Notes under the pieces: model-generated
What the model saw: only the letters and a program-made list of their open reading frames with translations
Database searches by the model: none
Told to the model about the DNA's origin: nothing
Shown: positions 1 through 52,203 of the stretch, piece by piece
How positions within the stretch are numbered: position 1 is the first letter of the stretch
Layout of the letters: every line of letters starts with the position of its first letter
Translations under genes and position numbers: made by a program
Assembly: GCA_964436335.1 (NCBI GenBank)
Contig: CAYTCD010000001.1
Location: 1 to 52,203, forward strand
From: an uncultured Bacteroidaceae bacterium
GTDB taxonomy: Bacteria > Bacteroidota > Bacteroidia > Bacteroidales > P3
DNA: 52,203 bases
Direction of reading: 5' to 3'

Positions 1-704
1 CGGCCGTAAACCGGCTTCAGGATGCTACCGCCTACCCGTACTATCGGATATACTGTATCGCATATTGTTTTCTTCAGACCCGGAGTCGGTTCCACAGGCT
101 CTTCTGTACATGTTACCGTTGCCTTTACCGTTTCGCTCGTGTTGTCTAAAGCACGCTCTGTAGTGTACGTTATTTCACAGTCTGCATTTACTTCACGACA
201 ATTCGTCACCGTACTCTTACTCCGTTCATAAACAATACTCCACGAAGTACCGCCTTTCTTCAAAGTATATACGGTATCACAAATTGTAATCTTGGTATTA
301 CAGTCTATCTTTGGAATTACACGTTCCGAACTATTATCAAGCGAACGAACTACATCATAGCCAACAACCGAACAATTTTCTGCCAACTGTTGACAATTTT
401 CAACCGTATATTTACCTCTTATGAAAGTAGGATTCCATGTGGTTCCTCCCTTCGTTAAAGTATATATTGTATCACAAACAATTTTGGATTCAACGGGTTT
501 ATTGCCAGTACAATCCAATATCACTTTCACTGTATCGGTTTCACCATGAGCATCCAACGCATGTTCAGTGGCATTGATTACACATGCACTATCAACCTCC
601 CGGCAATTCACTAATTTTCCAGCATCCAAGCGTACCACAACCATTTTACCCAAACCTGCATCAAATTGTCTGGTTACCGCAAACACCGTATCGCAAACAA
701 ACTT
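1..704 (-). repeat. Four-Cys repeat modules of about 66-73 aa (at least 4 units) at the C-terminal-most visible part of the giant ORF
   Basis: Units begin at about 704 (KFVCDTVFAVTR..), 485 (KIVCDTIYTLTKGGTTWNPTF..), 284 (ICDTVYTLKKGGTSWSIVYE..) and 64 (ICDTVYPIVRVGG..). Each has the pattern CDT(V/I)(Y/F) ... NC ... C ... (D/T)C. GC is about 35-38 percent in the three 60-nt lines I counted (241-420), against about 50 percent at 1201-1260. Confidence 0.75.
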
Positions 705-3700
705 CTTGCCCTCGCCGGCTTCTTTGCATACGATATCCACTTTGTTCCAACGCAGGTATTCACGGTAGATATCAAGATCCTGATACTTGCCGTCGTATTC
801 AAGGTTGATATAGGGCTGGCTGAAGACACTGTCGCAGAAAGGTGAGATATTGATTGTATCGCGTTCTTTCTGCGTGCCTTGGAAAGGTATCACAAATGCA
901 TGGTAACGAGAGCTATCGGTATAGGTTTCGCTACGGTTATACACCGTATCGGCATAGGTAAAGCAATAGTCAACCGGATTGATGTGGCCGGTGCTGAAAT
1001 GCATCGTATCCGCGTAGCGCCATTCCACATAACTTACATTATCGGTGGTATCGGACTTGAGACCCACTTCGGTAATACAGTAGTCGCATACCGAGGTATC
1101 GTTGAGATAGAGTTCCCTTACATGAACGTTCAAGGTGGGATAACATTCGTGTTCACCGCCACGCAGATAGAGAACAAATCGGGTGTCTTTATTCACCACA
1201 ACAGGGAATATGCTGTCTTGACGGCAAATCTCAACCGTATCGGTGTGGTTGAACCACGGATACATGCAGGCCGAAGTGGCCGGTTCGGGTCCGCTTACAT
1301 AAACATCGAGGCTGGAGCCGGCAAGAATGGTGGTGTCGTAAACACTCAACTTGTAGATATTGCCGCCATAGGTCAGATGCAACGTATCGTAGTCCATACA
1401 GCCTTCCTCATCGTTCCATACGGTAAGATAGAAGGTCTTGTTTTCGGTTACGTTTGCCATAAACGCACTGTCGGTGCTCACCACATTGCCGTCTGCACTA
1501 TCAATCCATTGGTAACGGCTTATCGCTTTAGAAACGTTCTTTACACCTACACCAACCGTTGTGGCTTCACAAACATTGGTATCGCCCGTAGTTTCCACCA
1601 ACAGCCTTTCTTTTACCTTAACCGTTACCGTATCACGGTCAGATCCGCCGCAACTTACCGTTCCTCTCAAGGGATAGATGGTATAGGTGGTGGTTTTGGT
1701 CGGAGCAAGTTTCACATTGTTGCCGTTGGCCACATTTTTGCCCGTACCCAGTTCGAACCAACGCGGCACGGTGCTTCCCGGATTGGCCACTTCGATATAG
1801 GCGGTGTCGTGGTAGCAAATTTCAACCGTATCGGGTATGACACGCGGCGAACCTACAAATTGAACGGTATAGTTCAATGTGGCCATACAGCCTTCTTGGT
1901 TCCAGGCCTTCACGGTGTCGTGGTAAATCACATTGGTATCGCCACCGGGGTTGAGATAGAGCAGACCCACTGCATTGTGTACTGTATCGGAAGTGGAAGT
2001 ATTCCATTCGTAATGGTCCACATTGGTGCCTTTTATGGTAAGTTTCACCTGCGCGTCAGAAGCACCCAGACATTGGGAGGCTCCTTGTACGGAAACATCT
2101 ATCTTGGGCGAGAAGGTCAGCTGAACCGTATCGCTCACTTCCACATGGGCACATTCATCCACACCACGGACGGTGAATATGGCGTAGGCCACCCCTCCAT
2201 TGGCCAACAAGGAAGCGGAGGGATAGAAGAAGGAACTTATCGCATTGTAATTGCTCATCCGGCTGCCTTGCGGATCGGGTACGGTATCGATAATTGTCCA
2301 TTGACAAGCGGAGTACCTGCCTATGCCGGGATAGGCAAGACGCACGGAGGTAAGGGTACAGGAATACACGTCTTCGATAGGCGTGAGATGCGGTTTGGGT
2401 ACCACGCGGATAAAGGCAGAATCGCTATAGACGCAACGGTTGTTGGAGGTCGTAACCTTGTAGTGGTAATGGTTGGTGGTATCCACAGCGGTAATAACCG
2501 AATATACATCGGGCATCACGCTGCTTCCGGCCGTATTGCCTGTCCACTGAATCATATAACCCTGACCTATCAGACCATAGAAATCCACCAACGATATCCG
2601 CGATCCTTCGCACACGGTGGTGTCGCGCAAAATCGGGAGACTATCCCAAACAATGATGGGAATGTCTTGCTGACGGGTATAAGTACAGCCCAATTGGTTG
2701 GTTACCGTAACGCTTACATTGGCCAAAGAATCTCTGGTTCCGGCAACAACGCTGATTATGGAGTCTGTTCCGGTTACCGTACCTAAGGAAGCGGTGCTCA
2801 ACTGCCAACTATAGGTATAGGTTGCCTGACTGTTCTTGCCGGCATTGGAATGAATCGAATCCAAGCCTATGGTAATCGGCTGCATGGCGCAGGCATCACC
2901 CTCGGCAATGATGAAACGCAAGTCGGGTTCAGGCAGCACGGAAATGCGGATGGTGTCGGTATGCTGGCAACCTATGTAGGATGTTCCCGTAACGGTAAGC
3001 AAGGTATCGTTGACAAACGGTCCGGCCGTTATCTTGGAGGCGGCCTTGGTACCGGTGTTCACACTAAGACCGTTCAACACATAACTCTTGGTGTTTTCGG
3101 GCATATCAAGCGCTATGCTGCTATTGTGGCATATCAGGGTATCGGCGCCCAAATCAAAGCTGTAATGACTGCGCACCACGGTAAACTTAACCGGAGGATC
3201 GCTCCAGCACATGGCCTGCGTGGCCACATAACCGAAGTAAACGGTGGTGTCTTTTTCGGGCAACAAGGTAAGGCCTCTCTGGGCGTTGTAGTCGCCCGAA
3301 TCTATCGGAAGGCCTTCCGGAGTTGTCCAACGGTAGGAAACTATCGGCGGGAACACCAACTCTCCGGTGAGCAAGGGCAACGAAATGCTGTCGCCCACGC
3401 AGATAACCGTATCGGCGGGAGTATTCGGACTCACAACAAAACTGTGTTCCACCGTAATGTTCACCACCGTATCGTTGCTACAGCCAGCCACACCGATAAT
3501 GCGTACCGGAATAGCTGTATCCTGCCATGCCGTTACGTTGAAGGTATTGTTGGAAAGACCGTCACTTACAGTGCTGTCGGGCCAGATATAGGTATTCAGA
3601 CCCGTGTTGTCGGTAATTTCGATTTGCGCCGTCTGTCCGGGACACATGCTCAAGGCGTTTTCTCCATTGGGATAGTGTACCTTGAACTTGCCTTTGGCCA

Positions 3701-6700
3701 TAGGCGGTTCCTGCATCTTGATACGGATCGTATCATTGAGCACACAACCGTTTTCGGTAGTAACGACAAGGTAGTAGGTGTAATCGCGTTCATGCTGGTA
3801 GGTCCATTCGGACGAATAGCCCGTATCGGCATGTATGTTGATGAAACTATTGATACGCCGTTGATTCCATTGGTAAATGGCCGAAGGAACGGATACACCG
3901 TTAGCGCTGCGCAAAGCCGCACGCAGGGTAAGCGGCGAGTTGGTACAAGCCAGACTGTCTGACTTGTCGCGTTCAATATAGTAGCTGTCGCAACGGATAA
4001 TGAACAATTGCAGGCTATCCTTAAGCGGGCATTCGTTGGTGCTGTTCACACTCAGGTAGAGCATTACGCTGCCGGCGGCATAATCGGCCGCAGAAGGCGT
4101 ATAAATCGGATGCAGGATATTGGCGTTATCGAAAGTACCGCTTCCCGAAGTGGTCCATTGCGGAGCACCTTGCGCCACCACCGTATCGCCGTGTACGCGA
4201 TAGGTTTCATTTTCCATGATGGTGTCGTTCGGACCGGCTTCCAACCAAGCATCCAGCGCTTGCGGACTACGTTGAACGGCAATCTTGTTCTTATCGTTCC
4301 AGCAACCGTACTGGTTTTTGATAACTATCTGGTAAGGCGATTGTTCGGGCAGAGGCTTAAACAACGCACTGGCCTGCCATGTGGTGCCGCCATCGATGCT
4401 GTATTGCAGTGTCTGCGCCCATCTGCTCAAAGATGCCGACGGCGTGTACATCGGAACGCTGATTTCGATAGAGGCCGTATCGTTGCTGCAAAGACGGGCC
4501 GGCGTGTATATCACATTAGAAGGCTGAATTGCAGGCGGCATCGGATAAATCACCGAATTTACCGTATCGCTCGCCACAGTGGCGTTTTCAAGACATTCGC
4601 CTGTAGCGGTAACGTTCACAAAATAGTTGTCATCGTCGAGTTTGTCAGAGGGGTTGAAGATGTTGCCACCCAAGCCCAGATCGTGAACCATACCGCCCCG
4701 GATCCGGTACCAATGGAAACTTACATCCGTGGTTTCCACTCCGTTTACAAAGGCTTTGGCCTGCAACGAAAGGGCATCTGCATCGTCAGCGCAAACGCTG
4801 TCGGGTTGTACCAACCGCACTTCGAGACGATTCTTGGCCTTTACTTCGAGGGTTATCTCATCGCGTTGAACAAGTTGTTCGGCCGTGCAATGAACCGCAG
4901 CCAAGGCGGAGGTATCGCGTACTTCAACCGTTACCGTATAGGTACCGGCCACGGAAGGACGGAGCCAAAGCTGGCCGTTGTTCTGCGACGGTACAAAGTC
5001 TGTCTGCGGCAGAGAAGGTGTAACGTTCCATGCGATGGTATAATTTCCGGGCATTCCGCCTGAAACGAGAACCTTGAATTCAACCAGACTGTCTTGACAG
5101 ATTTGTTGCGATTCTTCGCTTTCCTTGCGGGCAATCTTCACGTTTTCGATGCAACTGTCGGCCACCGTTACCTGTACTTCGGCCTGGGCTTCGCAACCAT
5201 TGGCATCGGTACCCGTTACAGTAAACAAGGTGGTGGCGGTCATGGGACCGGTAAGCGTCGAGGCCGCATCAGGATCAATCACGGAAGCGTTCCAATGATA
5301 AACATACGGTGCCGTACCGCCTGTCAGCCAAGCATCCAGCATGGCCTGGGCGTTCTTTACCACCACGGTGTCGTTGCCGGCCGTAATCCACAAAGGCGAG
5401 GAAACGTTTACTTCCATGCTGTCGGTCAACCGGATGCCAGCCGGACAGGCATCCTCGGCGGTTTGCCATTCAACCTTGAGCAAGCCACCATGGCCAAGTT
5501 GTTGCGGATCAAGACGGAGCGTCTTCACATCCTGGGCAATCAGAATGCCGTTGAGATACCAGAAGAAGCGGTCTCCGGCACGGGTGGCGGCCGTAAGGGT
5601 ATAGACGGCTTCCTGAGCGTCGGCGCACACTGTTGCAGGTCCGGAGAGGGAGAGGTCCGTATTGCGGACATCCGTGTTCACGCTAAGACGGAACGGCAAG
5701 GAGTAGAGTGTATCGCAACCTGTTGTCTGGTTCAGGTCGGGAATTATCACCGCACGGTAGTAATTGCCGTTCATGGCAAGGCTTACAGACGGAATATGCA
5801 GACGTGTGCCTTTGTTCACATACAAGGGTTCGGACACATCGCTATATGTGGTGCCGTCGGCGGATACCTGCCACTGATAAGCCTTCACGGCAGGGATATA
5901 ACCACCCACGGAGAGGGTAAAGTCGAGACTGTCGCCCGGACATACGGCCGGTGCGTTCAACGCCGACTGACCGGCCAGATACGGACATTCTTCCACTGCC
6001 ACGCTCACCGTATCCTGTCCTTCACAGCCATAAGCGTTTACAGCGGTAAAGGTGTAGGTTCGGCTGTTCTGCGCCACTACATAGGTAGAGGCCGTACCGG
6101 AGATTTCGGTGCGCGGTGCCCAATTGTATTTCATAACGGAGGTAGCTCCGCTGATTACCTGTCCGTTGAGATCCACACGTGTGCCACGGTCCACTTTTAC
6201 GTACGTACCGGCATCCACTACGGGAACGGGATGAACCGTAAGGGTGAGGGACTGGCTGGTGAGCGTGTCTCCGCCGGCGCAATTTTCATCGGCATCCACT
6301 ATGGCCACGGCATAAACCTCGGCGCCATCGGCAGGATTCTGGAGGGTAAGCGAAACGCCTTCGGATACTTTGAGACCGTTTACATACCAACTGATCTGCG
6401 GCATGTGCTGCAAACCTTCCGGCATAGCGGTAAAGGTGATGCTTTCGCCGGCACAGATTTCGGCATCAGGCTGGGCTTCGATGCCAAAATGTGTCGTCTC
6501 AGCCGTATCCACGTTCAGATAGATGATATTGGAACATGCCGGATTGTCCTCATGGTTGAGTATGCAGTATTTGCCCCAGACATAAGCTTCGGCATATACG
6601 TAATCGCCGGGCTGAACGTTCTGTCTGGTATAGGTGCTGGCTATTACGCCTTTGCGAACCTGTTGCCCGTTCACATACCAGTTGTAGCGTACGGTGGAGG

Positions 6701-9700
6701 GATCAAGACCGGCCGGCAGACGGGTAAGCGTGGCCTTGAAGGTGGCGCTTTCGCCCTTGCAAAGCGACTGGGTAGTCTGTTGCAGGTTCAAACCGATGGA
6801 AGGATAGGTGCTGGCGCCTTCTATCACAAGGGTATCGGCACTTACCAACGTATCGCAGAATGAGTAAGAAGTTACTTTCCATACCACGGTGTCGCCGTTC
6901 ACCAACATGTGGCGGTCGGTATCCAGAATACTGTCTTGGCTTACCGGTATGCCGTTCACATACCACTGGTAACGCAAGTTCCGGTAACGGTGGTAGAGAG
7001 AGGTTCCGATCTTGGCCGAAGACGCGTTGGCAACCTGCATGGCATCGATTACTCCTCCTCTGTTATAGGAAGAAGCCGAAACAAGCATGCGTACGGAGGC
7101 TTTGGCCTGCGGTTCTTCGACACTACGCAGCAACTGGCCGTTGAGATAATAACTGATATGCGCATTGTCGCGGCGAATCGTGAACACATCACCGGCACGG
7201 TATTGTCCAGCCGCGCTGTAGTTTACTTCCCAACCGTTTTCGTAGAGGTAGAAGAGTTTGGCATCACCATAGCCGTTTGCAGACAGATAGATACTGTAGG
7301 GTTTGCTCCACAGGCCGGTGGCGGCGCCCGCATATTCGAGACCGATCACCATCGCCCCTTCCTTGCCGCTTACGGTATAATTGATTTCGGCGGCGGTGCG
7401 GAGGCTGTCGGCGGCAAAGTTGGTCTGCCAACCGTTGCTGCCCGAATGAGACAACGTTCCCGTGGCGGCATCGTAACCCATCGCACCGGGTTTCCAAACC
7501 ATAGCGGAGGATATGGTCTTGCTGCAATCCGTTACATCAGCCTGCAAAGAAGCGTTCAGACTATCGGCGGGGATATGGTGCAGACGGAGTGTATCGGCAC
7601 TTTGACAGATACCTTTGTAAAGCGTGATTATCAAATTGCTGTCGCCCGTGATGGGTCCTACCTGCAAGGGCGAGGTAAAGGCGGTGCGGACAGTGCTGTT
7701 GATACTGAGACTATCGGCGGCAGGCAGATTCAACTGTACCGTCTTGCCTTCGCAAACGGCCATGCTGTCTTGCGCCAGATTGAATACCAACCGATGGACG
7801 GTTACGGTAAAGGTGTCTGTAACGGAAGGACAATCCCTCAAGGAGTAGGCACGGGCAACATAATGGTTCACGCCTTCCTGCGGACGTACACGCAAGGCCG
7901 GATACTGGTTAAGCGTCTGTTCGTTGTATTTTCCGGCCACCACCGTTGTACCGTTCAGTGTCCAGATAAAGTTGGTATAGGGCGGGAACACGTTGCCGCT
8001 GTCGCTGATGCGCGGCAGAACAAGTTCGGCGGTTTCATCGGCCAAGAGACAGATGGTGGTGTCGGAAGCGCCCAGTTTGACAAAGTTACGGCTCAATACG
8101 TTCACGGTTACAGACGTATCGACGGCACAGCCACCTACAAGGCTTACCACTTTGAGACTCACATCAAAGGTGGTGTCGGACGTCCGTCTATAGATGTTGC
8201 CTGTGCTGCTGTCGGGCCAATAGATGGTGTAACCCGCGCCGACATTACCCACCAACACACCGGCCGTACCGCCCGGACACATGGCCACCGCATTCGAGCC
8301 GGCAGGATATTCCACAAACACTTTTCCGGTGAGTTTGGCATAGGAACCCACTACCAGACGGGCGGTGTTGCTGTAGGTTACCGAACCCGACAGAGCGGTG
8401 TAGGCAATACGGTAGTAGCCTGCCCGACTTACGGCAATCGTATCGATCTTACCAGCCGCACTCACATCCACTGCATCGTTGAAACTACCGTCGGCACTGT
8501 ATTGGTAGATCCAGGATTGGGCGTTGTCGCGCGTAACGGCATCGGCCAAGATGTAGAAATCGGCTTCCTCATCGGGACAGATGGTATCGAGGGCAGGTTC
8601 GAGGATAACACCGCAGGAACTTACCATATAGTTGACCGGTACGGGTTTGCCGTGGCATTCGCCCGATATGCGGGCGGCATAGAAGGTATGCAAGCCGGGT
8701 ATCTTACCTATGGAGGCAGCGGGAGCAAACGACGATGTGTCGGCGTCTTCGGCGCTCACAGCCAGAACCTTTTTCAGGGTCGAATCGGCGAACCATGCGA
8801 TATAACCGCCCAAGTCATCAGTCTTGTAGGCTTTCACGTCAACCAGGGCCTGACCCACGCAGGCGGCTACCGTATCCGCACTCAGATGCAGGGATTCATA
8901 TCGGTAATCGGGCTGCACTTCGATATGTACAGTCTGAACGCCTTCCGCTTCACAGCCTTCCTCTCCCTTCACCATCACATGGTAGGTGCCTTCGGAAAGA
9001 TTGCGGAACATAGGATCAGCCTGCCAGGTGGCACCGCTGTCGATACTGAAGAGCAAGCCGGTCGCGCCGTTGGCGTCGATGCGGATATAGGCGGTGTCGT
9101 CCACACAGGAAAGATGGCTGTGGGCATATACCTGATAAGGTTTGAGCGGTGCAGGTACGGGATATACCGTTACGGGAACTTCGTTGCTCCGTACTTTTTC
9201 GTCTGTCTGACAACCTTCCTTAGTGGAAATTTCCACGTAGTAACGGTCGTTGTTTTCGGCATCGGGTACACGCAAGGTGGGCGAGGTGCTGCCGATATAG
9301 GAGGTTCTGCCGTCTCTTATCCTATACCATGCGTAGTTCACCGCATCGCCGGCCACAACACTATTCAAAGTGGCGTTCGCCGCAAGGATTATGGCAGTTC
9401 CGTCACATACGCTGTCTTTGTCGGCCGCAAGGCTTACTTTCAAGGTATCGGGTACAGGAATATGCAAGGTCTTGCTGGCACTGAGTACGATACCATTTTC
9501 GTAGCAGTATCTGCGTACGGCCGCACTCGTATCGGTTACGGTAAAGGTTACCGTATAGTCGCCCGGGGTGGCGTTGGAGAAGGAAAGCACGGGTACCCCG
9601 CCGTTGTTCATCTCTTCTTCACCGTCGTTGTTGTCAAGCGCCGGGCTTACCTTCCAGCTGATGTCGTATTTGCCCAGCACACCGCCACCGGTAACAAGAC

Positions 9701-12700
9701 CGGTAAAGGTGGCCGTCTTATTCACACAGACGCTTTCGGGGCCAACCAGATCCACACTCCGCAGACAAGTGTCGCTCACAATCACCCGTACCTTGGCTTC
9801 CGCGGCGCAACTCAGACTGTCGGCTGCACTTACGGTAAACAAAGTGGACTTAGTAAGGTTGACGGTAGCCGTCGAAGCCGTGCCGGCGTTGACTACCTTG
9901 TCGGCCGGGGTCCAGCTATAGGTGGCTGTACCTGTACCGTTGGAAAGCAATGCGTTGAGTTCAGCCGCAGTATTAAAGGCTACCGTAGTATCTTTCCATG
10001 CCGTAAGCGTGGGCTGTTGGTAGAGGGTTACAGTAAGCGTGTCGCTTATCTGCAAACGGTTCACGCACGGACTTGCACCGTAGAGCACACCGATTACCTT
10101 GTCACCGTTTCTTACCGAGTATCCGCGACGGTGGTCGTTTCCGTCGTATTCGAGCACACCGCTGCCGTTCTGTTTCCACATCACTTCATAACCAGGAGTG
10201 AGCTGTGCGGTGTATATCGCGCTCATCACGGTGCTTGTGGCACAGATACCGGTGGGACCCGTCAACTTGATGGTGGGTATCTGGCGGGCAGCGGTATCCA
10301 CAGTGAGCCTTATTTCGCTTGTGATTACGCTCGGACAGAACATGAGGTTGCTGTCGGTGGCCGTTACCACGCAACGGAACCTTACATCATTGCGACCGTC
10401 GAGCGCGAAGTCGGTTTTGCTGATACCCAACAGGCTGCCCGTAGCGGTGGTGGTGGCCGTAAAGCGGGCATCGCCGGCGATATCCGTCCATGTGGCGCCG
10501 CCATCGGCGGTAATCTGCCATTGGTAATGGTTCGTACCCGGACGGTATCCGTTCATCGTTATGTTCAAGGTGGCACTGTCGCCTTCGCATACCGAAGCCG
10601 GTACACCGATGCTGTTCAAAGACGGACAGTCGTAAACATTCACCTCAACCGTATCGGGTTCGGAAACGCAACCAAGGCTGTTGTAGGCCCTCAGGTAATA
10701 CATACAACTATTGTGGGCCGTTATTTCTGTATTCAACTGCGAGGCATTCGCCACACCGCCGCAGTTCGATGTCCAGGCATAGCGTACGGCCGCATCCGTG
10801 TTTTCGATCACTTCGCCCCTCAAAGCCACGCGGCTGCCGCGGTTCACCACCGTATCGGCCCATGCACGTACAACCGGAACAAGTGCCTGCCGTACAACAA
10901 CCGTATCGGAAGAAACCAGCGTGGTATCAAGACATACATCTTCGTTGTATGCCTTTACAAGCGCATGGATATGTACATCTTGGTCGGGAACCAGATTCAG
11001 GTTTTCTCCCTTCGCATAGAGGCTGTCGTTTACATACCAGCTTATTTCGTAGCGGCCGCCGTTGTTTACAATGGCTTGCAGATGTATTTCGCTGCCCGGG
11101 CAGATGGCCGGATCCATCTTGGTTTTCTTCACCAACGTAATTTCAAGCGGCTTGTTTTCCCTCAGGTTGAAGGTTACGCGGTGCGAAGGCGCCGGATTGT
11201 TTTCCGTATTCAGAACGCAGGTAGTGCCCGTTATATAAGCTTCCGCATATACATAGTCGCCTATCTTCACGCTGTCTATCACATAGACGTTGTTCTTCGT
11301 ACCCTTTACAAGCGCCTGGCCATTGCGATACCAATTGTACCGGAGGTCGTCTTGACTTATTTCGGCCGGCAGGTTGTGAACAGTGGCGGTAAAGGTAAAG
11401 GCATCGTTTTCGCAGGTACCCGCGCTATCACGCACCAAGGTTACATAAATCGGTTCGTAATCTATTGTCTTCGATACCGTAATGCTGTCGGTTGCCCTTA
11501 CCGTGTCGCAGGCCGTAATGCCGGTAACTTCCAGTTTGAGGCGGTCGCCGTGCTGCAGGTTGAATCTTTCGGCATCCCAGGTTGAAGCGGTGCTTACCAC
11601 GGTATCGTTCATCCACCACTTGTAAGACAGTTTGCCGGTGAGAGGTCCGAATTCGATGCTGTCGCTTACCTTAACAGCAGGTTCGTTCACATATACGATA
11701 TCGTTGTACGAACTACCCACATCGTAAGATCCTATCGCAAAGCGAACCCTTCTGCCCCATCCGGTTTCAGGTTCATCGATCACCTGCATCAACTTATGGC
11801 TGTTACGCTGATCCACATAGAAATAAACTTTGTGGTCGCGACGGATAACCGTAAACACATCACCCGCCAGATAGGTTTCACCCGGCAGATATTCACCCAC
11901 CAGACCGTTGTTGTACACACCTACCCGGCCTTCGGTAAAGTAGAAACCATAATCCAGTCTTGTGTCGTTATTGCCCGTGTTGTTGCCTTCGTAGCTGAAA
12001 CCTACCGTAGAAGTACGTTCCTTGCCCGTGGCCACATAGCGCATCGTGGTATTTGCCTCGCCATAGTTGCTCGTGAACACACGCTGCATGTTGCTGCAAT
12101 GAACATGGTTCAAGGTACCGCCGTTCAGATTCCAATGCAAGGGCATGTTCGAACCATCGATTTCCCAATTTACGTGCTTGGCTTCATGTTGCTGACAGGT
12201 ATCGGCACCGTCTTGCGTAAGCATCACCTTTATTTCGTTCTTGGGCAATACCGTTACAGGAATAGTGTCCGTATAGAGGCAATCCATGCTGTTGATGCTT
12301 CCTGTAAGAACCAATGTGCGGGTAGTATCCACAATACCGCTCCAGCCAAAGGCCACGCTGTCTATCACAGCCAAGGTATCGGCGGGATAAGTGCCGGCCG
12401 GCAAGGCTATCAGCATATACCGGGCGGTCTGTACCGCGTCTGTCGCCGTAGGTTTGGCTACTACCTTGTTGGCCATTGTTACCGCCTGGTCATGACATAC
12501 GGTCATGGCCTGCAGGTCGGTCTGCCATGTATAGTCTTCGCAGTGTGAGATAGACAGATACATACTGTCGATGGCATAGCAACCGAACTTGTTGTTTACT
12601 TCAAGGTAGAGGTAGATTCCATCGGCTTTCCTGTCTCCAGCACCCAATACATAGGTGGCGTGCAGGGTATCGGCGTTGAGGAAGTAACCGTCGCCGCCCG

Positions 12701-15700
12701 TTTTCCAATGCGGAACACCACCCGTCACCGTATCGCCGTGAACCGTGTAATCGGCATAGTTGTAAACCGTATCGTCAGGTCCTGCTTCTGCACGGAAAGG
12801 ATAGAGGAATACCTTTGATCTTTCGCTCACAATGGAACTGTTCGAGGTGCAGCGGTATTTGCTAAACGCCCTTACACTGAACAATTCATCGCCGGTAAGG
12901 TTCCGGGTTACATAGTGCAGATCCTTGTCCGTGGCACCGGCAATGGGTTTGCCGTCGATATACCACTGCAGAGAGGGATCCTTCACGTTGAAGCCCTTGG
13001 CCTGGCCATAGACTTCGGCGTGCATATTCACCACCACATCACCGTTTTCGTAGAGACATGCGGTATCGATGGTGGGCGTAATCACCACTTTAAGTGTATC
13101 GGAGGGGAATATAACCAAAGTGGCCAGATCTTTGTTGCGAACCGAGTCGGCTACACAAGGCAGGCTCGACTTAACCCAGCAAACAATATCATAGTTGATA
13201 CCTTCTTCCATGCTCAACTGTTTGATGTTGAGCAGACTCAGATAAGGCGCATCCAAAGGCACGCTATTGCCCTTTTCATCACCCACATTCACGAGGAAGC
13301 CATTCACATACCAGCGGTACTGCGGATTTTCACCGCCGTTCACCACATTGGCCCTCACTTCGTAGTCTTGCGTGCTGCAGATGGTATCTACCTTGAGGCT
13401 GAGGGTCACTTCTACTTTGGGTTGCGGTATGGAAACAACATACAGTACACGCGAGGTAACGGGATCGTTGGCGGCATAGTTGTATTCTGTGGTATCCACG
13501 TGCAATACCGCGTATATCTTGCTGCCTACGGTGAGGTGGCCAAAATTAACCGTATCGCCTACATGAACCATCTTATCGTTGAGGAACCATTCGATATACC
13601 ACTTGTGGCTTCCATCGGCTGCCACGGGTCCGGCGTTGGAGGTGGCGGCGAACATACGGGTGTTTTCACTTACGCATACACGCAAGGTATCGCCCTCAAT
13701 GGTGCTGTTCGACTGGATATTGATACCCGCAAAGCGTTTCTGTAACACCTTGATGGTGTCGGTAAGCGTGTCTTGACGGTTCAGGTTGCAATAGCCGTTG
13801 TCCTGCAGGATCACCTGGAACACATAGGGTGAGCTCAAGGGGAAATCGGAGCCTTTGAGCGAAAGGAAATCCTTCATGCCATAACCCGACTTCCAATAGG
13901 TTCCGTTAATATACCAAACGTAGTAGATACTGTCTTTGTCGGCCGGTTCAACCGTGGTTACGGCATCGAACGTTTCACGCCAGGTTATCGAATCGGGCAG
14001 ACCTATCGAGGAGGAAGTAAAGCTGAGCGGACGGCTGTCCAAAGTATGTACCCGTACACTGTCGGGACCGTAAGTACATCCGTATTGATCGGTGTAATTG
14101 AGGTAGAATACCGTGTCTTTCTTGCGGTAAGGAACTTTCACGTCCACAGTGGTCGTGGTGTCGCCCGTGCTCCACAATACCTTGAGGCCGGGATCCAGAT
14201 CTACTGCCAGACGGGCCGTATCGTTACCGCAGAGTATGATACTCCTGCGGGCGGGCGCCGTATTGGACGGGAATTTATGGGCGGCCACACTTACCTGCAA
14301 GGTAGTGTCGCAGAAACCTTCGCCCTGAACGGTAACCGTATAGATGGTCTTGTTGTTGGTAGCCACCACTCGACGTATGCTGTCGGTAGATCCGTCATCC
14401 CAACGGTAGTTGATGCCACCTTCGGCCCGGAGAACCATTGTGTCATTGAAACACAGCAACGTATCCACCGCATTGACGCTTACCTTGTGCGAACGGCCTT
14501 TATAAACAGCAACGGGTTCGCTGTTGGCGCTGTCGGAAGCCGGACAGTTGTTGGATGCGAATACAGTTACAGAAATGCTGTCGCCTTCGGCTACCGTGGC
14601 TGTATAAGAGGCTCCGTTATTGGCTGCCGGTACCAAAACGCCGTTGTGATACCATCTGTAGCGCGGATTATCGCTGTATTCTACATTGTAGCGTGCGGTA
14701 AAGGTATTTTCCGGTTTACAGAACAAGGTGTCGGAACTTTCTATCCATACCTTGCCTTCTATTCTATCGTGAACTTCCGCTATGCCGTAAAGAACCAACG
14801 AATCGGGTGCGGCACCTTGCGGAACACCCATTCCGGCCAAGTCAACATGTACCACCACGCTTACCGAATCTTCATGGTTCAGCATACCTACTGTCGCGGT
14901 ATATACACTGTCTGTATGGCCTACAAATACACCGTTCACATACCAGTCGAACGACGGACGGGGACCCAAGTTCTCACCGCTTATCGTACCCGTTGTTTCC
15001 CAACCCAAGCAAACCGTGCTCAAGCTCAAAGTGGCCGAAGGTATCTTGGTGTTGACGGTAAGAACCGTGTCGCAGAATCCGGCTTTGCTTACGGTAACGG
15101 TAAAGAGGAATTCACCGCCGGTAACAGACAGACCGCGAACATCTCTCGTATCGTTGTCGAACCAGCGGTAGGTATCTCCGCCATAGGCTTTAAGTACAAG
15201 GCTGTCGCCCGCCGCCGTGGCATTTTCCACTTCCGCCCAAGCGGATACCGCTTTGGCCTTGCGGCCTACACCCACCTTCGGACTGCTGGCAGAATCGGAG
15301 GCCGGACATTCGTTGGCCGCGAATACGGTTACAGAAACGCTGTCGCCTTCGGCTACCGTGGCTGTATAAGAAGCCCTGTTGTTGGCCGCCGGTACCAAAA
15401 CGCCGTTATGATACCATCTGTAGCGCGGATTATCGCTGTATTCGGTATTGTAATGTGCGGTGAATGTATTTTCTGTGCCGCAGAACAATGTATCGGCAAT
15501 TTCTATCCATATCTTGCCTGCGATAGCGGAAGTAACGCTCGCCACGCTTTCGGCCATTACCGAATCGATAAGCGGACAAGGCACTTTGGTGTAGTCGGGA
15601 TAAACCACCACACGAACAAGATCACCGCTATCTACCACACCCAGGTTTTCGTTCAGATTGCCGGAGGTTTTTACCAAACTATCATTCAGATACCAGTTTA

Positions 15701-18700
15701 CAAGCGGATTATCGCCTAAGTTTTTGCCCGTAACAATGGCGGTGACGGTCTTGCCCGTACATACTTCGGGTACGGAGAGTTCAATACTGGGTTCGGCCGG
15801 AATTTCGTAGTAGTAGAGCAGTTCGTTGCTGGAGTTGGAACAGGTATCCACGCTTTTGATACGACGGATACGCAACTCCCTACGACCGTTCGTGGAACCT
15901 TCTACCGGCAACAAATCGCTGTAATGTACCGTATAATCCTTATCGTCCACCTTGCCGGGAGCAACGTTCCACATACCGCCATTTTCTTGCGTGGTATCGG
16001 GATAGAAGGCTTCCCAACGGTAGGAGAACTCATCGGATTCTATCAGATATGCAAGGGTGTTTTCAGCCTTGGCCGAATCTCCCACACAAATGGCACCGCC
16101 TTCTCCTATTGAATTGTAGAGAACCACCACATTTACCGGAATGGTGTCGCTCCATAAGGTGAATTCCTTGTTGGAACAGGTGTTGATATAGGTAAACGAG
16201 GCATAAACCCTGATGGAATCGCTTACCGATACCAAGGCCGATTTTTCGGTGCTTTCAACGGTGGAAGCCGGTATGGTGTACCACCGGTATTCGCCGGTTA
16301 CGTTGATGGTATCGTGTTCAGCCGTTACGTCCACCATTAACGGTTGGCCGTCTTTGTTGCAGTTGTAACGCTGAACATAGCGCAGATGGAAACCACCCAC
16401 GGTGTCTCTTTCACGGATATCGATTGTGAGTTCAACCGGTTCACTCTTACAGTTGCCCGCCTGCTGGATGGCATAATAAGTGTAAGTACCTACCGTGCTG
16501 CGAACCGAATCGGGCAAAACGAGCCGGATACTGTCTTGACCGATGGCACCTTCGGAAAGTGCTATCTGGCCCGCCGTATCGGCATACCATCCTATAATGG
16601 CTTCTTCGTCTCCGTTGTAGGCTATCAACGCATCCATCGGACTGTGGGTGCAATATCCGCCGTCACCGGATACCTGCAGGTTGGGCAGATGCTTGGGCTT
16701 GGGCAAGGAAATATGAATGGTGTAGTCAGCCACAAAGGAACAACCGTTGGCGGCTTTTACAGCCGGAACATACGTACCCTCGTCAACGGGTTTGAAGTAA
16801 TTGCCCGCCGACCATGTCTTTCCTCCGTCGATGCTGTAGGAAAGTCCCATCGTATCGGCTTGACCGAATAAGGCCGTGAGACCGATGGCGGCCGTGTCGA
16901 AGCGGCAGGGTTCCTGATTCTTGATATACAGACCACGGGCCTCAACCAAAGAAGGCGTGAGGTTGACAACGGGACGCAAAGTATCGTAGGCCACAATACC
17001 CGTTTCACACTCATCGCCGCCCAGAACGGCTTCAACAATAATGTACTGAGACAATTCCCAATTGGTGATGTGGCAGGTATTGTAAAGGCCTTTTTGCAAC
17101 ATCCGCGGCGAGATGGCGCTGTCGGTCATGCTGTACCAAGTGTAGAAAACCGGTATCGCGGTGAGTTCGCCATCCATATAGGCCTTGGCACTGAGATCGG
17201 AACTTGTACCGGTACATACAGGCATCAAGCTGTCTATCTTCACGCTCAGATGTTTGGCCGGATATACCGTTACATCCTTGCTTACACTGAAAGCGCGTTG
17301 ACTGAGAGGACAAACCTTGGTAACAACTTCCGAACTGTCGCTTACAGTAAGCGTTATCTTGTAGGTACCCGGTTTAAACGCCCTTACATTGTAGTTGTAT
17401 CCGGTCGCCATCAGAATCGTGGTGTCGATAGGCGGAACGGAAGTCCAGGAAAGCCGCAGGTCGGAATTGGCCAAACCGCCTGTGATAAAGGCTTCGAAAG
17501 TTCCAATCGAATCCAGACAGATGGTATTGGGTCCGTAGATGGCCGGTTGGATAAGACAGGTATCGGCCACACGCACCATTACACTGCCCTTGTTGCTACA
17601 TCCGTTAGAATCGGTTACAGTAAGGGTGTAGCGCGTGGTGTAATATTGGTTGCGGGTTAACGAAGAATCTTGATCCGGAGTGCGGAGCGTGGTGGAAGGC
17701 AATCCGTTCCAATGGAACTTATAGGGAGCCTGCCCACCCTCAACATGGCCATATACCAAGGCATCATCGCCCTTGTTTATTACCGTATCGGGACTCATTG
17801 TCAGATACGGTTTAGGATTAGCCATAATTTCCAAGGTATCGGATACCCGCATGCGATCCACACAACGGTTCTGATTGTTGCGGACGGTAAGCACCAAGGT
17901 TATCTTTTCCTGACCTTCCACACTGTCCAGATAAAGCGTATTGCCCGATCCGCCAATCATACGGCCTCCTCTGAACCACTGGTAATAGTCACCCGGGTTG
18001 GAGGCACCCTTGGCGGTAAAGGAAACAGGGGTGTTGCGACATACCACCGTGTCGCCCGTAATGTGGGTGGTGGGTTTGGTGTATTCCACCACATCCAGAT
18101 AGAGTTCGTGGCTATAAACCGTATCGCAATCAAGACGGGAATCGGTGGCAACCGCCAAACAACGGAACATGGTATAGGCTTTGTCGTATTCCGCCTTGGT
18201 TTGGGGAATCACCAAAGTAACATCGTTCTGACCCACTTTCTGGGCAAATTCCGTACCGTCTATTTCCACATCGCTCCAGGTGTTGCCACCATCGTGCGAT
18301 ATCTGCCAGATATACAAATTAGTGTAGGGACGGAAGCCCTGTACCTGCAGGTAGATATAGGAAGTGTCGCCCGCACAGGCATCGGTGCCCGAACCACGCA
18401 AAACAAACTGCGGACATATAAGCACTTCCACATGAACGCCCGCCTGGTTACCGGCACAGCCTATCTTATTCTTGGCCTGAACGGTATAGTAATGGTCAAT
18501 CTTCGATCTCACCCTTACCGCACTGTCGGTAAACTTCCACGGTGCCTGAACGTCGAACGCCGGATACCATTCGTAGGTGAGACCCGGTTCCCAGTTATCG
18601 GTCACCATCGACCAAATATCCACCAAAGAGTTGTATTTCACCACAGTGTCTTGGTAGGCTTCCAGAATAGGCGCCGGCATAACCTCCATGTGAACCACAC

Positions 18701-21700
18701 GGGTCTGCTTGCGGTTGGTATCCAGACAGGAAGTTTCGGCACTGGCGGTGATGATGGCATAAACGCTGTCGCCGTCTTGCAGACTGTCGGTTACGTAGGT
18801 CTGACCGGTAAATACCAGTTTATCGTTCAGATACCATTCGGTAACGGGACTGAGACCGGCATCGCTCATACCCGAAATTACCTGGGTGGCGTTGAAGCGA
18901 ACTTCCGAAAGGAGACAAACCTTTTCACCGGGATAAACGTCGATATTGACACCCATCACGCCATTGGGCGTTACAGGCAGATACAGCTTGGGCGAAGGAA
19001 CAGGGTTATGGTTGCTGTTGAAGGCGCAGATGGCATAACTGCTATCTACATATACTTGCGCCCAAACGAATTCTTTTACGCCCACACTGTCGAAATACAT
19101 GCTGTCGGCACGGACGCCGGCAGCCACCAGCATATTGCCGCGATACCAGTTGTAGCGCAAAGCCGAATCGGGAATGGAAGGCGTACGGTTCACTACCGTG
19201 GAACGAACCATATATCCGCTGTTTTCGCACTTCTGGCCGTCGTGTTCCAAAGTAAGGAATACAGGATGATAGCCCATCGGGGCTTCAATCACCAAAGTGT
19301 CGGAAACGGTCTGCAAACCGTCGCACTTGGTCATACCGCTCACCTGATAAACCACCGTATCGCCGTCTATAAAGCCTATGGTGCGGCTATAGAGGGCACT
19401 GTCGGAAGATACTAACTTGCCGTTGCGATACCATTTGTGACTCATCGGGGCGGAAATCGACCCGGCCCTGTTGCTCAACTTAATCTGCGGCAATTCCACA
19501 TAGTGGATGGCATCGATGGCCGTACCGGGCGTATGCAACGAAACTTCGGGCGTGAAAGGCTGTTCGGGCGAACGTTCTTTAACACGACGAAGCAATACTT
19601 CGTTCTTATAGTAGGATACATAACCACCTTCACGGATAATAAAGAGGATATCGCCCGCGCTCCATTCGCCATAGGTACCCACCTGGCCACCGCGTTCATA
19701 AATCTGGAGATACGGTTTTCCGTTATCCCAACTGAGGTAGAACGCATGGTCGGCATCGTAGTTGCACCACCAGTTTCCATACCACCAGCTGTGATGCCAG
19801 TGGGCACGGCCCTGATAGTTTATACCTACCATGGCGGGGGCTTCCTTGCCGCTTACCGAGTAACGCATCAGGAAGTTGCCGGACAACACGGTAGAAGATT
19901 CGAGTTCTTGCCAACCGCTGCCAGTGCTTCCATCGCGGATAATCTGGCCGTTATTGAGATAAACAAGGCTACCCGAACTTCTCCATGCAGGCTGTTGCGG
20001 AGACGGACTCTGGCAGGAATCCAATTCCTGTTCCAGTTCAGCCCAAAGCGTATCGGCTTTAACAACACCCACAAATACGGTATCTCTTGTAACACAACCC
20101 GAACCGCCGTTAGCTTCCACGCAGAAATAAGAAGGCGAACGCGGCATGGAAACGGTAATGGTATTGGTGTCCGAACCGATATTTCTATGTTCGAAATATA
20201 TCGTGGTATCTACCGAACGTTCACTTCTAAAGGCCGTCCAGGTGTAATGTACATCGGAATCTTGTACGGGTTGCGCCCGCAATACCAAAGGACTACCGGC
20301 ACAGAGAGAATCGGGTACCGAAGCCAGATGCGTGTTGTAAACCACGCGCAAGGTGTCACGGTTCGAATTTACCTGCTTTTGTACCAAGCATGTGTTCTTG
20401 CTCACGATGTTAAAGTAGAACACATCGCCGTTGGCAATCGGTCCGGTATAGGTTACCGTGTCGCACTGGGATTTTCCTTCGCGACCTACCGTATAGGTAC
20501 CCGCCACCTTGTTGTTGCGGTAGAGGGTGGCCGTAGCATCAGGCAACCACCAATCACCTTCAAGAATAAATACGGGGTTTTCTCCTTCGCAAACCGTGCG
20601 GCGGTTCAAGGTAGAAACAGCCGTAAGTTCCTGTTTGATATTGAGAATAAGAACCGTATCGTAACTATGGCAACCCTTAGGCGTAACCACATCCACAAAG
20701 TAGGTGTAGAGACCGGTGTCGGGCGAGTTGAATATCATGTAAGAACCGTTCGCTGTGCCTTTGGTGAGACGGGAAGCCGGAGTCCAAGTGTAGCGGTAGG
20801 CGGATTTGCCGGCCGCATCATAAGCCGAATCCTTCAGGTCTAGGTTCTTGCTGATACATACAAAGAGTGTATCGTCGGTAAAGTTCACTTCCGGCAAGGG
20901 ATACACACTCAGTTTCATGGTATCGGTGGCGTAGCAATCACTCAGTTTGTTGATCATGGTGGCCACCAATGTACCGCTCTTTTGGGCAACGAAACGGATA
21001 GCATTGTCGAGTTCCGAATCAAGCGGCAGAGCCACTTTACCGATACGTTCCACAATGCTGTCACGGTTGCCGCTCTGGCTCAACAGCGTATCATAAACCG
21101 TGCCTTCGGTAATAAAGTTCCATTCGGTGCGATAGATCCAATTGGTAACTGAATCGGGTTCTTTACCGGCCGTTACACTGAAGTAGAGGCTGTCGCCGAT
21201 GCAGACTTCGCGATCGGGACCCAGATTGGGCTTGGGCAGTTCGAATACCACCACCACAATGCGCTTAAAGTCGGTACAACCATCCTGGTTAGCCCCCGTT
21301 ACACGGTAGGTGGTGGTCTTCTTAGGCCATACCAACAGACTGCTGTCGTGGATAGCGTCCGGATCACAGTCAACCGCCAGTGTCCATTCGTAAGAAATCG
21401 CACCACCGGCCACAAGCCATACCGAATCGCCAAGACATACATAGGCGGTATCGTCCAGACGGAGGAAATCGCCCGGATCGGGAATACGTACCGTAATCGG
21501 GTTGGATTCGGCCGCCGGACGTTCCATGCAGACGTCGTTGCTCTTTACAAGAAGGCTTACCACGTCATTTTCTTCAAAACGGTATTTATGGTCGATAAGG
21601 CTGTCCTTGCCGTTGCCGAATTCAAACGATACACCGTTTACCTTCCAATCGTAATCAGGTGTATTTACAGGAGGTTCAACCACAACGGAACCGAATACGA

Positions 21701-24700
21701 TACCCGAAGCGCGATACTCGATGGTAGCGCTGTTTATGGCCGAATAAACATCGTGGTAGGCGTGTCCGCAATGGTTGCAGGTAGAATAAATCGAGAATCC
21801 TGCCCGATAGGTACCCACGGAATCTCTCTGTTGTGAGGTATAGAACACCACGCCATTCTTGAGATAGCGGATCACGCTGTCGGCGATTTCAACGGTAAGT
21901 TCATCCGAAGCGGTATATGAACCGAAAGCACCTATCCTGACACCGCTTTCATATACGGCCAAGTTTCCGTTTTCGAAATAAACAGCGTAGTTGATATGGC
22001 TATAGTGCGTTATCTCTGTACGCGAGGTAAGACCGAACATGGCGTAATTGTACGACCATACGCTGGTGGCCTTTGCGCTCACCGAACCGTTGCCGGTGAT
22101 GGTTTGCTGAGAAACGGCGCCCGTGTTCCAGTCTGTGTTGTTGCAGTTGTTGGCAATTGCGTTACCGCTTACCGTAAGAGGTCCGTAAACGTGGGTAAAC
22201 ACAACGGGTTCTTTCTTCAGCGAATTGCAGGCCATCAACATATCCTGACCGATGGTAACCCCGAGCAGCTTGCGCGGACGGACATAAACCACCGTGTCGT
22301 CAACGTTTATATTGGAAGGAACAGCACAGGTATGCTTGGTTTCCAAACGCGCCGTAACCGTACTCTGTCGGTAGGTGTCTCCCGCATCCGCCAAGAAATC
22401 GCTGTAGGTGAGTTTGAGGCTGTTGGGGGTACCCGCTTCCTTACCGTCAACCAACCATGTAAAGCGGTAGTCGGATCCGGCATCACCCAAACGGGCTTCA
22501 AATAATACCTCCGTCATTTCGCAGACCGTATCGCCCTTGCCTTCCCTGCCGGCATCCAGACGGATAATATCGACCGTAGGCTTCCAAAGCTTATAGTTCT
22601 GGAACGTCAGCGTGTTGCTTCGTTTGGGCGAGTACTTGATACAGCTGTCCTGCGCCACATATATACAGTAAACCTGATCGCCGGTAGAGAATCTGGATAC
22701 CAAGGAATCGCCGGTATAGACGTACTCGAACTTGGAACTGTCGGCATATTTCACGTACCACTGGAAGATACCTGTATCGTAAGAAGGCGCGTGGGCCTGG
22801 AAGAGCACCAGTTCTTCGTTAGGACAAACGGTAAGACCCTTGTTGCTGTTGATCGAAACCAAAGCTTCGGGCATCTTCACGTAATGAATCTTCATCTGGG
22901 CGCTCTTCACGGTGCGTGTGGTTACGCAACGCTTGGCGGATTCCATTTCCACATAAATCGTGGACTGGTCAACCATGTACGGATAATGGTCGCTGAAGAG
23001 ACTGTCGGTACCTACCTTTTCGCCATTGAAATACCAGGTGTATTTAGGTGCACTACCGCCATACTCGGAAATATAGTGGAAGAAGTTTTCCACCTTCTGG
23101 CATTCGATGATATGCGCCGTATCACCCGTAACATCACCGGTGTAATCTATCCGTACGGTCGGCGTGGTGTTCTGTTCCACCCTCACGCGGATTGTGTCGC
23201 TGAACGTACAACGCGGGGTATTGATGGTGTATATATAATAGGTAAGCGAATCCAAGGGCGCGATACCCGTAAGCGTGTTGCGGTTCAACTGCGTGGGCAA
23301 GGTGGTCGGTGTGGTGGAATCCGAAGGAACTTCAATCCAACTGTATGTTACCCCACGGGTAGAAACCGGTATGGCCCGCAACGCGAGTTTGGAGCCGGCA
23401 CAAAGCAGGGTGTCGGGCGTTACCACACTCATCAACGGTTCGGGTGTGAGGGTAACGCTATCCAAGCCCTTACATCCGTGACGGTCAATACCTTCTACAT
23501 AATAGGTGGTTTCTTCAATCGGACTCACCTTCACCACGCTGTCATAACTGTCGAGCATGTGCGGAGCATAGACAAGCGGCAACATGGCTTTATCGGATGT
23601 TCCCTTGTAATACCATGTGTGGTAAATCGCACTGTCGGCGTGCAGGGCAACCGTGTCGCGACGGCAGAAAGTGAGGTCGTCTTCGGCCATCGTTACCAAA
23701 GGCAGGTAAATGGTGGGGGCAATGGCGTTGCTCATGGCCAAGGGTTCGGTAACGCAACCTATGCTGGAAGCCATGCCGCATTGAACACTGTCGCCGGGTT
23801 TGAGAGACCTTACATAGAAAGTACGTCCGTCTTTGCTTGCGTAAGCCAAGGTATCCTTAGCCTGTTTCAACGGCAAAGTGAGCGGAGCACCGTTTACAAA
23901 CCAAGTATATACAGGTTTGTTGCCCGGATAGGTTACCGAATCCACCTTAAATACCAGCCAGTCGCCGATACATGCAGCCGTAGTATCCACAACGATAGAT
24001 ACCGAAGTAGGCAAAGGTTCGGTAGGAATGATGGTGAACACAGGGGTCGTATCGGGCAAACATCCGTTCTTGCTGCCGATAACGCGATAATGGAGCGTAT
24101 CGTTTACCGGATCGGTATTATAGGAACTCGATACCGCACCTGCAATATCCTGCCAATCCACCGGTTTGGCCAGTGTATCGGAAGCCACCTGCCACAGATA
24201 GGTTTCCATCTTCGTATTGGAAGCGCTCATGTAACCGATGGAATCGATGCAGACATAGTTTTCACCGTTGATACGGCCGATATGCGAATCATCGTAAACG
24301 GCAACAGTAACCACGCTGCTTATAAACGGACAGCCATCGGAGTATACCACGCGGCGGAAATAACGCGTATAATCAATTGAACCCGACCACGTATAGGAAG
24401 CCGAACCCGTATCGCCGGGAGCGGGAAGGAAAGCAGATGCGTTGTTCGACGCACTGTATTGCCACTGATAGGTATATGTACCATCACCACCCGAAACAAC
24501 GGTGTTGCCCGTTATCCGGATATCTTCGGCTTCAGGACAAAGTGTGTTTTCCGGACCGGTTATCTGGTTCGAAATCGGTTCATATACCTTAACCTTAAGG
24601 ATAGGCGAAACATCTACAGGACATACTCCGTTGTGAACCGTAGCCCGGTAATATGTGGTGGATGCGCTGCCCTTGATGCGGTTGCTATCGGCCGAACCGC

Positions 24701-27700
24701 TCAAGGTATTCCACATCACCGTATCGATAGATTGTTCCCATACTATCTTCTGACCGCGGTAAGCGTTGAGTTTGATCGTATAAGCGGTATCGGCACACAT
24801 GGTGGTGTCGGGGGTGGTGATATAACCGGCCACCGGAGGCAGATCAATACCTATCTCTACCTTGGCCCTCAAAGTGTCGGCACTGGTGGAGACACCGCCG
24901 GTAAGGTTGATTACCGTAACTTCATATTGTGTTTTGGATACCGGGGCAACATAGAGAGAATCCTTTGTGCCCAGCACACTGCCCGTTGTGAGTTCTTTCC
25001 AACTGTAGGCATAGTTGCCCGAACCGCCCGCCGCATTTACATGCAACAGCACGGTATCACCCAAACAGATGGTGTTGTCCTTGATAACAGCACTGTATGG
25101 CTTATCCATCGTGATGCGGAAAGGTCCGCCCACCACGGTGATCTTAAGGTCATCGGAAGCGGAGCAACCGGCCGAATCGGTGGCGGTAAGCGTAACCACG
25201 GTAGTATTGTAGATACGTTCGCTACCTACGGTAATTCTGCTGTTGTCTGAACCGATGCCGGTACCTTTCCAGAGATAGGTATAAGGTTCTATACCATACA
25301 CTACATCCGCCTGCAAACCAATCACGGTCTTTTCTCCGTACGAGAGGCTGTCGATGTCGGGACCGGCGTTTACAACGGGCGTTTCATATACATGGAAACG
25401 AACCGTATCGGCAGTGGTGCGCGGTTTGGTGCAGACTTCCTTGGCTGTGGCCGTCAGCACATACATATAGTCGCCCGGTTCAAGATCGCTTATATCCAGA
25501 ATCTGCGACGTAGCCCCGTCGATATCCACATAATCATGATACCATTGCAGCGTAACCGGTACGGATGCGTTGCTCAACTTGGCCTTAAGCTGGCGTTTTT
25601 CGCCCGTACAATACAGGTCAAAGTTTTTGTCGATGCTCACATAAGAAGGCGTGCCCTGACGACCGGTTACGGTAAACACATACTGCATGCGGCAACCGTC
25701 GGCAAACGATATCCAGGCTTTTACCGTCTGCTTGGCGGCAGTGGCCACCACACGGTAACTCGTTTCGGTGGAATTGTCTGCCCACGTAAAGTCGATGCCG
25801 GCGGCAACGGTAAGGTCAACCGTATCACCCACACATACCACGGTATCCACATAAACGGGATCGGTAGTGTATTGAACCGTTACATATTGTACTATGTCGC
25901 AAGTATAACCCTCTACCTCGCGGGCAGCATGCAAAGTATAGGTTTCGGGAGAATCGGGCACATTCACCGTCATGCTGTCGGTGGTGGAAACAGTCATGCC
26001 CGAAGGATCTATCCACGTGTAGTTTACATCGTCGTAATGGAGGGCCTTTACCGTTACCGTTCCCGAAGGACATCCAAAGACGTTGCTCGCCACACCCGTA
26101 TTGATAGAGGGAAGAATCCTTACATTCACTCTGGACGGCTTGCTGTTGCAAGTACCCACAGATTCAACGGCGCTGAACCCGTAGGTGCCCGTTGCAAGCG
26201 TGTTTATATTGTACGGATTGCCCTTATAAACGGCATGCTGCAAGGTAAGGTCGTCGAACCAGGTAACCACACCGCCGCGATAGGGTTTTACCTGTAGCGG
26301 CTGACGCGGCGAACCGGCACAATAAACGGTATCGCTGCTCAACATAGGCGGCGCATCGGGTGTGTTGAACGCATAGAGGTCAACCGTATCGTAGGCATAG
26401 CATCCCGTTATGGTGCGGACTGCCAACGGATACGTGCCGTTGGGGATATCGATAAAGTCGGGATTGACGCCGAACTTTTGCGGAACAAAGGCCGAATACT
26501 CAAGCGTGGTGTCGCCCGTGGCATAGATACTGATGATACCGTCGCTGCGGTCGCAGGAAGATGGCACCACGGCATCAATGTAGTCGATTACCGGAACCGT
26601 ACCCACATATACTTCCACCTTCACCGTAGCGCTCTTGCAATTGCCGAATATCTGGTAGAGATAGTATATGTAACGACCCGGTTCGGTGGGGAAAGCCAAA
26701 GAATCGCCCGTATGGACAAGGTTAGTGCAGGTGTAGTCGGAATACCACCTTACTTCTCCTTTCTTGATGGAAGGTCTCAGCAAGAGGTATTCGGGTAAGG
26801 GTTTGTCGTTACAGTAAGCACCGGCATTGGTTACCACCGGATTGGCCGGTGCGTTGGGATCGCGCAGGCTGATTTCTATCTTCTCGCTCTTGCAACCGTT
26901 GTTGTCGATTACCTGCGCAACATACATACCCGCCGGCAATCCATTGATAATGTTTTGCGAAACAGTATCGTTGAAATAATAGGTATAGGGCGTGTAGCCA
27001 CGCGAAGCGGAGAGTGTTATACTACCGTCGGAAGTGGCGCAGGCCTTCGGATTGGTTGACCGTTGGCTGATTACAGGCGATTCCTTCACACCCAGATCGA
27101 TAATCTGCGAAGGCATCGGGTTGGGGTTCACGCATTGGGCAATGATACCCTGCGGGGTAAGGAAGGCCTGGATACGGTCGCCGGGCTGAACGGGATTCAA
27201 TGTAAATACCGAATCGCGGGTGGTGAACCTGCGGGTGGTGTAACCGGTAACCACAATATCCACCTTCTTCTGCAGACCGGTAAGGTTGGTGATAAATTTA
27301 ACCTTGGCAACATCGCCTTGACAAGAGGGTGTATCCACCAGCACCATATCGAAGTAAACCGAATCGATAACATTCAGTGTCATCGGGGCTGAAGTAGAAT
27401 CGGGCGCACAGGTACCGGAGAGATGCAGACGGTATTTGTCGCCGTTTTCGGTTCTGCTTACATTGTAAACCACCAATTGAGCGGTATTCAAGTCGCCATA
27501 TTTGTCGCCGGCCTCGGTAATGCTCTTCCATGTGGAAGATGCCGCATCGTATTTCTGCCAATCGTAAACCAGCTTGTGCCCCGATTCTCTCACCGGGAAG
27601 CGGGCTTCGCCGTTTTCACAAGCAAAGATATTGGGATTCTGCGTGGTAGCCACTGTTTGAGGCAATACACTGATGTGAACCTTGCCTGTTTCCTTACAAC

Positions 27701-30700
27701 CCTTGTCGGTAAAGAGTTCCACGGTATAGGTGCGGTTCTGGTAAGGTTGTGCGATTACCTTGGAACGATAAGACTTGGCATCGGCCCCTACGGTGATATC
27801 GTCTTTGGGCATCCAGGAAATGCTGTCGATATTTTTACCATTTACCGCAAGTTGAACCGGTGTGCCCGGACATACCGAAGTATCGGGTGTGATGGAGGTG
27901 AGGGTGGGCACATCAAAGATATGGATACCCACCTTAGGTGTATTCACCGGATTTTGGAGCGGGCAGGCGTAACCTACCGTTACCTCGCAATAAATATGGC
28001 TGCCATCGGCGGGCAATACATCATAATAGGCAGAACCGTCAAAGCGGGCATCATGCGCATCGTTCACAAACCAACGGTATTGTCTTACCGAACCGGTGTA
28101 GGCATCGGGTTTCACACCCAGACGGAAGCCCTTGGTGGCATTGGCGCAAAGATTGGTGTCGCCCGTAATGACCGGATGACTCAACATGCGTTTGTTCACC
28201 GTAACGGTGATTGTCTTGAACACCGAATCCACACCATCGGAAACCTTGACGCGATAGTAGGTAACCCCTACGGGACTTACGGTGGAGATATGGCTGGTGT
28301 CTTTGGAAACAAAAGCGGTATTGACCTTGGTGTTGGTGTCTTTAGGCTGAGCGGTCCAACTAAAGGTATATTCGCCCGTACCGCCATAGGGATAAACTGG
28401 CAGAAGCACCGTGTCGTTTTCACAAACCACTATGTTCTGGTTGCCATCCACTCTAAGCGGACCACCCTTGATGGAAACCACTTTGGTATCGGTGGCCTGA
28501 CATCCGTTTACATTGGTTGCGGTAAGGGTAAAGGTATAGCGGCTCTTGACGGGAATGGTCTGGGCATAGAGCGAATCCGCGCGGCCGGAAATCAGATTGG
28601 CGGGTGTCCAGCTGTAAATCATTTCAGTGCTTTGACCCGAATCCACTCCAGTGGTAATCAACCGTCCTTGCAAAGTACCCTGACCGTTGTATTCCACAAT
28701 GGTATCCACACCGGCATCTATCCGGGGATTGTGCCATGCCTTCACCACAAGGGTATCGGTAGGTTCGGGTGTAAAGGCCGGACAAGCATAACCGGTGGTA
28801 ATCAAAGCCGACACCTTCATGCCGTCGGAAACAGCCGTCTTGTAGGTGGTTGATTTTCCGCTCTGTTTGCTTTGGCCGTTCACCAACCAGTTTATAGTAG
28901 CCTGAGCGGCGAGATTGTTCTGGGTGCGAAGCCCGAATTCAACCTGTGTACCTTCGCAGACAGGAAGCGCGGTGGCACTGTAAACTGTACCGTAGGCATG
29001 CTGCAGATGATTGATATACAAAGTTGCATCCCCATATAGATAAGAGGGAGTGTTGGAATAAACCGTATCGCGTTTACCCGTTTTTTCGGTAACACCGCTT
29101 ATCTGGCAACGATAACGGTATTGATTCATACCGTAATTGAGCGGCGTGATATCGGGATTGGTGGCCGCATTCTTACCTATATACAATACCGAGGTGAATT
29201 CACCGCTCTGAACTATCGAATACGGGTTGGGTCTGGGCAGACTGCTGATATCAATCCAATTGCCATCGCCCTGATCCACTTGCCAATCAAAAGAAAGATA
29301 GGCACCGGAAGCCTTAACGGTAAAGGAAGCCTCGGAACTGTCGCAGACCGTTGTGGATTGAGGATGGTTGAGAACACGTACATCGGTAAACACGTTCACC
29401 CAAACCGTATCGGACACTTCGCAACGCCAAGGTTCGGTGAGCTTTACCAGATAGCGGGTAGAGGTACGGGGCGAAGCCGTTACATCGGTACCCGTACAGG
29501 TGTTGAGCGAAGCGCAAGGTGTCCAGGTATAGGTGGCTTCTTCGCTACCGCCCGTAGCCCACAGATCCACACTTTCACCCAAATTGATATCCTGATCGTC
29601 TATTACATTGATAACAGGTTCGGTCTTTACTTCAAAATGAATCACATTCGAACGTTTGGGACGGCAGTCCACACATTTGATGTCCGAAATAAGGAGAAGT
29701 TCAATGCTGTCGCCGTTACGCAACGAATCCAGACGGATATAGTCTTGCGAACCGGAAAGAATGGTATCGTTGTTGAGCAACCAGATAAATACAGGTCTGC
29801 TTCCCTGGTTCACATAAGAAGAACTGATACGTACCGGATAGCCTTCACAGATAGTCAGATCGCTGAGGCTTTGGTCGATATCGGAAGCGATGGTAACGTT
29901 TACCGTTTTCTTTTCATCCACCGCGGCGCGGATAGGTTTGGAAACATAGGGGTTCGCATCCACACATTCCTCGGAAGAATAAACGGCCACCGTGATGTTG
30001 AAACCATCATCCACACCGGTAAGCAAGGCCACGGAATCGAAATCCTGATCTTCAATCGGATTTCCGTTCACACGCCATTCAAAGCGGGCACTGTCGCCCC
30101 AGCCGTAACCGGACACCTTGAACACGGCCGTATCGCCGTAACACATTCTTTCAGCAGGCATGTTGGGCACCACCGAGTCGATAACGGCGAACACCTTGAC
30201 CGGAATACGGGGTGTAACAACTGCCGTAGCCACCGGAAGATCGTCTGAACCGGCACAACCCGGATCGATCGTAACAGTATAGACCCCTCCCATTTTGGTC
30301 GTGAAACCAGGGCGGAAAGTATTCATTTCGCGCGAGGTCCATCCATCGGGTCCCCTCCACGAATAAGTGGCCGAAGGTACGCTGTCTGTCTTAAGGAAGA
30401 GCGTATCGCCGATACAGATCATCGAATCGGCATACACATGATAACGCGTGGTGTCGCAAGGAACACCGCGCTTGGCAAAACCGTCGGATACACCGCCCGT
30501 ATAAAGCGGATAGAATAGACCCTCTACCTGCATGGTGATATAGCCATCGCCGATACCGCCCATATAAGGCCAAGGCTTAGGTTTGGGCATATCGATAGAG
30601 AAATGGCCATCGCCGATACCGCCTATATATTGCGGGGCCGGACGAGCGGGCATAGCGGCCGTATAATGACCGTCTGCAATACCCCCAAGATAATTGGCAG

Positions 30701-31754
30701 GCGGACGAATCGGCATGGCAACCGTATGATGACCATCCCCGATACCGCCCACAAAAGGAGGTCCGGGAAGATTAGGCATGGAGGCCGAATGATGACCGTC
30801 TCCGATACCGCCCACATAGTTGGCAGGTGGACGAATCGGCATGGACCCCGTATGATGACCGTCTCCGATACCGCCCACATAGTTGGCAGGCGGACGAACC
30901 GGCATGGACCCCGTAATATGGCCATCGCCGATACCCCCTAAATAAGTAGGCTTATAGAACATCGGCGTTCCGGCCGTACTATGACCATCGCCGATACCGC
31001 CTAAATAAGTGGGTTTATAGAACATCGGCGTTCCGGCCGTGCTATGACCATCGCCGATACCGCCTAAATAAGTGGGTTTATAGAACATCGGCGTTCCGGC
31101 TGTGGTATGTCCGTCACCGATACCCCCTAAATAGGTGGGTTTATACATTATCGGCATGGATGCTGTACTATGACCATCTCCGATACCGCCCAAGAAAGTA
31201 GGTTTATGGACAATCAGCATGGTCACCGTGCTATGACCATCCCCAATACCCCCCAGATAGGTGGGTTTATGGATAATCGGCATCGCCGCTGCACTATGGT
31301 GATCTCCGATACCGCCCTTATACGGAGCATTCCGTTTGGGCATATCGGAAGAAGCCACCGCCATACCGCTTCCTCCCACTGCATTGGGCCAGGCGATACG
31401 GTTGGCCGTGCGGAAAGGCGCTACATCAAAGCCGGCCGTATCCACCCCATTGGGTATATAGGTCGGGTTCGCCTCTATATCCACATCCACAGGAGATGCA
31501 GGCACTATATCCAGTTCCTGCGGAGAAAGCAAGGGTTCGTCTAAGGTGATTTCGGAGAAAACAGATTCCGGAACAGGTGTTGAAACAGAAAGATAGGGCA
31601 AAACCACAGGAAGGGAAGCGGCCTCAGCCGGGCTTTCCCGATCGGAACGCGAAGCAGAAAGCCGTGCCACGGTAGCGCCGCCCACGGCAACGCCCGCCAA
31701 CAGCAGACCCGCTATCACAATGTTCCGTATGTTTAATCTTCCCGAAGTTTTCAA
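1..31754 (-). CDS. Giant secreted cell-surface repeat protein (SprB-repeat / Ig-like multidomain adhesin), at least 10,584 codons, 3' end beyond the left window edge
   Basis: The reverse frame whose codons begin on coordinates equal to 2 mod 3 is open from the TAA at 31767-31769 down to coordinate 3. Hand translation stays in one phase (codon GGC at 31316 and codon CTG at 20 are both 2 mod 3). No listed reverse ORF inside 1-31750 is in this phase, and an internal stop would have produced a listed long ORF; it is unlisted because no stop lies in the window. The translation gives repeated 75-90 aa modules with conserved Cys, Gly-Asp and Trp positions, for example DDLRYNWYRNG (about 11330) and HYQWQITADGGATWTDIAGD (about 10500). 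The preferred start is TTG 31754, giving MKTSGRLNIRNIVIAGLLLAGVAVGGATVA. Alternatives are GTG 31718 and the first in-frame ATG at 31364. Confidence 0.9.
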   Translation of the reverse strand, partial: MKTSGRLNIRNIVIAGLLLAGVAVGGATVARLSASRSDRESPAEAASLPVVLPYLSVSTPVPESVFSEITLDEPLLSPQELDIVPASPVDVDIEANPTYIPNGVDTAGFDVAPFRTANRIAWPNAVGGSGMAVASSDMPKRNAPYKGGIGDHHSAAAMPIIHKPTYLGGIGDGHSTVTMLIVHKPTFLGGIGDGHSTASMPIMYKPTYLGGIGDGHTTAGTPMFYKPTYLGGIGDGHSTAGTPMFYKPTYLGGIGDGHSTAGTPMFYKPTYLGGIGDGHITGSMPVRPPANYVGGIGDGHHTGSMPIRPPANYVGGIGDGHHSASMPNLPGPPFVGGIGDGHHTVAMPIRPPANYLGGIADGHYTAAMPARPAPQYIGGIGDGHFSIDMPKPKPWPYMGGIGDGYITMQVEGLFYPLYTGGVSDGFAKRGVPCDTTRYHVYADSMICIGDTLFLKTDSVPSATYSWRGPDGWTSREMNTFRPGFTTKMGGVYTVTIDPGCAGSDDLPVATAVVTPRIPVKVFAVIDSVVPNMPAERMCYGDTAVFKVSGYGWGDSARFEWRVNGNPIEDQDFDSVALLTGVDDGFNITVAVYSSEECVDANPYVSKPIRAAVDEKKTVNVTIASDIDQSLSDLTICEGYPVRISSSYVNQGSRPVFIWLLNNDTILSGSQDYIRLDSLRNGDSIELLLISDIKCVDCRPKRSNVIHFEVKTEPVINVIDDQDINLGESVDLWATGGSEEATYTWTPCASLNTCTGTDVTASPRTSTRYLVKLTEPWRCEVSDTVWVNVFTDVRVLNHPQSTTVCDSSEASFTVKASGAYLSFDWQVDQGDGNWIDISSLPRPNPYSIVQSGEFTSVLYIGKNAATNPDITPLNYGMNQYRYRCQISGVTEKTGKRDTVYSNTPSYLYGDATLYINHLQHAYGTVYSATALPVCEGTQVEFGLRTQNNLAAQATINWLVNGQSKQSGKSTTYKTAVSDGMKVSALITTGYACPAFTPEPTDTLVVKAWHNPRIDAGVDTIVEYNGQGTLQGRLITTGVDSGQSTEMIYSWTPANLISGRADSLYAQTIPVKSRYTFTLTATNVNGCQATDTKVVSIKGGPLRVDGNQNIVVCENDTVLLPVYPYGGTGEYTFSWTAQPKDTNTKVNTAFVSKDTSHISTVSPVGVTYYRVKVSDGVDSVFKTITVTVNKRMLSHPVITGDTNLCANATKGFRLGVKPDAYTGSVRQYRWFVNDAHDARFDGSAYYDVLPADGSHIYCEVTVGYACPLQNPVNTPKVGIHIFDVPTLTSITPDTSVCPGTPVQLAVNGKNIDSISWMPKDDITVGADAKSYRSKVIAQPYQNRTYTVELFTDKGCKETGKVHISVLPQTVATTQNPNIFACENGEARFPVRESGHKLVYDWQKYDAASSTWKSITEAGDKYGDLNTAQLVVYNVSRTENGDKYRLHLSGTCAPDSTSAPMTLNVIDSVYFDMVLVDTPSCQGDVAKVKFITNLTGLQKKVDIVVTGYTTRRFTTRDSVFTLNPVQPGDRIQAFLTPQGIIAQCVNPNPMPSQIIDLGVKESPVISQRSTNPKACATSDGSITLSASRGYTPYTYYFNDTVSQNIINGLPAGMYVAQVIDNNGCKSEKIEISLRDPNAPANPVVTNAGAYCNDKPLPEYLLLRPSIKKGEVRWYSDYTCTNLVHTGDSLAFPTEPGRYIYYLYQIFGNCKSATVKVEVYVGTVPVIDYIDAVVPSSCDRSDGIISIYATGDTTLEYSAFVPQKFGVNPDFIDIPNGTYPLAVRTITGCYAYDTVDLYAFNTPDAPPMLSSDTVYCAGSPRQPLQVKPYRGGVVTWFDDLTLQHAVYKGNPYNINTLATGTYGFSAVESVGTCNSKPSRVNVRILPSINTGVASNVFGCPSGTVTVKALHYDDVNYTWIDPSGMTVSTTDSMTVNVPDSPETYTLHAAREVEGYTCDIVQYVTVQYTTDPVYVDTVVCVGDTVDLTVAAGIDFTWADNSTETSYRVVATAAKQTVKAWISFADGCRMQYVFTVTGRQGTPSYVSIDKNFDLYCTGEKRQLKAKLSNASVPVTLQWYHDYVDIDGATSQILDISDLEPGDYMYVLTATAKEVCTKPRTTADTVRFHVYETPVVNAGPDIDSLSYGEKTVIGLQADVVYGIEPYTYLWKGTGIGSDNSRITVGSERIYNTTVVTLTATDSAGCSASDDLKITVVGGPFRITMDKPYSAVIKDNTICLGDTVLLHVNAAGGSGNYAYSWKELTTGSVLGTKDSLYVAPVSKTQYEVTVINLTGGVSTSADTLRAKVEIGIDLPPVAGYITTPDTTMCADTAYTIKLNAYRGQKIVWEQSIDTVMWNTLSGSADSNRIKGSASTTYYRATVHNGVCPVDVSPILKVKVYEPISNQITGPENTLCPEAEDIRITGNTVVSGGDGTYTYQWQYSASNNASAFLPAPGDTGSASYTWSGSIDYTRYFRRVVYSDGCPFISSVVTVAVYDDSHIGRINGENYVCIDSIGYMSASNTKMETYLWQVASDTLAKPVDWQDIAGAVSSSYNTDPVNDTLHYRVIGSKNGCLPDTTPVFTIIPTEPLPTSVSIVVDTTAACIGDWLVFKVDSVTYPGNKPVYTWFVNGAPLTLPLKQAKDTLAYASKDGRTFYVRSLKPGDSVQCGMASSIGCVTEPLAMSNAIAPTIYLPLVTMAEDDLTFCRRDTVALHADSAIYHTWYYKGTSDKAMLPLVYAPHMLDSYDSVVKVSPIEETTYYVEGIDRHGCKGLDSVTLTPEPLMSVVTPDTLLCAGSKLALRAIPVSTRGVTYSWIEVPSDSTTPTTLPTQLNRNTLTGIAPLDSLTYYIYTINTPRCTFSDTIRVRVEQNTTPTVRIDYTGDVTGDTAHIIECQKVENFFHYISEYGGSAPKYTWYFNGEKVGTDSLFSDHYPYMVDQSTIYVEMESAKRCVTTRTVKSAQMKIHYVKMPEALVSINSNKGLTVCPNEELVLFQAHAPSYDTGIFQWYVKYADSSKFEYVYTGDSLVSRFSTGDQVYCIYVAQDSCIKYSPKRSNTLTFQNYKLWKPTVDIIRLDAGREGKGDTVCEMTEVLFEARLGDAGSDYRFTWLVDGKEAGTPNSLKLTYSDFLADAGDTYRQSTVTARLETKHTCAVPSNINVDDTVVYVRPRKLLGVTIGQDMLMACNSLKKEPVVFTHVYGPLTVSGNAIANNCNNTDWNTGAVSQQTITGNGSVSAKATSVWSYNYAMFGLTSRTEITHYSHINYAVYFENGNLAVYESGVRIGAFGSYTASDELTVEIADSVIRYLKNGVVFYTSQQRDSVGTYRAGFSIYSTCNHCGHAYHDVYSAINSATIEYRASGIVFGSVVVEPPVNTPDYDWKVNGVSFEFGNGKDSLIDHKYRFEENDVVSLLVKSNDVCMERPAAESNPITVRIPDPGDFLRLDDTAYVCLGDSVWLVAGGAISYEWTLAVDCDPDAIHDSSLLVWPKKTTTYRVTGANQDGCTDFKRIVVVVFELPKPNLGPDREVCIGDSLYFSVTAGKEPDSVTNWIYRTEWNFITEGTVYDTLLSQSGNRDSIVERIGKVALPLDSELDNAIRFVAQKSGTLVATMINKLSDCYATDTMKLSVYPLPEVNFTDDTLFVCISKNLDLKDSAYDAAGKSAYRYTWTPASRLTKGTANGSYMIFNSPDTGLYTYFVDVVTPKGCHSYDTVLILNIKQELTAVSTLNRRTVCEGENPVFILEGDWWLPDATATLYRNNKVAGTYTVGREGKSQCDTVTYTGPIANGDVFYFNIVSKNTCLVQKQVNSNRDTLRVVYNTHLASVPDSLCAGSPLVLRAQPVQDSDVHYTWTAFRSERSVDTTIYFEHRNIGSDTNTITVSMPRSPSYFCVEANGGSGCVTRDTVFVGVVKADTLWAELEQELDSCQSPSPQQPAWRSSGSLVYLNNGQIIRDGSTGSGWQELESSTVLSGNFLMRYSVSGKEAPAMVGINYQGRAHWHHSWWYGNWWCNYDADHAFYLSWDNGKPYLQIYERGGQVGTYGEWSAGDILFIIREGGYVSYYKNEVLLRRVKERSPEQPFTPEVSLHTPGTAIDAIHYVELPQIKLSNRAGSISAPMSHKWYRNGKLVSSDSALYSRTIGFIDGDTVVYQVSGMTKCDGLQTVSDTLVIEAPMGYHPVFLTLEHDGQKCENSGYMVRSTVVNRTPSIPDSALRYNWYRGNMLVAAGVRADSMYFDSVGVKEFVWAQVYVDSSYAICAFNSNHNPVPSPKLYLPVTPNGVMGVNIDVYPGEKVCLLSEVRFNATQVISGMSDAGLSPVTEWYLNDKLVFTGQTYVTDSLQDGDSVYAIITASAETSCLDTNRKQTRVVHMEVMPAPILEAYQDTVVKYNSLVDIWSMVTDNWEPGLTYEWYPAFDVQAPWKFTDSAVRVRSKIDHYYTVQAKNKIGCAGNQAGVHVEVLICPQFVLRGSGTDACAGDTSYIYLQVQGFRPYTNLYIWQISHDGGNTWSDVEIDGTEFAQKVGQNDVTLVIPQTKAEYDKAYTMFRCLAVATDSRLDCDTVYSHELYLDVVEYTKPTTHITGDTVVCRNTPVSFTAKGASNPGDYYQWFRGGRMIGGSGNTLYLDSVEGQEKITLVLTVRNNQNRCVDRMRVSDTLEIMANPKPYLTMSPDTVINKGDDALVYGHVEGGQAPYKFHWNGLPSTTLRTPDQDSSLTRNQYYTTRYTLTVTDSNGCSNKGSVMVRVADTCLIQPAIYGPNTICLDSIGTFEAFITGGLANSDLRLSWTSVPPIDTTILMATGYNYNVRAFKPGTYKITLTVSDSSEVVTKVCPLSQRAFSVSKDVTVYPAKHLSVKIDSLMPVCTGTSSDLSAKAYMDGELTAIPVFYTWYSMTDSAISPRMLQKGLYNTCHITNWELSQYIIVEAVLGGDECETGIVAYDTLRPVVNLTPSLVEARGLYIKNQEPCRFDTAAIGLTALFGQADTMGLSYSIDGGKTWSAGNYFKPVDEGTYVPAVKAANGCSFVADYTIHISLPKPKHLPNLQVSGDGGYCTHSPMDALIAYNGDEEAIIGWYADTAGQIALSEGAIGQDSIRLVLPDSVRSTVGTYTYYAIQQAGNCKSEPVELTIDIRERDTVGGFHLRYVQRYNCNKDGQPLMVDVTAEHDTINVTGEYRWYTIPASTVESTEKSALVSVSDSIRVYASFTYINTCSNKEFTLWSDTIPVNVVVLYNSIGEGGAICVGDSAKAENTLAYLIESDEFSYRWEAFYPDTTQENGGMWNVAPGKVDDKDYTVHYSDLLPVEGSTNGRRELRIRRIKSVDTCSNSSNELLYYYEIPAEPSIELSVPEVCTGKTVTAIVTGKNLGDNPLVNWYLNDSLVKTSGNLNENLGVVDSGDLVRVVVYPDYTKVPCPLIDSVMAESVASVTSAIAGKIWIEIADTLFCGTENTFTAHYNTEYSDNPRYRWYHNGVLVPAANNRASYTATVAEGDSVSVTVFAANECPASDSASSPKVGVGRKAKAVSAWAEVENATAAGDSLVLKAYGGDTYRWFDNDTRDVRGLSVTGGEFLFTVTVSKAGFCDTVLTVNTKIPSATLSLSTVCLGWETTGTISGENLGPRPSFDWYVNGVFVGHTDSVYTATVGMLNHEDSVSVVVHVDLAGMGVPQGAAPDSLVLYGIAEVHDRIEGKVWIESSDTLFCKPENTFTARYNVEYSDNPRYRWYHNGVLVPAANNGASYTATVAEGDSISVTVFASNNCPASDSANSEPVAVYKGRSHKVSVNAVDTLLCFNDTMVLRAEGGINYRWDDGSTDSIRRVVATNNKTIYTVTVQGEGFCDTTLQVSVAAHKFPSNTAPARRSIILCGNDTARLAVDLDPGLKVLWSTGDTTTTVDVKVPYRKKDTVFYLNYTDQYGCTYGPDSVRVHTLDSRPLSFTSSSIGLPDSITWRETFDAVTTVEPADKDSIYYVWYINGTYWKSGYGMKDFLSLKGSDFPLSSPYVFQVILQDNGYCNLNRQDTLTDTIKVLQKRFAGINIQSNSTIEGDTLRVCVSENTRMFAATSNAGPVAADGSHKWYIEWFLNDKMVHVGDTVNFGHLTVGSKIYAVLHVDTTEYNYAANDPVTSRVLYVVSIPQPKVEVTLSLKVDTICSTQDYEVRANVVNGGENPQYRWYVNGFLVNVGDEKGNSVPLDAPYLSLLNIKQLSMEEGINYDIVCWVKSSLPCVADSVRNKDLATLVIFPSDTLKVVITPTIDTACLYENGDVVVNMHAEVYGQAKGFNVKDPSLQWYIDGKPIAGATDKDLHYVTRNLTGDELFSVRAFSKYRCTSNSSIVSERSKVFLYPFRAEAGPDDTVYNYADYTVHGDTVTGGVPHWKTGGDGYFLNADTLHATYVLGAGDRKADGIYLYLEVNNKFGCYAIDSMYLSISHCEDYTWQTDLQAMTVCHDQAVTMANKVVAKPTATDAVQTARYMLIALPAGTYPADTLAVIDSVAFGWSGIVDTTRTLVLTGSINSMDCLYTDTIPVTVLPKNEIKVMLTQDGADTCQQHEAKHVNWEIDGSNMPLHWNLNGGTLNHVHCSNMQRVFTSNYGEANTTMRYVATGKERTSTVGFSYEGNNTGNNDTRLDYGFYFTEGRVGVYNNGLVGEYLPGETYLAGDVFTVIRRDHKVYFYVDQRNSHKLMQVIDEPETGWGRRVRFAIGSYDVGSSYNDIVYVNEPAVKVSDSIEFGPLTGKLSYKWWMNDTVVSTASTWDAERFNLQHGDRLKLEVTGITACDTVRATDSITVSKTIDYEPIYVTLVRDSAGTCENDAFTFTATVHNLPAEISQDDLRYNWYRNGQALVKGTKNNVYVIDSVKIGDYVYAEAYITGTTCVLNTENNPAPSHRVTFNLRENKPLEITLVKKTKMDPAICPGSEIHLQAIVNNGGRYEISWYVNDSLYAKGENLNLVPDQDVHIHALVKAYNEDVCLDTTLVSSDTVVVRQALVPVVRAWADTVVNRGSRVALRGEVIENTDAAVRYAWTSNCGGVANASQLNTEITAHNSCMYYLRAYNSLGCVSEPDTVEVNVYDCPSLNSIGVPASVCEGDSATLNITMNGYRPGTNHYQWQITADGGATWTDIAGDARFTATTTATGSLLGISKTDFALDGRNDVRFRCVVTATDSNLMFCPSVITSEIRLTVDTAARQIPTIKLTGPTGICATSTVMSAIYTAQLTPGYEVMWKQNGSGVLEYDGNDHRRGYSVRNGDKVIGVLYGASPCVNRLQISDTLTVTLYQQPTLTAWKDTTVAFNTAAELNALLSNGTGTATYSWTPADKVVNAGTASTATVNLTKSTLFTVSAADSLSCAAEAKVRVIVSDTCLRSVDLVGPESVCVNKTATFTGLVTGGGVLGKYDISWKVSPALDNNDGEEEMNNGGVPVLSFSNATPGDYTVTFTVTDTSAAVRRYCYENGIVLSASKTLHIPVPDTLKVSLAADKDSVCDGTAIILAANATLNSVVAGDAVNYAWYRIRDGRTSYIGSTSPTLRVPDAENNDRYYVEISTKEGCQTDEKVRSNEVPVTVYPVPAPLKPYQVYAHSHLSCVDDTAYIRIDANGATGLLFSIDSGATWQADPMFRNLSEGTYHVMVKGEEGCEAEGVQTVHIEVQPDYRYESLHLSADTVAACVGQALVDVKAYKTDDLGGYIAWFADSTLKKVLAVSAEDADTSSFAPAASIGKIPGLHTFYAARISGECHGKPVPVNYMVSSCGVILEPALDTICPDEEADFYILADAVTRDNAQSWIYQYSADGSFNDAVDVSAAGKIDTIAVSRAGYYRIAYTALSGSVTYSNTARLVVGSYAKLTGKVFVEYPAGSNAVAMCPGGTAGVLVGNVGAGYTIYWPDSSTGNIYRRTSDTTFDVSLKVVSLVGGCAVDTSVTVNVLSRNFVKLGASDTTICLLADETAELVLPRISDSGNVFPPYTNFIWTLNGTTVVAGKYNEQTLNQYPALRVRPQEGVNHYVARAYSLRDCPSVTDTFTVTVHRLVFNLAQDSMAVCEGKTVQLNLPAADSLSINSTVRTAFTSPLQVGPITGDSNLIITLYKGICQSADTLRLHHIPADSLNASLQADVTDCSKTISSAMVWKPGAMGYDAATGTLSHSGSNGWQTNFAADSLRTAAEINYTVSGKEGAMVIGLEYAGAATGLWSKPYSIYLSANGYGDAKLFYLYENGWEVNYSAAGQYRAGDVFTIRRDNAHISYYLNGQLLRSVEEPQAKASVRMLVSASSYNRGGVIDAMQVANASSAKIGTSLYHRYRNLRYQWYVNGIPVSQDSILDTDRHMLVNGDTVVWKVTSYSFCDTLVSADTLVIEGASTYPSIGLNLQQTTQSLCKGESATFKATLTRLPAGLDPSTVRYNWYVNGQQVRKGVIASTYTRQNVQPGDYVYAEAYVWGKYCILNHEDNPACSNIIYLNVDTAETTHFGIEAQPDAEICAGESITFTAMPEGLQHMPQISWYVNGLKVSEGVSLTLQNPADGAEVYAVAIVDADENCAGGDTLTSQSLTLTVHPVPVVDAGTYVKVDRGTRVDLNGQVISGATSVMKYNWAPRTEISGTASTYVVAQNSRTYTFTAVNAYGCEGQDTVSVAVEECPYLAGQSALNAPAVCPGDSLDFTLSVGGYIPAVKAYQWQVSADGTTYSDVSEPLYVNKGTRLHIPSVSLAMNGNYYRAVIIPDLNQTTGCDTLYSLPFRLSVNTDVRNTDLSLSGPATVCADAQEAVYTLTAATRAGDRFFWYLNGILIAQDVKTLRLDPQQLGHGGLLKVEWQTAEDACPAGIRLTDSMEVNVSSPLWITAGNDTVVVKNAQAMLDAWLTGGTAPYVYHWNASVIDPDAASTLTGPMTATTLFTVTGTDANGCEAQAEVQVTVADSCIENVKIARKESEESQQICQDSLVEFKVLVSGGMPGNYTIAWNVTPSLPQTDFVPSQNNGQLWLRPSVAGTYTVTVEVRDTSALAAVHCTAEQLVQRDEITLEVKAKNRLEVRLVQPDSVCADDADALSLQAKAFVNGVETTDVSFHWYRIRGGMVHDLGLGGNIFNPSDKLDDDNYFVNVTATGECLENATVASDTVNSVIYPMPPAIQPSNVIYTPARLCSNDTASIEISVPMYTPSASLSRWAQTLQYSIDGGTTWQASALFKPLPEQSPYQIVIKNQYGCWNDKNKIAVQRSPQALDAWLEAGPNDTIMENETYRVHGDTVVAQGAPQWTTSGSGTFDNANILHPIYTPSAADYAAGSVMLYLSVNSTNECPLKDSLQLFIIRCDSYYIERDKSDSLACTNSPLTLRAALRSANGVSVPSAIYQWNQRRINSFINIHADTGYSSEWTYQHERDYTYYLVVTTENGCVLNDTIRIKMQEPPMAKGKFKVHYPNGENALSMCPGQTAQIEITDNTGLNTYIWPDSTVSDGLSNNTFNVTAWQDTAIPVRIIGVAGCSNDTVVNITVEHSFVVSPNTPADTVICVGDSISLPLLTGELVFPPIVSYRWTTPEGLPIDSGDYNAQRGLTLLPEKDTTVYFGYVATQAMCWSDPPVKFTVVRSHYSFDLGADTLICHNSSIALDMPENTKSYVLNGLSVNTGTKAASKITAGPFVNDTLLTVTGTSYIGCQHTDTIRISVLPEPDLRFIIAEGDACAMQPITIGLDSIHSNAGKNSQATYTYSWQLSTASLGTVTGTDSIISVVAGTRDSLANVSVTVTNQLGCTYTRQQDIPIIVWDSLPILRDTTVCEGSRISLVDFYGLIGQGYMIQWTGNTAGSSVMPDVYSVITAVDTTNHYHYKVTTSNNRCVYSDSAFIRVVPKPHLTPIEDVYSCTLTSVRLAYPGIGRYSACQWTIIDTVPDPQGSRMSNYNAISSFFYPSASLLANGGVAYAIFTVRGVDECAHVEVSDTVQLTFSPKIDVSVQGASQCLGASDAQVKLTIKGTNVDHYEWNTSTSDTVHNAVGLLYLNPGGDTNVIYHDTVKAWNQEGCMATLNYTVQFVGSPRVIPDTVEICYHDTAYIEVANPGSTVPRWFELGTGKNVANGNNVKLAPTKTTTYTIYPLRGTVSCGGSDRDTVTVKVKERLLVETTGDTNVCEATTVGVGVKNVSKAISRYQWIDSADGNVVSTDSAFMANVTENKTFYLTVWNDEEGCMDYDTLHLTYGGNIYKLSVYDTTILAGSSLDVYVSGPEPATSACMYPWFNHTDTVEICRQDSIFPVVVNKDTRFVLYLRGGEHECYPTLNVHVRELYLNDTSVCDYCITEVGLKSDTTDNVSYVEWRYADTMHFSTGHINPVDYCFTYADTVYNRSETYTDSSRYHAFVIPFQGTQKERDTINISPFCDSVFSQPYINLEYDGKYQDLDIYREYLRWNKVDIVCKEAGEGKKFVCDTVFAVTRQFDAGLGKMVVVRLDAGKLVNCREVDSACVINATEHALDAHGETDTVKVILDCTGNKPVESKIVCDTIYTLTKGGTTWNPTFIRGKYTVENCQQLAENCSVVGYDVVRSLDNSSERVIPKIDCNTKITICDTVYTLKKGGTSWSIVYERSKSTVTNCREVNADCEITYTTERALDNTSETVKATVTCTEEPVEPTPGLKKTICDTVYPIVRVGGSILKPVYG
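4272..4490 (-). repeat. SprB-type repeat module (SIDGG.TW variant)
   Basis: Translation: LCSNDTASIEISVPMYTPSASLSRWAQTLQYSIDGGTTWQASALFKPLPEQSPYQIVIKNQYGCWNDKNKIAV. Confidence 0.5.
7027..7527 (-). other. Non-Ig insert module, copy 4 of 4
   Basis: Translation includes NGWQTNFAADSLRTAAEINYTVSGKEGAMVIGLEYAG...FYLYENGWEVNYSAAGQYRAGDVFTIRRDNAHISYYLNGQLLRSVEE. Confidence 0.55.
8913..9107 (-). repeat. SprB-type repeat module (SIDSG.TW variant)
   Basis: Translation: SCVDDTAYIRIDANGATGLLFSIDSGATWQADPMFRNLSEGTYHVMVKGEEGCEAEGVQTVHIEV. Confidence 0.5.
11677..12197 (-). other. Non-Ig insert module, copy 3 of 4
   Basis: Translation includes MRYVATGKERTSTVGFSYEGNNTGNNDTRLDYGFYFTEGRVGVYNNGLVGEYLPGETYLAGDVFTVIRRDHKVYFYVDQRNSHKLMQVIDE. 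Confidence 0.55.
14533..14756 (-). repeat. Internal segmental duplication, copy B
   Basis: The peptide is GKVWIESSDTLFCKPENTFTARYNVEYSDNPRYRWYHNGVLVPAANNGASYTATVAEGDSISVTVFASNNCPASDS. The duplication is also visible in the antisense shadow ORF 14046..15719, where AFGYRGCIR...SVARIIAVF appears twice. Confidence 0.85.
15295..15518 (-). repeat. Internal segmental duplication, copy A
   Basis: These 224 nt align without indels to 14533-14756, with 31 mismatches by my count (about 86 percent identity). The offset is exactly 762 nt (254 codons). The peptide is GKIWIEIADTLFCGTENTFTAHYNTEYSDNPRYRWYHNGVLVPAANNRASYTATVAEGDSVSVTVFAANECPASDS. Confidence 0.85.
16707..16907 (-). repeat. SprB-type repeat module (SIDGG.TW variant)
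   Basis: Translation: PCRFDTAAIGLTALFGQADTMGLSYSIDGGKTWSAGNYFKPVDEGTYVPAVKAANGCSFVADYTIHI. Confidence 0.5.
19488..20015 (-). other. Non-Ig insert module, copy 2 of 4
   Basis: Translation includes GSGWQELESSTVLSGNFLMRYSVSGKEAPAMVGINYQG...YLSWDNGKPYLQIYERGGQVGTYGEWSAGDILFIIREGGYVSYYKNEVLLRRVKE. Confidence 0.55.
21712..22168 (-). other. Non-Ig insert module, copy 1 of 4 (lectin / LamG-like beta-sandwich suspected)
   Basis: Translation includes NCNNTDWNTGAVSQQTITGNGSVSAKATSVWSYNYAMFGL...INYAVYFENGNLAVYESGVRIGAFGSYTASDELTVEIADSVIRYLKNGVVFYTSQQ. It is paralogous to the modules at 19488, 11677 and 7027. Confidence 0.55.
26370..26555 (-). repeat. SprB-type repeat module (divergent)
   Basis: Translation: SCDRSDGIISIYATGDTTLEYSAFVPQKFGVNPDFIDIPNGTYPLAVRTITGCYAYDTVDL. 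Confidence 0.5.
26865..27041 (-). repeat. SprB-type repeat module
   Basis: Translation: CATSDGSITLSASRGYTPYTYYFNDTVSQNIINGLPAGMYVAQVIDNNGCKSEKIEISL. This matches the remembered SprB-repeat pattern C..(S/N)DG.I......G..PY.Y.........L..G.Y.v.v.D.nGC. Confidence 0.6.
30435..31316 (-). repeat. 14 tandem in-frame 63-nt (21-aa) GGIGDGH repeats in the giant ORF
   Basis: Unit first codons (GGC/GGT) fall at 31316, 31253, 31190, 31127, 31064, 31001, 30938 ... 30497, exactly 63 nt apart (31001, 30623 and 30497 verified directly). Example units are GGIGDGHSTAGTPMFYKPTYL, GGIGDGHHTGSMPIRPPANYV and GGIGDGHFSIDMPKPKPWPYM; the last unit is degenerate (GGVSDGF...). Confidence 0.9.
31665..31754 (-). other. 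N-terminal signal peptide or signal-anchor of the giant protein
   Basis: A basic n-region (KTSGRLNIRN) is followed by a 19-residue hydrophobic stretch, IVIAGLLLAGVAVGGATVA, and then RLSAS. Whether it is cleaved cannot be judged by eye. Confidence 0.5.
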
Positions 31755-31802
31755 AACCTCAATTTTTTATATTATTCCGACCTGTCTCTAAACCATCGGA
31801 TA

Positions 31803-33443
31803 CTATAAATCGAACTTTGTTTCGGCCGGGGGGAAACGGCAACCTCTGAACCCAGACCAAGGATTGCGCCTGCCCTCGTTGGCGTTTACCTGCACCGACG
31901 CGGCATATTTGCGGTTGGAAATCTGGAAGCCTCTGAATCCCCCTCCTTTTTCTTCTGGCCAGCAGATAACCCCTGTATTGAAATCATCCACCTGGGCGAA
32001 GCCCCCATCGTCCAACACCCCGTCTCCGTCCTTAGGTATAAAGGAACGGCCTTCGGGTGTACTCACATTGATGCAACGCTCCCAAAGATTGTCGCTCATA
32101 TTCATGATTCCGAAATAGGTGGCACCGGCTTGGTCTCTCGAGGTGGAGTCTTTGGCAAAGGCCCCCACCCGCATCACCCAAGGCGCCTTACCTGTTTCTA
32201 ACTGGCAAGCGGCAGGATCCACAGCTTCTTCGTTAGGCAGACCGGCATTCTTGATTCCTCTTGCATTGGCGGAAATACCTGTCTGGTAACCCCAAGCCAT
32301 CCCTTTACGTAAAAATTGGTGTCCGCGGCAGGCTTTTTCGAATTCCATCTCGGTCATGGGGCGCAGGCAAGCCCAGTCAAGATAGGCCAAACCGTCGTTC
32401 CAATCAAGAAAATTGCAGGCGATATTGCCGCCGTTGTTTTCCATTTCCCATTGTTCGGCCGCAGCCCCTCCGCTGATGCTGTGTCCATATACGGCCCCTT
32501 TGGCCGGATACTCATCGGTTTCGGCCTCGGCCGGAATACGCACCCTTATATAGTTGCGGTATTGCAAAAAATTACTGGTGTAGGGAGCGGCATTGAAAGC
32601 CAAGGTGCCTTTGGCCGCATAGGGAGAAGTGGAAGTTCGCGAAGTTTGCTGTTCGGGCGTGAGGGTGTTGAGAAAGTCGGCATACCCGTGCTGGGTAATC
32701 TCGTATTTCATCATATACACCGCATTATAACCCTTGGGAAAAGTATCGGGAACGGCTGTCCCCAAATAGGTAATGCCTTTTTCTCCTGTTACCTTTCCCA
32801 TCCAGCTTGACTGATTGCTGGGAATGCTGGTTTTGATGATAAGATTGCTGCCATCCATATAGAGGGCGTTGTCGGAAGACCCATCGCCGATAATAAACTG
32901 ATTCTTGGGTACATACACCATCTCTATCGCATATACCGCCACCTGAAACAGGTCATCGTCCAGATAGTCATGATCGCGGTAATTGAATTGCAGGCGGATG
33001 TCTTCGATATAGTTGCTGCCGTTGCCTACCTCTTTGCGGTAAATAAAGAAGCCCGTGGTCTTTTCGCCGAAATCGGTCTGAGAGGTGGCGAATTCGCTCC
33101 ACATAGGTTCGTTGGCACTCCCGATGCTGTGCGGAGCGGCCATATAGGAACCGCCGCCGGTAGCCACAGGCCTGCCTTTTGCCGGAGAAAGATACACATG
33201 CCGCCATTGGCGGGTTTCGGCACTATAACATTTGGCAAACACCCATGCCGCATCCCAATTGCGATGCAGGCGATCTTTCCACGAATGGTCCCAGGAAAGT
33301 GTGAAACGGATATAGGCCATGCCCGTTGCCGTGTCGCGATCCTCCACCGAGACGGTATTTATCTGGATATTATTGCCCCTGACCGTTGTAAATACGCCCA
33401 AAAACAACAAACCACCTATCAATATTTTAATGAAACTTCTCAA
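31803..33443 (-). CDS. Secreted FGE/SUMF1-fold (FGE-sulfatase superfamily) protein, probably non-catalytic; paralogue of 33552..35444
   Basis: 546-aa ORF with signal peptide MRSFIKILIGGLLFLGVFTTVRG. FGE-domain landmarks are EMVYVPKNQFIIGDG, YMMKYEITQHGYADFLNTL, RPMTEMEFEKACRG, GATYFGIMNMSDNLWERC and a C-terminal SGFRGCRF. There is no CxxxxC catalytic pair. Confidence 0.88.
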   Translation of the reverse strand: MRSFIKILIGGLLFLGVFTTVRGNNIQINTVSVEDRDTATGMAYIRFTLSWDHSWKDRLHRNWDAAWVFAKCYSAETRQWRHVYLSPAKGRPVATGGGSYMAAPHSIGSANEPMWSEFATSQTDFGEKTTGFFIYRKEVGNGSNYIEDIRLQFNYRDHDYLDDDLFQVAVYAIEMVYVPKNQFIIGDGSSDNALYMDGSNLIIKTSIPSNQSSWMGKVTGEKGITYLGTAVPDTFPKGYNAVYMMKYEITQHGYADFLNTLTPEQQTSRTSTSPYAAKGTLAFNAAPYTSNFLQYRNYIRVRIPAEAETDEYPAKGAVYGHSISGGAAAEQWEMENNGGNIACNFLDWNDGLAYLDWACLRPMTEMEFEKACRGHQFLRKGMAWGYQTGISANARGIKNAGLPNEEAVDPAACQLETGKAPWVMRVGAFAKDSTSRDQAGATYFGIMNMSDNLWERCINVSTPEGRSFIPKDGDGVLDDGGFAQVDDFNTGVICWPEEKGGGFRGFQISNRKYAASVQVNANEGRRNPWSGFRGCRFPPAETKFDL

Positions 33444-33488
33444 TTTTGCTATTATTTAACATACCTTAGAAAGAGCATGAACAGAAAG

Positions 33489-33519
33489 ATATGTGAACCG
33501 ATAGAATCGGTCCACATAT
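33489..33519 (-). promoter_or_regulatory. Intercistronic RNA hairpin between the two FGE-like genes
   Basis: ATATGTGAACCGAT-aga-ATCGGTCCACATAT forms a 14-bp stem with a 3-nt loop. The single A-C mismatch on the forward strand becomes a U-G wobble on the reverse-strand transcript. No clear U-tract follows. Confidence 0.4.
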
Positions 33520-33551
33520 TCTTCCGTCTAAAATAGCAACGGCAATTAATT

Positions 33552-35444
33552 TTATTGTTTTGCCTTATCGGTACGCACACAACGAATACCCTTTAATCCG
33601 TAATAATTGTTAACGTAAGAACGGGTTGTCGGAACTTCCGAATGGTTCCAACGATAACGCGACGAAACCATACCAGCCAAAAGGTGGGGATGTGTAGCCA
33701 CTGGAAAATAAGTTGTATTTGTTGTAAAGAACATTCCCCGCGGAATAAAAATCTGCCAAGTTGTCCCCATCTTCAACCAATCTGTGTTGACAGCATCGCC
33801 ATTTCCATCCAAAAGCCCGCTACCGTGGGTTCCCACAAACAACCGACCCGGCGCATAAGCAACAGATATACACATTTCTGCCACATTATCACTCATATTC
33901 ATTACTCCCCAGTAACTAGCACCTGAAGCAGCCCTAGTAGTAGTTGAATCTGCAAAAATCCCTACACGGAGAGGCCCAATAAAGGAAGAATTTTGCCACC
34001 ACAACGCTGGTTGTTGATTCCACCATGAATATGTATTCCAATTAAGTCCTGCAACACCCGCATTATAAGAACCTCGAGGCCTTTCGGTTCCCGTAAGACC
34101 ATCATCCAAAGTGATATGTACATTCGAAAAGAACACTCTTGTTACAGACCCCCAAGTATATTCATCATTTACAGGTTCACGAGGACCACGGCAAGCTTTT
34201 TCATATTCCAATTCCGTCATGGGGCGAAGTCCCGAAAACTCGGCATAGGCCAATAAATCAAAAATTGTAACAAAATTCATTGCCACATCCTGACCATCAA
34301 GATTACGCGTAAGGGTTCGGCCCAAACATTTTCCCGTTGAGTCTTTGCCTCCGTCATAACAAATTTGATCAGTTTGATTATAATTGTTGTTATTATTCAT
34401 ATCACAACCAAACACCACAGTAGGTGCCGCCTGTTTTATCTTAATTCCATTTCTAAAATGCGTGGGAGACAACCATGCCGCATTCCCATATGGTCCATAA
34501 GCATAGCCATTTACCGTCAAAGAATTCAAATCATTATCTATACGCGTATTCTGTTGCCCTTGATTCAAGGTATTGAGAAACTCCACATAGGCTTCCTGTG
34601 TCATTTCGTATTTCATGATATAAAAAGCCTGATAACCTTTAGGAAAAGATCCCGGAATAACGCCGGCCACAATAGCATTTCCTTGTGCCCAAAGCGTATT
34701 GGTTGCCGCACTATTGGCCACCACAATAGAGTCTTCGCCCCTCACAACCATAGGTGTACCGAAAGTGGCACCATTGGTGGTAAAAGAACCCACTTGCCAA
34801 GCCGCCGTACCTTTCCCGCCCAAATAATAGGCACCTTTAGGCACATATACCATTTCCACCGCAAAGACCTTTACCACCAAATCATCGCCCGGTACAAAAC
34901 CTTGGCTACCATAATTCCATTTAAAAGTAACTCCCGGCACCACCACATGGCCGGCACCATAGTCTTTACGATATAAAAACCATCCCACAACACATCTCAC
35001 CGATTTTTCATCCGGATCCATCCGCCATTGCTTCCAAGCCATAGAATAACCCGGCTCCAGAACCATGGTTTGTTTAGTGTTTTTTCCTTCCCTATCAGAA
35101 ACATAATAGGTAGCATCTTTATTTACCGCATCCGTAGCTTTCGTGCTTCCTGGAATCGCACCGGCCGAATCCAAATAAACGTGATTCCAAGCCTCTCCAT
35201 CCCAACACTTTACAAAAATCCAGGCCGCATCGTGGTTCTCGGGCTTGGTGGTTTTCCAACTGTTGTCCCACGCGATATCAAACTTAATCTGAATCGTTTT
35301 TTTAAGCGTATCTTCATTCGCCAAAACCGGTTTTCCGATAATACGGATGTTGTTGGCCGATACATACGTAAACAGGGACAAACCCAGCATACAGAAGAGA
35401 CACAATGTGCGGAACGCACGTGTCGAAAGGCTGTTTATTTTCAT
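33552..35444 (-). CDS. Secreted FGE/SUMF1-fold (FGE-sulfatase superfamily) protein, probably non-catalytic; paralogue of 31803..33443
   Basis: 630-aa ORF with signal peptide ending ...LFTYVSA. Landmarks are EMVYVPKGAYYLGG, YIMKYEMTQEAYVEFLNTL, RPMTELEYEKACRG, GASYWGVMNMSDNVAEMC, SSRYRWN and GIRCVR. It shares an N-terminal domain with the 546-aa protein (NNI.I...WD.SWK...DAAW.F.KC...W.HVYL). Confidence 0.88.
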   Translation of the reverse strand: MKINSLSTRAFRTLCLFCMLGLSLFTYVSANNIRIIGKPVLANEDTLKKTIQIKFDIAWDNSWKTTKPENHDAAWIFVKCWDGEAWNHVYLDSAGAIPGSTKATDAVNKDATYYVSDREGKNTKQTMVLEPGYSMAWKQWRMDPDEKSVRCVVGWFLYRKDYGAGHVVVPGVTFKWNYGSQGFVPGDDLVVKVFAVEMVYVPKGAYYLGGKGTAAWQVGSFTTNGATFGTPMVVRGEDSIVVANSAATNTLWAQGNAIVAGVIPGSFPKGYQAFYIMKYEMTQEAYVEFLNTLNQGQQNTRIDNDLNSLTVNGYAYGPYGNAAWLSPTHFRNGIKIKQAAPTVVFGCDMNNNNNYNQTDQICYDGGKDSTGKCLGRTLTRNLDGQDVAMNFVTIFDLLAYAEFSGLRPMTELEYEKACRGPREPVNDEYTWGSVTRVFFSNVHITLDDGLTGTERPRGSYNAGVAGLNWNTYSWWNQQPALWWQNSSFIGPLRVGIFADSTTTRAASGASYWGVMNMSDNVAEMCISVAYAPGRLFVGTHGSGLLDGNGDAVNTDWLKMGTTWQIFIPRGMFFTTNTTYFPVATHPHLLAGMVSSRYRWNHSEVPTTRSYVNNYYGLKGIRCVRTDKAKQ

Positions 35445-35734
35445 AACTCTTTAGTTTATAAATTCTTACACTATACAAAAAGTGCCTTTCACACTTTTTA
35501 TGAACCGCTAAGGTACTTATTTTTACACTTTCTGCAAAAAATGTTAGTATCTATTTCTCAAAAAAAAATTTCAACCTTGCATTGTTGATTCTTTTTGCCT
35601 ATAATTCGCAGGAGAAATAAAACCAAAGAGAGAAGCAAGCTTTCTTGAACGGAAAAACAAAGACAGAAACCCTTTTTACGGGAAAGAATAGAGTGTCCTT
35701 CAGATATATTTTTATTAATATAATAAAGACGTTG

Positions 35735-35774
35735 AAATAAAAAAATGCGCACCCTTGCCCATACAAGGGTGCGC
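35735..35774 (-). terminator. Rho-independent terminator of the DUF3078-like gene
   Basis: On the reverse-strand RNA the sequence is GCGCACCCTTG-TATGGG-CAAGGGTGCGC, a perfect 11-bp GC-rich stem, followed by ATTTTTTTATTT. It starts 11 nt after the stop at 35785. Confidence 0.8.
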
Positions 35775-35784
35775 ATCGCATCAA

Positions 35785-36741
35785 CTACAGTACAACTGAT
35801 TGTTTCTTTGATTTCTGCTGAAAAGTGTAACCGATGCCGATGGTGAGCAGTTCCCGGAACTGCACCTTGGGACCGCCTGGCGTTCCGTCTTTGCGGACGG
35901 ATTGAACCTTGTCGTCGTATTTGAGTGTGAAGCCGATACCGGCCGTAAACACGCTGTTGATGGCCATCTCAAGCCCCACGTTCCAATCCACCACGATATT
36001 GCCGAAGTCTTTGTTGTAAGGCGTAAAGAATACGGCATCCGACTTGAGAAACATGTTTTTCCAGAAATTCCATCTCAGGCTTGCGTTGAGCGTCATACCC
36101 AATTCAAACAGCACGTGGCTGCCCGAATCCACGCCGAAAGCCCCTTTACGGGAAAGGTTATCGTCCATCACAAAGGTGGTGCGTCCCGAAAGCGGAGCCA
36201 GATATACCGAAACCAGCGTCTTGTATTTATATTCCACACCGACCGAAGTGTTGAGATAGCCCGGGGCGAAGATGGCCGATATGTAGTTTACCCCTTCTTC
36301 TTTGGCCCGCCAACGCTTGCGGTCGTCGGCCTTCTCGAAGCCGAGGTCGTATTGGGTTTCCAAACTTGCAAAAGCAGTGGCGTAGAAGTCGCTCTGGGCT
36401 ATGGCATAACCGTAGCGGGTTGACAAAAGCAGATTATCTACCGTTTTATTCAGGCCGTTGGTCTTGTTATAGATCAAACCGTATTCGGTCTTGAGATTGG
36501 TTTCCCATTTATGGCCTTGATGCAGATAAACCAATTTCATATCCAACTTGCCGTTGCCTGAAAGCGAGCTCTCCCCCCCTGCCGACCAATTGACCAAAGC
36601 GGCCTGGGCAAAGTTGATGCCGCCCGCAAAATCGAAAGTCCAGCGGCTCACCGAATCCTTTGCCACGTCTTCCGCTTTGGCAAATAAGGGAAAAGACAGT
36701 AAAAGCACTGCAAAAAAACAAAGTTTGTTCAGTGTTTTCAT
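35785..36741 (-). CDS. Outer-membrane beta-barrel-like protein, resembles the DUF3078 family
   Basis: 318-aa ORF with signal peptide MKTLNKLCFFAVLLLSFPLFA. It contains GGINFAQAALVNWSAGGESSLS and alternating aromatic/Gly beta-strand patterns, and has its own terminator. Confidence 0.8.
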   Translation of the reverse strand: MKTLNKLCFFAVLLLSFPLFAKAEDVAKDSVSRWTFDFAGGINFAQAALVNWSAGGESSLSGNGKLDMKLVYLHQGHKWETNLKTEYGLIYNKTNGLNKTVDNLLLSTRYGYAIAQSDFYATAFASLETQYDLGFEKADDRKRWRAKEEGVNYISAIFAPGYLNTSVGVEYKYKTLVSVYLAPLSGRTTFVMDDNLSRKGAFGVDSGSHVLFELGMTLNASLRWNFWKNMFLKSDAVFFTPYNKDFGNIVVDWNVGLEMAINSVFTAGIGFTLKYDDKVQSVRKDGTPGGPKVQFRELLTIGIGYTFQQKSKKQSVVL

Positions 36742-36780
36742 TTTTAAACCGTTGTTTATGTTTTACAAATTTTTGCGCCG

Positions 36781-36788
36781 CAAAATTA
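36781..36788 (-). promoter_or_regulatory. Possible Bacteroidota -7 box (TAATTTTG on the reverse strand) for the DUF3078-like gene
   Basis: Forward CAAAATTA equals reverse TAatTTTG, and lies 40 nt upstream of the ATG at 36741. No clear -33 TTTG was found. Confidence 0.3.
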
Positions 36789-36889
36789 ATATATTTTGAA
36801 ATGCTTCGTTAAAGACACTCCGTCTCGGCAAAAGACAACGTGCCGAGGCTTGCCGGCATCCATATCCGGCAGCGCATAATTCAAGCGAA

Positions 36890-36922
36890 TTTGGCTTTTG
36901 CGATCGACTTTCCGTATCTTTG
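36890..36922 (+). promoter_or_regulatory. Possible Bacteroidota sigma-A promoter (-33 TTTG, 21-nt spacer, -7 TAtcTTTG) for the T9SS cargo gene
   Basis: TTTG lies at 36890-36893 and TATCTTTG at 36915-36922, 58 nt upstream of the ATG at 36980. This matches the TTTG-N19-21-TAnnTTTG consensus. Confidence 0.4.
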
Positions 36923-36979
36923 TAACTCTGTAGGAGTTCTTATTTATTTTTTAACCAAGAAAAAAAACACCAAGCGGGT

Positions 36980-39900
36980 ATGAAAACTTTGCGTGTAAAA
37001 AACTGGATTGTTTTTTGTTGTTCCCTTTTCCTTTCGTGGCAGCTTACCGCCCAAAACTTGCCTATCGCCACCTTTCCCTACCAAGCCGATTTCGGTACGG
37101 AAACCGCGCCCGGCAACTATAATTCGGCCTGGAAATTTTACGCCATTGGCACATCCATGAACAAAACCGTGAGCAATTCATGGTCTTTTGCCACACAGCC
37201 CGATCAAACCGATCTCGCCCCCTGTTTCAAGAAAGAATCCGAGTTCATTCCATCTGCCTTCACGCCTTATTTCAGCATGGAGAAAAGCGCCGCTGTTTCT
37301 TACACGCTTACCGTCTCCTATCTGGTTCCTCAAGACGGCACATTAAATGGAGATAATCTGACCGTGAGAATCACCGCTGTCGGAAATGACAATGAACCGT
37401 TTTTTTCTACCGCCTTCCTGCAAGGCTTTCAAAATCAGGAAATCACAGACAATGGAAAAACAGTGAGCGTTTTGCTTAGAAAACATATTCCCGATGAGTT
37501 GAAGGTTGGCCTCTCCACCTACACTTATACCATTTCGTCCGACCAGATTCCGCAAAACGGCAATTATTGCTTTTCCTTTCATGTGGGTCTTGCCGCAAAA
37601 TCAAACACCAAATCCGGTACCGAAATCTATATCGAAAGCCTGAAGGTAGAAAAGAAAGAGGGCATGGATTTGGCCGCAGGTCAGATAAAAAGCCCCTATT
37701 CGGCTGTGAATGCGGGCACACTGCCTGTAACAGCCTTTGTTCACAACATAAACGCAGCCCCGATAAACGAATTCACCGCCGCCTATCAGATAGACGACCG
37801 GCCGGCCGTACGGCAGAACTTTACCGATATGGCGCTTAAAGGCGGAGAAATCCGGGCCATTACCTTCAGCACCTACCCCGATCTGGGGCAGGGCGACCAT
37901 CGGGTTCGTTTCTGGATAGAGTCTGATAACGATCCCAATCCTTTAAACGATACTTCAATGGTGTATTGTGTGCGGGCGGGCCAAAACGCGGTGGCTTCTA
38001 TTCCCGCCACGTTTGATTTCTACGAAAAGTCTCAATACGGTTGGGCTGCCTACAGCGACTCCGTTTACACCGCTCCTTTCTGGACTTTTGTAAAAGACAA
38101 CGACCACACTTATCCCTACACTTCTACCGAAAAAGAAAACCGGGTAAAGAACCACGATTATTTGGTGAGCCCGCTCTTACAGATGGGAGCCGAAAAGGTG
38201 TACAGAATAGAGTTTGCCTATAAGGCGGTACTTGCCCCCAACATGCCTATGGGAGAAAAATCGCTTTCTCTGTTGCTGTGTAACGGAATTGACCGCATCT
38301 CGGTTACAACTGCCAACAAGGTTATCTGGCGTAGCGAAAGATTCGACGACAACGGGGAGCGGACCATTGTACTCTATTATCACTCCCCTTCCGAACAAAA
38401 TCTGGCATTGGTGTTTCTTTCCGACGGACCTTTTTCGGAAGGCGGCCTGCAGATCCGCCGGCTTTCGGTAAAGGAAGCCGAAACCAACCAGGTGGACTTC
38501 TTTCATGATTTTGAAGCGGCCACAGTGGATCAGGCCCGGAACAACACCCTTGGCGTAATGGATTTTGTGGATCAAGACGGTGTCATGGGATATGGAAAAA
38601 CCGGAAACTGGCAGATAGACAACAATCACATGGGATACAACAACAGCGAATATTCACTGCGTTCTCCGGGGGTCTATAATCCCGAAAGCAAAAACGGAAA
38701 GACCAACGACTGGCTGATACTCAAACCCTTCAGATTAAATGCCGATACCGATTACTATCTTGTTTTCCAAACCAAAATGAGCGATCAGAAAACCGGTTCT
38801 ATAGAAATATATGTGGGAGAAGACGCACCACGCTATGATTTGGATTTTGAACAACAGACAGGACAAAAATGGCAGGTATCTTTTAAAAGGTTGAATTTCG
38901 ACACCATACGGCGGGTTTTCAGCGTAGCCAAAAGCGGACTTTATACAGTAGCCATCCGCAATACGACCGATGTGAAACCGGACGCAGGAGACTTTCAGGA
39001 AGGGGATGCGGAAAAGCATTTTACACTTTACATCGACAATATCTCCCTTACCGCTTCCGAACGCCATTCCGTACAGGCCTTTTCGGCAACGGTTCCCTAC
39101 GAAGCTTCTTTGGGACAGACTGTTAGCCTGAGCATGAATGTGAGGAACCATGCGTGGACAACAATTCCGAAAGAAAACATCACCTTTTGCTATCAGGTGG
39201 ACAACGCGGCAGTGTGCCGGGAAAAGTCCACAACAGATATCGCAGCCCGATATACCGCTTCCTACATGTTCAACACACGTGCGGATTTTAGCGGCAACAT
39301 GAGTCAGAAAGTGAAGTTTTGGGTGGAAACAACCGGGGCAAACGATCCTATCGATACCCTATATATCCTTGTAAACAAAATCATTCCTTCTGAATTGCCG
39401 TTTGTAGAAAATTTTTCGGAAGAATCCTGGGAAAAATGGCAAGTGTATCCCGCCTCGCGCTCGGTCTGGAGGCTGACGCACGGCACGGCAACGGCCCATT
39501 CAGGCGAATGGGCGTTGAAATGCGGCGGCGGTAACGCAACCGTAAACGATTATGCGGTAACCCCCTTGTTGAAAGTGGAAAAGGATAAGACCTACCGTAT
39601 TTCGTTTTTCTATAAAAGAGATGAGGCTTCGGCCAATCAAAAAGACAGTGTGAGCCTTTATTATGAATACAACCGCTACGACCAAACGGGATTCCGCAAC
39701 AATCTGCATGTTTTCAAAAACATGAGCCAAAACGACTACACCTATTGCGAAGCCTTTGTGCATTTTCCCGATGCAGGCAACGTGTTTATCGGACTCAAAG
39801 CCGATCTGTCGGCACAGTCTTCGGCCCTGTATATCGATGATTTTGCGATATTAGACAGTACGCAAACACAATACACCAGTTTTTCTCTTTCCGGTCTTAC

Positions 39901-40789
39901 GGTGAACGGGGTGCTTTCCGAATGCGACACAATGGCGCTCGGATACCTCAACTTTACGATTACGGCCGGTGGCTATACCGTTGAAGACGAAATACCGCTC
40001 TTTATCCGCTACGATGCCGCCGAACCGCAGGATATCACGCTCACAAAAGCAATGGCTTCGGGCGATGTATGGCGTCACCAGATTTCGATGCCCAAATTTT
40101 CGGGCGGTGAACACCGGGTGCAGGTTTGGCTGGCCTTTCCCCACGAAGTGAACCGCACCGACGATACGCTTACCCGCCTCTTTACCGTGGCCGCTCCGGC
40201 CGCCATGCCTTTTAAGGCAGAAGACGTGAGTGTGGTGGGACAGGCCCGCATGACAGCTTGTTTTGAAGTGGAAGAAGCCGGCACATACACTTTATTTTAT
40301 ACGGGCGATGCCTCACAGGCAGCCGGCAGCAGTCTTAAGGTAAACTTATTGCGTTATGGCGCAAACACCATCCTGTCGGCCGATGAAATTGAAACGGTGG
40401 CTCTTACCGGCAATGAAAAACGGGAAAGGAACCTCTCTTTTACACCCGGCGTGTATGCCTTGGGATTTGAATGTACAGACCTGCCCGACGGCGGTTTGGT
40501 CCGGATTACAGACATCCGCCTGGAAAAGGTATCCGCCAACCGCACCTATGCAGAAGGAGAAATAAGCCTGCACCCCAATCCGGCCACCGACCGGATCCGG
40601 ATACGGGTTCCGGACAATGCCGAAAAACTGATGGTTTCGGACCTGCAGGGACGTGTTCTGCGCCGTCTGGATTTTCGTGGACAAGGTTCTGAAGTGGAAA
40701 TTTCCCTGCAAGGATTGCAATCGGGCGTTTACCTAGTACGTATCGAGGGTAAGACGCACTACGGCATTGTAAAACTCATAAAACGCTGA
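36980..40789 (+). CDS. T9SS-secreted multidomain surface protein with alternating adhesin-like (choice-of-anchor-J / MAM-like) and CARDB-like modules
   Basis: 1,269-aa ORF with a signal peptide ending ...SWQLTAQ. The recurrent modules carry DYLVSPLLQM..YRIEFAYK, NDWLILKPFRL..YYLVFQTK and NDYAVTPLLKV..YRISFFYK. They are interleaved with modules of about 100 aa ending ..H.V.FW.E...(D/N)....D. A C-terminal T9SS sorting domain is present. Confidence 0.88.
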   Translation: MKTLRVKNWIVFCCSLFLSWQLTAQNLPIATFPYQADFGTETAPGNYNSAWKFYAIGTSMNKTVSNSWSFATQPDQTDLAPCFKKESEFIPSAFTPYFSMEKSAAVSYTLTVSYLVPQDGTLNGDNLTVRITAVGNDNEPFFSTAFLQGFQNQEITDNGKTVSVLLRKHIPDELKVGLSTYTYTISSDQIPQNGNYCFSFHVGLAAKSNTKSGTEIYIESLKVEKKEGMDLAAGQIKSPYSAVNAGTLPVTAFVHNINAAPINEFTAAYQIDDRPAVRQNFTDMALKGGEIRAITFSTYPDLGQGDHRVRFWIESDNDPNPLNDTSMVYCVRAGQNAVASIPATFDFYEKSQYGWAAYSDSVYTAPFWTFVKDNDHTYPYTSTEKENRVKNHDYLVSPLLQMGAEKVYRIEFAYKAVLAPNMPMGEKSLSLLLCNGIDRISVTTANKVIWRSERFDDNGERTIVLYYHSPSEQNLALVFLSDGPFSEGGLQIRRLSVKEAETNQVDFFHDFEAATVDQARNNTLGVMDFVDQDGVMGYGKTGNWQIDNNHMGYNNSEYSLRSPGVYNPESKNGKTNDWLILKPFRLNADTDYYLVFQTKMSDQKTGSIEIYVGEDAPRYDLDFEQQTGQKWQVSFKRLNFDTIRRVFSVAKSGLYTVAIRNTTDVKPDAGDFQEGDAEKHFTLYIDNISLTASERHSVQAFSATVPYEASLGQTVSLSMNVRNHAWTTIPKENITFCYQVDNAAVCREKSTTDIAARYTASYMFNTRADFSGNMSQKVKFWVETTGANDPIDTLYILVNKIIPSELPFVENFSEESWEKWQVYPASRSVWRLTHGTATAHSGEWALKCGGGNATVNDYAVTPLLKVEKDKTYRISFFYKRDEASANQKDSVSLYYEYNRYDQTGFRNNLHVFKNMSQNDYTYCEAFVHFPDAGNVFIGLKADLSAQSSALYIDDFAILDSTQTQYTSFSLSGLTVNGVLSECDTMALGYLNFTITAGGYTVEDEIPLFIRYDAAEPQDITLTKAMASGDVWRHQISMPKFSGGEHRVQVWLAFPHEVNRTDDTLTRLFTVAAPAAMPFKAEDVSVVGQARMTACFEVEEAGTYTLFYTGDASQAAGSSLKVNLLRYGANTILSADEIETVALTGNEKRERNLSFTPGVYALGFECTDLPDGGLVRITDIRLEKVSANRTYAEGEISLHPNPATDRIRIRVPDNAEKLMVSDLQGRVLRRLDFRGQGSEVEISLQGLQSGVYLVRIEGKTHYGIVKLIKR
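40559..40786 (+). other. T9SS type A C-terminal sorting domain
   Basis: Translation: EISLHPNPATDRIRIRVPDNAEKLMVSDLQGRVLRRLDFRGQGSEVEISLQGLQSGVYLVRIEGKTHYGIVKLIKR. This is the classic ..PNPa.d...i.......D..GR.v........i....L..GvY.vri......KliK pattern. Confidence 0.85.
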
Positions 40790-40790
40790 C

Positions 40791-41726
40791 ATGAAAAGAA
40801 TCGCCGTTTACGGAAAAGCGATCAAACTGGTTCAGGTAAGCATGTTTGAGGAGCTTCTTTCCGCCTTGGAGAAAGCCTGGGGCGAAAAGGAAGAGGTTTC
40901 CTTTTGGTTCGCCACCGATCTGGCGGAAAGAATCAAGACAGATTTCCCCTCTTTGGTGGCACGCTACCTGTCGGATCCAGAACGGATATTCGGCGATGTA
41001 TTGCCTGATTATGTTTCGCTATTGGTATGTCTGGGCGGCGATGGAACGATGCTGGATACCCTTCATCTGGTGCAGGATTCGGGTATTCCGGTATTGGGTA
41101 TCCACTTTGGCCGCTTAGGATTTCTCAACGCACTCAACGCCGACAGCATCCGCACCATGCTCCGTCCGGGCTTCTTTGATCATTTTAGACGGGAAAATCG
41201 TTTGGTGCTGGAGGTGGACGAATTTGATTTCTGCGGGATGAAAGAAAACCGTTTGCCGACGGATTTTCCCTACGCGCTCAATGAGGTTACGCTCTACAAG
41301 AACAACACCCAATCGTTGCTGTTGCTTGATGTCTTTGTGGATGGGGCATTCATGAACACTTATTATGGCGACGGCGTGCTGTTCTCGACCCCTACCGGTT
41401 CCACCGCCTATTCGCTCAGTTGCGGCGGACCTATCCTGATTCCTTCTGCCGACAATATGCTTATCACCCCCATCGCCTCCCACACCCTTACCGTACGCCC
41501 CATCATTGTGGAAGGATATCAGGAAATTCTGGTAAAGGTAAGGGAGAACCAGAATTGCCGTCTGATGCTTGATTCCACGCTTATAGAACAACAGGGGCCC
41601 TTCAGTTTCAAGATTCGCAAGGCGGGTTTCAAGTTTATTACGATCTATCCGCCGGAACGGAACTTTTTCGACGCCATCCGCGAGAAACTGATGTGGGGTG
41701 CCGATATCCGCCATAACCACGAATAG
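40791..41726 (+). CDS. nadK: NAD kinase
   Basis: 311-aa ORF with the GGDGT motif (LVCLGGDGTMLDT), FGRLGFL and TPTGSTAYSLSCGGPI. It starts 2 nt after the upstream stop. Confidence 0.9.
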   Translation: MKRIAVYGKAIKLVQVSMFEELLSALEKAWGEKEEVSFWFATDLAERIKTDFPSLVARYLSDPERIFGDVLPDYVSLLVCLGGDGTMLDTLHLVQDSGIPVLGIHFGRLGFLNALNADSIRTMLRPGFFDHFRRENRLVLEVDEFDFCGMKENRLPTDFPYALNEVTLYKNNTQSLLLLDVFVDGAFMNTYYGDGVLFSTPTGSTAYSLSCGGPILIPSADNMLITPIASHTLTVRPIIVEGYQEILVKVRENQNCRLMLDSTLIEQQGPFSFKIRKAGFKFITIYPPERNFFDAIREKLMWGADIRHNHE

Positions 41727-41746
41727 GGAAAGTAAGGGATTTTCGT

Positions 41747-41754
41747 TATATTTG
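41747..41754 (+). promoter_or_regulatory. Possible -7 box TATATTTG
   Basis: This is a perfect TAnnTTTG, 23 nt upstream of the ATG at 41777. No -33 element was seen. Confidence 0.3.
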
Positions 41755-41776
41755 CCTGTTTTTTTCTATAGTAACT

Positions 41777-42679
41777 ATGTGCGGAATAGGTCGAATCGAG
41801 GCTGGCAAGCGTTGCCTGCACAACCGGAACGGTTTACTGACGGTCGTGTTTCTCATGTCCGGATTTATTATGATGTTTTCCGGAGTATTGCAGGGACAAC
41901 GCTCAGAAGTGGGGTTCGGTGTAGGCGGTTCGTTCTATTTAGGGGATATCAACCCTAAAAAGGTGTTCTACAACACACGCTTGGCAGGAAGCATTTTTTA
42001 CCGGTACAACATCGACACACGGCTTGCCTTGCGTTTCGCGGGCAGTTACGGCCGCATTACGGCTTCAGACAAGGATTTCAATAATCCCCGCAACCTGAAT
42101 TTCCGCAACGATCTGGTGGATATATCCGCCTTGCTCGAAGTTAATTTCGTAAACTTCTTTACCGGTAGCCAACAGCATCGTTTCACACCCTATCTGGCTT
42201 TGGGTGCGGCCCTTTGCTTTTCGAACCCTTACGGGCATTATTTCGACCCCGTAACCCAAGACAGCCGTTGGGTGGCCTTACGGTCGTTGCACACCGAGGG
42301 GCAGGGATTGATGGACTACGGCAAAAAGGAATATTCGATGGCACAGTTCGTTATTCCTTTTGGCATTGGCTTTAAAGTAAGCATTTCGCGGCACGTTGCC
42401 TTGGGCCTGGAATGGATGATGCGCCTTACCTTTACCGATTATCTGGATGACGTGGGTGGAAATTACGCCGATCCGGGGCGTCTGCTTTCGGAATACGGAC
42501 CTGAAGCGGCCTATTTTGCCGACCCTTCGGGTAGCTACCATGCCGTAGGTGCACAACGCGGCGACAAATCGTATTTTGATTGGTATTCTTTTGCCATGCT
42601 CACCGTTTCTATCCGGATTGGCGGAAGGGACATTCCCTGCCCTGCCTACGGCCAGAAGGCCATCAAAAAGAGAAGATAG
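41777..42679 (+). CDS. Outer-membrane beta-barrel-like protein (possibly DUF6089 family)
   Basis: 300-aa ORF with a hydrophobic N-terminus and EVGFGVGGSFYLGDINP ... beta-strand periodicity. It sits between nadK and uppS. The start may instead be the Met at 41855. Confidence 0.7.
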   Translation: MCGIGRIEAGKRCLHNRNGLLTVVFLMSGFIMMFSGVLQGQRSEVGFGVGGSFYLGDINPKKVFYNTRLAGSIFYRYNIDTRLALRFAGSYGRITASDKDFNNPRNLNFRNDLVDISALLEVNFVNFFTGSQQHRFTPYLALGAALCFSNPYGHYFDPVTQDSRWVALRSLHTEGQGLMDYGKKEYSMAQFVIPFGIGFKVSISRHVALGLEWMMRLTFTDYLDDVGGNYADPGRLLSEYGPEAAYFADPSGSYHAVGAQRGDKSYFDWYSFAMLTVSIRIGGRDIPCPAYGQKAIKKRR

Positions 42680-42686
42680 CAAGTTA

Positions 42687-43442
42687 ATGAGTTTCTTACA
42701 GGCCATACAACCGGACAAAGTTCCCATGCATGTAGCCGTTATCATGGACGGCAACGGACGTTGGGCACAGGAGCGGAATCTGGCAAGGGCACAGGGTCAT
42801 GTTGAAGGCGTAAAGGCTGTGCGGCGCATTACGGAAGCCGCCTGCAAGATAGGCGTCCGTTACCTTACCCTCTATGCTTTTTCTACCGAAAACTGGGGGC
42901 GTCCCCAAGAAGAGGTTTCGGCCTTGATGGGTTTGTTGGTTTCCTGCCTGCAAAACGAGATACCGCTCTTTATGAAAAACGGCATCCGTTTGCGGGTGGT
43001 GGGCAATACCGATGATTTTAGCCCGCAGGTACAGACGGCTTTGCAGGAAGCCCTGGAAAAAACGGCCGCCAACCACCGCATGGATTTGGTGCTGGCTTTG
43101 AGTTACAGCGCCCGTTGGGAAATCACCGAGGCAATGAAGTGCCTTGCCGTGCAGGTAAAGAACGGCAGCCTCGAGCCCGAAAACATTCATAGCGACACAA
43201 TAAGTCAAGCCCTGAGAACTTCATTCATGCCCGACCCTGATTTATTGATCCGCACCAGCGGTGAACACCGTATCAGCAATTTTCTGCTTTGGCAGATAGC
43301 CTATTCCGAACTGTTCTTCTCGCCCGTTTTTTGGCCCGATTTCATCGAAGAAATGTTTTACGAAGCCATTGCGGATTTTCAGAACCGGGACCGCCGCTTC
43401 GGAAAAATATCGGCCTCACCTCTTAATTCAAGCAAAGCGTGA
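42687..43442 (+). CDS. uppS: Undecaprenyl-diphosphate synthase (isoprenyl transferase)
   Basis: Motifs are HVAVIMDGNGRWA, TLYAFSTENWGRP and IRTSGEHRISNFLLWQIAYSELFF. The track ORF begins at 42549, but the ATG at 42687 (MSFLQAIQPDKVPMHVAV..) fits the family N-terminus and avoids overlap with the upstream gene. Confidence 0.9.
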   Translation: MSFLQAIQPDKVPMHVAVIMDGNGRWAQERNLARAQGHVEGVKAVRRITEAACKIGVRYLTLYAFSTENWGRPQEEVSALMGLLVSCLQNEIPLFMKNGIRLRVVGNTDDFSPQVQTALQEALEKTAANHRMDLVLALSYSARWEITEAMKCLAVQVKNGSLEPENIHSDTISQALRTSFMPDPDLLIRTSGEHRISNFLLWQIAYSELFFSPVFWPDFIEEMFYEAIADFQNRDRRFGKISASPLNSSKA

Positions 43443-43462
43443 CAGGCAGGCTCAAACAGCAT

Positions 43463-46021
43463 ATGGGAATGTTACGGATTGCGCTCTATACCGCAACGGG
43501 ACTGCTTTTTTCTTTTTTCCGACTCGAGGCGCAGGAAGACGTGATTTCCTATACCTATGTGCGCGAATATCAAATTGCCGACGTTACCGTAAGCGGTGTG
43601 AGTTTTCTGGATGACCGGGCTTTGATTCACCTTTCGGGACTTACACCGGGTAAACGAATCAAGATTCCGGGCGACGCCACTTCCCTGGCTCTCGACAACC
43701 TTTGGAAACAAGGGCTTTTTGAGGATATTTCCATTACCGCCACCCGGATCGAAGGCGACCGCATCTACCTCAACATCGCCCTCAAAGAACGTCCCCGTCT
43801 GTCGGGCATCCTTTACGAAGGCGTTCCAAAATCCATCGTGAACAAAATAAAGGACGATGTGAAGGTAAAGGAAGGCGACCTGCTTACCGACTACAAAATC
43901 GGGCAGATCGAAAAGAAAATAAAGGATGAGTTTTTAGACAAGTCTTATCTGAACGCCGAGGTGGAAATGATACGGAAGGCGGATACCCTGGGTCAGAATG
44001 GCGTTCTTTTGTTGGTAAAGGCCCAGAAAGGCGAGAAAGTAAAGATTGAGAAGATAACTTTCGATGGCAACGATGCCCTTACGCCCCGTGCCACCAATCT
44101 GGATTTCTGGCAGAAAGTATCACGCGGATTCCGCAAGATGGGAAACAAGGAGAATCTGGCCTTTTCGGACCAACGTCTGCGGCGGGTGATGAAGAACACC
44201 AAGCAGGTGTCTCCCTTGCGGTTCTGGAAAAAATCGAAATATGTACCCTCTTCTTTCCGGGAAGACCTCAAATCGCTTTCAAAAGCCTACAACAAGGAGG
44301 GTTTCCGCGACTTCAGGGTATTGGGAGACTCTCTGTACGTTATCAATCCCAAACGCATCGGAATCAAGGTAAAGGTGTATGAAGGCGACCCCTACTATTT
44401 TGGAAACATCACCTTTGTAGGCAACGAACGCTACACTTCTGAACAACTCAGGGCTGTGATGAACATTCAGAAAGGGGAACTTTACAACGAAGAAAAATTT
44501 ACCACCAACCTGATGATGAACCCCAACGGGGCCGATATCAACTCGCTTTATTTCGACAACGGATATCTGTTCTGTCAGACCATTCCGGTAGAAACGCAGG
44601 TGTATGGAGACACGGTGGATATCGAGATACGTATTTCGGAAGGAATTCAGGCGCGTTTCAACGAAATACGTCTGGCAGGCAACACCCGCACCAACGACCA
44701 CGTTATCCTGCGCGAACTGCGCACCATTCCCGGCCAGCTTTTCAGCCGTACCGAAATCATCAATTCGGTGAACACCTTACGCCAGTTACGCTATTTCAAC
44801 GATGAATCCATCAATCCGCAACCCATTCCCAATATGGCCGACGGCACCACCGACATGCTTTACAGTTTTGAAGAGGTGGGTTCCGACCAACTGGAACTTT
44901 CGGGTGGTTTCGGCGGCGGCATGGTAGTGGGAACCATTGGCTTGTCGTTCAACAACTTTTCTTTGCGCAATCTCTTTAAACTCAACCGTTGGAAGCCGCT
45001 TCCCTCCGGCGACGGACAGCAACTCAGCCTGCGCGCCCAGTCGAACGGAACTTATTATTGGTCTGTGGCCGCCTCCTTTACCGAACCGTGGCTGGGGGGT
45101 AAAAAGCCGCTTTCTTTCAGCGTTTCCTATAACCATTCCCAACAATCGAACGGATTGTCGAAAAACGACGCCAATTACGGAAAACTGATTGTAGATGGTG
45201 CCTCCATCGGATTGGGGCAACGGCTCAAATGGCCCGATGATTTCTTTACCCTTTATCAGTCTTTGGGCTATGAACGTTACCGGATGAAGAACTACGACAT
45301 GGACAATGGGGTAACGGACGGTGTTTCCAACAATTTCCGCTATAACATCACCATCCAGCGGCAAAATCTCGATGGAGCGATGTTTCCTATGAGCGGGTCC
45401 TCCATCGCCCTCGGCTTCGAACTCACGCCGCCCTATACAGCCCTCGGTAGCAAACTATACAAGAGCTCCAATCTTCAAGACCACTATAAGTGGCTGGAAT
45501 ATTACAAGATATCGTTCAAAGCCGGCTGGTATTTCAATCCTGTGGCCAAACTGGTGGTCAACGCCCGTATCCGGGTGGGATTCCTGAGTTACTACACGCA
45601 GAAAACCGGATATCCGATATTCGAACGCTTTTACCTCGGCGGCGACGGTCTTACCGGCTTTGGTCTTGACGGTCGCGAACTGATAGGGATGCGCGGGTAT
45701 TCCAACAACTCGCTTTCGCCCTCGGCCGGCGCTACAGCCTACGACAAGATTACGCTTGAACTCCGCTATCCTTTCTCCACTTCTCCCGTAGCCACCGTAT
45801 ATGCGCTGGCGTTTTTCGAAGCGGGCAACAGCTGGGCAAAGGCCAACGACCTCAATCCTTTTCAGGTATATAAGTCGGCGGGTGTGGGTGTGCGCCTCTT
45901 TCTGTCGGCCATGGGTATGTTCGGTCTGGACTGGGGCTACGGATTCGACGAAGTGCCGGGGAATCCCTCTGCAAACGGCAGCCATTTTCACTTCTCTATC
46001 AATCAGTCGCTTGATTGGTAA
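43463..46021 (+). CDS. bamA: Outer membrane protein assembly factor BamA
   Basis: About 850-aa ORF with signal peptide MGMLRIALYTATGLLFSFFRLEAQ, POTRA-like repeats, and a C-terminal barrel with GYGFD...HFHFSINQSL. The uppS-bamA-ompH-ompH order is conserved. The track start, GTG 43439, overlaps the uppS stop. Confidence 0.9.
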   Translation: MGMLRIALYTATGLLFSFFRLEAQEDVISYTYVREYQIADVTVSGVSFLDDRALIHLSGLTPGKRIKIPGDATSLALDNLWKQGLFEDISITATRIEGDRIYLNIALKERPRLSGILYEGVPKSIVNKIKDDVKVKEGDLLTDYKIGQIEKKIKDEFLDKSYLNAEVEMIRKADTLGQNGVLLLVKAQKGEKVKIEKITFDGNDALTPRATNLDFWQKVSRGFRKMGNKENLAFSDQRLRRVMKNTKQVSPLRFWKKSKYVPSSFREDLKSLSKAYNKEGFRDFRVLGDSLYVINPKRIGIKVKVYEGDPYYFGNITFVGNERYTSEQLRAVMNIQKGELYNEEKFTTNLMMNPNGADINSLYFDNGYLFCQTIPVETQVYGDTVDIEIRISEGIQARFNEIRLAGNTRTNDHVILRELRTIPGQLFSRTEIINSVNTLRQLRYFNDESINPQPIPNMADGTTDMLYSFEEVGSDQLELSGGFGGGMVVGTIGLSFNNFSLRNLFKLNRWKPLPSGDGQQLSLRAQSNGTYYWSVAASFTEPWLGGKKPLSFSVSYNHSQQSNGLSKNDANYGKLIVDGASIGLGQRLKWPDDFFTLYQSLGYERYRMKNYDMDNGVTDGVSNNFRYNITIQRQNLDGAMFPMSGSSIALGFELTPPYTALGSKLYKSSNLQDHYKWLEYYKISFKAGWYFNPVAKLVVNARIRVGFLSYYTQKTGYPIFERFYLGGDGLTGFGLDGRELIGMRGYSNNSLSPSAGATAYDKITLELRYPFSTSPVATVYALAFFEAGNSWAKANDLNPFQVYKSAGVGVRLFLSAMGMFGLDWGYGFDEVPGNPSANGSHFHFSINQSLDW

Positions 46022-46104
46022 GATTTCGGCATACTATTTGCAGGAACAGGACTTTTCATATTTTTTAATACGGAACGGGCTTGCGTTCCAAAAAAGGAGA
46101 CAAC

Positions 46105-46650
46105 ATGAAAAAGATTGTATTTGCCGCGATTTTTGCGTTGACCTGTGGTCTTTTCGCCCACGCGCAGAAATATGCTTATGTCAACACCGAGTATATCCTG
46201 CAGAATATACCCGAATTTGTGAATGCACAGGAAGAAATAGACAAATTGTCTGTGGAATGGCAAAAGGAGATCGAAAACCGCTTTGCCGAAATCGACGCGC
46301 TCTACAAACAGTTTCAGAACGATGCGCCCCTGTTGACGCAGGACATGAAAAACCGTCGTGAAAACGAAATCGTTACCAAAGAAAAGGCGGCCAAGGATCT
46401 ACAGAAAAAAAGATTCGGTGTGGACGGCGATCTCTACAAACGCCGTCAGGAACTGATTCAACCCATACAGGACAAAATCTATACGGCTATAGAGAAACGC
46501 GCCAAACAGAAACAGTTTGTCTTTGTATTCGACCGTTCGGACAATACCGGCATCATGTACGCCGACCCGCGCATCGATATCAGCAACGATATCCTCAAGG
46601 ATATGGGCTATGAGCCGGGGGCGGCCGATCATGCCGGACACGCCGAATAA
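46105..46650 (+). CDS. OmpH/Skp-family periplasmic chaperone
   Basis: It starts MKKIVFAAIFALTCGLFAHAQKYAYVNTEYIL.. and has a coiled-coil, Q/E/K-rich middle. It lies immediately downstream of bamA. Confidence 0.85.
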   Translation: MKKIVFAAIFALTCGLFAHAQKYAYVNTEYILQNIPEFVNAQEEIDKLSVEWQKEIENRFAEIDALYKQFQNDAPLLTQDMKNRRENEIVTKEKAAKDLQKKRFGVDGDLYKRRQELIQPIQDKIYTAIEKRAKQKQFVFVFDRSDNTGIMYADPRIDISNDILKDMGYEPGAADHAGHAE

Positions 46651-46711
46651 AAACTGTGGAAAGCCACTATTTTGTAACTTTGCCGGACAGGCAATTTTTA
46701 GATAAACTATC

Positions 46712-47248
46712 ATGAAGAAAATTTTGGTATCCCTGGCAACCGTTTTGATGTTGTCGGGAATAAGCAGCGGCGTAAAGGCGCAAGGAAAAATGGGGCATGT
46801 CAACACGATGGAATTGATGCAGATGATGCCCGAAATGGATTCTGTACAACGTCAGTTGCAAGACTACGGAAAGGAACTGGAAGACAACATCGCCACCATG
46901 CAGGCCGAATTCCAGAACAAGTATGCGGAATTTCAGAACAACCAGAACCAGTGGTCGGATTTGATAAAACAAACCAAGGCCAAAGAAATCAACGATATGC
47001 AGGTGCGTATCCAAGAGTTTATGCAACAGGCGGAAGAAGACTACAAGCAACGCACCAACGAATTGCTGGCCCCTCTCTCCGACAGGGTTAAAAATGCTAT
47101 CGAAGCTGTGGCCCGCGAAGGCAAGTTCGCCTATATTCTCGATTCGAGCAACGCCACGCTCTTTGCCGGTTCCGAAGCCAACGACGTGATGCCTTTGGTT
47201 AAGAAAAAACTCGGTCTGCCCGATATTCCGGTAAACAAAACCTTTTAG
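46712..47248 (+). CDS. OmpH/Skp-family periplasmic chaperone (second copy)
   Basis: It starts MKKILVSLATVLMLSGISSGVKAQGKMGHVNTMELM.. and has the same architecture as the preceding gene. Confidence 0.85.
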   Translation: MKKILVSLATVLMLSGISSGVKAQGKMGHVNTMELMQMMPEMDSVQRQLQDYGKELEDNIATMQAEFQNKYAEFQNNQNQWSDLIKQTKAKEINDMQVRIQEFMQQAEEDYKQRTNELLAPLSDRVKNAIEAVAREGKFAYILDSSNATLFAGSEANDVMPLVKKKLGLPDIPVNKTF

Positions 47249-47257
47249 GATACGGCC

Positions 47258-48307
47258 ATGACAAAGCCGAAAGTTATCGTAACGGGTGGCTTGGGCTATA
47301 TCGGCTCCCATACCGTGGTCGAACTGCAACAGAGAGGTTATGATGTGGTGATTGCCGACAATCTCTCCAATTCCTCGGCCTCTGTAGCCGACCGGATCGG
47401 CAGGATTACCGGCAGAACACCGATTTTAGAGGTGGTGGATCTAAGCGACAGGACGGCCTGCCTGCGGTTCTTTAACATGCATGCCGATGCGGGTGCCGTG
47501 ATTCATTTTGCGGCGGCCAAGGCGGTAAACGAATCTGTTCGCAAACCCCTGCTTTATTATCGCAACAATCTTGATGCCCTGCTCTACGTGTTGGAGGGCA
47601 TGGATGCGGTGGGATGCCGGAAACTGGTGTTCTCTTCTTCCTGCACCGTTTACGGACAGCCCGAAAAACTTCCTGTAACGGAATCCACGCCGCGTTTGGA
47701 AGCCATGAGTCCTTACGGCAATACCAAACGGATTTGCGAAGACATTCTTTCCGATTTAGTAAAAGCCCAACAGGCAGACAACACGCCTCGGGAACCCTGG
47801 AAATTCCTTGCCTTACGCTATTTCAACCCCATCGGCGCCCACTCCTCTGCCCTGATAGGAGAACTACCCAACGGTGTACCCGCCAACCTGATGCCGTATA
47901 TCACACAGACCGTGGCCGGTTTACGCCCGGCCCTGCAGGTGTTCGGCAACGATTACCCCACACCCGACGGCACTCCCGTCCGCGACTACATTCATGTATG
48001 CGACCTGGCCGAAGCTCATGTGGCGGCTATGGAATATCTCGACAAACCTGATTTTCCGGGCATGGATTTTTTTAATGTGGGGGCCGGGCGCGGCTACTCG
48101 GTATTGGAAGTGATTCAGAGTTTTGAGCGCGCCACAGGCAAAAAAGTGGACTACGAGATAAAAGGACGCCGTCAGGGCGATATCACCCAAATCTGGGCCG
48201 ATACCACCAAGGCAACCCGCCTTCTGGGTTGGCAAGCCCGTCGGGACATAGACGAAATGACCTTGAGCGCGTGGAAATGGCAGGAAAGTTTGGCTCGCGC
48301 GAAATAG
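47258..48307 (+). CDS. galE: UDP-glucose 4-epimerase
   Basis: Motifs are VIVTGGLGYIGSHTVVEL (Rossmann GxxGxxG), SPYGNTK (the YxxxK catalytic region) and RYFNPIGAH. Confidence 0.9.
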   Translation: MTKPKVIVTGGLGYIGSHTVVELQQRGYDVVIADNLSNSSASVADRIGRITGRTPILEVVDLSDRTACLRFFNMHADAGAVIHFAAAKAVNESVRKPLLYYRNNLDALLYVLEGMDAVGCRKLVFSSSCTVYGQPEKLPVTESTPRLEAMSPYGNTKRICEDILSDLVKAQQADNTPREPWKFLALRYFNPIGAHSSALIGELPNGVPANLMPYITQTVAGLRPALQVFGNDYPTPDGTPVRDYIHVCDLAEAHVAAMEYLDKPDFPGMDFFNVGAGRGYSVLEVIQSFERATGKKVDYEIKGRRQGDITQIWADTTKATRLLGWQARRDIDEMTLSAWKWQESLARAK

Positions 48308-49704
48308 AAAACCTTATTCTTTCCCATCTGCCTTTTTCGCCCACCTGCGGACAAAGGGAACTGGTGGAGGCCCTCAGTGCCTTTATCATCCGGTTCCGGT
48401 CGGAGGTGGGTTTTGTTTTGCAGGGCTATGCGGGAACGGGCAAAACCTCCGTTATCGGGGCTTTGGTAAAGGCTTTGCCCGCTCTCAACATCACGCCCGT
48501 TCTGTTGGCGCCCACCGGACGGGCGGCAAAAGTTCTCTCCGCGCATGCGGGCGCACCCGCCTACACCATCCACAAGCAGATTTATTACAGTCAGTCTTCC
48601 GAAGAAGGAACGATAAAGACCGCCCTGCGCCACAACCGTTCCCGCAATACGCTTTACATTGTAGATGAAGCTTCGATGCTGGGCGAAGAAGCCGCGCTTT
48701 TAGACGACTTTTTCCGCTACGTGGGTACCGGTTACCGTTGCCGCGCGCTGATGCTGGGCGACACGGCGCAGCTACCGCCCGTAGGTTCGCCCTACAGCCC
48801 CGCTTTAGAAACGGAATATCTCCAATCGACCTATCCTTTCGATTTTCTGTTTTTCCGGCTCGAAGAAGTGTTGCGGCAAGCTCAGGATTCGTTGGTATTG
48901 GAAAACGCCACAACCCTGCGCCGCCATATCGCAGACCAGAACATCTCCTTACCGCTCTTTCACCTGCATTCTTCTACCCATAAAAAAGATCTGATCCGGC
49001 TTTGCGGCGAAGATCTCGAAGAAACGCTGCAAAACGAATACGGAAAACGCGAAAAAGAAGACATTGTCTTTATTACCCGTTCCAACAAACTCGCCAACCT
49101 GTTCAACAACGAAATCCGGGCACGTATCTTTTGCAGCGAAGGCGAAATCGCGGCGGGTGAATTGTTGATGGTGCTCAAGAACAATTACTATTGGTTGCCG
49201 GATACTTCAAAGGCCGGATTTATCGCCAACGGTGATATGATAGAGGTTTTGAAAGTGAAACGGAGAGAAGAACTATACGGCTTCCGTTTTGCCGATATAG
49301 AGGCGCGGCTGGTGGATTATCCCGATGAACCCCCTTTGGAACTTAAAATAATGCTGGATGCCTTGCAGGTGGAAGCCGCTTCGCTGCCCTATTCCCGTAT
49401 CCGCAATCTTTTTGAGCAAGTGCTGGCCGACTATGCGCACCTGCCCACTAAGGCCCAACGTATGGAGGAGGTACGTAAGAATCCTTACTTTAACGCGCTT
49501 CAGGTAAAATACGCCTATGCGCTCACCTGCCACAAGACCCAAGGCGGGCAGTGGCCCTGTGTGTTTATCGAACAGGGATATTTTACCGACGATATGTTCG
49601 ATACCGAATATCTGCGCTGGCTCTACACCGCCTTGACCCGTACCGTGGAAAAGGCCTATCTGCTTAATTTCTCCGACAAGTTTTTCGAAGAAGGGCGGAA
49701 TTAG
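48277..49704 (+). CDS. RecD/Pif1-like ATP-dependent DNA helicase (AAA_30 / UvrD_C_2 type)
   Basis: It has Walker A GYAGTGKTS, LYIVDEASML, and a C-terminal ALTCHKTQGGQWPCVFI ... LYTALTRTVEKAYLL. The preferred start is ATG 48277 (MAGKFGSREIENL..); the track start is 48229. Confidence 0.8.
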   Translation: MAGKFGSREIENLILSHLPFSPTCGQRELVEALSAFIIRFRSEVGFVLQGYAGTGKTSVIGALVKALPALNITPVLLAPTGRAAKVLSAHAGAPAYTIHKQIYYSQSSEEGTIKTALRHNRSRNTLYIVDEASMLGEEAALLDDFFRYVGTGYRCRALMLGDTAQLPPVGSPYSPALETEYLQSTYPFDFLFFRLEEVLRQAQDSLVLENATTLRRHIADQNISLPLFHLHSSTHKKDLIRLCGEDLEETLQNEYGKREKEDIVFITRSNKLANLFNNEIRARIFCSEGEIAAGELLMVLKNNYYWLPDTSKAGFIANGDMIEVLKVKRREELYGFRFADIEARLVDYPDEPPLELKIMLDALQVEAASLPYSRIRNLFEQVLADYAHLPTKAQRMEEVRKNPYFNALQVKYAYALTCHKTQGGQWPCVFIEQGYFTDDMFDTEYLRWLYTALTRTVEKAYLLNFSDKFFEEGRN

Positions 49705-49765
49705 GTGAATCTCGCTATTTTTGCGGGGTGAACCGCCGTATGGAACGGCATCAAAACAAACCGCC

Positions 49766-50941
49766 ATGAAACCGCTCACCAAAGAACTACTGGAAAATCT
49801 GCCCAATCCGTGTTATGTTCTCGACAAAAACCTGCTCGAAAAAAACCTGACCCTGATTCGGGATGTAGCCGATACAACGGGGGTGGAAATCATTCTGGCC
49901 CTGAAGGGGTTTTCGATGTGGAGCGCGTTTGAAACGCTCAATAAAGCCGGTTTTTGTCAGGCTACGGCAAGTTCTCTGTGGGAAGCCCGTCTGGCTTTGG
50001 AAGAAATGGGAAGACCTGCCTATACCTACGCCGTAACCTACACCGATGAAGAGATAGCGGAAATCGCTTCGCTCAGCAGCCATCTCACCTTTAACTCCAT
50101 GCACCAGTTCCACCGCTTTTCCGGCGCGGCACGGACGGCCAACCGTGCGGTCTCTTTCGGAATACGTGTCAATCCCGAACTTTCTTCGGTGGGAGTGGAT
50201 TTATACAATCCCTGTGTGCCCGGTTCACGTTTGGGCGTACGGCTATGTGCCCTGCCGCCGGTAAATGAAATGCCCGAAGCACTGAAGGGTTTCCACTGCC
50301 ATGCACTCTGCGAGTCGGATGCAGAAGCCTCCTGCAATCTTATAGACCGTTTTGAAGAAAAGTTTTCCGCTTATCTGCCGCATCTGGAATGGGTCAATTT
50401 TGGCGGCGGACACCTGATGACCCGTAAGGGTTATGATGTGGAAAAACTAAAACGGAGATTGATCTCCTTTCGCGAAAAATGGCCGCACCTGCACGTGATT
50501 CTCGAGCCGGGCGCGGCTTTTGTATGGGAAACGGGCTATCTGCTGGCACGGGTGGAAGATGTGGTGGAAAACGGTGGAACACCGGTGGCAATCATGAACG
50601 TTTCGTTTACCGCCCACATGCCCGATTGTCTGGAACAGCCTTATATGCCCAAGGTCTATGATGCCGAGGTGGCCGATGACAAGCATCCGCGGAACGGCGG
50701 CTTCCGTTGCCGTCTGGGGGGGAACAGTTGCCTTGCGGGCGATTTCTTGGGCGACTGGATTTTTGAGAAGAAAGTCCGTACAGGCGATATTCTGCTATTT
50801 AACGATATGATACACTATACTTTCGTAAAGACCACCACTTTCAACGGGGTAAAGCATCCTTCGCTGTGTATTGTGCAAGGTAACGATATCCTCTACCGCC
50901 GCGATTTCGAATACGGCGACTTTAAATCAAGGCTTTCGTAA
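49766..50941 (+). CDS. nspC: Carboxynorspermidine/carboxyspermidine decarboxylase
   Basis: It starts MKPLTKELLENLPNPCYVLDKNLLEKNL.. and has ILALKGFSMW (the PLP Lys region) and NFGGGH. The length and motifs fit NspC. The track ORF starts 15 codons earlier, at 49721. Confidence 0.8.
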   Translation: MKPLTKELLENLPNPCYVLDKNLLEKNLTLIRDVADTTGVEIILALKGFSMWSAFETLNKAGFCQATASSLWEARLALEEMGRPAYTYAVTYTDEEIAEIASLSSHLTFNSMHQFHRFSGAARTANRAVSFGIRVNPELSSVGVDLYNPCVPGSRLGVRLCALPPVNEMPEALKGFHCHALCESDAEASCNLIDRFEEKFSAYLPHLEWVNFGGGHLMTRKGYDVEKLKRRLISFREKWPHLHVILEPGAAFVWETGYLLARVEDVVENGGTPVAIMNVSFTAHMPDCLEQPYMPKVYDAEVADDKHPRNGGFRCRLGGNSCLAGDFLGDWIFEKKVRTGDILLFNDMIHYTFVKTTTFNGVKHPSLCIVQGNDILYRRDFEYGDFKSRLS

Positions 50942-51845
50942 GCGTAGCCCCACAGCTCAAAGTGATGGCCACATAATCCTCCACGCTCAGTTCTTCGGCT
51001 CGTTTAGCCAACAGATCCTGCGGAAGGCGGCTCAAGGGAACTCCCATCTCTTCTTCTATGGTTTTGAGTGCATTGCGCAGGGTCTTGCGTCTTTGGTTGA
51101 ACGCTTTCTTAACCAATGCCGTAAACATCTTTTCATCGCAACCCAGTTTGTCGCGACTATTGCGGACAAGCCGGATCACACAGGAGCGGACCTGCGGTGG
51201 CGGAAGAAATTCATCAGGCTCAACGGTAAAAAGATATTCGGTCTGATAAAAAGCCTGAAGGAGCACGCTCAAGATGCCGTAAGCCTTGGTGGCCGGACGG
51301 GCGCAGACACGTTCCCCCACTTCTTTCTGGAACATGCCCGTCACCAACGGAATCCGCGCCTTGTTTTCCAATACGCGGAAAAGTATCTGATTGGAGATAT
51401 TGTAAGGGAAATTGCCTACCAATATAAATTCTTCGCCACCGAAAAGCGTGTCGAGGTTCATTTTGAGAAAATCGGCAGGGAAAAGCCTGCCGTTCCCTAC
51501 CCTTTCAGGAAAATGCGAGGCGAGGTACACCACCGATTCGGGATCTATTTCCACCAGATTCACGTTCAGGGAAGGATCTTCCCACAAACAGCCGCTCAAG
51601 ATGCCCATACCGGGACCTATTTCCAATACATTGGACGGGCGGGCGGCGGCGAACTCCGAGGCATCGTGGCTGAGACCGCCGGCAACAAGGCGGTCAAGGC
51701 TGCCGTCAGGCATCAGGACAGGACGGTATCCGGCATGTACGCCGCGGGCAATGACCCGGGCTATGTCGGTGCTTTTAAGAAAATGCTGGCCCAGACTTTT
51801 CTTGGCGCTTACCTTGTCGCTGTTCTTACGGTATTTCGGTTTCAT
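50922..51845 (-). CDS. rsmA: 16S rRNA (adenine1518/1519-N6)-dimethyltransferase
   Basis: Motifs are KKSLGQHFL, LEIGPGMG, GNFPYNIS, KAYGILSV and AFNQRRKTLRN. Its 3' end overlaps the nspC 3' end by 20 nt (convergent genes). Confidence 0.9.
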   Translation of the reverse strand: MKPKYRKNSDKVSAKKSLGQHFLKSTDIARVIARGVHAGYRPVLMPDGSLDRLVAGGLSHDASEFAAARPSNVLEIGPGMGILSGCLWEDPSLNVNLVEIDPESVVYLASHFPERVGNGRLFPADFLKMNLDTLFGGEEFILVGNFPYNISNQILFRVLENKARIPLVTGMFQKEVGERVCARPATKAYGILSVLLQAFYQTEYLFTVEPDEFLPPPQVRSCVIRLVRNSRDKLGCDEKMFTALVKKAFNQRRKTLRNALKTIEEEMGVPLSRLPQDLLAKRAEELSVEDYVAITLSCGATLTKALI

Positions 51846-51883
51846 TTTTCTTGCGGATTTTTAAAGAATGACAAAACGTCCCG

Positions 51884-52203
51884 CTACATCCTGTCTCCCC
51901 TCAAGGCACGGTAACGTTGCCGCGCCAGAGGCACGAGAGAAGAAGATTTGTAGTCGATAAACAGTTTTTGATAAAGCTGCATGGCGGCTTCTTTGTCTTG
52001 TTCCCTCTCAACTTCACTACGGTTGCCGAACAAGGGTGAATCCGATGCGGGAAACCGAAAATCACCCGCATAACCGGCGGGATCGGCCGCAAAACCTGCC
52101 CGCAGCTGCAAAAGCGTGGCGGCGGCAAATAAAGCGTCGTCAACCAGCAAATCGTCTTCCTCGCTTTCATAAACCTTCTGCAACCAATACAAACAACGGT
52201 CTA
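51884..52203 (-). CDS. Hypothetical protein, 3' portion only (the ORF is open to the right window edge)
   Basis: The reverse frame is open from 52203 to the stop at 51884. The track starts it at a TTG (52192), but upstream codons are also open. No motif was recognised. Confidence 0.4.
   Translation of the reverse strand, partial: DRCLYWLQKVYESEEDDLLVDDALFAAATLLQLRAGFAADPAGYAGDFRFPASDSPLFGNRSEVEREQDKEAAMQLYQKLFIDYKSSSLVPLARQRYRALRGDRM

Follow-up and report, generated by a model that had tools for sequence, protein, structure and literature searches.

A reverse-strand gene of at least 10,584 codons in a metagenomic Bacteroidales contig, probably encoding a giant Ig-domain surface protein

The closest described systems to the locus reported here are large Bacteroidota proteins with Ig-like domains. 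SprB of Flavobacterium johnsoniae (6,497 aa) is a type B cargo of the T9SS and is encoded in the sprCDBF operon, where two accessory genes lie directly upstream of the SprB gene (PMC5879114). GhpA, the grappling hook of Aureispira, consists of 5,898 aa with 52 Ig-like repeats and forms a heptameric, glycosylated 240-nm T9SS fibre (bioRxiv 10.1101/2024.01.29.577165). Ig_7 ('CHU_C-associated') and PKD-like domains also occur in CHU_C / TIGR04131 cargo such as Hymenobacter WP_191004062.1 (4,596 aa). At the upper end of the size range, predicted bacterial proteins reach 85,804 aa, with giants of 10,000–85,804 aa in Omnitrophota and other phyla (bioRxiv 10.1101/2023.11.21.568195).

Six-frame translation of the window, the whole 52,203-nt stretch of DNA analysed here, yielded one reverse frame that runs without a stop from 31766 to 3 (10,588 codons), with an in-frame TAA directly upstream at 31767–31769.

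3..31754, reverse strand: giant CDS, at least 10,584 codons from a conserved TTG, with the 3' end lost at the contig end

An earlier note on this DNA had proposed an uninterrupted reverse ORF of more than 31.7 kb and at least 10,584 codons, bounded by that TAA and open to the left edge, and both points agree with the translation, which gives exactly 10,584 codons from the TTG at 31754. Computed from the available sequence, the product has at least 10,584 aa, a mass of 1.155 MDa and a pI of 5.0. The note's description of a protein above 1.1 MDa that is still incomplete therefore stands, as the gene reaches the contig end, although little of it is likely to be missing. Its statement that the ORF is missing from the ORF track is correct only in the literal sense: the track omits ORFs that run off the end of the source (a two-stop rule), and the public gene call for the same scaffold already lists a partial product of 10,572 aa. 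The TTG and its context are kept in four orthologues (L013, L004, L022 and L014), and the alternative GTG at 31718, which is the start in the public call, reads ATA in L013.

The window begins at position 1 of scaffold_78 (ENA assembly ERZ23499073), so the gene is cut by a true contig end and not by the window alone. Leftward extension was attempted in three ways. A scan of genome contigs found a sole relative whose contig stops 7 codons earlier, two scans of metagenome contigs gave no match, and a search for homologues of the last 1,000 aa returned a single partial protein that reaches 11 aa further. Four related assemblies break at the same spot in the gene. Complete orthologues of 9,654 and 10,624 aa, neither of which runs off a contig edge, suggest that only ~50–100 codons are missing here; short-read assemblies probably break at this distance before the gene end, which would account for the truncation.

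The available protein comprises an N-terminal head, a long rod and a C-terminal region, of which the head contains three elements.

31647..31754, reverse strand: predicted Sec signal peptide or signal anchor, MKTSGRLNIRN-IVIAGLLLAGVAVGGATVA-RLSA, with the cleavage mark before the next residue, S
31326..31646, reverse strand: Pro/Ser/Glu-rich linker of ~107 aa, read from the sequence; P0002 aligns there
30471..31325, reverse strand: GGIGDGH array of 14 tandem repeats, exactly 21 aa each, with a 63-nt DNA period

In this segment a positively charged n-region precedes a hydrophobic core of 19 aa, and an A-x-A-like site is the putative position of cleavage. The segment is kept in orthologues and, bar one borderline window, is the sole hydrophobic one in 10,588 residues. 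The GGIGDGH array has no match in Pfam at E ≤ 10 or in a PDB profile search, and repeats of this type (GGxGDG) recur in small proteins of Bacteroidota with a T9SS type A CTD at the end. An RTX giant adhesin secreted by a T1SS, of the LapA or SiiE type, would be expected to have nonapeptide GGxGxDxUx repeats close to its C-terminus and was rejected on account of the 21-aa period and N-terminal position of the array. Pfam analysis found no RTX match in the giant protein, and the 52,203-nt window encodes no T1SS genes.

The rod accounts for most of the protein and includes SprB-type repeats, four inserted modules and three super-repeats.

954..30476, reverse strand: array of ~100 divergent Ig/PKD-like beta-sandwich domains, ~95 aa each, Cys...Y-x-W...Cys
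26367..27089, reverse strand: two SprB-type repeats interspersed with an Ig_7 domain, C-x-x-x-DG-x-I ... G-x-Y ... GC
21762..22163, reverse strand: inserted non-Ig module 1, aa 3202–3335, outside all Ig-domain HMMs
19584..19946, reverse strand: inserted non-Ig module 2, aa 3941–4061, head of super-repeat A
11754..11987, reverse strand: inserted non-Ig module 3, aa 6594–6671, head of super-repeat B
7182..7547, reverse strand: inserted non-Ig module 4, aa 8074–8195, head of super-repeat C
16437..20069, reverse strand: super-repeat A, aa ~3900–5110
8637..12269, reverse strand: super-repeat B, aa ~6500–7710
3927..7604, reverse strand: super-repeat C, aa ~8055–9280

Iterated HMMs started from seven different seeds converged on 69–89 copies and covered 89% of the protein, and identity between internal domains is 10–35%. 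Pfam analysis recognised Ig_7, Ig_3, PKD-type and BiPBP_C domains. Ig_7 (PF19081) matches five stretches in total, with scores of 79.8, 66.5 and 41.4 bits (cut-off 27.3); one match lies at aa 1803–1886. SprB-type motif copies were seen by eye at aa 1560–1640 and 1733–1800, and the Pfam SprB repeat (PF13573) gave one match at 20.1 bits, which is under its 28-bit cut-off. A structure predicted for the Ig-like unit from a single-domain alignment is an all-beta sandwich of moderate confidence (pLDDT 74), whose nearest PDB folds are PKD, FN3 and GhpA Ig-like domains (9fls_A), all non-significant (best E = 0.07).

Inserted module 1 is homologous to modules 2–4, and none of the four has a match in Pfam at E ≤ 10 or in a PDB profile search. 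Our impression that they resemble LamG/ConA-type jelly-rolls is offered only as a lead. Self-BLASTP showed that super-repeat A is 27–35% identical to B and C in runs of ~300 aa, and the three super-repeats are ancient segmental duplications of 1.2–1.5 thousand aa each. The Bacteroidota O-glycosylation sequon D-[ST]-[AILVMT] occurs 241 times, compared with 51 ± 7 times in shuffled sequences; because of this 4.7-fold enrichment, the protein is probably O-glycosylated.

The remainder of the available protein differs from the rod.

3..953, reverse strand: C-terminal region in the window, aa 10272–10588, a non-Ig stretch followed by Cys-rich units

Three Cys-rich units of ~73 aa (ICDT[VI]Y..KGG..W....NC....C) are followed by a fourth that is cut by the contig end, and these units match nothing in Pfam at E ≤ 10 or in a PDB profile search. 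The last 317 aa in the window contain no CHU_C and no Por_Secre_tail domain (Pfam, E ≤ 10). Among the domain models that the earlier note proposed to run, Ig-like and PKD-type domains are present and the SprB repeat falls below threshold, whereas a T9SS type B sorting domain (PF13585 / TIGR04131) is absent from the available 10,588 aa, with the true C-terminus lying beyond the contig. The host organism does have a T9SS, as indicated by a neighbouring 1,269-aa cargo protein (36980–40789) that ends in a Por_Secre_tail / TIGR04183 domain scoring above cut-offs; T9SS machinery genes are absent from the window. The central 1,200 aa of the giant have 13,492 protein matches, and the named proteins in the best 10 of these are annotated as 'gliding motility-associated C-terminal domain-containing protein'. 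Three of the relatives tested end in Pfam CHU_C. Because its own C-terminus is missing, we can only infer a T9SS route for the giant protein.

This leaves room for a fibre that lacks a canonical T9SS domain altogether, in which the Cys-rich 73-aa units anchor or sort the protein, perhaps with the FGE-fold partners described below. The complete orthologues (10,624 and 9,654 aa) have about the length that the fragment in the window would reach once its last 73-aa unit is completed, and a gene end ~50 codons past the window, as in the 10,624-aa orthologue, may leave no room for a canonical CTD. The lack of a CTD in the available C-terminal 317 aa and the strict conservation of the partner pair point the same way. 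However, a CTD of 75–90 aa would still fit into 50–150 further residues, and all characterised Bacteroidota fibres of such build use one, so we consider a fibre of this kind unlikely.

The giant gene is the last of a three-gene unit.

35744..35777, reverse strand: terminator-like hairpin with a 15-bp stem and T-run, ending the preceding DUF3078 gene
33552..35444, reverse strand: partner gene 1, secreted, 630 aa, an FGE-sulfatase-fold domain preceded by an N-terminal beta-sandwich
31803..33443, reverse strand: partner gene 2, secreted FGE-sulfatase-fold protein, a 546-aa ORF (532 aa in the public call)

The hairpin marks the start of this unit. Partner 2 is paralogous to partner 1 (30% identity, E = 6e-63) and sits upstream of the giant gene, 48 nt from its start. 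Partner 1 has 4,148 homologues and always precedes partner 2 and the giant ORF in 9 further lineages. A sigma-70-type promoter scan performed no better than on shuffled sequences, no TAnnTTTG box is present upstream of the triad, and no tRNA or Rfam families were found within the window. The partners match Pfam FGE-sulfatase (PF03781) at 41.6 and 23.8 bits, in an alignment that spans only profile positions 35–190 of 255. A search of the partner profile against the PDB retrieved FGEs at E = 6.5e-7, and FGEs are also the nearest PDB folds to the predicted model of partner 1 (pLDDT 86.7, Foldseek). FGEs, such as the human enzyme, carry a catalytic cysteine pair near the C-terminus, and none of the cysteines is invariant among 58 partner family members, so this pair is lacking. 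GldJ, GldK and PorK, lipoproteins of the T9SS hub and the gliding track, are likewise FGE-fold proteins. The partners matched 0 NCBIfam families at E ≤ 0.01, including GldJ/GldK (TIGR03524 / TIGR03525-type), PorK is absent from their PDB matches, and neither has a lipobox cysteine after the signal sequence. At a guess, they could be non-enzymatic accessory proteins for anchoring, assembly or export.

Given this arrangement, the giant could be the SprB orthologue of a gliding Bacteroidales bacterium, an adhesin on a GldJ/K/N track whose partners are SprC/SprD counterparts or track proteins. The giant Ig-repeat build with SprB-type repeats and Ig_7 domains is consistent with this proposal, as are the two accessory genes directly upstream, as in sprCDBF (PMC5879114), and the FGE-type fold of GldJ, GldK and PorK (proteins described in PMC12635249). 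On the other hand, the partners match no GldJ/GldK NCBIfam model, neither a type B CTD nor sprF is found in the available sequence (the contig ends first, and none of the related loci retrieved includes the DNA downstream of the giant), and no gld genes are present within the window. The host lineage also appears to be gut-type Bacteroidales, in which, to our knowledge, gliding is not established. We regard orthology with SprB as improbable.

The analysis establishes the ORF, its coding status, its architecture, its place as third member of a conserved triad and the shadow nature of the forward ORFs, and we consider it fairly likely that the product is a Sec-exported cell-surface fibre or adhesin. 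In this model, the protein would be exported by means of its Sec signal peptide, and the linker and 14 GGIGDGH repeats would form a head that is followed by the rod of ~100 Ig/PKD-like domains and then by the Cys-rich C-terminal region. The four inserted modules that interrupt the rod are possibly ligand-binding, and the two FGE-fold genes that precede the giant would serve accessory roles. We infer its surface location and adhesin role, and a very long cell-surface fibre or adhesin is the most likely product. By analogy with GhpA, an extended fibre would be ~0.4 micrometre in length. A more ambitious version, which we regard as decidedly unlikely, is that the triad is an unrecognised surface-appendage system of gut-type Bacteroidales in which GldJ/GldK-like scaffolds anchor or move a ~0.4-micrometre fibre ending in Cys-rich units in place of a known T9SS sorting domain. 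If true, this would represent a new mode of sorting or anchoring, or else a supposedly non-motile lineage would possess a cryptic apparatus for motility or capture. The triad fibres considered in this version range from 9.6 to at least 13.7 thousand aa.

The long ORF could also be an assembly artefact in which shorter paralogous repeat genes were collapsed or chimerically joined. The source is a short-read metagenome assembly, the four related assemblies break at one gene position, and in P0002 and L017, which come from two further assemblies, the 63-nt array at the N-terminus contains frameshifts. However, long DNA repeats are nearly absent from the gene, where those of at least 40 nt are limited to the N-terminal array of 63-nt units and a single pair of 242 nt (84% identity). 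Orthologues in at least 8 lineages are colinear with the giant over ~2,700 aa at 37–76% identity, and independent assemblies of different species stay colinear and open over 2,700–4,324 codons. The complete orthologues of similar length (L004 and L022, compared through the first ~8 kb), which sit inside contigs 476 kb and 88 kb long, also argue against an artefact. The scarcity of long DNA repeats and the colinear independent assemblies led us to reject a collapsed-repeat explanation, and an artefact of any such kind is very improbable. One partial relative of the giant has at least 13,742 aa.

Comparison with an orthologous locus (L001) established that the reverse frame is coding. There, 4,324 codons stay open at 72% amino acid identity to the giant, with a dN/dS of 0.17 in every 500-codon block and nucleotide identities of 0.80, 0.85 and 0.56 at the three codon positions, the third being lowest. 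In its other frames, L001 has 88 and 241 stops over the 4,324 codons, so a stop-free run of 10,588 codons cannot be due to chance. A pseudogene was also considered and rejected. Inside 1–31750 there are nine forward ORFs of 400 aa or more (starting at 846, 5064, 6864, 13833, 17661, 19416, 22506, 27393 and 29040), each of which begins at 0 mod 3 and is therefore codon-aligned antisense of the giant frame; they are long because the sense codons TTA, CTA and TCA are depleted three-fold. Antisense-frame stop positions are not conserved, with 0 shared between orthologues out of 11 and 8. The idea that the true genes are these forward ORFs, the longest of which has 1,573 aa, and that the reverse frame is open by compositional accident draws on the choice of forward or antisense ORFs by gene callers in three related contigs but is almost certainly wrong, given the excess of substitutions at the reverse-frame third position, the low dN/dS in that frame, the unshared antisense stops and the codon depletion that explains every long forward ORF. 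The earlier note was thus right to read the forward ORFs as shadows of a single real giant repeat-domain gene, which conservation, dN/dS, colinear orthologues and domain content all bear out. Its warning that pipelines could be misled by these shadows is realised in public contigs L005, L011 and L017, where gene callers took the antisense ORFs instead of the giant.

If this interpretation is correct, uncultured Bacteroidales widely carry a conserved and strongly constrained gene that makes up ~1% of a typical genome. Its product, a surface fibre about twice as large as SprB or GhpA, would probably dominate contact of the cell with mucus, food particles, phages and other cells, and the strictly linked FGE-fold pair would provide a handle on the assembly and anchoring of very large cargo. 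There is also a practical warning, as short-read assemblies reproducibly break within the locus and antisense 'hypothetical proteins' replaced the giant in the three related contigs examined. The family is therefore under-counted and partly mis-annotated in public catalogues.

Like SprB, the giant is a very large, Sec-exported Bacteroidota protein with Ig-like repeats and SprB-type motifs, encoded downstream of two accessory genes. Unlike SprB, it is ~1.6 times longer, as the earlier size comparison had anticipated, and its Pfam SprB match is sub-threshold. The genes upstream are FGE-fold paralogues that can be likened to SprC and SprD by position alone, and a literature search found no description of SprC/SprD domain content. 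We know of no N-terminal GGIGDGH repeats or Cys-rich C-terminal units in SprB. The partners share with GldJ, GldK and PorK an FGE-sulfatase-type fold without evident catalysis, export to the envelope and a place beside T9SS-type cargo, but differ in having no NCBIfam match, no obvious lipobox and an extra N-terminal beta-sandwich. Similarities to GhpA include a signal peptide, a distinct N-terminal head and an Ig-like string rich in Cys and glycosylation sites, whereas the giant has about twice as many domains, a different head and no PorP or PorE genes visible in the window. CHU_C cargo provides the best named matches to its central 1,200 aa, but at ~30% identity and in individual domains only; these proteins are 2,000–7,400 aa long, and their CHU_C end is unseen in the giant's fragment. 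With the Omnitrophota giants it shares membership of the class of at least 10,000 aa, assemblies that fragment within the gene and calls truncated at contig ends, while those proteins belong to another phylum, are several times longer and have other domains and another proposed role (cell-wall degradation or predation). A place among the largest bacterial proteins, as first suggested, is therefore justified in that this size class is rare, but needs to be set against described proteins of up to 85,804 aa and a relative of its own with at least 13,742 aa. The giant is a member of the SprB/GhpA-like class that is large but not unprecedented.

Six-frame translation of the window gave a stop-free reverse-strand frame of 10,588 codons from 31766 to 3, bounded upstream by a TAA (31767-31769). 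Counted from a TTG at 31754, this giant ORF contains 10,584 codons, matching the earlier note, which had described an uninterrupted reverse ORF of at least that length from this position to the left edge. Its estimate of a still incomplete protein above 1.1 MDa also holds: the product computed from the TTG, with the 3' end absent, has 10,584 aa, a mass of 1.155 MDa and a pI of 5.0, and the frame is open at the contig end. The window represents positions 1-52,203 of scaffold_78 (139,439 bp; ENA assembly ERZ23499073, sample SAMEA7724145) and begins at scaffold position 1, so the ORF runs off a genuine contig end. The same note had reported the ORF as missing from the ORF track; it is indeed absent there, solely because the track omits ORFs that run off an end, and the public gene call of scaffold_78 already includes it as a partial product of 10,572 aa that begins at GTG 31718. 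We take TTG 31754 as the start because it is conserved in orthologues and GTG 31718 is ATA in one of them (L013): the called starts of four homologous loci in public contigs (L004, L022, L013 and L014) are TTGs homologous to 31754, and L013 also keeps its context (AAAAAATTGAGGTTTTGAAAACTTCGGGAAGA). The original observation is confirmed and its interpretation supported, with the caveats set out here.

The giant ORF is almost certainly a real gene. Residue 1 is the first codon of the stop-free frame, which makes the TTG residue 5. A homologous locus in an uncultured Bacteroidales MAG (L001, CAMWNM010000001.1) is colinear with residues 6252-10577 at 72% amino-acid identity and has no stops in 4,324 codons of the giant frame; the other two forward frames have 88 and 241. 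Nei-Gojobori comparison with this locus gave a dN of 0.19, a dS of 1.09 and a dN/dS of 0.17 (0.15-0.24 in every 500-codon block), with identities of 0.80, 0.85 and 0.56 at codon positions 1, 2 and 3. The giant ORFs of seven further loci from different samples are colinear with the N-terminal ~2,700 residues at 37-76% identity. An assembly artefact is unlikely: among DNA repeats, only a 63-nt N-terminal array (30540-31357) and a single 242-nt pair, 84% identical, reach 40 nt, and the internal protein repeats are only 10-35% identical, leaving nothing for an assembler to collapse. Furthermore, more distant orthologues are complete within contigs of 476 kb (L004, GCA_023667315.1; 10,624 aa) and 88 kb (L022; 9,654 aa).

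The forward ORFs in this region are shadows of the giant. All forward ORFs of at least 400 aa within 1-31750 start at coordinates 0 mod 3 and each is therefore codon-aligned antisense to the giant frame, as previously proposed. Sense TTA, CTA and TCA codons become stops when the codon-aligned antisense strand is read, and there are only 42 of these among the 10,588 codons (1 per 252), approximately threefold more rarely than in neighbouring genes (1 per 83), with 1 per 540 codons in the L001 frame. This scarcity explains the length of the antisense ORFs (up to 1,573 aa in the window and 2,157 aa in the homologous locus L005), while the absence of any antisense stop common to L001 and the window means that their boundaries are not conserved. 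The warning that such shadows invite mis-annotation was well founded, as strings of antisense genes (172-1,841 aa each) are recorded in L005, L011 and L017 where the sense frame is open for over 2,500 codons. L012, identical in sequence, is correctly called as a sense product of at least 13,742 aa. The following antisense calls displace the giant sense ORF wholly or partly, with the sense frame open:

L005: 13524-21854
L011: 14341-21779
L017: 14197-21959
L013: 13924-14643

The predicted protein is built as follows:

Residues 5-40: signal peptide or signal anchor; no other segment of the protein is strongly hydrophobic
Residues 41-147: Pro/Ser/Glu-rich linker
Residues 148-432 (30471-31325, reverse strand): 14 strict 21-aa repeats with GGIGDGH
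Residues 431-10271: continuous array of ~95-aa domains
Residues 3202-3335 (21762-22163, reverse strand): non-Ig module 1
Residues 3941-4061 (19584-19946, reverse strand): non-Ig module 2
Residues 6594-6671 (11754-11987, reverse strand): non-Ig module 3
Residues 8074-8195 (7182-7547, reverse strand): non-Ig module 4
Residues ~3900-5110, 6500-7710 and 8055-9280: three super-repeats of 1.2-1.5 thousand aa
Residues 10272-10588: non-Ig stretch, then Cys-rich ~73-aa units (ICDTVY..KGG..W..NC..C), the fourth cut by the contig end

No Pfam model matches the GGIGDGH array. This repeat also forms, as GGxGDG[HFWY] with a period of 18-22 aa and 5-8 copies, the N-terminal halves of many ~300-350-aa Bacteroidota proteins (P0003-P0032) that end in a type IX secretion system (T9SS) type A C-terminal sorting domain (CTD). 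Frameshifts were seen in the N-terminal repeat region of one homologous protein (P0002) and of L017. HMMs iterated from seven different seeds in the main array each converged on 69-89 copies and jointly cover 89% of the giant, with a consensus featuring a Cys near the start, a central Y-x-W and a Cys near the end. Among Pfam families, the array matches Ig_7 ('CHU_C-associated') in five stretches with scores of up to 79.8 bits, and also Ig_3, I-set, BiPBP_C and PKD-type domains. When a single domain was modelled with AlphaFold on an alignment of 84 internal copies, the result was an all-beta sandwich (pLDDT 74). The PDB folds nearest to this model are PKD and FN3 domains and part of GhpA, the grappling-hook protein of Aureispira (TM-scores 0.5-0.66, with E-values that are not significant). 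The protein contains 241 copies of D-[ST]-[AILVMT], the O-glycosylation sequon of Bacteroidota, versus 51 +/- 7 in shuffled sequence; these often fall in the conserved C-x-G-D-[ST]-[AILV] motif with which the Ig-like domains begin. The four modules that interrupt the array are mutually homologous (~80-135 aa), share the signature Y-x-[FIV]-Y-[LF] ... Y-E-N-G ... AGD-V-F-T-I ... Y-Y-x-N-G and have no Pfam or PDB sequence match; they may resemble lectin-type jelly-rolls. Three of the four head the ancient super-repeats.

The giant breaks off at a recurrent position. Coming from independent short-read assemblies of related species, the window, L001, L013 and P0001 (a protein from the L001 species, identical over 493 aa) all stop within ~20 codons of each other, where the fourth Cys-rich unit begins. 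A second clade behaves likewise: L011 and L012, which represent a single species in two samples, both stop ~13,742-13,757 codons in. The terminal 400 nt have no further copy in the window. The shared break could be caused by tandem units that are nearly identical, by a 3' end present in several copies or by an invertible segment. If the giant is colinear with the 10,624-aa orthologue of L004, only ~50-100 codons would be absent, which could complete one 73-aa unit or hold a 75-90-aa CTD, but hardly both.

Two genes precede the giant on the same strand, with intergenic gaps of 108 and 48 nt, and this three-gene unit has the following setting:

31803-33443, reverse strand: partner 2, 546 aa
33552-35444, reverse strand: partner 1, 630 aa
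35744-35777: strong terminator-like hairpin that closes the DUF3078 gene, after which the three-gene unit begins
36980-40789, forward strand: 1,269-aa T9SS type A cargo with CARDB (weak), CBM_4_9 / choice-of-anchor J and a type A CTD

The partners are paralogues (30% identical, E=6e-63), each with a signal peptide, a mature N-terminus of NNI[RQ]I, an N-terminal beta-sandwich and a domain with the sulfatase-modifying formylglycine-generating enzyme (FGE) fold. The 630-aa partner had 4,148 homologues among the candidates scored, and its model (pLDDT 86.7) best matches FGEs in the PDB. The 58 family members compared share no invariant cysteine, and the Pfam FGE match ends before the part of the profile that we take, from human FGE, to hold the catalytic Cys pair. 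No NCBIfam model, including those for GldJ and GldK, matches either protein, and the family's sole annotation is 'SUMF1/EgtB/PvdO family nonheme iron enzyme'. By likeness to the FGE-related GldJ/GldK/PorK scaffolds, we hypothesize that the pair may be non-enzymatic accessory, anchoring or assembly proteins. Nine further lineages sampled show the same order, FGE-like (~590-650 aa), FGE-like (~530-560 aa), giant ORF, even where genes further upstream vary; two distant partner homologues (L010 and L016) lack a giant. In L016 (Bacteroidia MAG FACS1894153, BNXA01000001.1), five further products with FGE-sulfatase matches, one faint, follow in succession, interrupted by one 634-aa gene with no match. 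A 14-bp hairpin with a weak T-tract (33489-33519, reverse strand) lies in the 108-nt gap and could be an attenuator or mRNA-stabilising element.

The rest of the window holds ordinary envelope and housekeeping genes (NAD kinase, DUF6089, UppS, BamA, two Skp/OmpH, epimerase, helicase and decarboxylase), with no tRNAs or Rfam RNAs. The 1,269-aa cargo gene is divergent from the DUF3078 gene, a position conserved in L013. The mechanical ORFs for DUF6089 (41777-42679, forward) and UppS (42549-43442, forward, GTG) overlap by 131 nt, a first-start-codon artefact given that UppS begins further downstream in the public call (238 aa).

The giant is most likely a very long fibre or adhesin of the cell surface, exported by Sec. 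It most probably crosses the outer membrane by type IX secretion, since a T9SS cargo is encoded next door, its N-terminal GGxGDG repeat is common to type A cargo, and it shares its domain families with 'gliding motility-associated C-terminal domain' proteins. Among named proteins, these give the best matches to the central 1,200 aa, and Pfam CHU_C (a type B CTD) lies at the end of three that were tested. In addition, no Bacteroidota proteins of this build have been characterised other than GhpA and the Flavobacterium johnsoniae gliding adhesin SprB, and both are T9SS cargo. Taken as a whole, with surface location and T9SS route included, we consider this explanation probable. Fragments and complete orthologues are already public as 'hypothetical protein'. 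Unexplained features that merit follow-up include the partner pair and its conservation, the recurrent break in assemblies, the C-terminus, and the GGxGDG repeat and inserted modules that lack models.

An earlier placement among the largest bacterial proteins stands insofar as the giant belongs to the rare class of at least 10,000 aa, but it is far below the largest predicted, which reach 85,804 aa (bioRxiv 10.1101/2023.11.21.568195). The giant is not established as an SprB family member, as the Pfam SprB repeat match is sub-threshold, with two SprB-type motifs discernible by eye at residues 1560-1800. The giant probably works like SprB and GhpA, and at 10,584 aa or more it exceeds both (6,497 and 5,898 aa), in line with the earlier claim for SprB. 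As GhpA packs 52 Ig-like repeats and a hook into 240 nm (bioRxiv 10.1101/2024.01.29.577165), the ~100 domains of the giant would span roughly 0.4 micrometre.

Follow-up and report, generated by a model that had tools for sequence, protein, structure and literature searches.

Two FGE-fold proteins without FGE catalytic cysteines and a giant surface protein form one case of a widespread Bacteroidota pairing with motif-tagged T9SS cargos

Two FGE-like genes and the giant surface-protein gene that follows them on the minus strand are a special case of a widespread, undescribed Bacteroidota pair, in which an FGE-like protein is encoded beside a T9SS cargo tagged with a Gly-rich motif. The trio lies in a window of 52,203 nt (the whole stretch of DNA analyzed), which is the first part of a 139-kb contig. 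FGE-like paralog 1 (33552..35444, minus strand; 630 aa, ATG start) consists of a signal peptide, an N-terminal beta-sandwich and an FGE-fold domain without catalytic cysteines, and FGE-like paralog 2 (31803..33443, minus strand; 546 aa, TTG start) has the same architecture with a shorter C-terminal region. The giant gene starts at 31754, and the distances between the genes are 108 nt (paralog 1 to paralog 2) and 48 nt (paralog 2 to the giant). This order, these coordinates and both spacings were as described in an earlier reading of the DNA letters (hereafter the sequence-only reading).

The explanation that we favor, with somewhat less than even confidence, is that the two small proteins are Sec-exported, non-catalytic partner subunits that would recognize the Gly-rich 21-residue repeats of the giant, the trio being a scaled-up version of the wider cassette. 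Gene linkage, the motif, the loss of the catalytic cysteines and the export signals are observed; physical binding, the cell compartment in which it would take place and an adhesive role are what we infer in this explanation.

Results

The giant protein and its N-terminal repeat array

The giant gene (3..31754, minus strand) encodes at least 10,584 aa from the TTG at 31754, which is the first start codon in a frame that runs unbroken on the minus strand from 31766 to base 3 (10,588 codons, no stop). Because the contig end falls within it, the gene is 3'-incomplete; a complete ortholog has 10,624 aa, so that only tens of residues are missing from the giant of the window. No type A or type B (CHU_C, TIGR04131) sorting domain was found in the last 588 residues present, the true C-terminus lying off the contig, and a metagenome scan with the last 400 aa present gave no match. 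At the other end, a basic and hydrophobic segment read from the translation (31650..31754, minus strand; KTSGRLNIRN-IVIAGLLLAGVAVGGATV-ARLSAS) is conserved in the orthologs at loci L003-L006 and is predicted to be a Sec signal peptide or signal anchor.

Divergent domains of Ig-like and PKD-like type make up the giant as a mosaic with heterogeneous repeats; the matches were to Ig_7, PKD-like and Ig_3 domains, and Ig_7, the 'CHU_C-associated' Ig domain, is repeatedly present. The sequence-only reading had labeled it a SprB-repeat protein. This label is weak, as the sole match to the SprB repeat (PF13573), in the first 2,500 aa, was sub-threshold (18.9 bits against a cut-off of 28), with no match in the rest of the protein, and the recognizable domains are Ig_7 and PKD-like.

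A regex and a tandem-repeat scan delimited an array of 13 strict and one degenerate 21-residue repeats of the form ..P.[YF].GGIGDG[HFY].. (30465..31337, minus strand). The array occupies aa 145-427 of the giant, in the gene that starts 48 nt downstream of paralog 2, with regex matches at 21-aa spacing over aa 166-418; its DNA consists of 63-nt tandem repeats, and orthologs of the giant have 12-14 copies. The motif [YF]xGGIGDG[HFY] is absent from the rest of the giant and from every other ORF of the window. We propose that the FGE-like proteins recognize this array or dock on it.

Linkage of the motif to the FGE-like family

The motif was scored in the first 120 aa of the proteins encoded at 80 distant loci with this FGE-like family. 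It was found just after the signal peptide in 47 of the 75 genes that directly follow a family gene, but in only 8 of the 655 others (Fisher p = 9e-46). After mis-called starts and truncated loci had been mended, about 56 of 73 usable loci had a motif partner by a hand estimate; around a quarter of family loci lack one, several of them on contigs labeled non-Bacteroidota. A reverse test, which does not depend on the motif regex, was made by HMMER search with the N-terminus of the giant. It returned 33 small repeat proteins, and a family FGE-like gene was adjacent in all of those whose contigs were examined (7/7).

The downstream partners range from 137 to more than 10,000 residues, and most have a T9SS sorting domain (CTD) at the end; among the 36 complete partners, 25 carry one (23 type A and 2 type B). 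They have only the motif and the sorting domain in common, their passengers varying between fn3, BACON, LamG, Ig and SprB repeats, and the smallest, of 137-139 aa, hold little more than a signal peptide, the motif and a CTD. The motif occurs 1-14 times per partner, and just once in half of them. The cassette is built of one to four FGE-like genes and then the T9SS cargo, typically 14-78 nt downstream; the cultured Brumimicrobium salinarum (locus L065) is one carrier. In the window, two FGE-like proteins with the family N-terminal domain are followed on the same strand by the motif-bearing giant, and given the motif linkage in the other loci the trio is therefore one instance of this wider cassette.

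Most family members precede T9SS cargos of small or medium length (137-1,395 aa). Giant size is therefore incidental, and the proposal of the sequence-only reading that the pair is dedicated to giant SprB-type adhesins proved too narrow. A functional tie to the giant itself is strongly backed, since the motif to which the family is linked is present 13-14 times in it. Motif subtype (GRGD or GDG-aromatic) tracks FGE-like clades and passenger size varies; this correlation can be explained by simple co-inheritance of neighboring genes.

Architecture of the two FGE-like proteins

Paralogs 1 and 2 share 30% identity over 544 aa (E = 6e-63), which bears out their status as paralogs, and both align full-length with the family (834 and 532 bits with the family HMM, respectively). 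Pfam PF03781 (FGE-sulfatase) matched paralog 1 at 41.6 bits (E = 1.5e-10, aa 272-526; cut-off 23.3) and paralog 2 at a borderline 23.8 bits against the same cut-off. The alignments stop at model position 190-195 of 255, short of the catalytic C-terminal part of the model. The AF2 model of paralog 1 (pLDDT 87, pTM 0.89) was closest in the PDB to the FGEs of T. curvata, human and S. coelicolor (target-normalized TM ~0.5, prob 1.00), with CalU17 and OvsA also among the closest structures, and a profile search against the PDB reached FGE at E = 2e-7. Structure 1y4j, which we take to be the crystal structure of pFGE, was among both the sequence and the structure matches; pFGE likewise lacks the catalytic cysteines.

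The copper-binding cysteine pair of FGE lies in the C-terminal segment, after an RGGS[WY] motif. Among 62 family members no cysteine column reached 30% in that region, which reads PRGMFF...MVSSRYRW in paralog 1, the C-terminus of paralog 2 reading KGGGFRGFQISNRKY. With the PF03781 and structure matches, the missing pair supports the suggestion of an FGE fold without FGE catalytic cysteines; catalytic formylglycine-generating enzymes were rejected as an identity on the absence of this pair across the 62 members. The FGE-like domain does contain many invariant charged residues, Arg, Glu and His among them.

Both small proteins are predicted to be Sec-exported through SPase I-type signals. The signal peptide of paralog 1 (aa 1-30; 35355..35444, minus strand), whose helix 6-22 has low pLDDT in the AF2 model, has its predicted cleavage before a near-invariant NN(I/V), and A30, N31 and N32 are near-invariant among the 62 family members. 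The residues before and after the cut are ...YVSA and NNIRI in paralog 1 and ...TVRG and NNIQI in paralog 2, and direct reading of the sequence showed no lipobox cysteine at either site. Neither protein has a T9SS sorting domain.

The signal peptide is followed by a family-specific N-terminal beta-sandwich (aa 31-205; 34830..35354, minus strand) with the motif F..(A)W(D/E)NSW....N.DAAW(I/V)F.K, which is all-beta with pLDDT >90 in the AF2 model and is covered by no Pfam model. As a lone query this domain retrieved 1,327 cluster representatives (50% identity); in the best 150 of these the match nearly always starts in the first ~60 residues, mostly of 450-750-aa proteins. Long-form family members carry in addition LamG, cadherin-like, Lcl_C, DUF285, NHL or pretoxin-HINT modules, kinds that are usual in extracellular proteins, and again lack a CTD.

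Two protein searches gave ~8,800 relatives above thresholds. Among the 240 best listed of these, source names, where given, were generic FGE/SUMF1 names, and none was SprC or SprD. The database names for the family, 'SUMF1/EgtB/PvdO family nonheme iron enzyme' or 'formylglycine-generating enzyme', are of an enzyme type and are probably misleading.

Docking on the motif, and other roles for the FGE-like proteins

A true FGE fold clamps a short linear peptide. In the docking explanation this fold would have been repurposed to dock on the Gly-rich motif, and docking would thereby load the CTD-less FGE-like proteins onto a carrier with a T9SS sorting domain, with loading either at the surface or, ahead of co-export, in the periplasm. 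In the case of the giant, the result would be a multivalent head of two paralog types at the distal end of a fiber of more than 1 MDa. We found no precedent for T9SS co-export of a CTD-less partner, and the family loci that lack a motif partner, like the missing sorting domain in the last 588 residues of the giant, also count against docking. The ratio of one or two FGE-like genes to as many as 14 motif copies suits an enzyme no less than a stoichiometric binder, and the invariant charged residues of the FGE-like domain could be an active site.

These last points bear on the alternative that the FGE-like proteins are periplasmic enzymes which modify the Gly-rich motif before T9SS export, the motif proteins being their substrates, a role that we consider somewhat unlikely. 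FGE acts on the CxPxR motif of unfolded sulfatases, and the gene arrangement here, with its short linear motif at the mature N-terminus, resembles that of a modifier beside its substrate. The minimal 137-aa partners would then be little beyond a modified peptide and an export domain. The nearest structures (FGE, CalU17, OvsA) are those of real enzymes, and in databases the family bears the enzyme names SUMF1/EgtB/PvdO. However, the copper-binding pair is absent across the family, and the Pfam match covers only positions 35-190 of 255, ending before the catalytic C-terminal part. The conserved residues of the motif are Gly, an aromatic and Asp, with no Cys or Ser that could be a target as in FGE, and fusions to extracellular modules (lectin, cadherin, NHL or toxin-type) would be unusual for a periplasmic modifying enzyme.

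We also weighed a role as dedicated periplasmic chaperones or holdases, such as CsgC and CsgE play for curli subunits, which would cap beta-solenoid-prone repeats until export and then be left behind. AF2 predicts the array as a regular stack, with three short strands per 21-residue repeat and pLDDT 70-82 in the first seven repeats, and a fold search with this model gave only very weak matches, to beta-helices, the CsgA fibril, FapC and bactofilin. A signal peptide without a CTD, tight gene order and short gaps would equally suit a chaperone. The structural basis is weak, with an overall pLDDT of 55 and every fold match at E >0.4, and the single motif copy in half of the partners could not form a solenoid alone. 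Since the minimal partners contain nothing else in need of chaperoning, and the extracellular-type fusions of the long-form members speak against a purely periplasmic role, we regard a chaperone function as unlikely.

Docking could be general. It is possible, though on balance doubtful, that a T9SS accessory layer exists across Bacteroidota, in which an N-terminal tag [YF]xGGxG(R/D)G(D/aromatic) is read by a non-catalytic, CTD-less FGE-fold protein that is displayed 'in trans'. If so, the modules that some FGE-like proteins have as fusions (lectin, cadherin, NHL or toxin) would also be exported or displayed on the carrier, and the giant gut-Bacteroidales protein would be a fiber exceeding 1 MDa with as many as 14 FGE-fold heads at its tip. 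To our knowledge, current accounts of how the T9SS recognizes its cargo involve only the C-terminal sorting domain; with a conserved N-terminal tag and a genetically linked FGE-fold partner, recognition would gain a second layer specific to the cargo, be it docking, co-export, chaperoning or modification. Such a layer would offer a testable function for well over 1,000 protein clusters (the N-terminal domain by itself gives 1,327 at 50% identity, and 90% clusters number in the thousands), and in the giants of uncultured gut Bacteroidales it would point to the repeat array at the N-terminus, together with the two small proteins, as a candidate functional tip.

Comparison with known systems

FGE (SUMF1) and pFGE/SUMF2 have the fold in common with the window proteins, pFGE being a non-catalytic paralog, and FGE recognizes a short linear motif in secreted proteins. 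Here, by contrast, the partner motif is Gly-rich without a Cys or Ser target and an N-terminal domain is added; the window proteins, predicted to be Sec-exported, have T9SS cargo neighbors and lack the catalytic Cys pair. NCBIfam contains, we presume, models for GldJ and GldK, and neither window protein matched any NCBIfam family at E <= 0.01, in a search in which PorG of this window reached 172 bits.

GldJ, GldK and PorK are FGE-fold proteins without FGE chemistry in the envelope of T9SS-bearing Bacteroidota (PMC12635249), a likeness on which the sequence-only reading had drawn, and a partner role for the present family would extend such repurposing of the fold past these three. That the two proteins are themselves core T9SS or gliding components of this type, which by chance stand beside a cargo gene, is scarcely credible. 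The fold class is shared, and the nearby genes for PorG and a type A cargo show that a T9SS exists here, but the signals of the two proteins are of SPase I type rather than lipoprotein signals, the sequence tie is limited to the Pfam domain, and they have the extra N-terminal beta-sandwich that no Pfam model covers. PorK and GldK were missing from the PDB sequence matches (E <= 1) and from the top 50 Foldseek structure matches, the nearest structures being true FGEs. The family is multi-copy, patchy and tied to specific cargos, and its genes, frequently in tandem, adjoin single cargo genes and are not part of gldKLMN; in the window the neighbors are the DUF3078 gene and the giant, with no gldLMN-type gene. 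We therefore rejected this identity on the lack of an NCBIfam match, of a lipobox, of PorK or GldK as nearest relatives and of a gldKLMN/porKLMN context, and the analogy holds for the fold only.

In gene position the locus is like sprCDBF of F. johnsoniae, where the gene of a giant T9SS-type surface protein likewise comes right after accessory genes, presumably expressed together with it. The sprCDBF genes are reported to be co-transcribed, and SprC and SprD support SprB (PMC5879114). The two small proteins could thus be orthologs of these gliding accessory proteins in a Bacteroidales version of the operon, which we hold to be quite improbable. Position agrees, since a giant adhesin-like gene is here immediately preceded on its strand by two accessory genes, and the 2.1-kb fragment that contained sprC (PMC9870892) is compatible with a protein of ~500-650 aa. 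Against this, no SprC or SprD is named among the 240 best listed of the ~8,800 relatives, the two accessory proteins are paralogs of one another, and most family members adjoin small type A CTD cargos instead of sprCDBF-like operons. The giant, with Ig_7 and PKD-like domains and without above-threshold SprB repeats, is not clearly a SprB-repeat protein.

Curli and Fap subunits have 19-23-residue Gly-containing repeats that stack into a beta-solenoid, with accessory proteins encoded alongside. The 21-residue repeats and their predicted stacked short strands may resemble those of curli (CsgA/CsgB, CsgC, CsgE, CsgF) and Fap, but the cassette differs in T9SS sorting-domain export, in the FGE-like accessory fold and in the single repeat of half of the partners, and there was no significant structural or sequence match (CsgA and FapC appeared only among the weak fold matches). 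Cohesin-dockerin docking, with its repeated sites on a scaffoldin, offers a conceptual parallel only, in that a short module repeated on a surface-anchored carrier could bring in subunits encoded by separate genes, some of them with varied functional domains as fusions. The two are not homologous, and binding in the present case is a proposal. FGE-like T6SS immunity proteins use a non-catalytic FGE fold as a specific protein binder (bioRxiv 10.1101/2021.05.21.445229). Those proteins neutralize T6SS toxins, whereas no toxin-immunity context was seen here.

Locus boundaries and intergenic structure

A T9SS is present, as had been argued from the type A sorting domain in the product of 36980..40789 (plus strand). 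This neighboring cargo of 1,269 aa has choice-of-anchor J and CBM_4_9 domains, and a motif scan did not find the Gly motif in it; PorG, a T9SS outer-membrane component encoded at 41777..42679 (plus strand; NCBIfam NF052316, 172.5 bits, cut-off 130), adds to the evidence. Both genes are given as context only.

The strong terminator that had been noted at the end of the upstream DUF3078 gene (35785-36741) was also found. This intrinsic terminator (35744..35777, minus strand) has a 15-bp stem with 8 GC pairs, followed by a T-run (TTTTTTATTT), folds at -27.3 kcal/mol (z = -6.65) and marks the 5' boundary of the module. The AT-rich spacer between it and paralog 1 (35445..35743, minus strand) is the presumed location of the module promoter; no exact TAnnTTTG occurs on its minus strand, and the only promoter-like site seen in it is a 9/12 sigma-70-like match at 35574-35546.

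The order of an FGE-like gene (~630 aa), a second FGE-like gene (~550 aa) and a giant recurs in six orthologous loci (L003-L006, L089 and L090), all on related gut Bacteroidales contigs, and a further contig (L007) ends after both FGE-like genes; the three genes are thus a conserved unit, as had been supposed. The accompanying argument for a single transcript is not supported, because it was built on the absence of a hairpin from either gap and this premise is wrong for the 108-nt gap. A stable interrupted hairpin of 22 bp lies there (33480..33528, minus strand), followed by a weak T-rich tail (CTTTCTGTTC), and the entire gap folds at -37.1 kcal/mol (z = -6.5). It is possibly a partial terminator, an attenuator or an RNA-stability element. 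Orthologous loci likewise have a hairpin directly 3' of the first FGE-like gene (z -5.3 in L005 and -4.1 in L003), and L007 has a weaker one in the corresponding position (z -2.6; 3/200 shuffles fold as well). The position of these three hairpins is kept and their sequences are unrelated.

Gene order and transcription of the module

Reading the ORFs from the window sequence bore out the gene order proposed by the sequence-only reading. On the minus strand, the gene for a 630-aa FGE-like protein (paralogue 1; 35444-33552, 630 codons, ATG start) is followed after 108 nt by that for a 546-aa FGE-like protein (paralogue 2; 33443-31803, 546 codons, TTG start), and after a further 48 nt by the frame of the giant surface protein (first start TTG 31754, open to base 3, stop-free for 10,588 codons). 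The ENA public call begins paralogue 2 14 codons later (532 aa) and so loses most of the signal peptide (window 33401-33443); beginning at TTG 33443, as the Logan call does, gives 546 aa, retains the peptide and agrees with the family alignment. The strong terminator noted upstream was likewise found, closing the DUF3078 gene at 35777-35744, and a T9SS is present as had been claimed: a sorting domain of type A is carried by the adjoining 1,269-aa protein, and the PorG gene lies at 41777-42679.

The three genes may be co-transcribed. It had also been claimed that neither gap contains a hairpin followed by a U-tract. The 108-nt gap does hold a hairpin, a very stable one, with a 22-bp interrupted stem at 33528-33480 (minus strand) and only a weak T-rich tail; the folding energy of the gap is -37.1 kcal/mol (z = -6.5). 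Comparably strong hairpins directly 3′ of the first FGE-like stop codon were also seen at orthologous loci (L005:3385-3417, L003:11962-12004 and, only weakly with z -2.6, L007:1892-1931), so that the position is kept across the window and these loci while the sequences are unrelated. This conservation speaks against an unstructured junction between the paralogue genes and suggests an operon-internal attenuator or partial terminator, or an RNA-stability element. Partial termination at the hairpin would lead to paralogue 1 being made in excess of the downstream gene products. For the Bacteroidetes -7 motif TAnnTTTG, there were no exact minus-strand matches in the 35445-35743 spacer and no enrichment in the window, and a sigma-70 promoter scan stayed at chance level with no convincing promoter motif.

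The three-gene order, with FGE-like proteins of ~630 and ~550 aa ahead of a giant gene, recurs in L003-L006, L089 and L090, each of which derives from uncultured gut-type Bacteroidales; L007 ends after both FGE-like genes. Among the GTDB loci the first protein is 50-65% identical to that of the window. Some of these modules are less compact: at L004 a gene for a 171-aa TPR protein separates the two FGE-like genes (11883-12395), and at L090 the stretch from the second FGE-like gene to the giant has a called minus-strand ORF of 239 aa, which may be spurious (13924-14643).

The two FGE-like proteins

That the two proteins are paralogous FGE-fold pseudoenzymes was upheld. They are 30% identical (E = 6e-63), and both match Pfam FGE-sulfatase, the second barely; neither matched any NCBIfam model. 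Each has an SPase I-type signal peptide that ends right before a near-invariant Asn-Asn, and inspection of sequences and domain models found neither a lipobox nor a T9SS sorting domain in either. The confident AF2 model of the 630-aa protein (pLDDT 87, pTM 0.89) has an all-beta N-terminal domain (aa ~31-205) followed by the FGE fold, and among solved structures it comes closest to genuine FGEs, CalU17 and OvsA. The Pfam FGE-sulfatase alignment ends short of the model's catalytic end, and no conserved cysteine pair was present in this end among 62 family relatives. The paralogues are thus predicted to be pseudoenzymes as regards FGE chemistry.

Membership of the GldJ, GldK and PorK group, with which the fold had been compared, was rejected. 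The window proteins resemble all three in fold and envelope setting; they have no NCBIfam match, no lipobox and none of the other membership features tested, and PorK and GldK were absent from the PDB sequence search and from the top 50 structural matches.

The N-terminal domain of the family matches no Pfam or NCBIfam model. Used alone as a query, it recovered representatives of 1,327 clusters (50% identity); in the best 150 of these 1,327 its start almost always falls in the first ~60 residues, and most of the proteins are 450-750 aa long. Full-length family queries returned >4,000 clusters at 90% identity. Of the best 240 relatives listed, which include those from a search seeded with a Flavobacteriales member, the ones with a source name had solely generic FGE/SUMF1 names. 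Long-form members have C-terminal LamG, cadherin-like, Lcl_C, DUF285, NHL propeller, Gly_rich_2 or pretoxin-HINT modules (for example L019:9950-13864, L048:8490-11270 and L060:2308-4926, and database proteins P0300, P0338, P0356, P0376 and P0400); none of those examined had a T9SS sorting domain. FGE-like proteins also share a near-invariant internal segment, [FY].G.HG.G.L..NG.A, here FVGTHGSGLLDGNGDA (window 33810-33860, aa ~533-549 of the 630-aa protein). This resembles the [YF]xGGxGDG motif of the partner proteins described below; the likeness may be coincidental, or it may point to self-mimicry or templating.

The giant protein and its repeats

The window covers the first 52,203 nt of a metagenomic contig of 139 kb, whose end truncates the giant gene. 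A complete orthologue within a 476-kb contig encodes 10,624 aa, so the giant in the window is short by only tens of residues. Its designation as a SprB-repeat protein was not sustained, the sole PF13573 match being below threshold; the protein is a heterogeneous mosaic in which the recognizable units are Ig_7 ("CHU_C-associated") and PKD-like Ig folds. No sorting domain was found in the last 200 or 588 residues present, with the C-terminal tens of residues lying beyond the contig, and the last 400 aa had no relatives in a metagenome scan.

Near the N-terminus (aa 145-427) are 13 strict and one degenerate copies of a 21-residue repeat, KPTYLGGIGDGHSTAGTPMFY, which carries a glycine-rich [YF]xGGIGDG[HFY]-type motif. 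A motif scan found it nowhere else in the giant's 10,584 residues or in other window ORFs. The array consists of 63-nt tandem DNA repeats, its second half forms a separate subtype (RPPANY.GGIGDGHH), and giant orthologues have 12-14 motif copies. Three successive repeats are identical at the protein level (MFYKPTYLGGIGDGHSTAGTP, window 30917-31281) and the 63-nt DNA units match at 83%, suggesting that the array was recently expanded or homogenized.

The repeat region matches no Pfam or NCBIfam model. AF2 placed three short strands in every 21 residues; pLDDT was 70-82 in the first seven repeats and low in the rest. Foldseek returned no significant match to this model; of the very weak ones, most were beta-helices or solenoids, among them the CsgA fibril, FapC and bactofilin. 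A beta-solenoid is a plausible fold for multi-copy arrays, tentatively so because AF2 was only moderately confident and Foldseek matches were not significant. As a solenoid is impossible for partners with a single copy, we argue that the motif unit is primarily a short recognition motif.

Long ORFs antisense to the giant (window 879-30248, plus strand), such as 6909-11585 (1,558 codons), were assessed as possible genes but were rejected. Their frame is the codon-aligned antisense one, and they are a by-product of codon usage, arising because the giant nearly avoids TTA, CTA and TCA (42/10,588 codons). The same pattern was seen in L003, L004 and L006.

The FGE-like family is genetically coupled to motif-bearing cargos

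The idea that the FGE-like family is dedicated to giant adhesins was refuted: a giant was usually absent at ~70 distant loci (members ~30-35% identical), and the idea that the family always lies beside giant genes was rejected, being true of the close Bacteroidales clade only. Directly behind the signal peptide, the products of the immediately downstream genes at the distant loci typically show motifs like QYSGGIGRGDA, QYTGGNGRGD, IFYGGDADGF and QFKGGRADGF. Within the first 120 residues, the expression [FYWH].G[GAS].[GASYDN].G matched 47/75 immediately downstream genes vs 8/655 of the remaining genes at these loci (Fisher p = 9e-46); as this expression was derived from the same data, an independent reverse test was also run. 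With mis-called starts and early-ending loci taken into account, about 56 of the 73 usable loci were estimated by hand to have a motif partner.

For the reverse test, HMMER with the giant's first 470 residues found 33 proteins of 260-670 aa, the majority of which have repeats and a type A sorting domain; all were small, and no giant orthologues were returned. All seven motif proteins whose contigs were checked adjoin a family FGE-like gene (confirmed with the family HMM), which is immediately upstream in six (one-base overlap to 41 nt) and immediately downstream in one. The FGE-like family and the motif are thus tightly coupled genetically, across the phylum.

The FGE-like gene and its partner are separated by a median of 35 nt, and tandem family genes (two or more, up to four at one locus) occur in 15 of 79 loci. 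Complete partners are 137-1,395 aa long, and motif copies number from one (half of cases) to 14. The minimal pair at L058 consists of a 508-aa FGE-like protein and a 137-aa partner, and the cultured Brumimicrobium salinarum LHR20 also has the cassette (L065). The partners have only the motif and the sorting domain (type A in 23/36, type B in 2/36) in common; their passengers are diverse, including fn3, BACON, LamG, Ig and SprB repeats, and the smallest partners are little more than signal peptide, motif and sorting domain. Motif subtypes (GRGD vs GDG-aromatic) track FGE-like clades while passenger domains vary, which co-inheritance could also explain.

Many small motif proteins (L022, L032, L033, L035, L064, L076, L080; P0123-P0153) have a conserved domain of ~100 aa between motif and sorting domain, with the consensus PLPV.LLSF.G...L.W.T..E.N...F.VERS.DG..F..IG...G.GNS..Y.F.D..P..G.NYYRL and no matching Pfam or NCBIfam model. 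Family members were also found on contigs labelled Verrucomicrobiota, Omnitrophota, Planctomycetia and Gemmatimonadota (L016, L017, L025, L046, L055, L067, L068, L073, L077, L078), mostly without a downstream motif partner. These could reflect mis-binning or a family branch that functions independently of T9SS cargo. MAGs are the source of most loci, so labels may be wrong, and the gene calls made here were crude.

A possible docking role for the FGE-like proteins

Both proteins of a pair carry Sec export signals, most partners bear T9SS sorting domains, and the FGE-like side has lost the catalytic cysteines. We favour a reading in which FGE-like proteins would dock non-catalytically on the motif. 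The FGE fold serves as a scaffold for peptide binding, and its structural reuse in Bacteroidota has a precedent in PorK (PMC12635249); the minimal partners resemble pure carriers, with a tag and an anchor; and motif subtypes follow FGE-like clades while passengers vary. The extracellular-type modules of long-form members that have no sorting domain would also fit a carrier that provides one in trans. Periplasmic enzymes that modify the motif would account for the ratio of gene to motif copy number and for the many invariant charged residues, but the FGE catalytic cysteines are missing and the family's fusions are of extracellular type. Another alternative is that the FGE-like proteins act as curli-style periplasmic holdases.

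If the FGE-like proteins do dock, a carrier with a sorting domain would supply sorting in trans to the bound FGE-like protein, which has none. On the giant, the two paralogue types could then occupy as many as 14 sites, at the end most distant from a C-terminal anchor. Trans-acting sorting through an N-terminal tag seems to us rather doubtful; if true, it would be categorically new. The literature searched described no pairing of FGE-like proteins with T9SS cargos and no T9SS piggyback export. We regard the FGE-like proteins as accessories of T9SS surface proteins in which the FGE fold has been repurposed. The pair might instead be true orthologues of SprC and SprD, the order of the genes being like that of sprCDBF, but the usual partners of the family are small type A cargos.

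Two-component regulators near FGE-like genes

The window has no kinase/regulator pair, the DUF3078 gene and its terminator lying upstream of the module instead. Just upstream in three of the seven reverse-test contigs are genes for a TPR-HisKA_3 kinase and a LuxR-type response regulator; at L093 the regulator alone is present, at the locus edge ~3.4 kb upstream with other genes intervening. Homologues of the response regulator cluster near a family gene in 10/80 GTDB loci, and were adjacent upstream in both of the two checked. At many distant loci the kinase/regulator genes (TPR-HisKA_3; Response_reg + GerE) directly precede the pair, as at L083:1727-4412, L086:2164-5929, L087:1980-4438, L021:6864-9729 and L038:7167-9887, suggesting that pairs of FGE-like and motif proteins are under dedicated two-component control.

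What the first reader, a model, noticed from the sequence alone, without database searches (positions are those of the whole stretch)
30435..31316. Fourteen exact 21-residue GGIGDGH repeats form an unrecognised N-terminal array in the giant protein
From codon GGC at 31316 the ORF encodes 14 consecutive units of exactly 21 residues, with 63-nt spacing every time and no indels. The pattern is GGIGD(G/H)H-x4-(M/T)P-x3-(K/P)P-x-(Y/F)-x. Examples are GGIGDGHSTAGTPMFYKPTYL and GGIGDGHHTGSMPIRPPANYV; the last unit degenerates to GGVSDGF. The array follows a Pro/Ser/Val-rich linker of about 110 residues after the hydrophobic N-terminus, and precedes the first Ig-like module. The Gly-Gly-x-Gly-Asp core is reminiscent of calcium-binding GGxGxD (RTX) turns but is not identical to them. 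The near-invariant His after GDG could ligate a metal. Strict unit length argues for a regular solenoid or stalk rather than a disordered spacer. I do not recognise this as a named repeat family.
Basis: seen in the sequence. Interest (0 to 1): 0.6.

Follow-up and report, generated by a model that had tools for sequence, protein, structure and literature searches.

The report
Giant-protein repeat paired with FGE-fold genes
The 14 exact 21-residue GGIGDGH units at the start of this 10,000-residue Bacteroidales surface protein are real and conserved, and they belong to an undescribed repeat family that is almost always encoded next to a secreted FGE-fold protein lacking the FGE catalytic cysteines, which suggests a two-part module of unknown role.

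Summary
Residues 147-440 of the giant ORF (window 3..31754, minus strand) are 14 units of exactly 21 residues. A degenerate 20-residue unit precedes them and the first Ig-like module follows.

The array is not an artefact. Thirteen independently assembled orthologues from uncultured Bacteroidales carry 9-14 units, always spaced 21 residues, with three position-specific closing units.

No Pfam, NCBIfam or PDB sequence matches the array, and it is not RTX. The His after GDG is replaced by Phe or Asn in distant orthologues and by Trp, Phe or Tyr in small relatives, so it is not a family-wide metal ligand.

The same repeat class, often with period 21, opens small T9SS type-A cargo proteins of Chitinophagaceae and others. 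Every assessable repeat gene, including this one, lies beside a homologous secreted FGE-fold protein without the FGE cysteine pair. This window has two such genes.

AlphaFold gives only weak support for a regular beta structure. My best reading is a capped beta-rich repeat rod that serves as the cognate partner of the FGE-fold proteins. Binding is inferred, not shown.

The scan found this family earlier on other genomes (e1-4332406, e1-4285514). I re-tested the pairing claim here and it holds.

The parts
30435..31316 (-). Array of 14 units of exactly 21 residues (aa 147-440). Consensus G-G-[IFLM]-[GASN]-D-G-[HF]-x-[TS]-x-x-M-P-x-[ILV]-x-x-P-x-[YF]-[LVM]. The last three units are position-specific cap units.
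   Evidence: conserved in orthologues
31317..31421 (-). Conserved lead-in (aa 112-146): the APFRxAxxxxW motif plus a degenerate 20-residue unit, GGSGMAVASSDMPKRNAPYK. Likely the N-cap of the array.
   Evidence: P113, G127 and G128 are invariant in A1
31422..31649 (-). Pro/Ala/Ser/Val-rich linker that is poorly conserved (aa 36-111).
31650..31754 (-). N-terminus (TTG start) with a basic n-region and a 19-residue hydrophobic segment, IVIAGLLLAGVAVGGATVA. It is either a Sec signal peptide or a signal anchor; whether it is cleaved is undecided.
30195..30434 (-). First Ig-like module (CxGDTLFLxTDS...YxWxGPDGWTS), homologous to the stem modules of the grappling-hook protein GhpA.
   Evidence: pLDDT 73-86; PDB 9flp_A, E 2.1e-108, all stretches within this module
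3..30194 (-). Remainder of the giant ORF. The whole ORF is 10,584 aa within the window and its 3' end runs off the contig. It consists of tandem Ig-like / SprB-like / PKD-like modules.
31803..33443 (-). FGE-fold partner gene B (546 aa). It has a signal peptide, a family-specific N-domain and an FGE-sulfatase-fold domain without the catalytic Cys pair. It ends 48 nt upstream of the giant gene.
33552..35444 (-). FGE-fold partner gene A (630 aa), a paralogue of B (33% identity).

Best explanation
The array is the local member of an undescribed Bacteroidota repeat family. Its core is aromatic-x-G-G-x-[GASN]-D-G-[H/F/W/Y/N]. The period is constant within a protein and ranges from 20 to 32 residues between lineages.

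Shown:
- The array is conserved as a strictly 21-residue repeat of 9-14 units in the orthologous giant proteins of a clade of uncultured gut and rumen Bacteroidales.
- The array ends in three position-specific units that join the first Ig-like module.
- Related repeats open small T9SS type-A cargo proteins directly after the signal peptide.
- Genes with these repeats lie directly beside a gene for a homologous secreted protein. That protein has a Trp-rich N-domain and an FGE-sulfatase fold that lacks the FGE cysteine pair. This window has two such genes.

Inferred:
- The units stack into a regular beta-rich rod that is solenoid-like or beta-roll-like. The invariant Gly-Gly-x-Gly-Asp-Gly turns would lie in register, the position-7 aromatic or His side chains would form a ladder, and there would be a cap at each end.
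- This rod, or its repeated motif, is the cognate binding element for the co-encoded FGE-fold proteins. The two together would form a docking or maturation module at the N-terminal end of a GhpA/SprB-like Ig-repeat fibre.

Where the two proteins meet is not known. It could be the periplasm during export, or the fibre tip.
For: - Periodicity and uniqueness of the array.
- Orthologues: 12 of 36 genomes of the same family carry the array in ORFs of 8,400-13,300 aa. Thirteen named MAG loci have 9-14 units, always spaced 21.
- Column conservation over 156 units: G1 154, G2 156, D5 152, G6 152, Y/F20 143.
- The cap units and the junction are conserved.
- Family spread: 113 hits at E<=1e-3 among 1.84 billion representatives. 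Most are 300-350 aa proteins with a signal peptide, 5-8 repeats and a Por_Secre_tail domain. Many of these have period 21.
- Gene pairing, repeat to partner: 7 of 7 assessable small repeat genes have the partner 0-42 nt upstream, while their other neighbours differ. All 13 giant orthologue loci have two partners upstream, and L027 and L028 have one. Both repeat hits in a 400-genome phylum sample are adjacent to a partner.
- Gene pairing, partner to repeat: in 15 of 28 partner-positive sample genomes, the gene next to the partner (downstream in 14, upstream in 1) opens with a signal peptide plus GG-motif unit(s).
- The partners are homologous over their full length at 31-33% identity.
- The partners have the FGE fold, E about 1e-7 to SUMF1, FGE and EgtB structures.
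- No conserved Cys pair was found among 58 distinct partners.
- The beta pattern repeats with the unit in both AlphaFold models.
Against: - No physical interaction was tested. Gene adjacency alone cannot separate binding from enzyme-substrate or chaperone relations.
- AlphaFold confidence is low for this array (pLDDT 25-56) and only moderate for a small homologue (55-69). The fold is therefore unproven and the array could be disordered when alone.
- The partners carry no T9SS C-terminal domain and no lipobox. They may be confined to the periplasm and never meet an exported array.
- 11 of the 28 partner homologues in the phylum sample, mostly the weakest scorers, have unrelated neighbouring genes.
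- The period differs between lineages (20-32 residues), so no single geometry is conserved.
Confidence: 0.45

Rival explanations
1. Enzyme-substrate module. The FGE-fold proteins are periplasmic modifying enzymes using a chemistry other than formylglycine formation. Each GGxGDG unit would be a modification site, with the conserved Asp or the position-7 residue as target, in the way that FGE, EgtB and OvoA act on short motifs.
For: Tight operon-like pairing of the two genes. The FGE-sulfatase fold family includes true enzymes (FGE, EgtB and CalU17 are hit). The minimal form is a single unit right after the signal peptidase site (L052 and L053), which looks like a recognition tag. The partners are secreted but carry no export domain, which fits action in the periplasm.
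Against: There is no conserved Cys pair and no conserved His or Cys in the FGE domain across 58 partners. The conserved residues in that domain coincide with stretches that also align to solved FGEs, and from my own knowledge they are the structural FGE motifs. The repeat has no CxPxR-like motif, and its only invariant side chain is Asp5. Position 7 varies among H, F, W, Y and N.
Confidence: 0.15
2. Autonomous metal-binding stalk. The array is a Ca2+-stabilised or His-metal-stabilised beta-roll or solenoid spacer, working as RTX or MpIBP-type repeats do, and the neighbouring FGE-fold genes are functionally unrelated to it.
For: The Gly-Gly-x-Gly-Asp-Gly core has an invariant Asp. The array is His-rich, 19 of 294 residues against 1.6% in the rest of the protein. 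The period is strict and caps are conserved. The beta pattern is regular in the models.
Against: There is no match to the RTX model or to any Ca-binding repeat model. His is not conserved in distant orthologues or in small relatives. The family-wide pairing with the FGE-fold gene would remain unexplained.
Confidence: 0.2
3. Repeated short linear motifs in a flexible region. The units are not a folded rod. They are tandem peptide epitopes, each bound separately by an FGE-fold protein, and the spacing is constant only because the units arose by duplication.
For: AlphaFold confidence is low. Single-unit versions exist. Unit duplications are recent, 86-95% DNA identity for units 4-6. The Bacteroidales units are Pro-rich. 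From my own knowledge, FGE binds an extended peptide in a groove.
Against: There is not a single indel among 156 units in 13 species. The cap units and the junction to the Ig module are position-specifically conserved. The beta pattern is periodic in both models.
Confidence: 0.15
4. Assembly artefact, or a meaningless low-complexity tract.
For: Units 4-6 are nearly identical, so their exact count could have been collapsed or expanded by short-read assembly. The genome is a 142-contig MAG.
Against: The same array is found in 13 independent assemblies, with conserved caps and an intact reading frame. The ORF is open for 10,584 codons.
Confidence: 0.02

Closest known systems
RTX nonapeptide beta-roll (GGxGxDxUx; Pfam HemolysinCabind) and Ca2+-bound beta-solenoids of giant adhesins such as MpIBP
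   Same: A Gly-rich turn with an invariant Asp, repeated at a fixed period, in a secreted giant adhesin-like protein. A regular beta-rich rod is expected.
   Different: The motif is GGxGDG with one turn per 21 residues, not two GGxGxD turns per 18. It does not match the Pfam model. It is N-terminal, not C-terminal. It is coupled to an FGE-fold gene. Ca2+ binding is untested.
GhpA grappling-hook protein of Aureispira (PDB 9flp) and the gliding adhesin SprB
   Same: The Ig-like modules that follow the array are homologous to GhpA stem modules (E 2.1e-108). Both are giant Bacteroidota surface-fibre proteins. In GhpA the N-terminus is the distal, functional end (bioRxiv 10.1101/2024.01.29.577165).
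   Different: GhpA shows no match to the array; all 39 matched stretches lie in the Ig module. GhpA and SprB end in a T9SS sorting domain, whereas three complete orthologues of this protein do not. The paper describes GhpB/GhpC (PorP/PorE homologues) downstream of ghpA and no FGE-fold genes.
PorK/GldK/GldJ: non-catalytic FGE-fold lipoproteins of the T9SS ring and gliding track, which bind PorN/GldN
   Same: Bacteroidota-specific reuse of the FGE fold, without the catalytic cysteines, as a protein-binding scaffold tied to secretion and surface adhesins (PMC12421860, abstract).
   Different: The partners here have no lipobox. They do not match the NCBIfam GldJ or GldK models. They carry a different N-terminal domain. 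They are paired with a repeat protein, not with PorN.
FGE / pFGE (SUMF1 / SUMF2) peptide recognition
   Same: The same fold. From my own knowledge, FGE binds a short linear motif of its client protein in a groove, and pFGE has the fold without the catalytic cysteines.
   Different: The client motif here has no Cys or Ser target and no CxPxR. The partner has an extra Trp-rich N-domain with invariant W61, D74 and K81.
Cohesin-dockerin scaffolding (a functional analogy only)
   Same: A tandem array of like units on a large surface protein could recruit several copies of a co-encoded partner.
   Different: There is no sequence or fold relation, and the stoichiometry and binding are untested.

Membership tests
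RTX / HemolysinCabind beta-roll | Tandem nonapeptides GGxGxDxUx that match Pfam PF00353 | tested here: not met
   hmmscan of the array and of the N-terminal 685 aa found no RTX hit at E<=1. The period is 21 with one GGxGDG per unit.
RTX / HemolysinCabind beta-roll | Ca2+-dependent folding | not testable with these tools
   Needs biophysics on the expressed segment.
TANFOR N-terminal domain of large Bacteroidota proteins | Match to an NCBIfam TANFOR-domain model (I recall TIGR02542; not checked here) | tested here: not met
   The NCBIfam scan of the N-terminal 685 aa returned 0 families at E<=1.
T9SS cargo (type A or type B C-terminal domain) | C-terminal Por_Secre_tail or CHU_C sorting domain | tested here: not met
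   The window copy is cut at the contig end. The complete orthologues in G016, G007 and G004 show no CTD by Pfam, and G016 and G007 show none by NCBIfam. Their C-termini end in Cys-rich VCDTIYD... repeats. The genome itself does have SprA and at least 34 type-A cargo proteins.
GhpA/SprB-like Ig-repeat fibre | Tandem Ig-like modules homologous to the GhpA stem or to SprB repeats | tested here: met
   PDB 9flp_A at E 2.1e-108 with 39 stretches. Pfam Ig_7 at 1.8e-22, and SprB weakly.
Undescribed GGxGDG-repeat / FGE-fold-partner module (seen earlier in this scan) | Tandem aromatic-x-GG-x-x-D-G units with a constant period near the N-terminus | tested here: met
Undescribed GGxGDG-repeat / FGE-fold-partner module (seen earlier in this scan) | An adjacent same-strand gene for a homologous secreted FGE-fold protein without the FGE Cys pair | tested here: met
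   Two such genes lie at 31803-33443 and 33552-35444. The pairing holds in 7 of 7 small relatives and in 13 of 13 orthologues.
Undescribed GGxGDG-repeat / FGE-fold-partner module (seen earlier in this scan) | Physical or functional interaction of the two proteins | not testable with these tools
   No complex prediction or experiment was available.
Formylglycine-generating enzyme (for the partner genes) | Catalytic Cys pair after the RGGS[FW] motif | tested here: not met
   No conserved Cys pair in the 5-sequence alignment or in the 58-sequence alignment. PDB matches cover only the central structural motif.
GldJ / GldK / PorK (for the partner genes) | Match to the NCBIfam GldJ or GldK equivalog models, and a lipoprotein signal | tested here: not met
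   No NCBIfam family at E<=0.01. There is no lipobox Cys; the mature N-terminus is a conserved ANN[IV]x[IV].

The most novel reading that the evidence does not exclude
The GGxGDG repeat and the cysteine-less FGE-fold protein together form a previously unrecognised, phylum-wide two-component system of Bacteroidota surface proteins. In this reading the N-terminal repeat is a tag or scaffold that is read by a dedicated FGE-fold receptor. In this clade it has expanded into a 14-site platform served by two receptor paralogues. It could anchor, mature or arm a giant fibre that has no T9SS sorting domain of its own, which would amount to a new route for attaching or loading giant adhesins.
Probability: 0.3. 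Interest if true: 0.8.

Novelty: new variant of a known kind. Interest (0 to 1): 0.6.

Why it matters
Giant Ig-repeat proteins are among the largest genes in gut and rumen Bacteroidales, and their ends are where function is expected, whether binding or anchoring. This one opens with a repeat that no curated database describes.

The same repeat is widely reused in small T9SS cargo proteins of other Bacteroidota, always beside a cysteine-less FGE-fold protein. That gives a concrete, testable pair of proteins. If they bind, this would be a new recognition module for Bacteroidota surface proteins and a second non-enzymatic use of the FGE fold after PorK/GldK/GldJ. If the partner turns out to be an enzyme, it would be a new protein modification.

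The pairing could also help explain how a 10,000-residue protein without a recognisable T9SS sorting domain is handled. Finally, the family deserves a Pfam/NCBIfam model, which would improve the annotation of the more than 100 representative clusters found here.

Tried and rejected
- Pfam, NCBIfam and PDB sequence searches of the array and of its profile gave nothing significant. The thiovarsolin (E 0.0066) and HAMP_N3 hits fall far below their cut-offs and were rejected.
- The search for related loci with the single protein found nothing. It worked with an alignment.
- AlphaFold2 of window aa 100-530 with a 13-row alignment gave low confidence for the array.
- I tried to deepen the alignment with in-register 8-unit windows. 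This failed because MAFFT aligned the overlapping windows by their true offset, so that alignment was not used.
- AlphaFold2 of the small homologue P0118 gave only moderate confidence in the repeats. The Foldseek search matched only its FN3-like and CTD parts, so no fold assignment could be made for the repeat.
- I asked whether the DUF3078 gene upstream of the FGE pair belongs to the module. It is not conserved in four orthologues, so I rejected that idea.
- I asked whether the giant protein has a T9SS CTD. None was found in three complete orthologues. The genes downstream of the G016 orthologue are a type-A cargo protein, a C69 peptidase and a PKD/CHU_C protein, and they look like ordinary neighbours.
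- I asked whether longer partner homologues carry a CTD, which would place them outside the cell. None did.
- Two literature searches for the motif or for FGE-T9SS repeat pairing found no description.
Full report
**The observation.** The window is one whole contig of a 1.8-Mb, 142-contig MAG that is 87% complete. Its largest feature is an ORF on the minus strand, 3..31754. It is 10,584 codons long, starts at a TTG and runs off the contig at its 3' end.

Translation shows the following layout:
- a basic, hydrophobic N-terminus (aa 1-35);
- a 111-residue linker rich in Pro, Ala, Ser and Val;
- a conserved APF..W motif with a degenerate 20-residue unit;
- 14 units of exactly 21 residues (aa 147-440, window 30435-31316).

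The motif GG..D[GH] occurs 14 times at a step of exactly 21. It occurs nowhere else in the other 10,144 residues, where 0.31 hits are expected from composition. Tandem Repeats Finder sees the 63-nt period. Units 4-6 are 86-95% identical in DNA and units 7, 8 and 10 are 81-87% identical, so the array has grown by recent duplication.

**Is the array real and conserved?** The 294-residue segment finds the same array in 12 of 36 other genomes of the same family (10 of 18 in the same genus), each time in an open frame of 8,400-13,300 codons. The search for related loci names 13 orthologous loci. All come from uncultured Bacteroidales MAGs of rumen, gut and mouse-gut origin.

In all 13 the units number 9-14 and the spacing is 21 without a single indel. 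Over 156 units the conserved positions are G1 (154), G2 (156), D5 (152), G6 (152) and Y/F20 (143).

The last three units are conserved position by position across species..PKPWPYM, then GGIADGHxxxQVxGxFYPLYx, then GGxSDGFAKRxxPCDTT. The 'degenerate' last unit is therefore a conserved junction to the first Ig-like module. This pattern argues for a folded, capped domain and rules out an assembly artefact.

**Comparison with known families.** The array has no significant Pfam, NCBIfam or PDB sequence match, either as a single sequence or as a profile. It does not match the RTX model, and the N-terminal region does not match TANFOR.

The His after GDG is not a family feature. Position 7 is H in 97, F in 39 and N in 8 of 156 units. 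The more distant orthologues L023, L024 and L026 use mostly Phe. Small relatives use W, F, Y, H or N. His may matter in this lineage, where there are 19 His in 294 residues against 1.6% elsewhere. It cannot be the essential ligand of the family.

**A wider family.** A full HMMER scan of 1.84 billion representative proteins found 113 hits at E<=1e-3. Apart from fragments of the giant orthologues, most hits are proteins of 300-350 aa built as follows: a signal peptide, then 5-8 'GGxGDG[WFYH]' units, an FN3-like domain and a T9SS type-A sorting domain. Sources annotate some of them as Ferruginibacter or other Bacteroidota proteins.

In many of these the period is again 21, for example GGIGDGWHTGVNTTVPNTIFI in P0118. 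Other lineages use periods of 20, 22, 23, 26 or 32. The repeat has no Pfam or NCBIfam model in these proteins either.

**The partner gene.** Directly upstream of the giant gene, on the same strand, lie two paralogous genes (33552-35444 and 31803-33443). Their products have a signal peptide and a weak FGE-sulfatase match.

From the repeat gene to the partner:
- For seven small repeat proteins with upstream sequence available, the gene immediately upstream is a 463-509-aa protein on the same strand, 0-42 nt away. The other neighbours differ in each case.
- Four of the seven carry PF03781 on record. The other three are homologues by alignment or hhalign, with probability 99.9-100%.
- All 13 giant orthologue loci have two partner genes upstream, and the 26-residue-period loci L027 and L028 have one.
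- Both repeat hits in a 400-genome phylum sample are adjacent to a partner.

From the partner to the repeat gene:
- 28 of 400 sampled genomes have a partner homologue at E<=1e-20.
- In 15 of the 28, the gene next to the partner (downstream in 14, upstream in 1) opens with a signal peptide followed by one or more GG-motif units. Sometimes there is a single unit right after the cleavage site.
- Two of the 28 are ambiguous. Eleven, mostly the weakest scorers, have unrelated neighbours.

The partners share 31-33% identity over their full length. This includes a Trp-rich N-domain with the pattern ANNIxI...F.ISWxNSWR...NxDxAWIFVKYR. Their central region matches solved FGE, SUMF1 and EgtB structures at E about 1e-7. 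Across 58 distinct partners there is no conserved Cys pair, and W61, D74 and K81 of the N-domain are invariant. The partners are not GldJ or GldK by NCBIfam, and they have neither a lipobox nor a T9SS sorting domain. The DUF3078 gene further upstream is not conserved, so the conserved unit is partner-partner-giant.

**Structure.** AlphaFold2 of aa 100-530 with 13 orthologues modelled the Ig-like module well (pLDDT 73-86). The array was modelled poorly (pLDDT 25-56), with a faint pattern of three or four short strands per unit. A small homologue with a 42-row alignment gave pLDDT 55-69 in the repeats. There, one strand of 10-11 residues plus short bridges at the GGxGDG turn repeat with the unit. 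Foldseek matched only the FN3-like and CTD parts of that model.

The conserved Pro13 and Pro18 of the Bacteroidales units fall at about the same places as Asn12 and Asn17 of the Chitinophagaceae units, which would fit corners of a coil. This is my inference. A regular beta-rich rod is therefore plausible but not demonstrated.

**The rest of the protein.** The profile that includes the first Ig-like module hits the cryo-EM structure of the Aureispira grappling-hook protein GhpA (9flp_A) at E 2.1e-108. All 39 matched stretches lie in the Ig module and none in the array. GhpA is a heptameric T9SS substrate whose N-terminus is the distal hook and whose C-terminal sorting domain is at the cell (bioRxiv 10.1101/2024.01.29.577165).

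Three complete orthologues of the present protein lack any recognisable T9SS domain and end in Cys-rich repeats. The genome itself has SprA and at least 34 type-A cargo proteins. It therefore remains open which end of this fibre is at the cell, and how the fibre is exported.

**Interpretation.** My best-supported reading (about 0.45) is that the array is a capped, regular repeat domain that acts as the cognate element for the co-encoded FGE-fold proteins. That would make it a docking or maturation module at the N-terminal end of a GhpA/SprB-like fibre.

The rivals are:
- an enzyme-substrate relation (0.15), weakened by the lack of catalytic residues and of a target residue;
- an autonomous Ca2+/His metal-binding stalk (0.2), weakened by the non-conserved His and by leaving the pairing unexplained;
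- tandem linear motifs in a flexible region (0.15), weakened by the absence of any indel and by the conserved caps;
- an artefact (0.02).

**Novelty.** I found no curated model, no solved structure and no paper that describes the repeat or its pairing with the FGE-fold gene. The scan has met the same family on two other genomes (e1-4332406 and e1-4285514) and on this same stretch (e1-4158734).

- an independent test of the pairing in both directions;
- the non-conservation of His;
- the conserved caps;
- the GhpA homology of the Ig-like modules;
- the absence of a sorting domain in complete orthologues.

I rate it a new variant of a known kind, namely a tandem-repeat domain of giant surface proteins, with a realistic chance that the two-gene module is something new.

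Noticed in passing
window 3-30434 (-); PDB 9flp_A: The Ig-like modules of the giant protein are homologous to the stem modules of the Aureispira grappling-hook protein GhpA (E 2.1e-108, 39 matched stretches). This gives a solved structural template for the body of the protein.
   Followed up: partly
L031, L032 and L094 (orthologues in G016, G007 and G004): Complete orthologues of the giant protein (10,625-13,303 aa) have no recognisable T9SS type-A or type-B sorting domain and end in Cys-rich repeats of about 75 aa (VCDTIYDITTVPGTFPWDP...). How such a protein is exported or anchored is unexplained.
   Followed up: partly
L095 (G016:C11:181000-197000); own genome contig C28:13636-13869: In G016 a 1,017-aa borderline type-A cargo protein, a C69 peptidase and a 3,222-aa PKD/CHU_C (type-B) protein follow the giant gene. 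G004 has ORFs of 1,024 and 582 aa in the same places, and G007 has a 3,194-aa CHU_C frame ending about 15 kb downstream of its giant gene. A 3,207-aa CHU_C frame sits on another contig of the own genome and may be the missing downstream neighbourhood.
   Followed up: partly
window 30939-31127 (-): Units 4-6 are 86-95% identical in DNA (three consecutive 63-nt copies), a tract that could vary in length between strains or be miscounted by short-read assembly. Another first-stage note (e1-4158734) also flagged it.
   Followed up: partly
window 879-30248 (+): A chain of long open frames (up to 1,558 aa at 6909-11585) lies antisense to the giant gene. They are most likely shadow ORFs of the repetitive Ig-module coding sequence and not genes.
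   Followed up: no
window 36980-40789 (+): A 1,269-aa protein with a CBM_4_9 carbohydrate-binding domain and a T9SS type-A sorting domain, transcribed divergently from the DUF3078/FGE/giant gene block.
   Followed up: no
window 35785-36741 (-): A DUF3078/DUF481 protein lies upstream of the FGE-fold pair on the same strand. No homologue was found at the corresponding place in four orthologous loci, so it is probably not part of the module.
   Followed up: yes
window 40791-46021 (+): Housekeeping genes: NAD kinase, a DUF6089 outer-membrane beta-barrel protein, and a BamA-type Omp85/POTRA protein (43439-46021).
   Followed up: no
L090 and L091 (G292:C1 and G292:C4); L089 (G299:C1): Some partner homologues are longer. 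Two carry a second, more canonical FGE-sulfatase domain (RLPTEAEWEFAA.GG ... GGSWY..EYDCR) at the C-terminus. One 1,437-aa protein continues into a large repeat-rich extension. None has a T9SS sorting domain.
   Followed up: partly
L052, L053 and L055 (phylum sample): Some proteins encoded after a partner gene carry only one to three units right after the signal-peptide cleavage site, with the variant core GGxGRGD or GGIGSGG. The minimal form of the element may therefore be a single N-terminal tag.
   Followed up: partly
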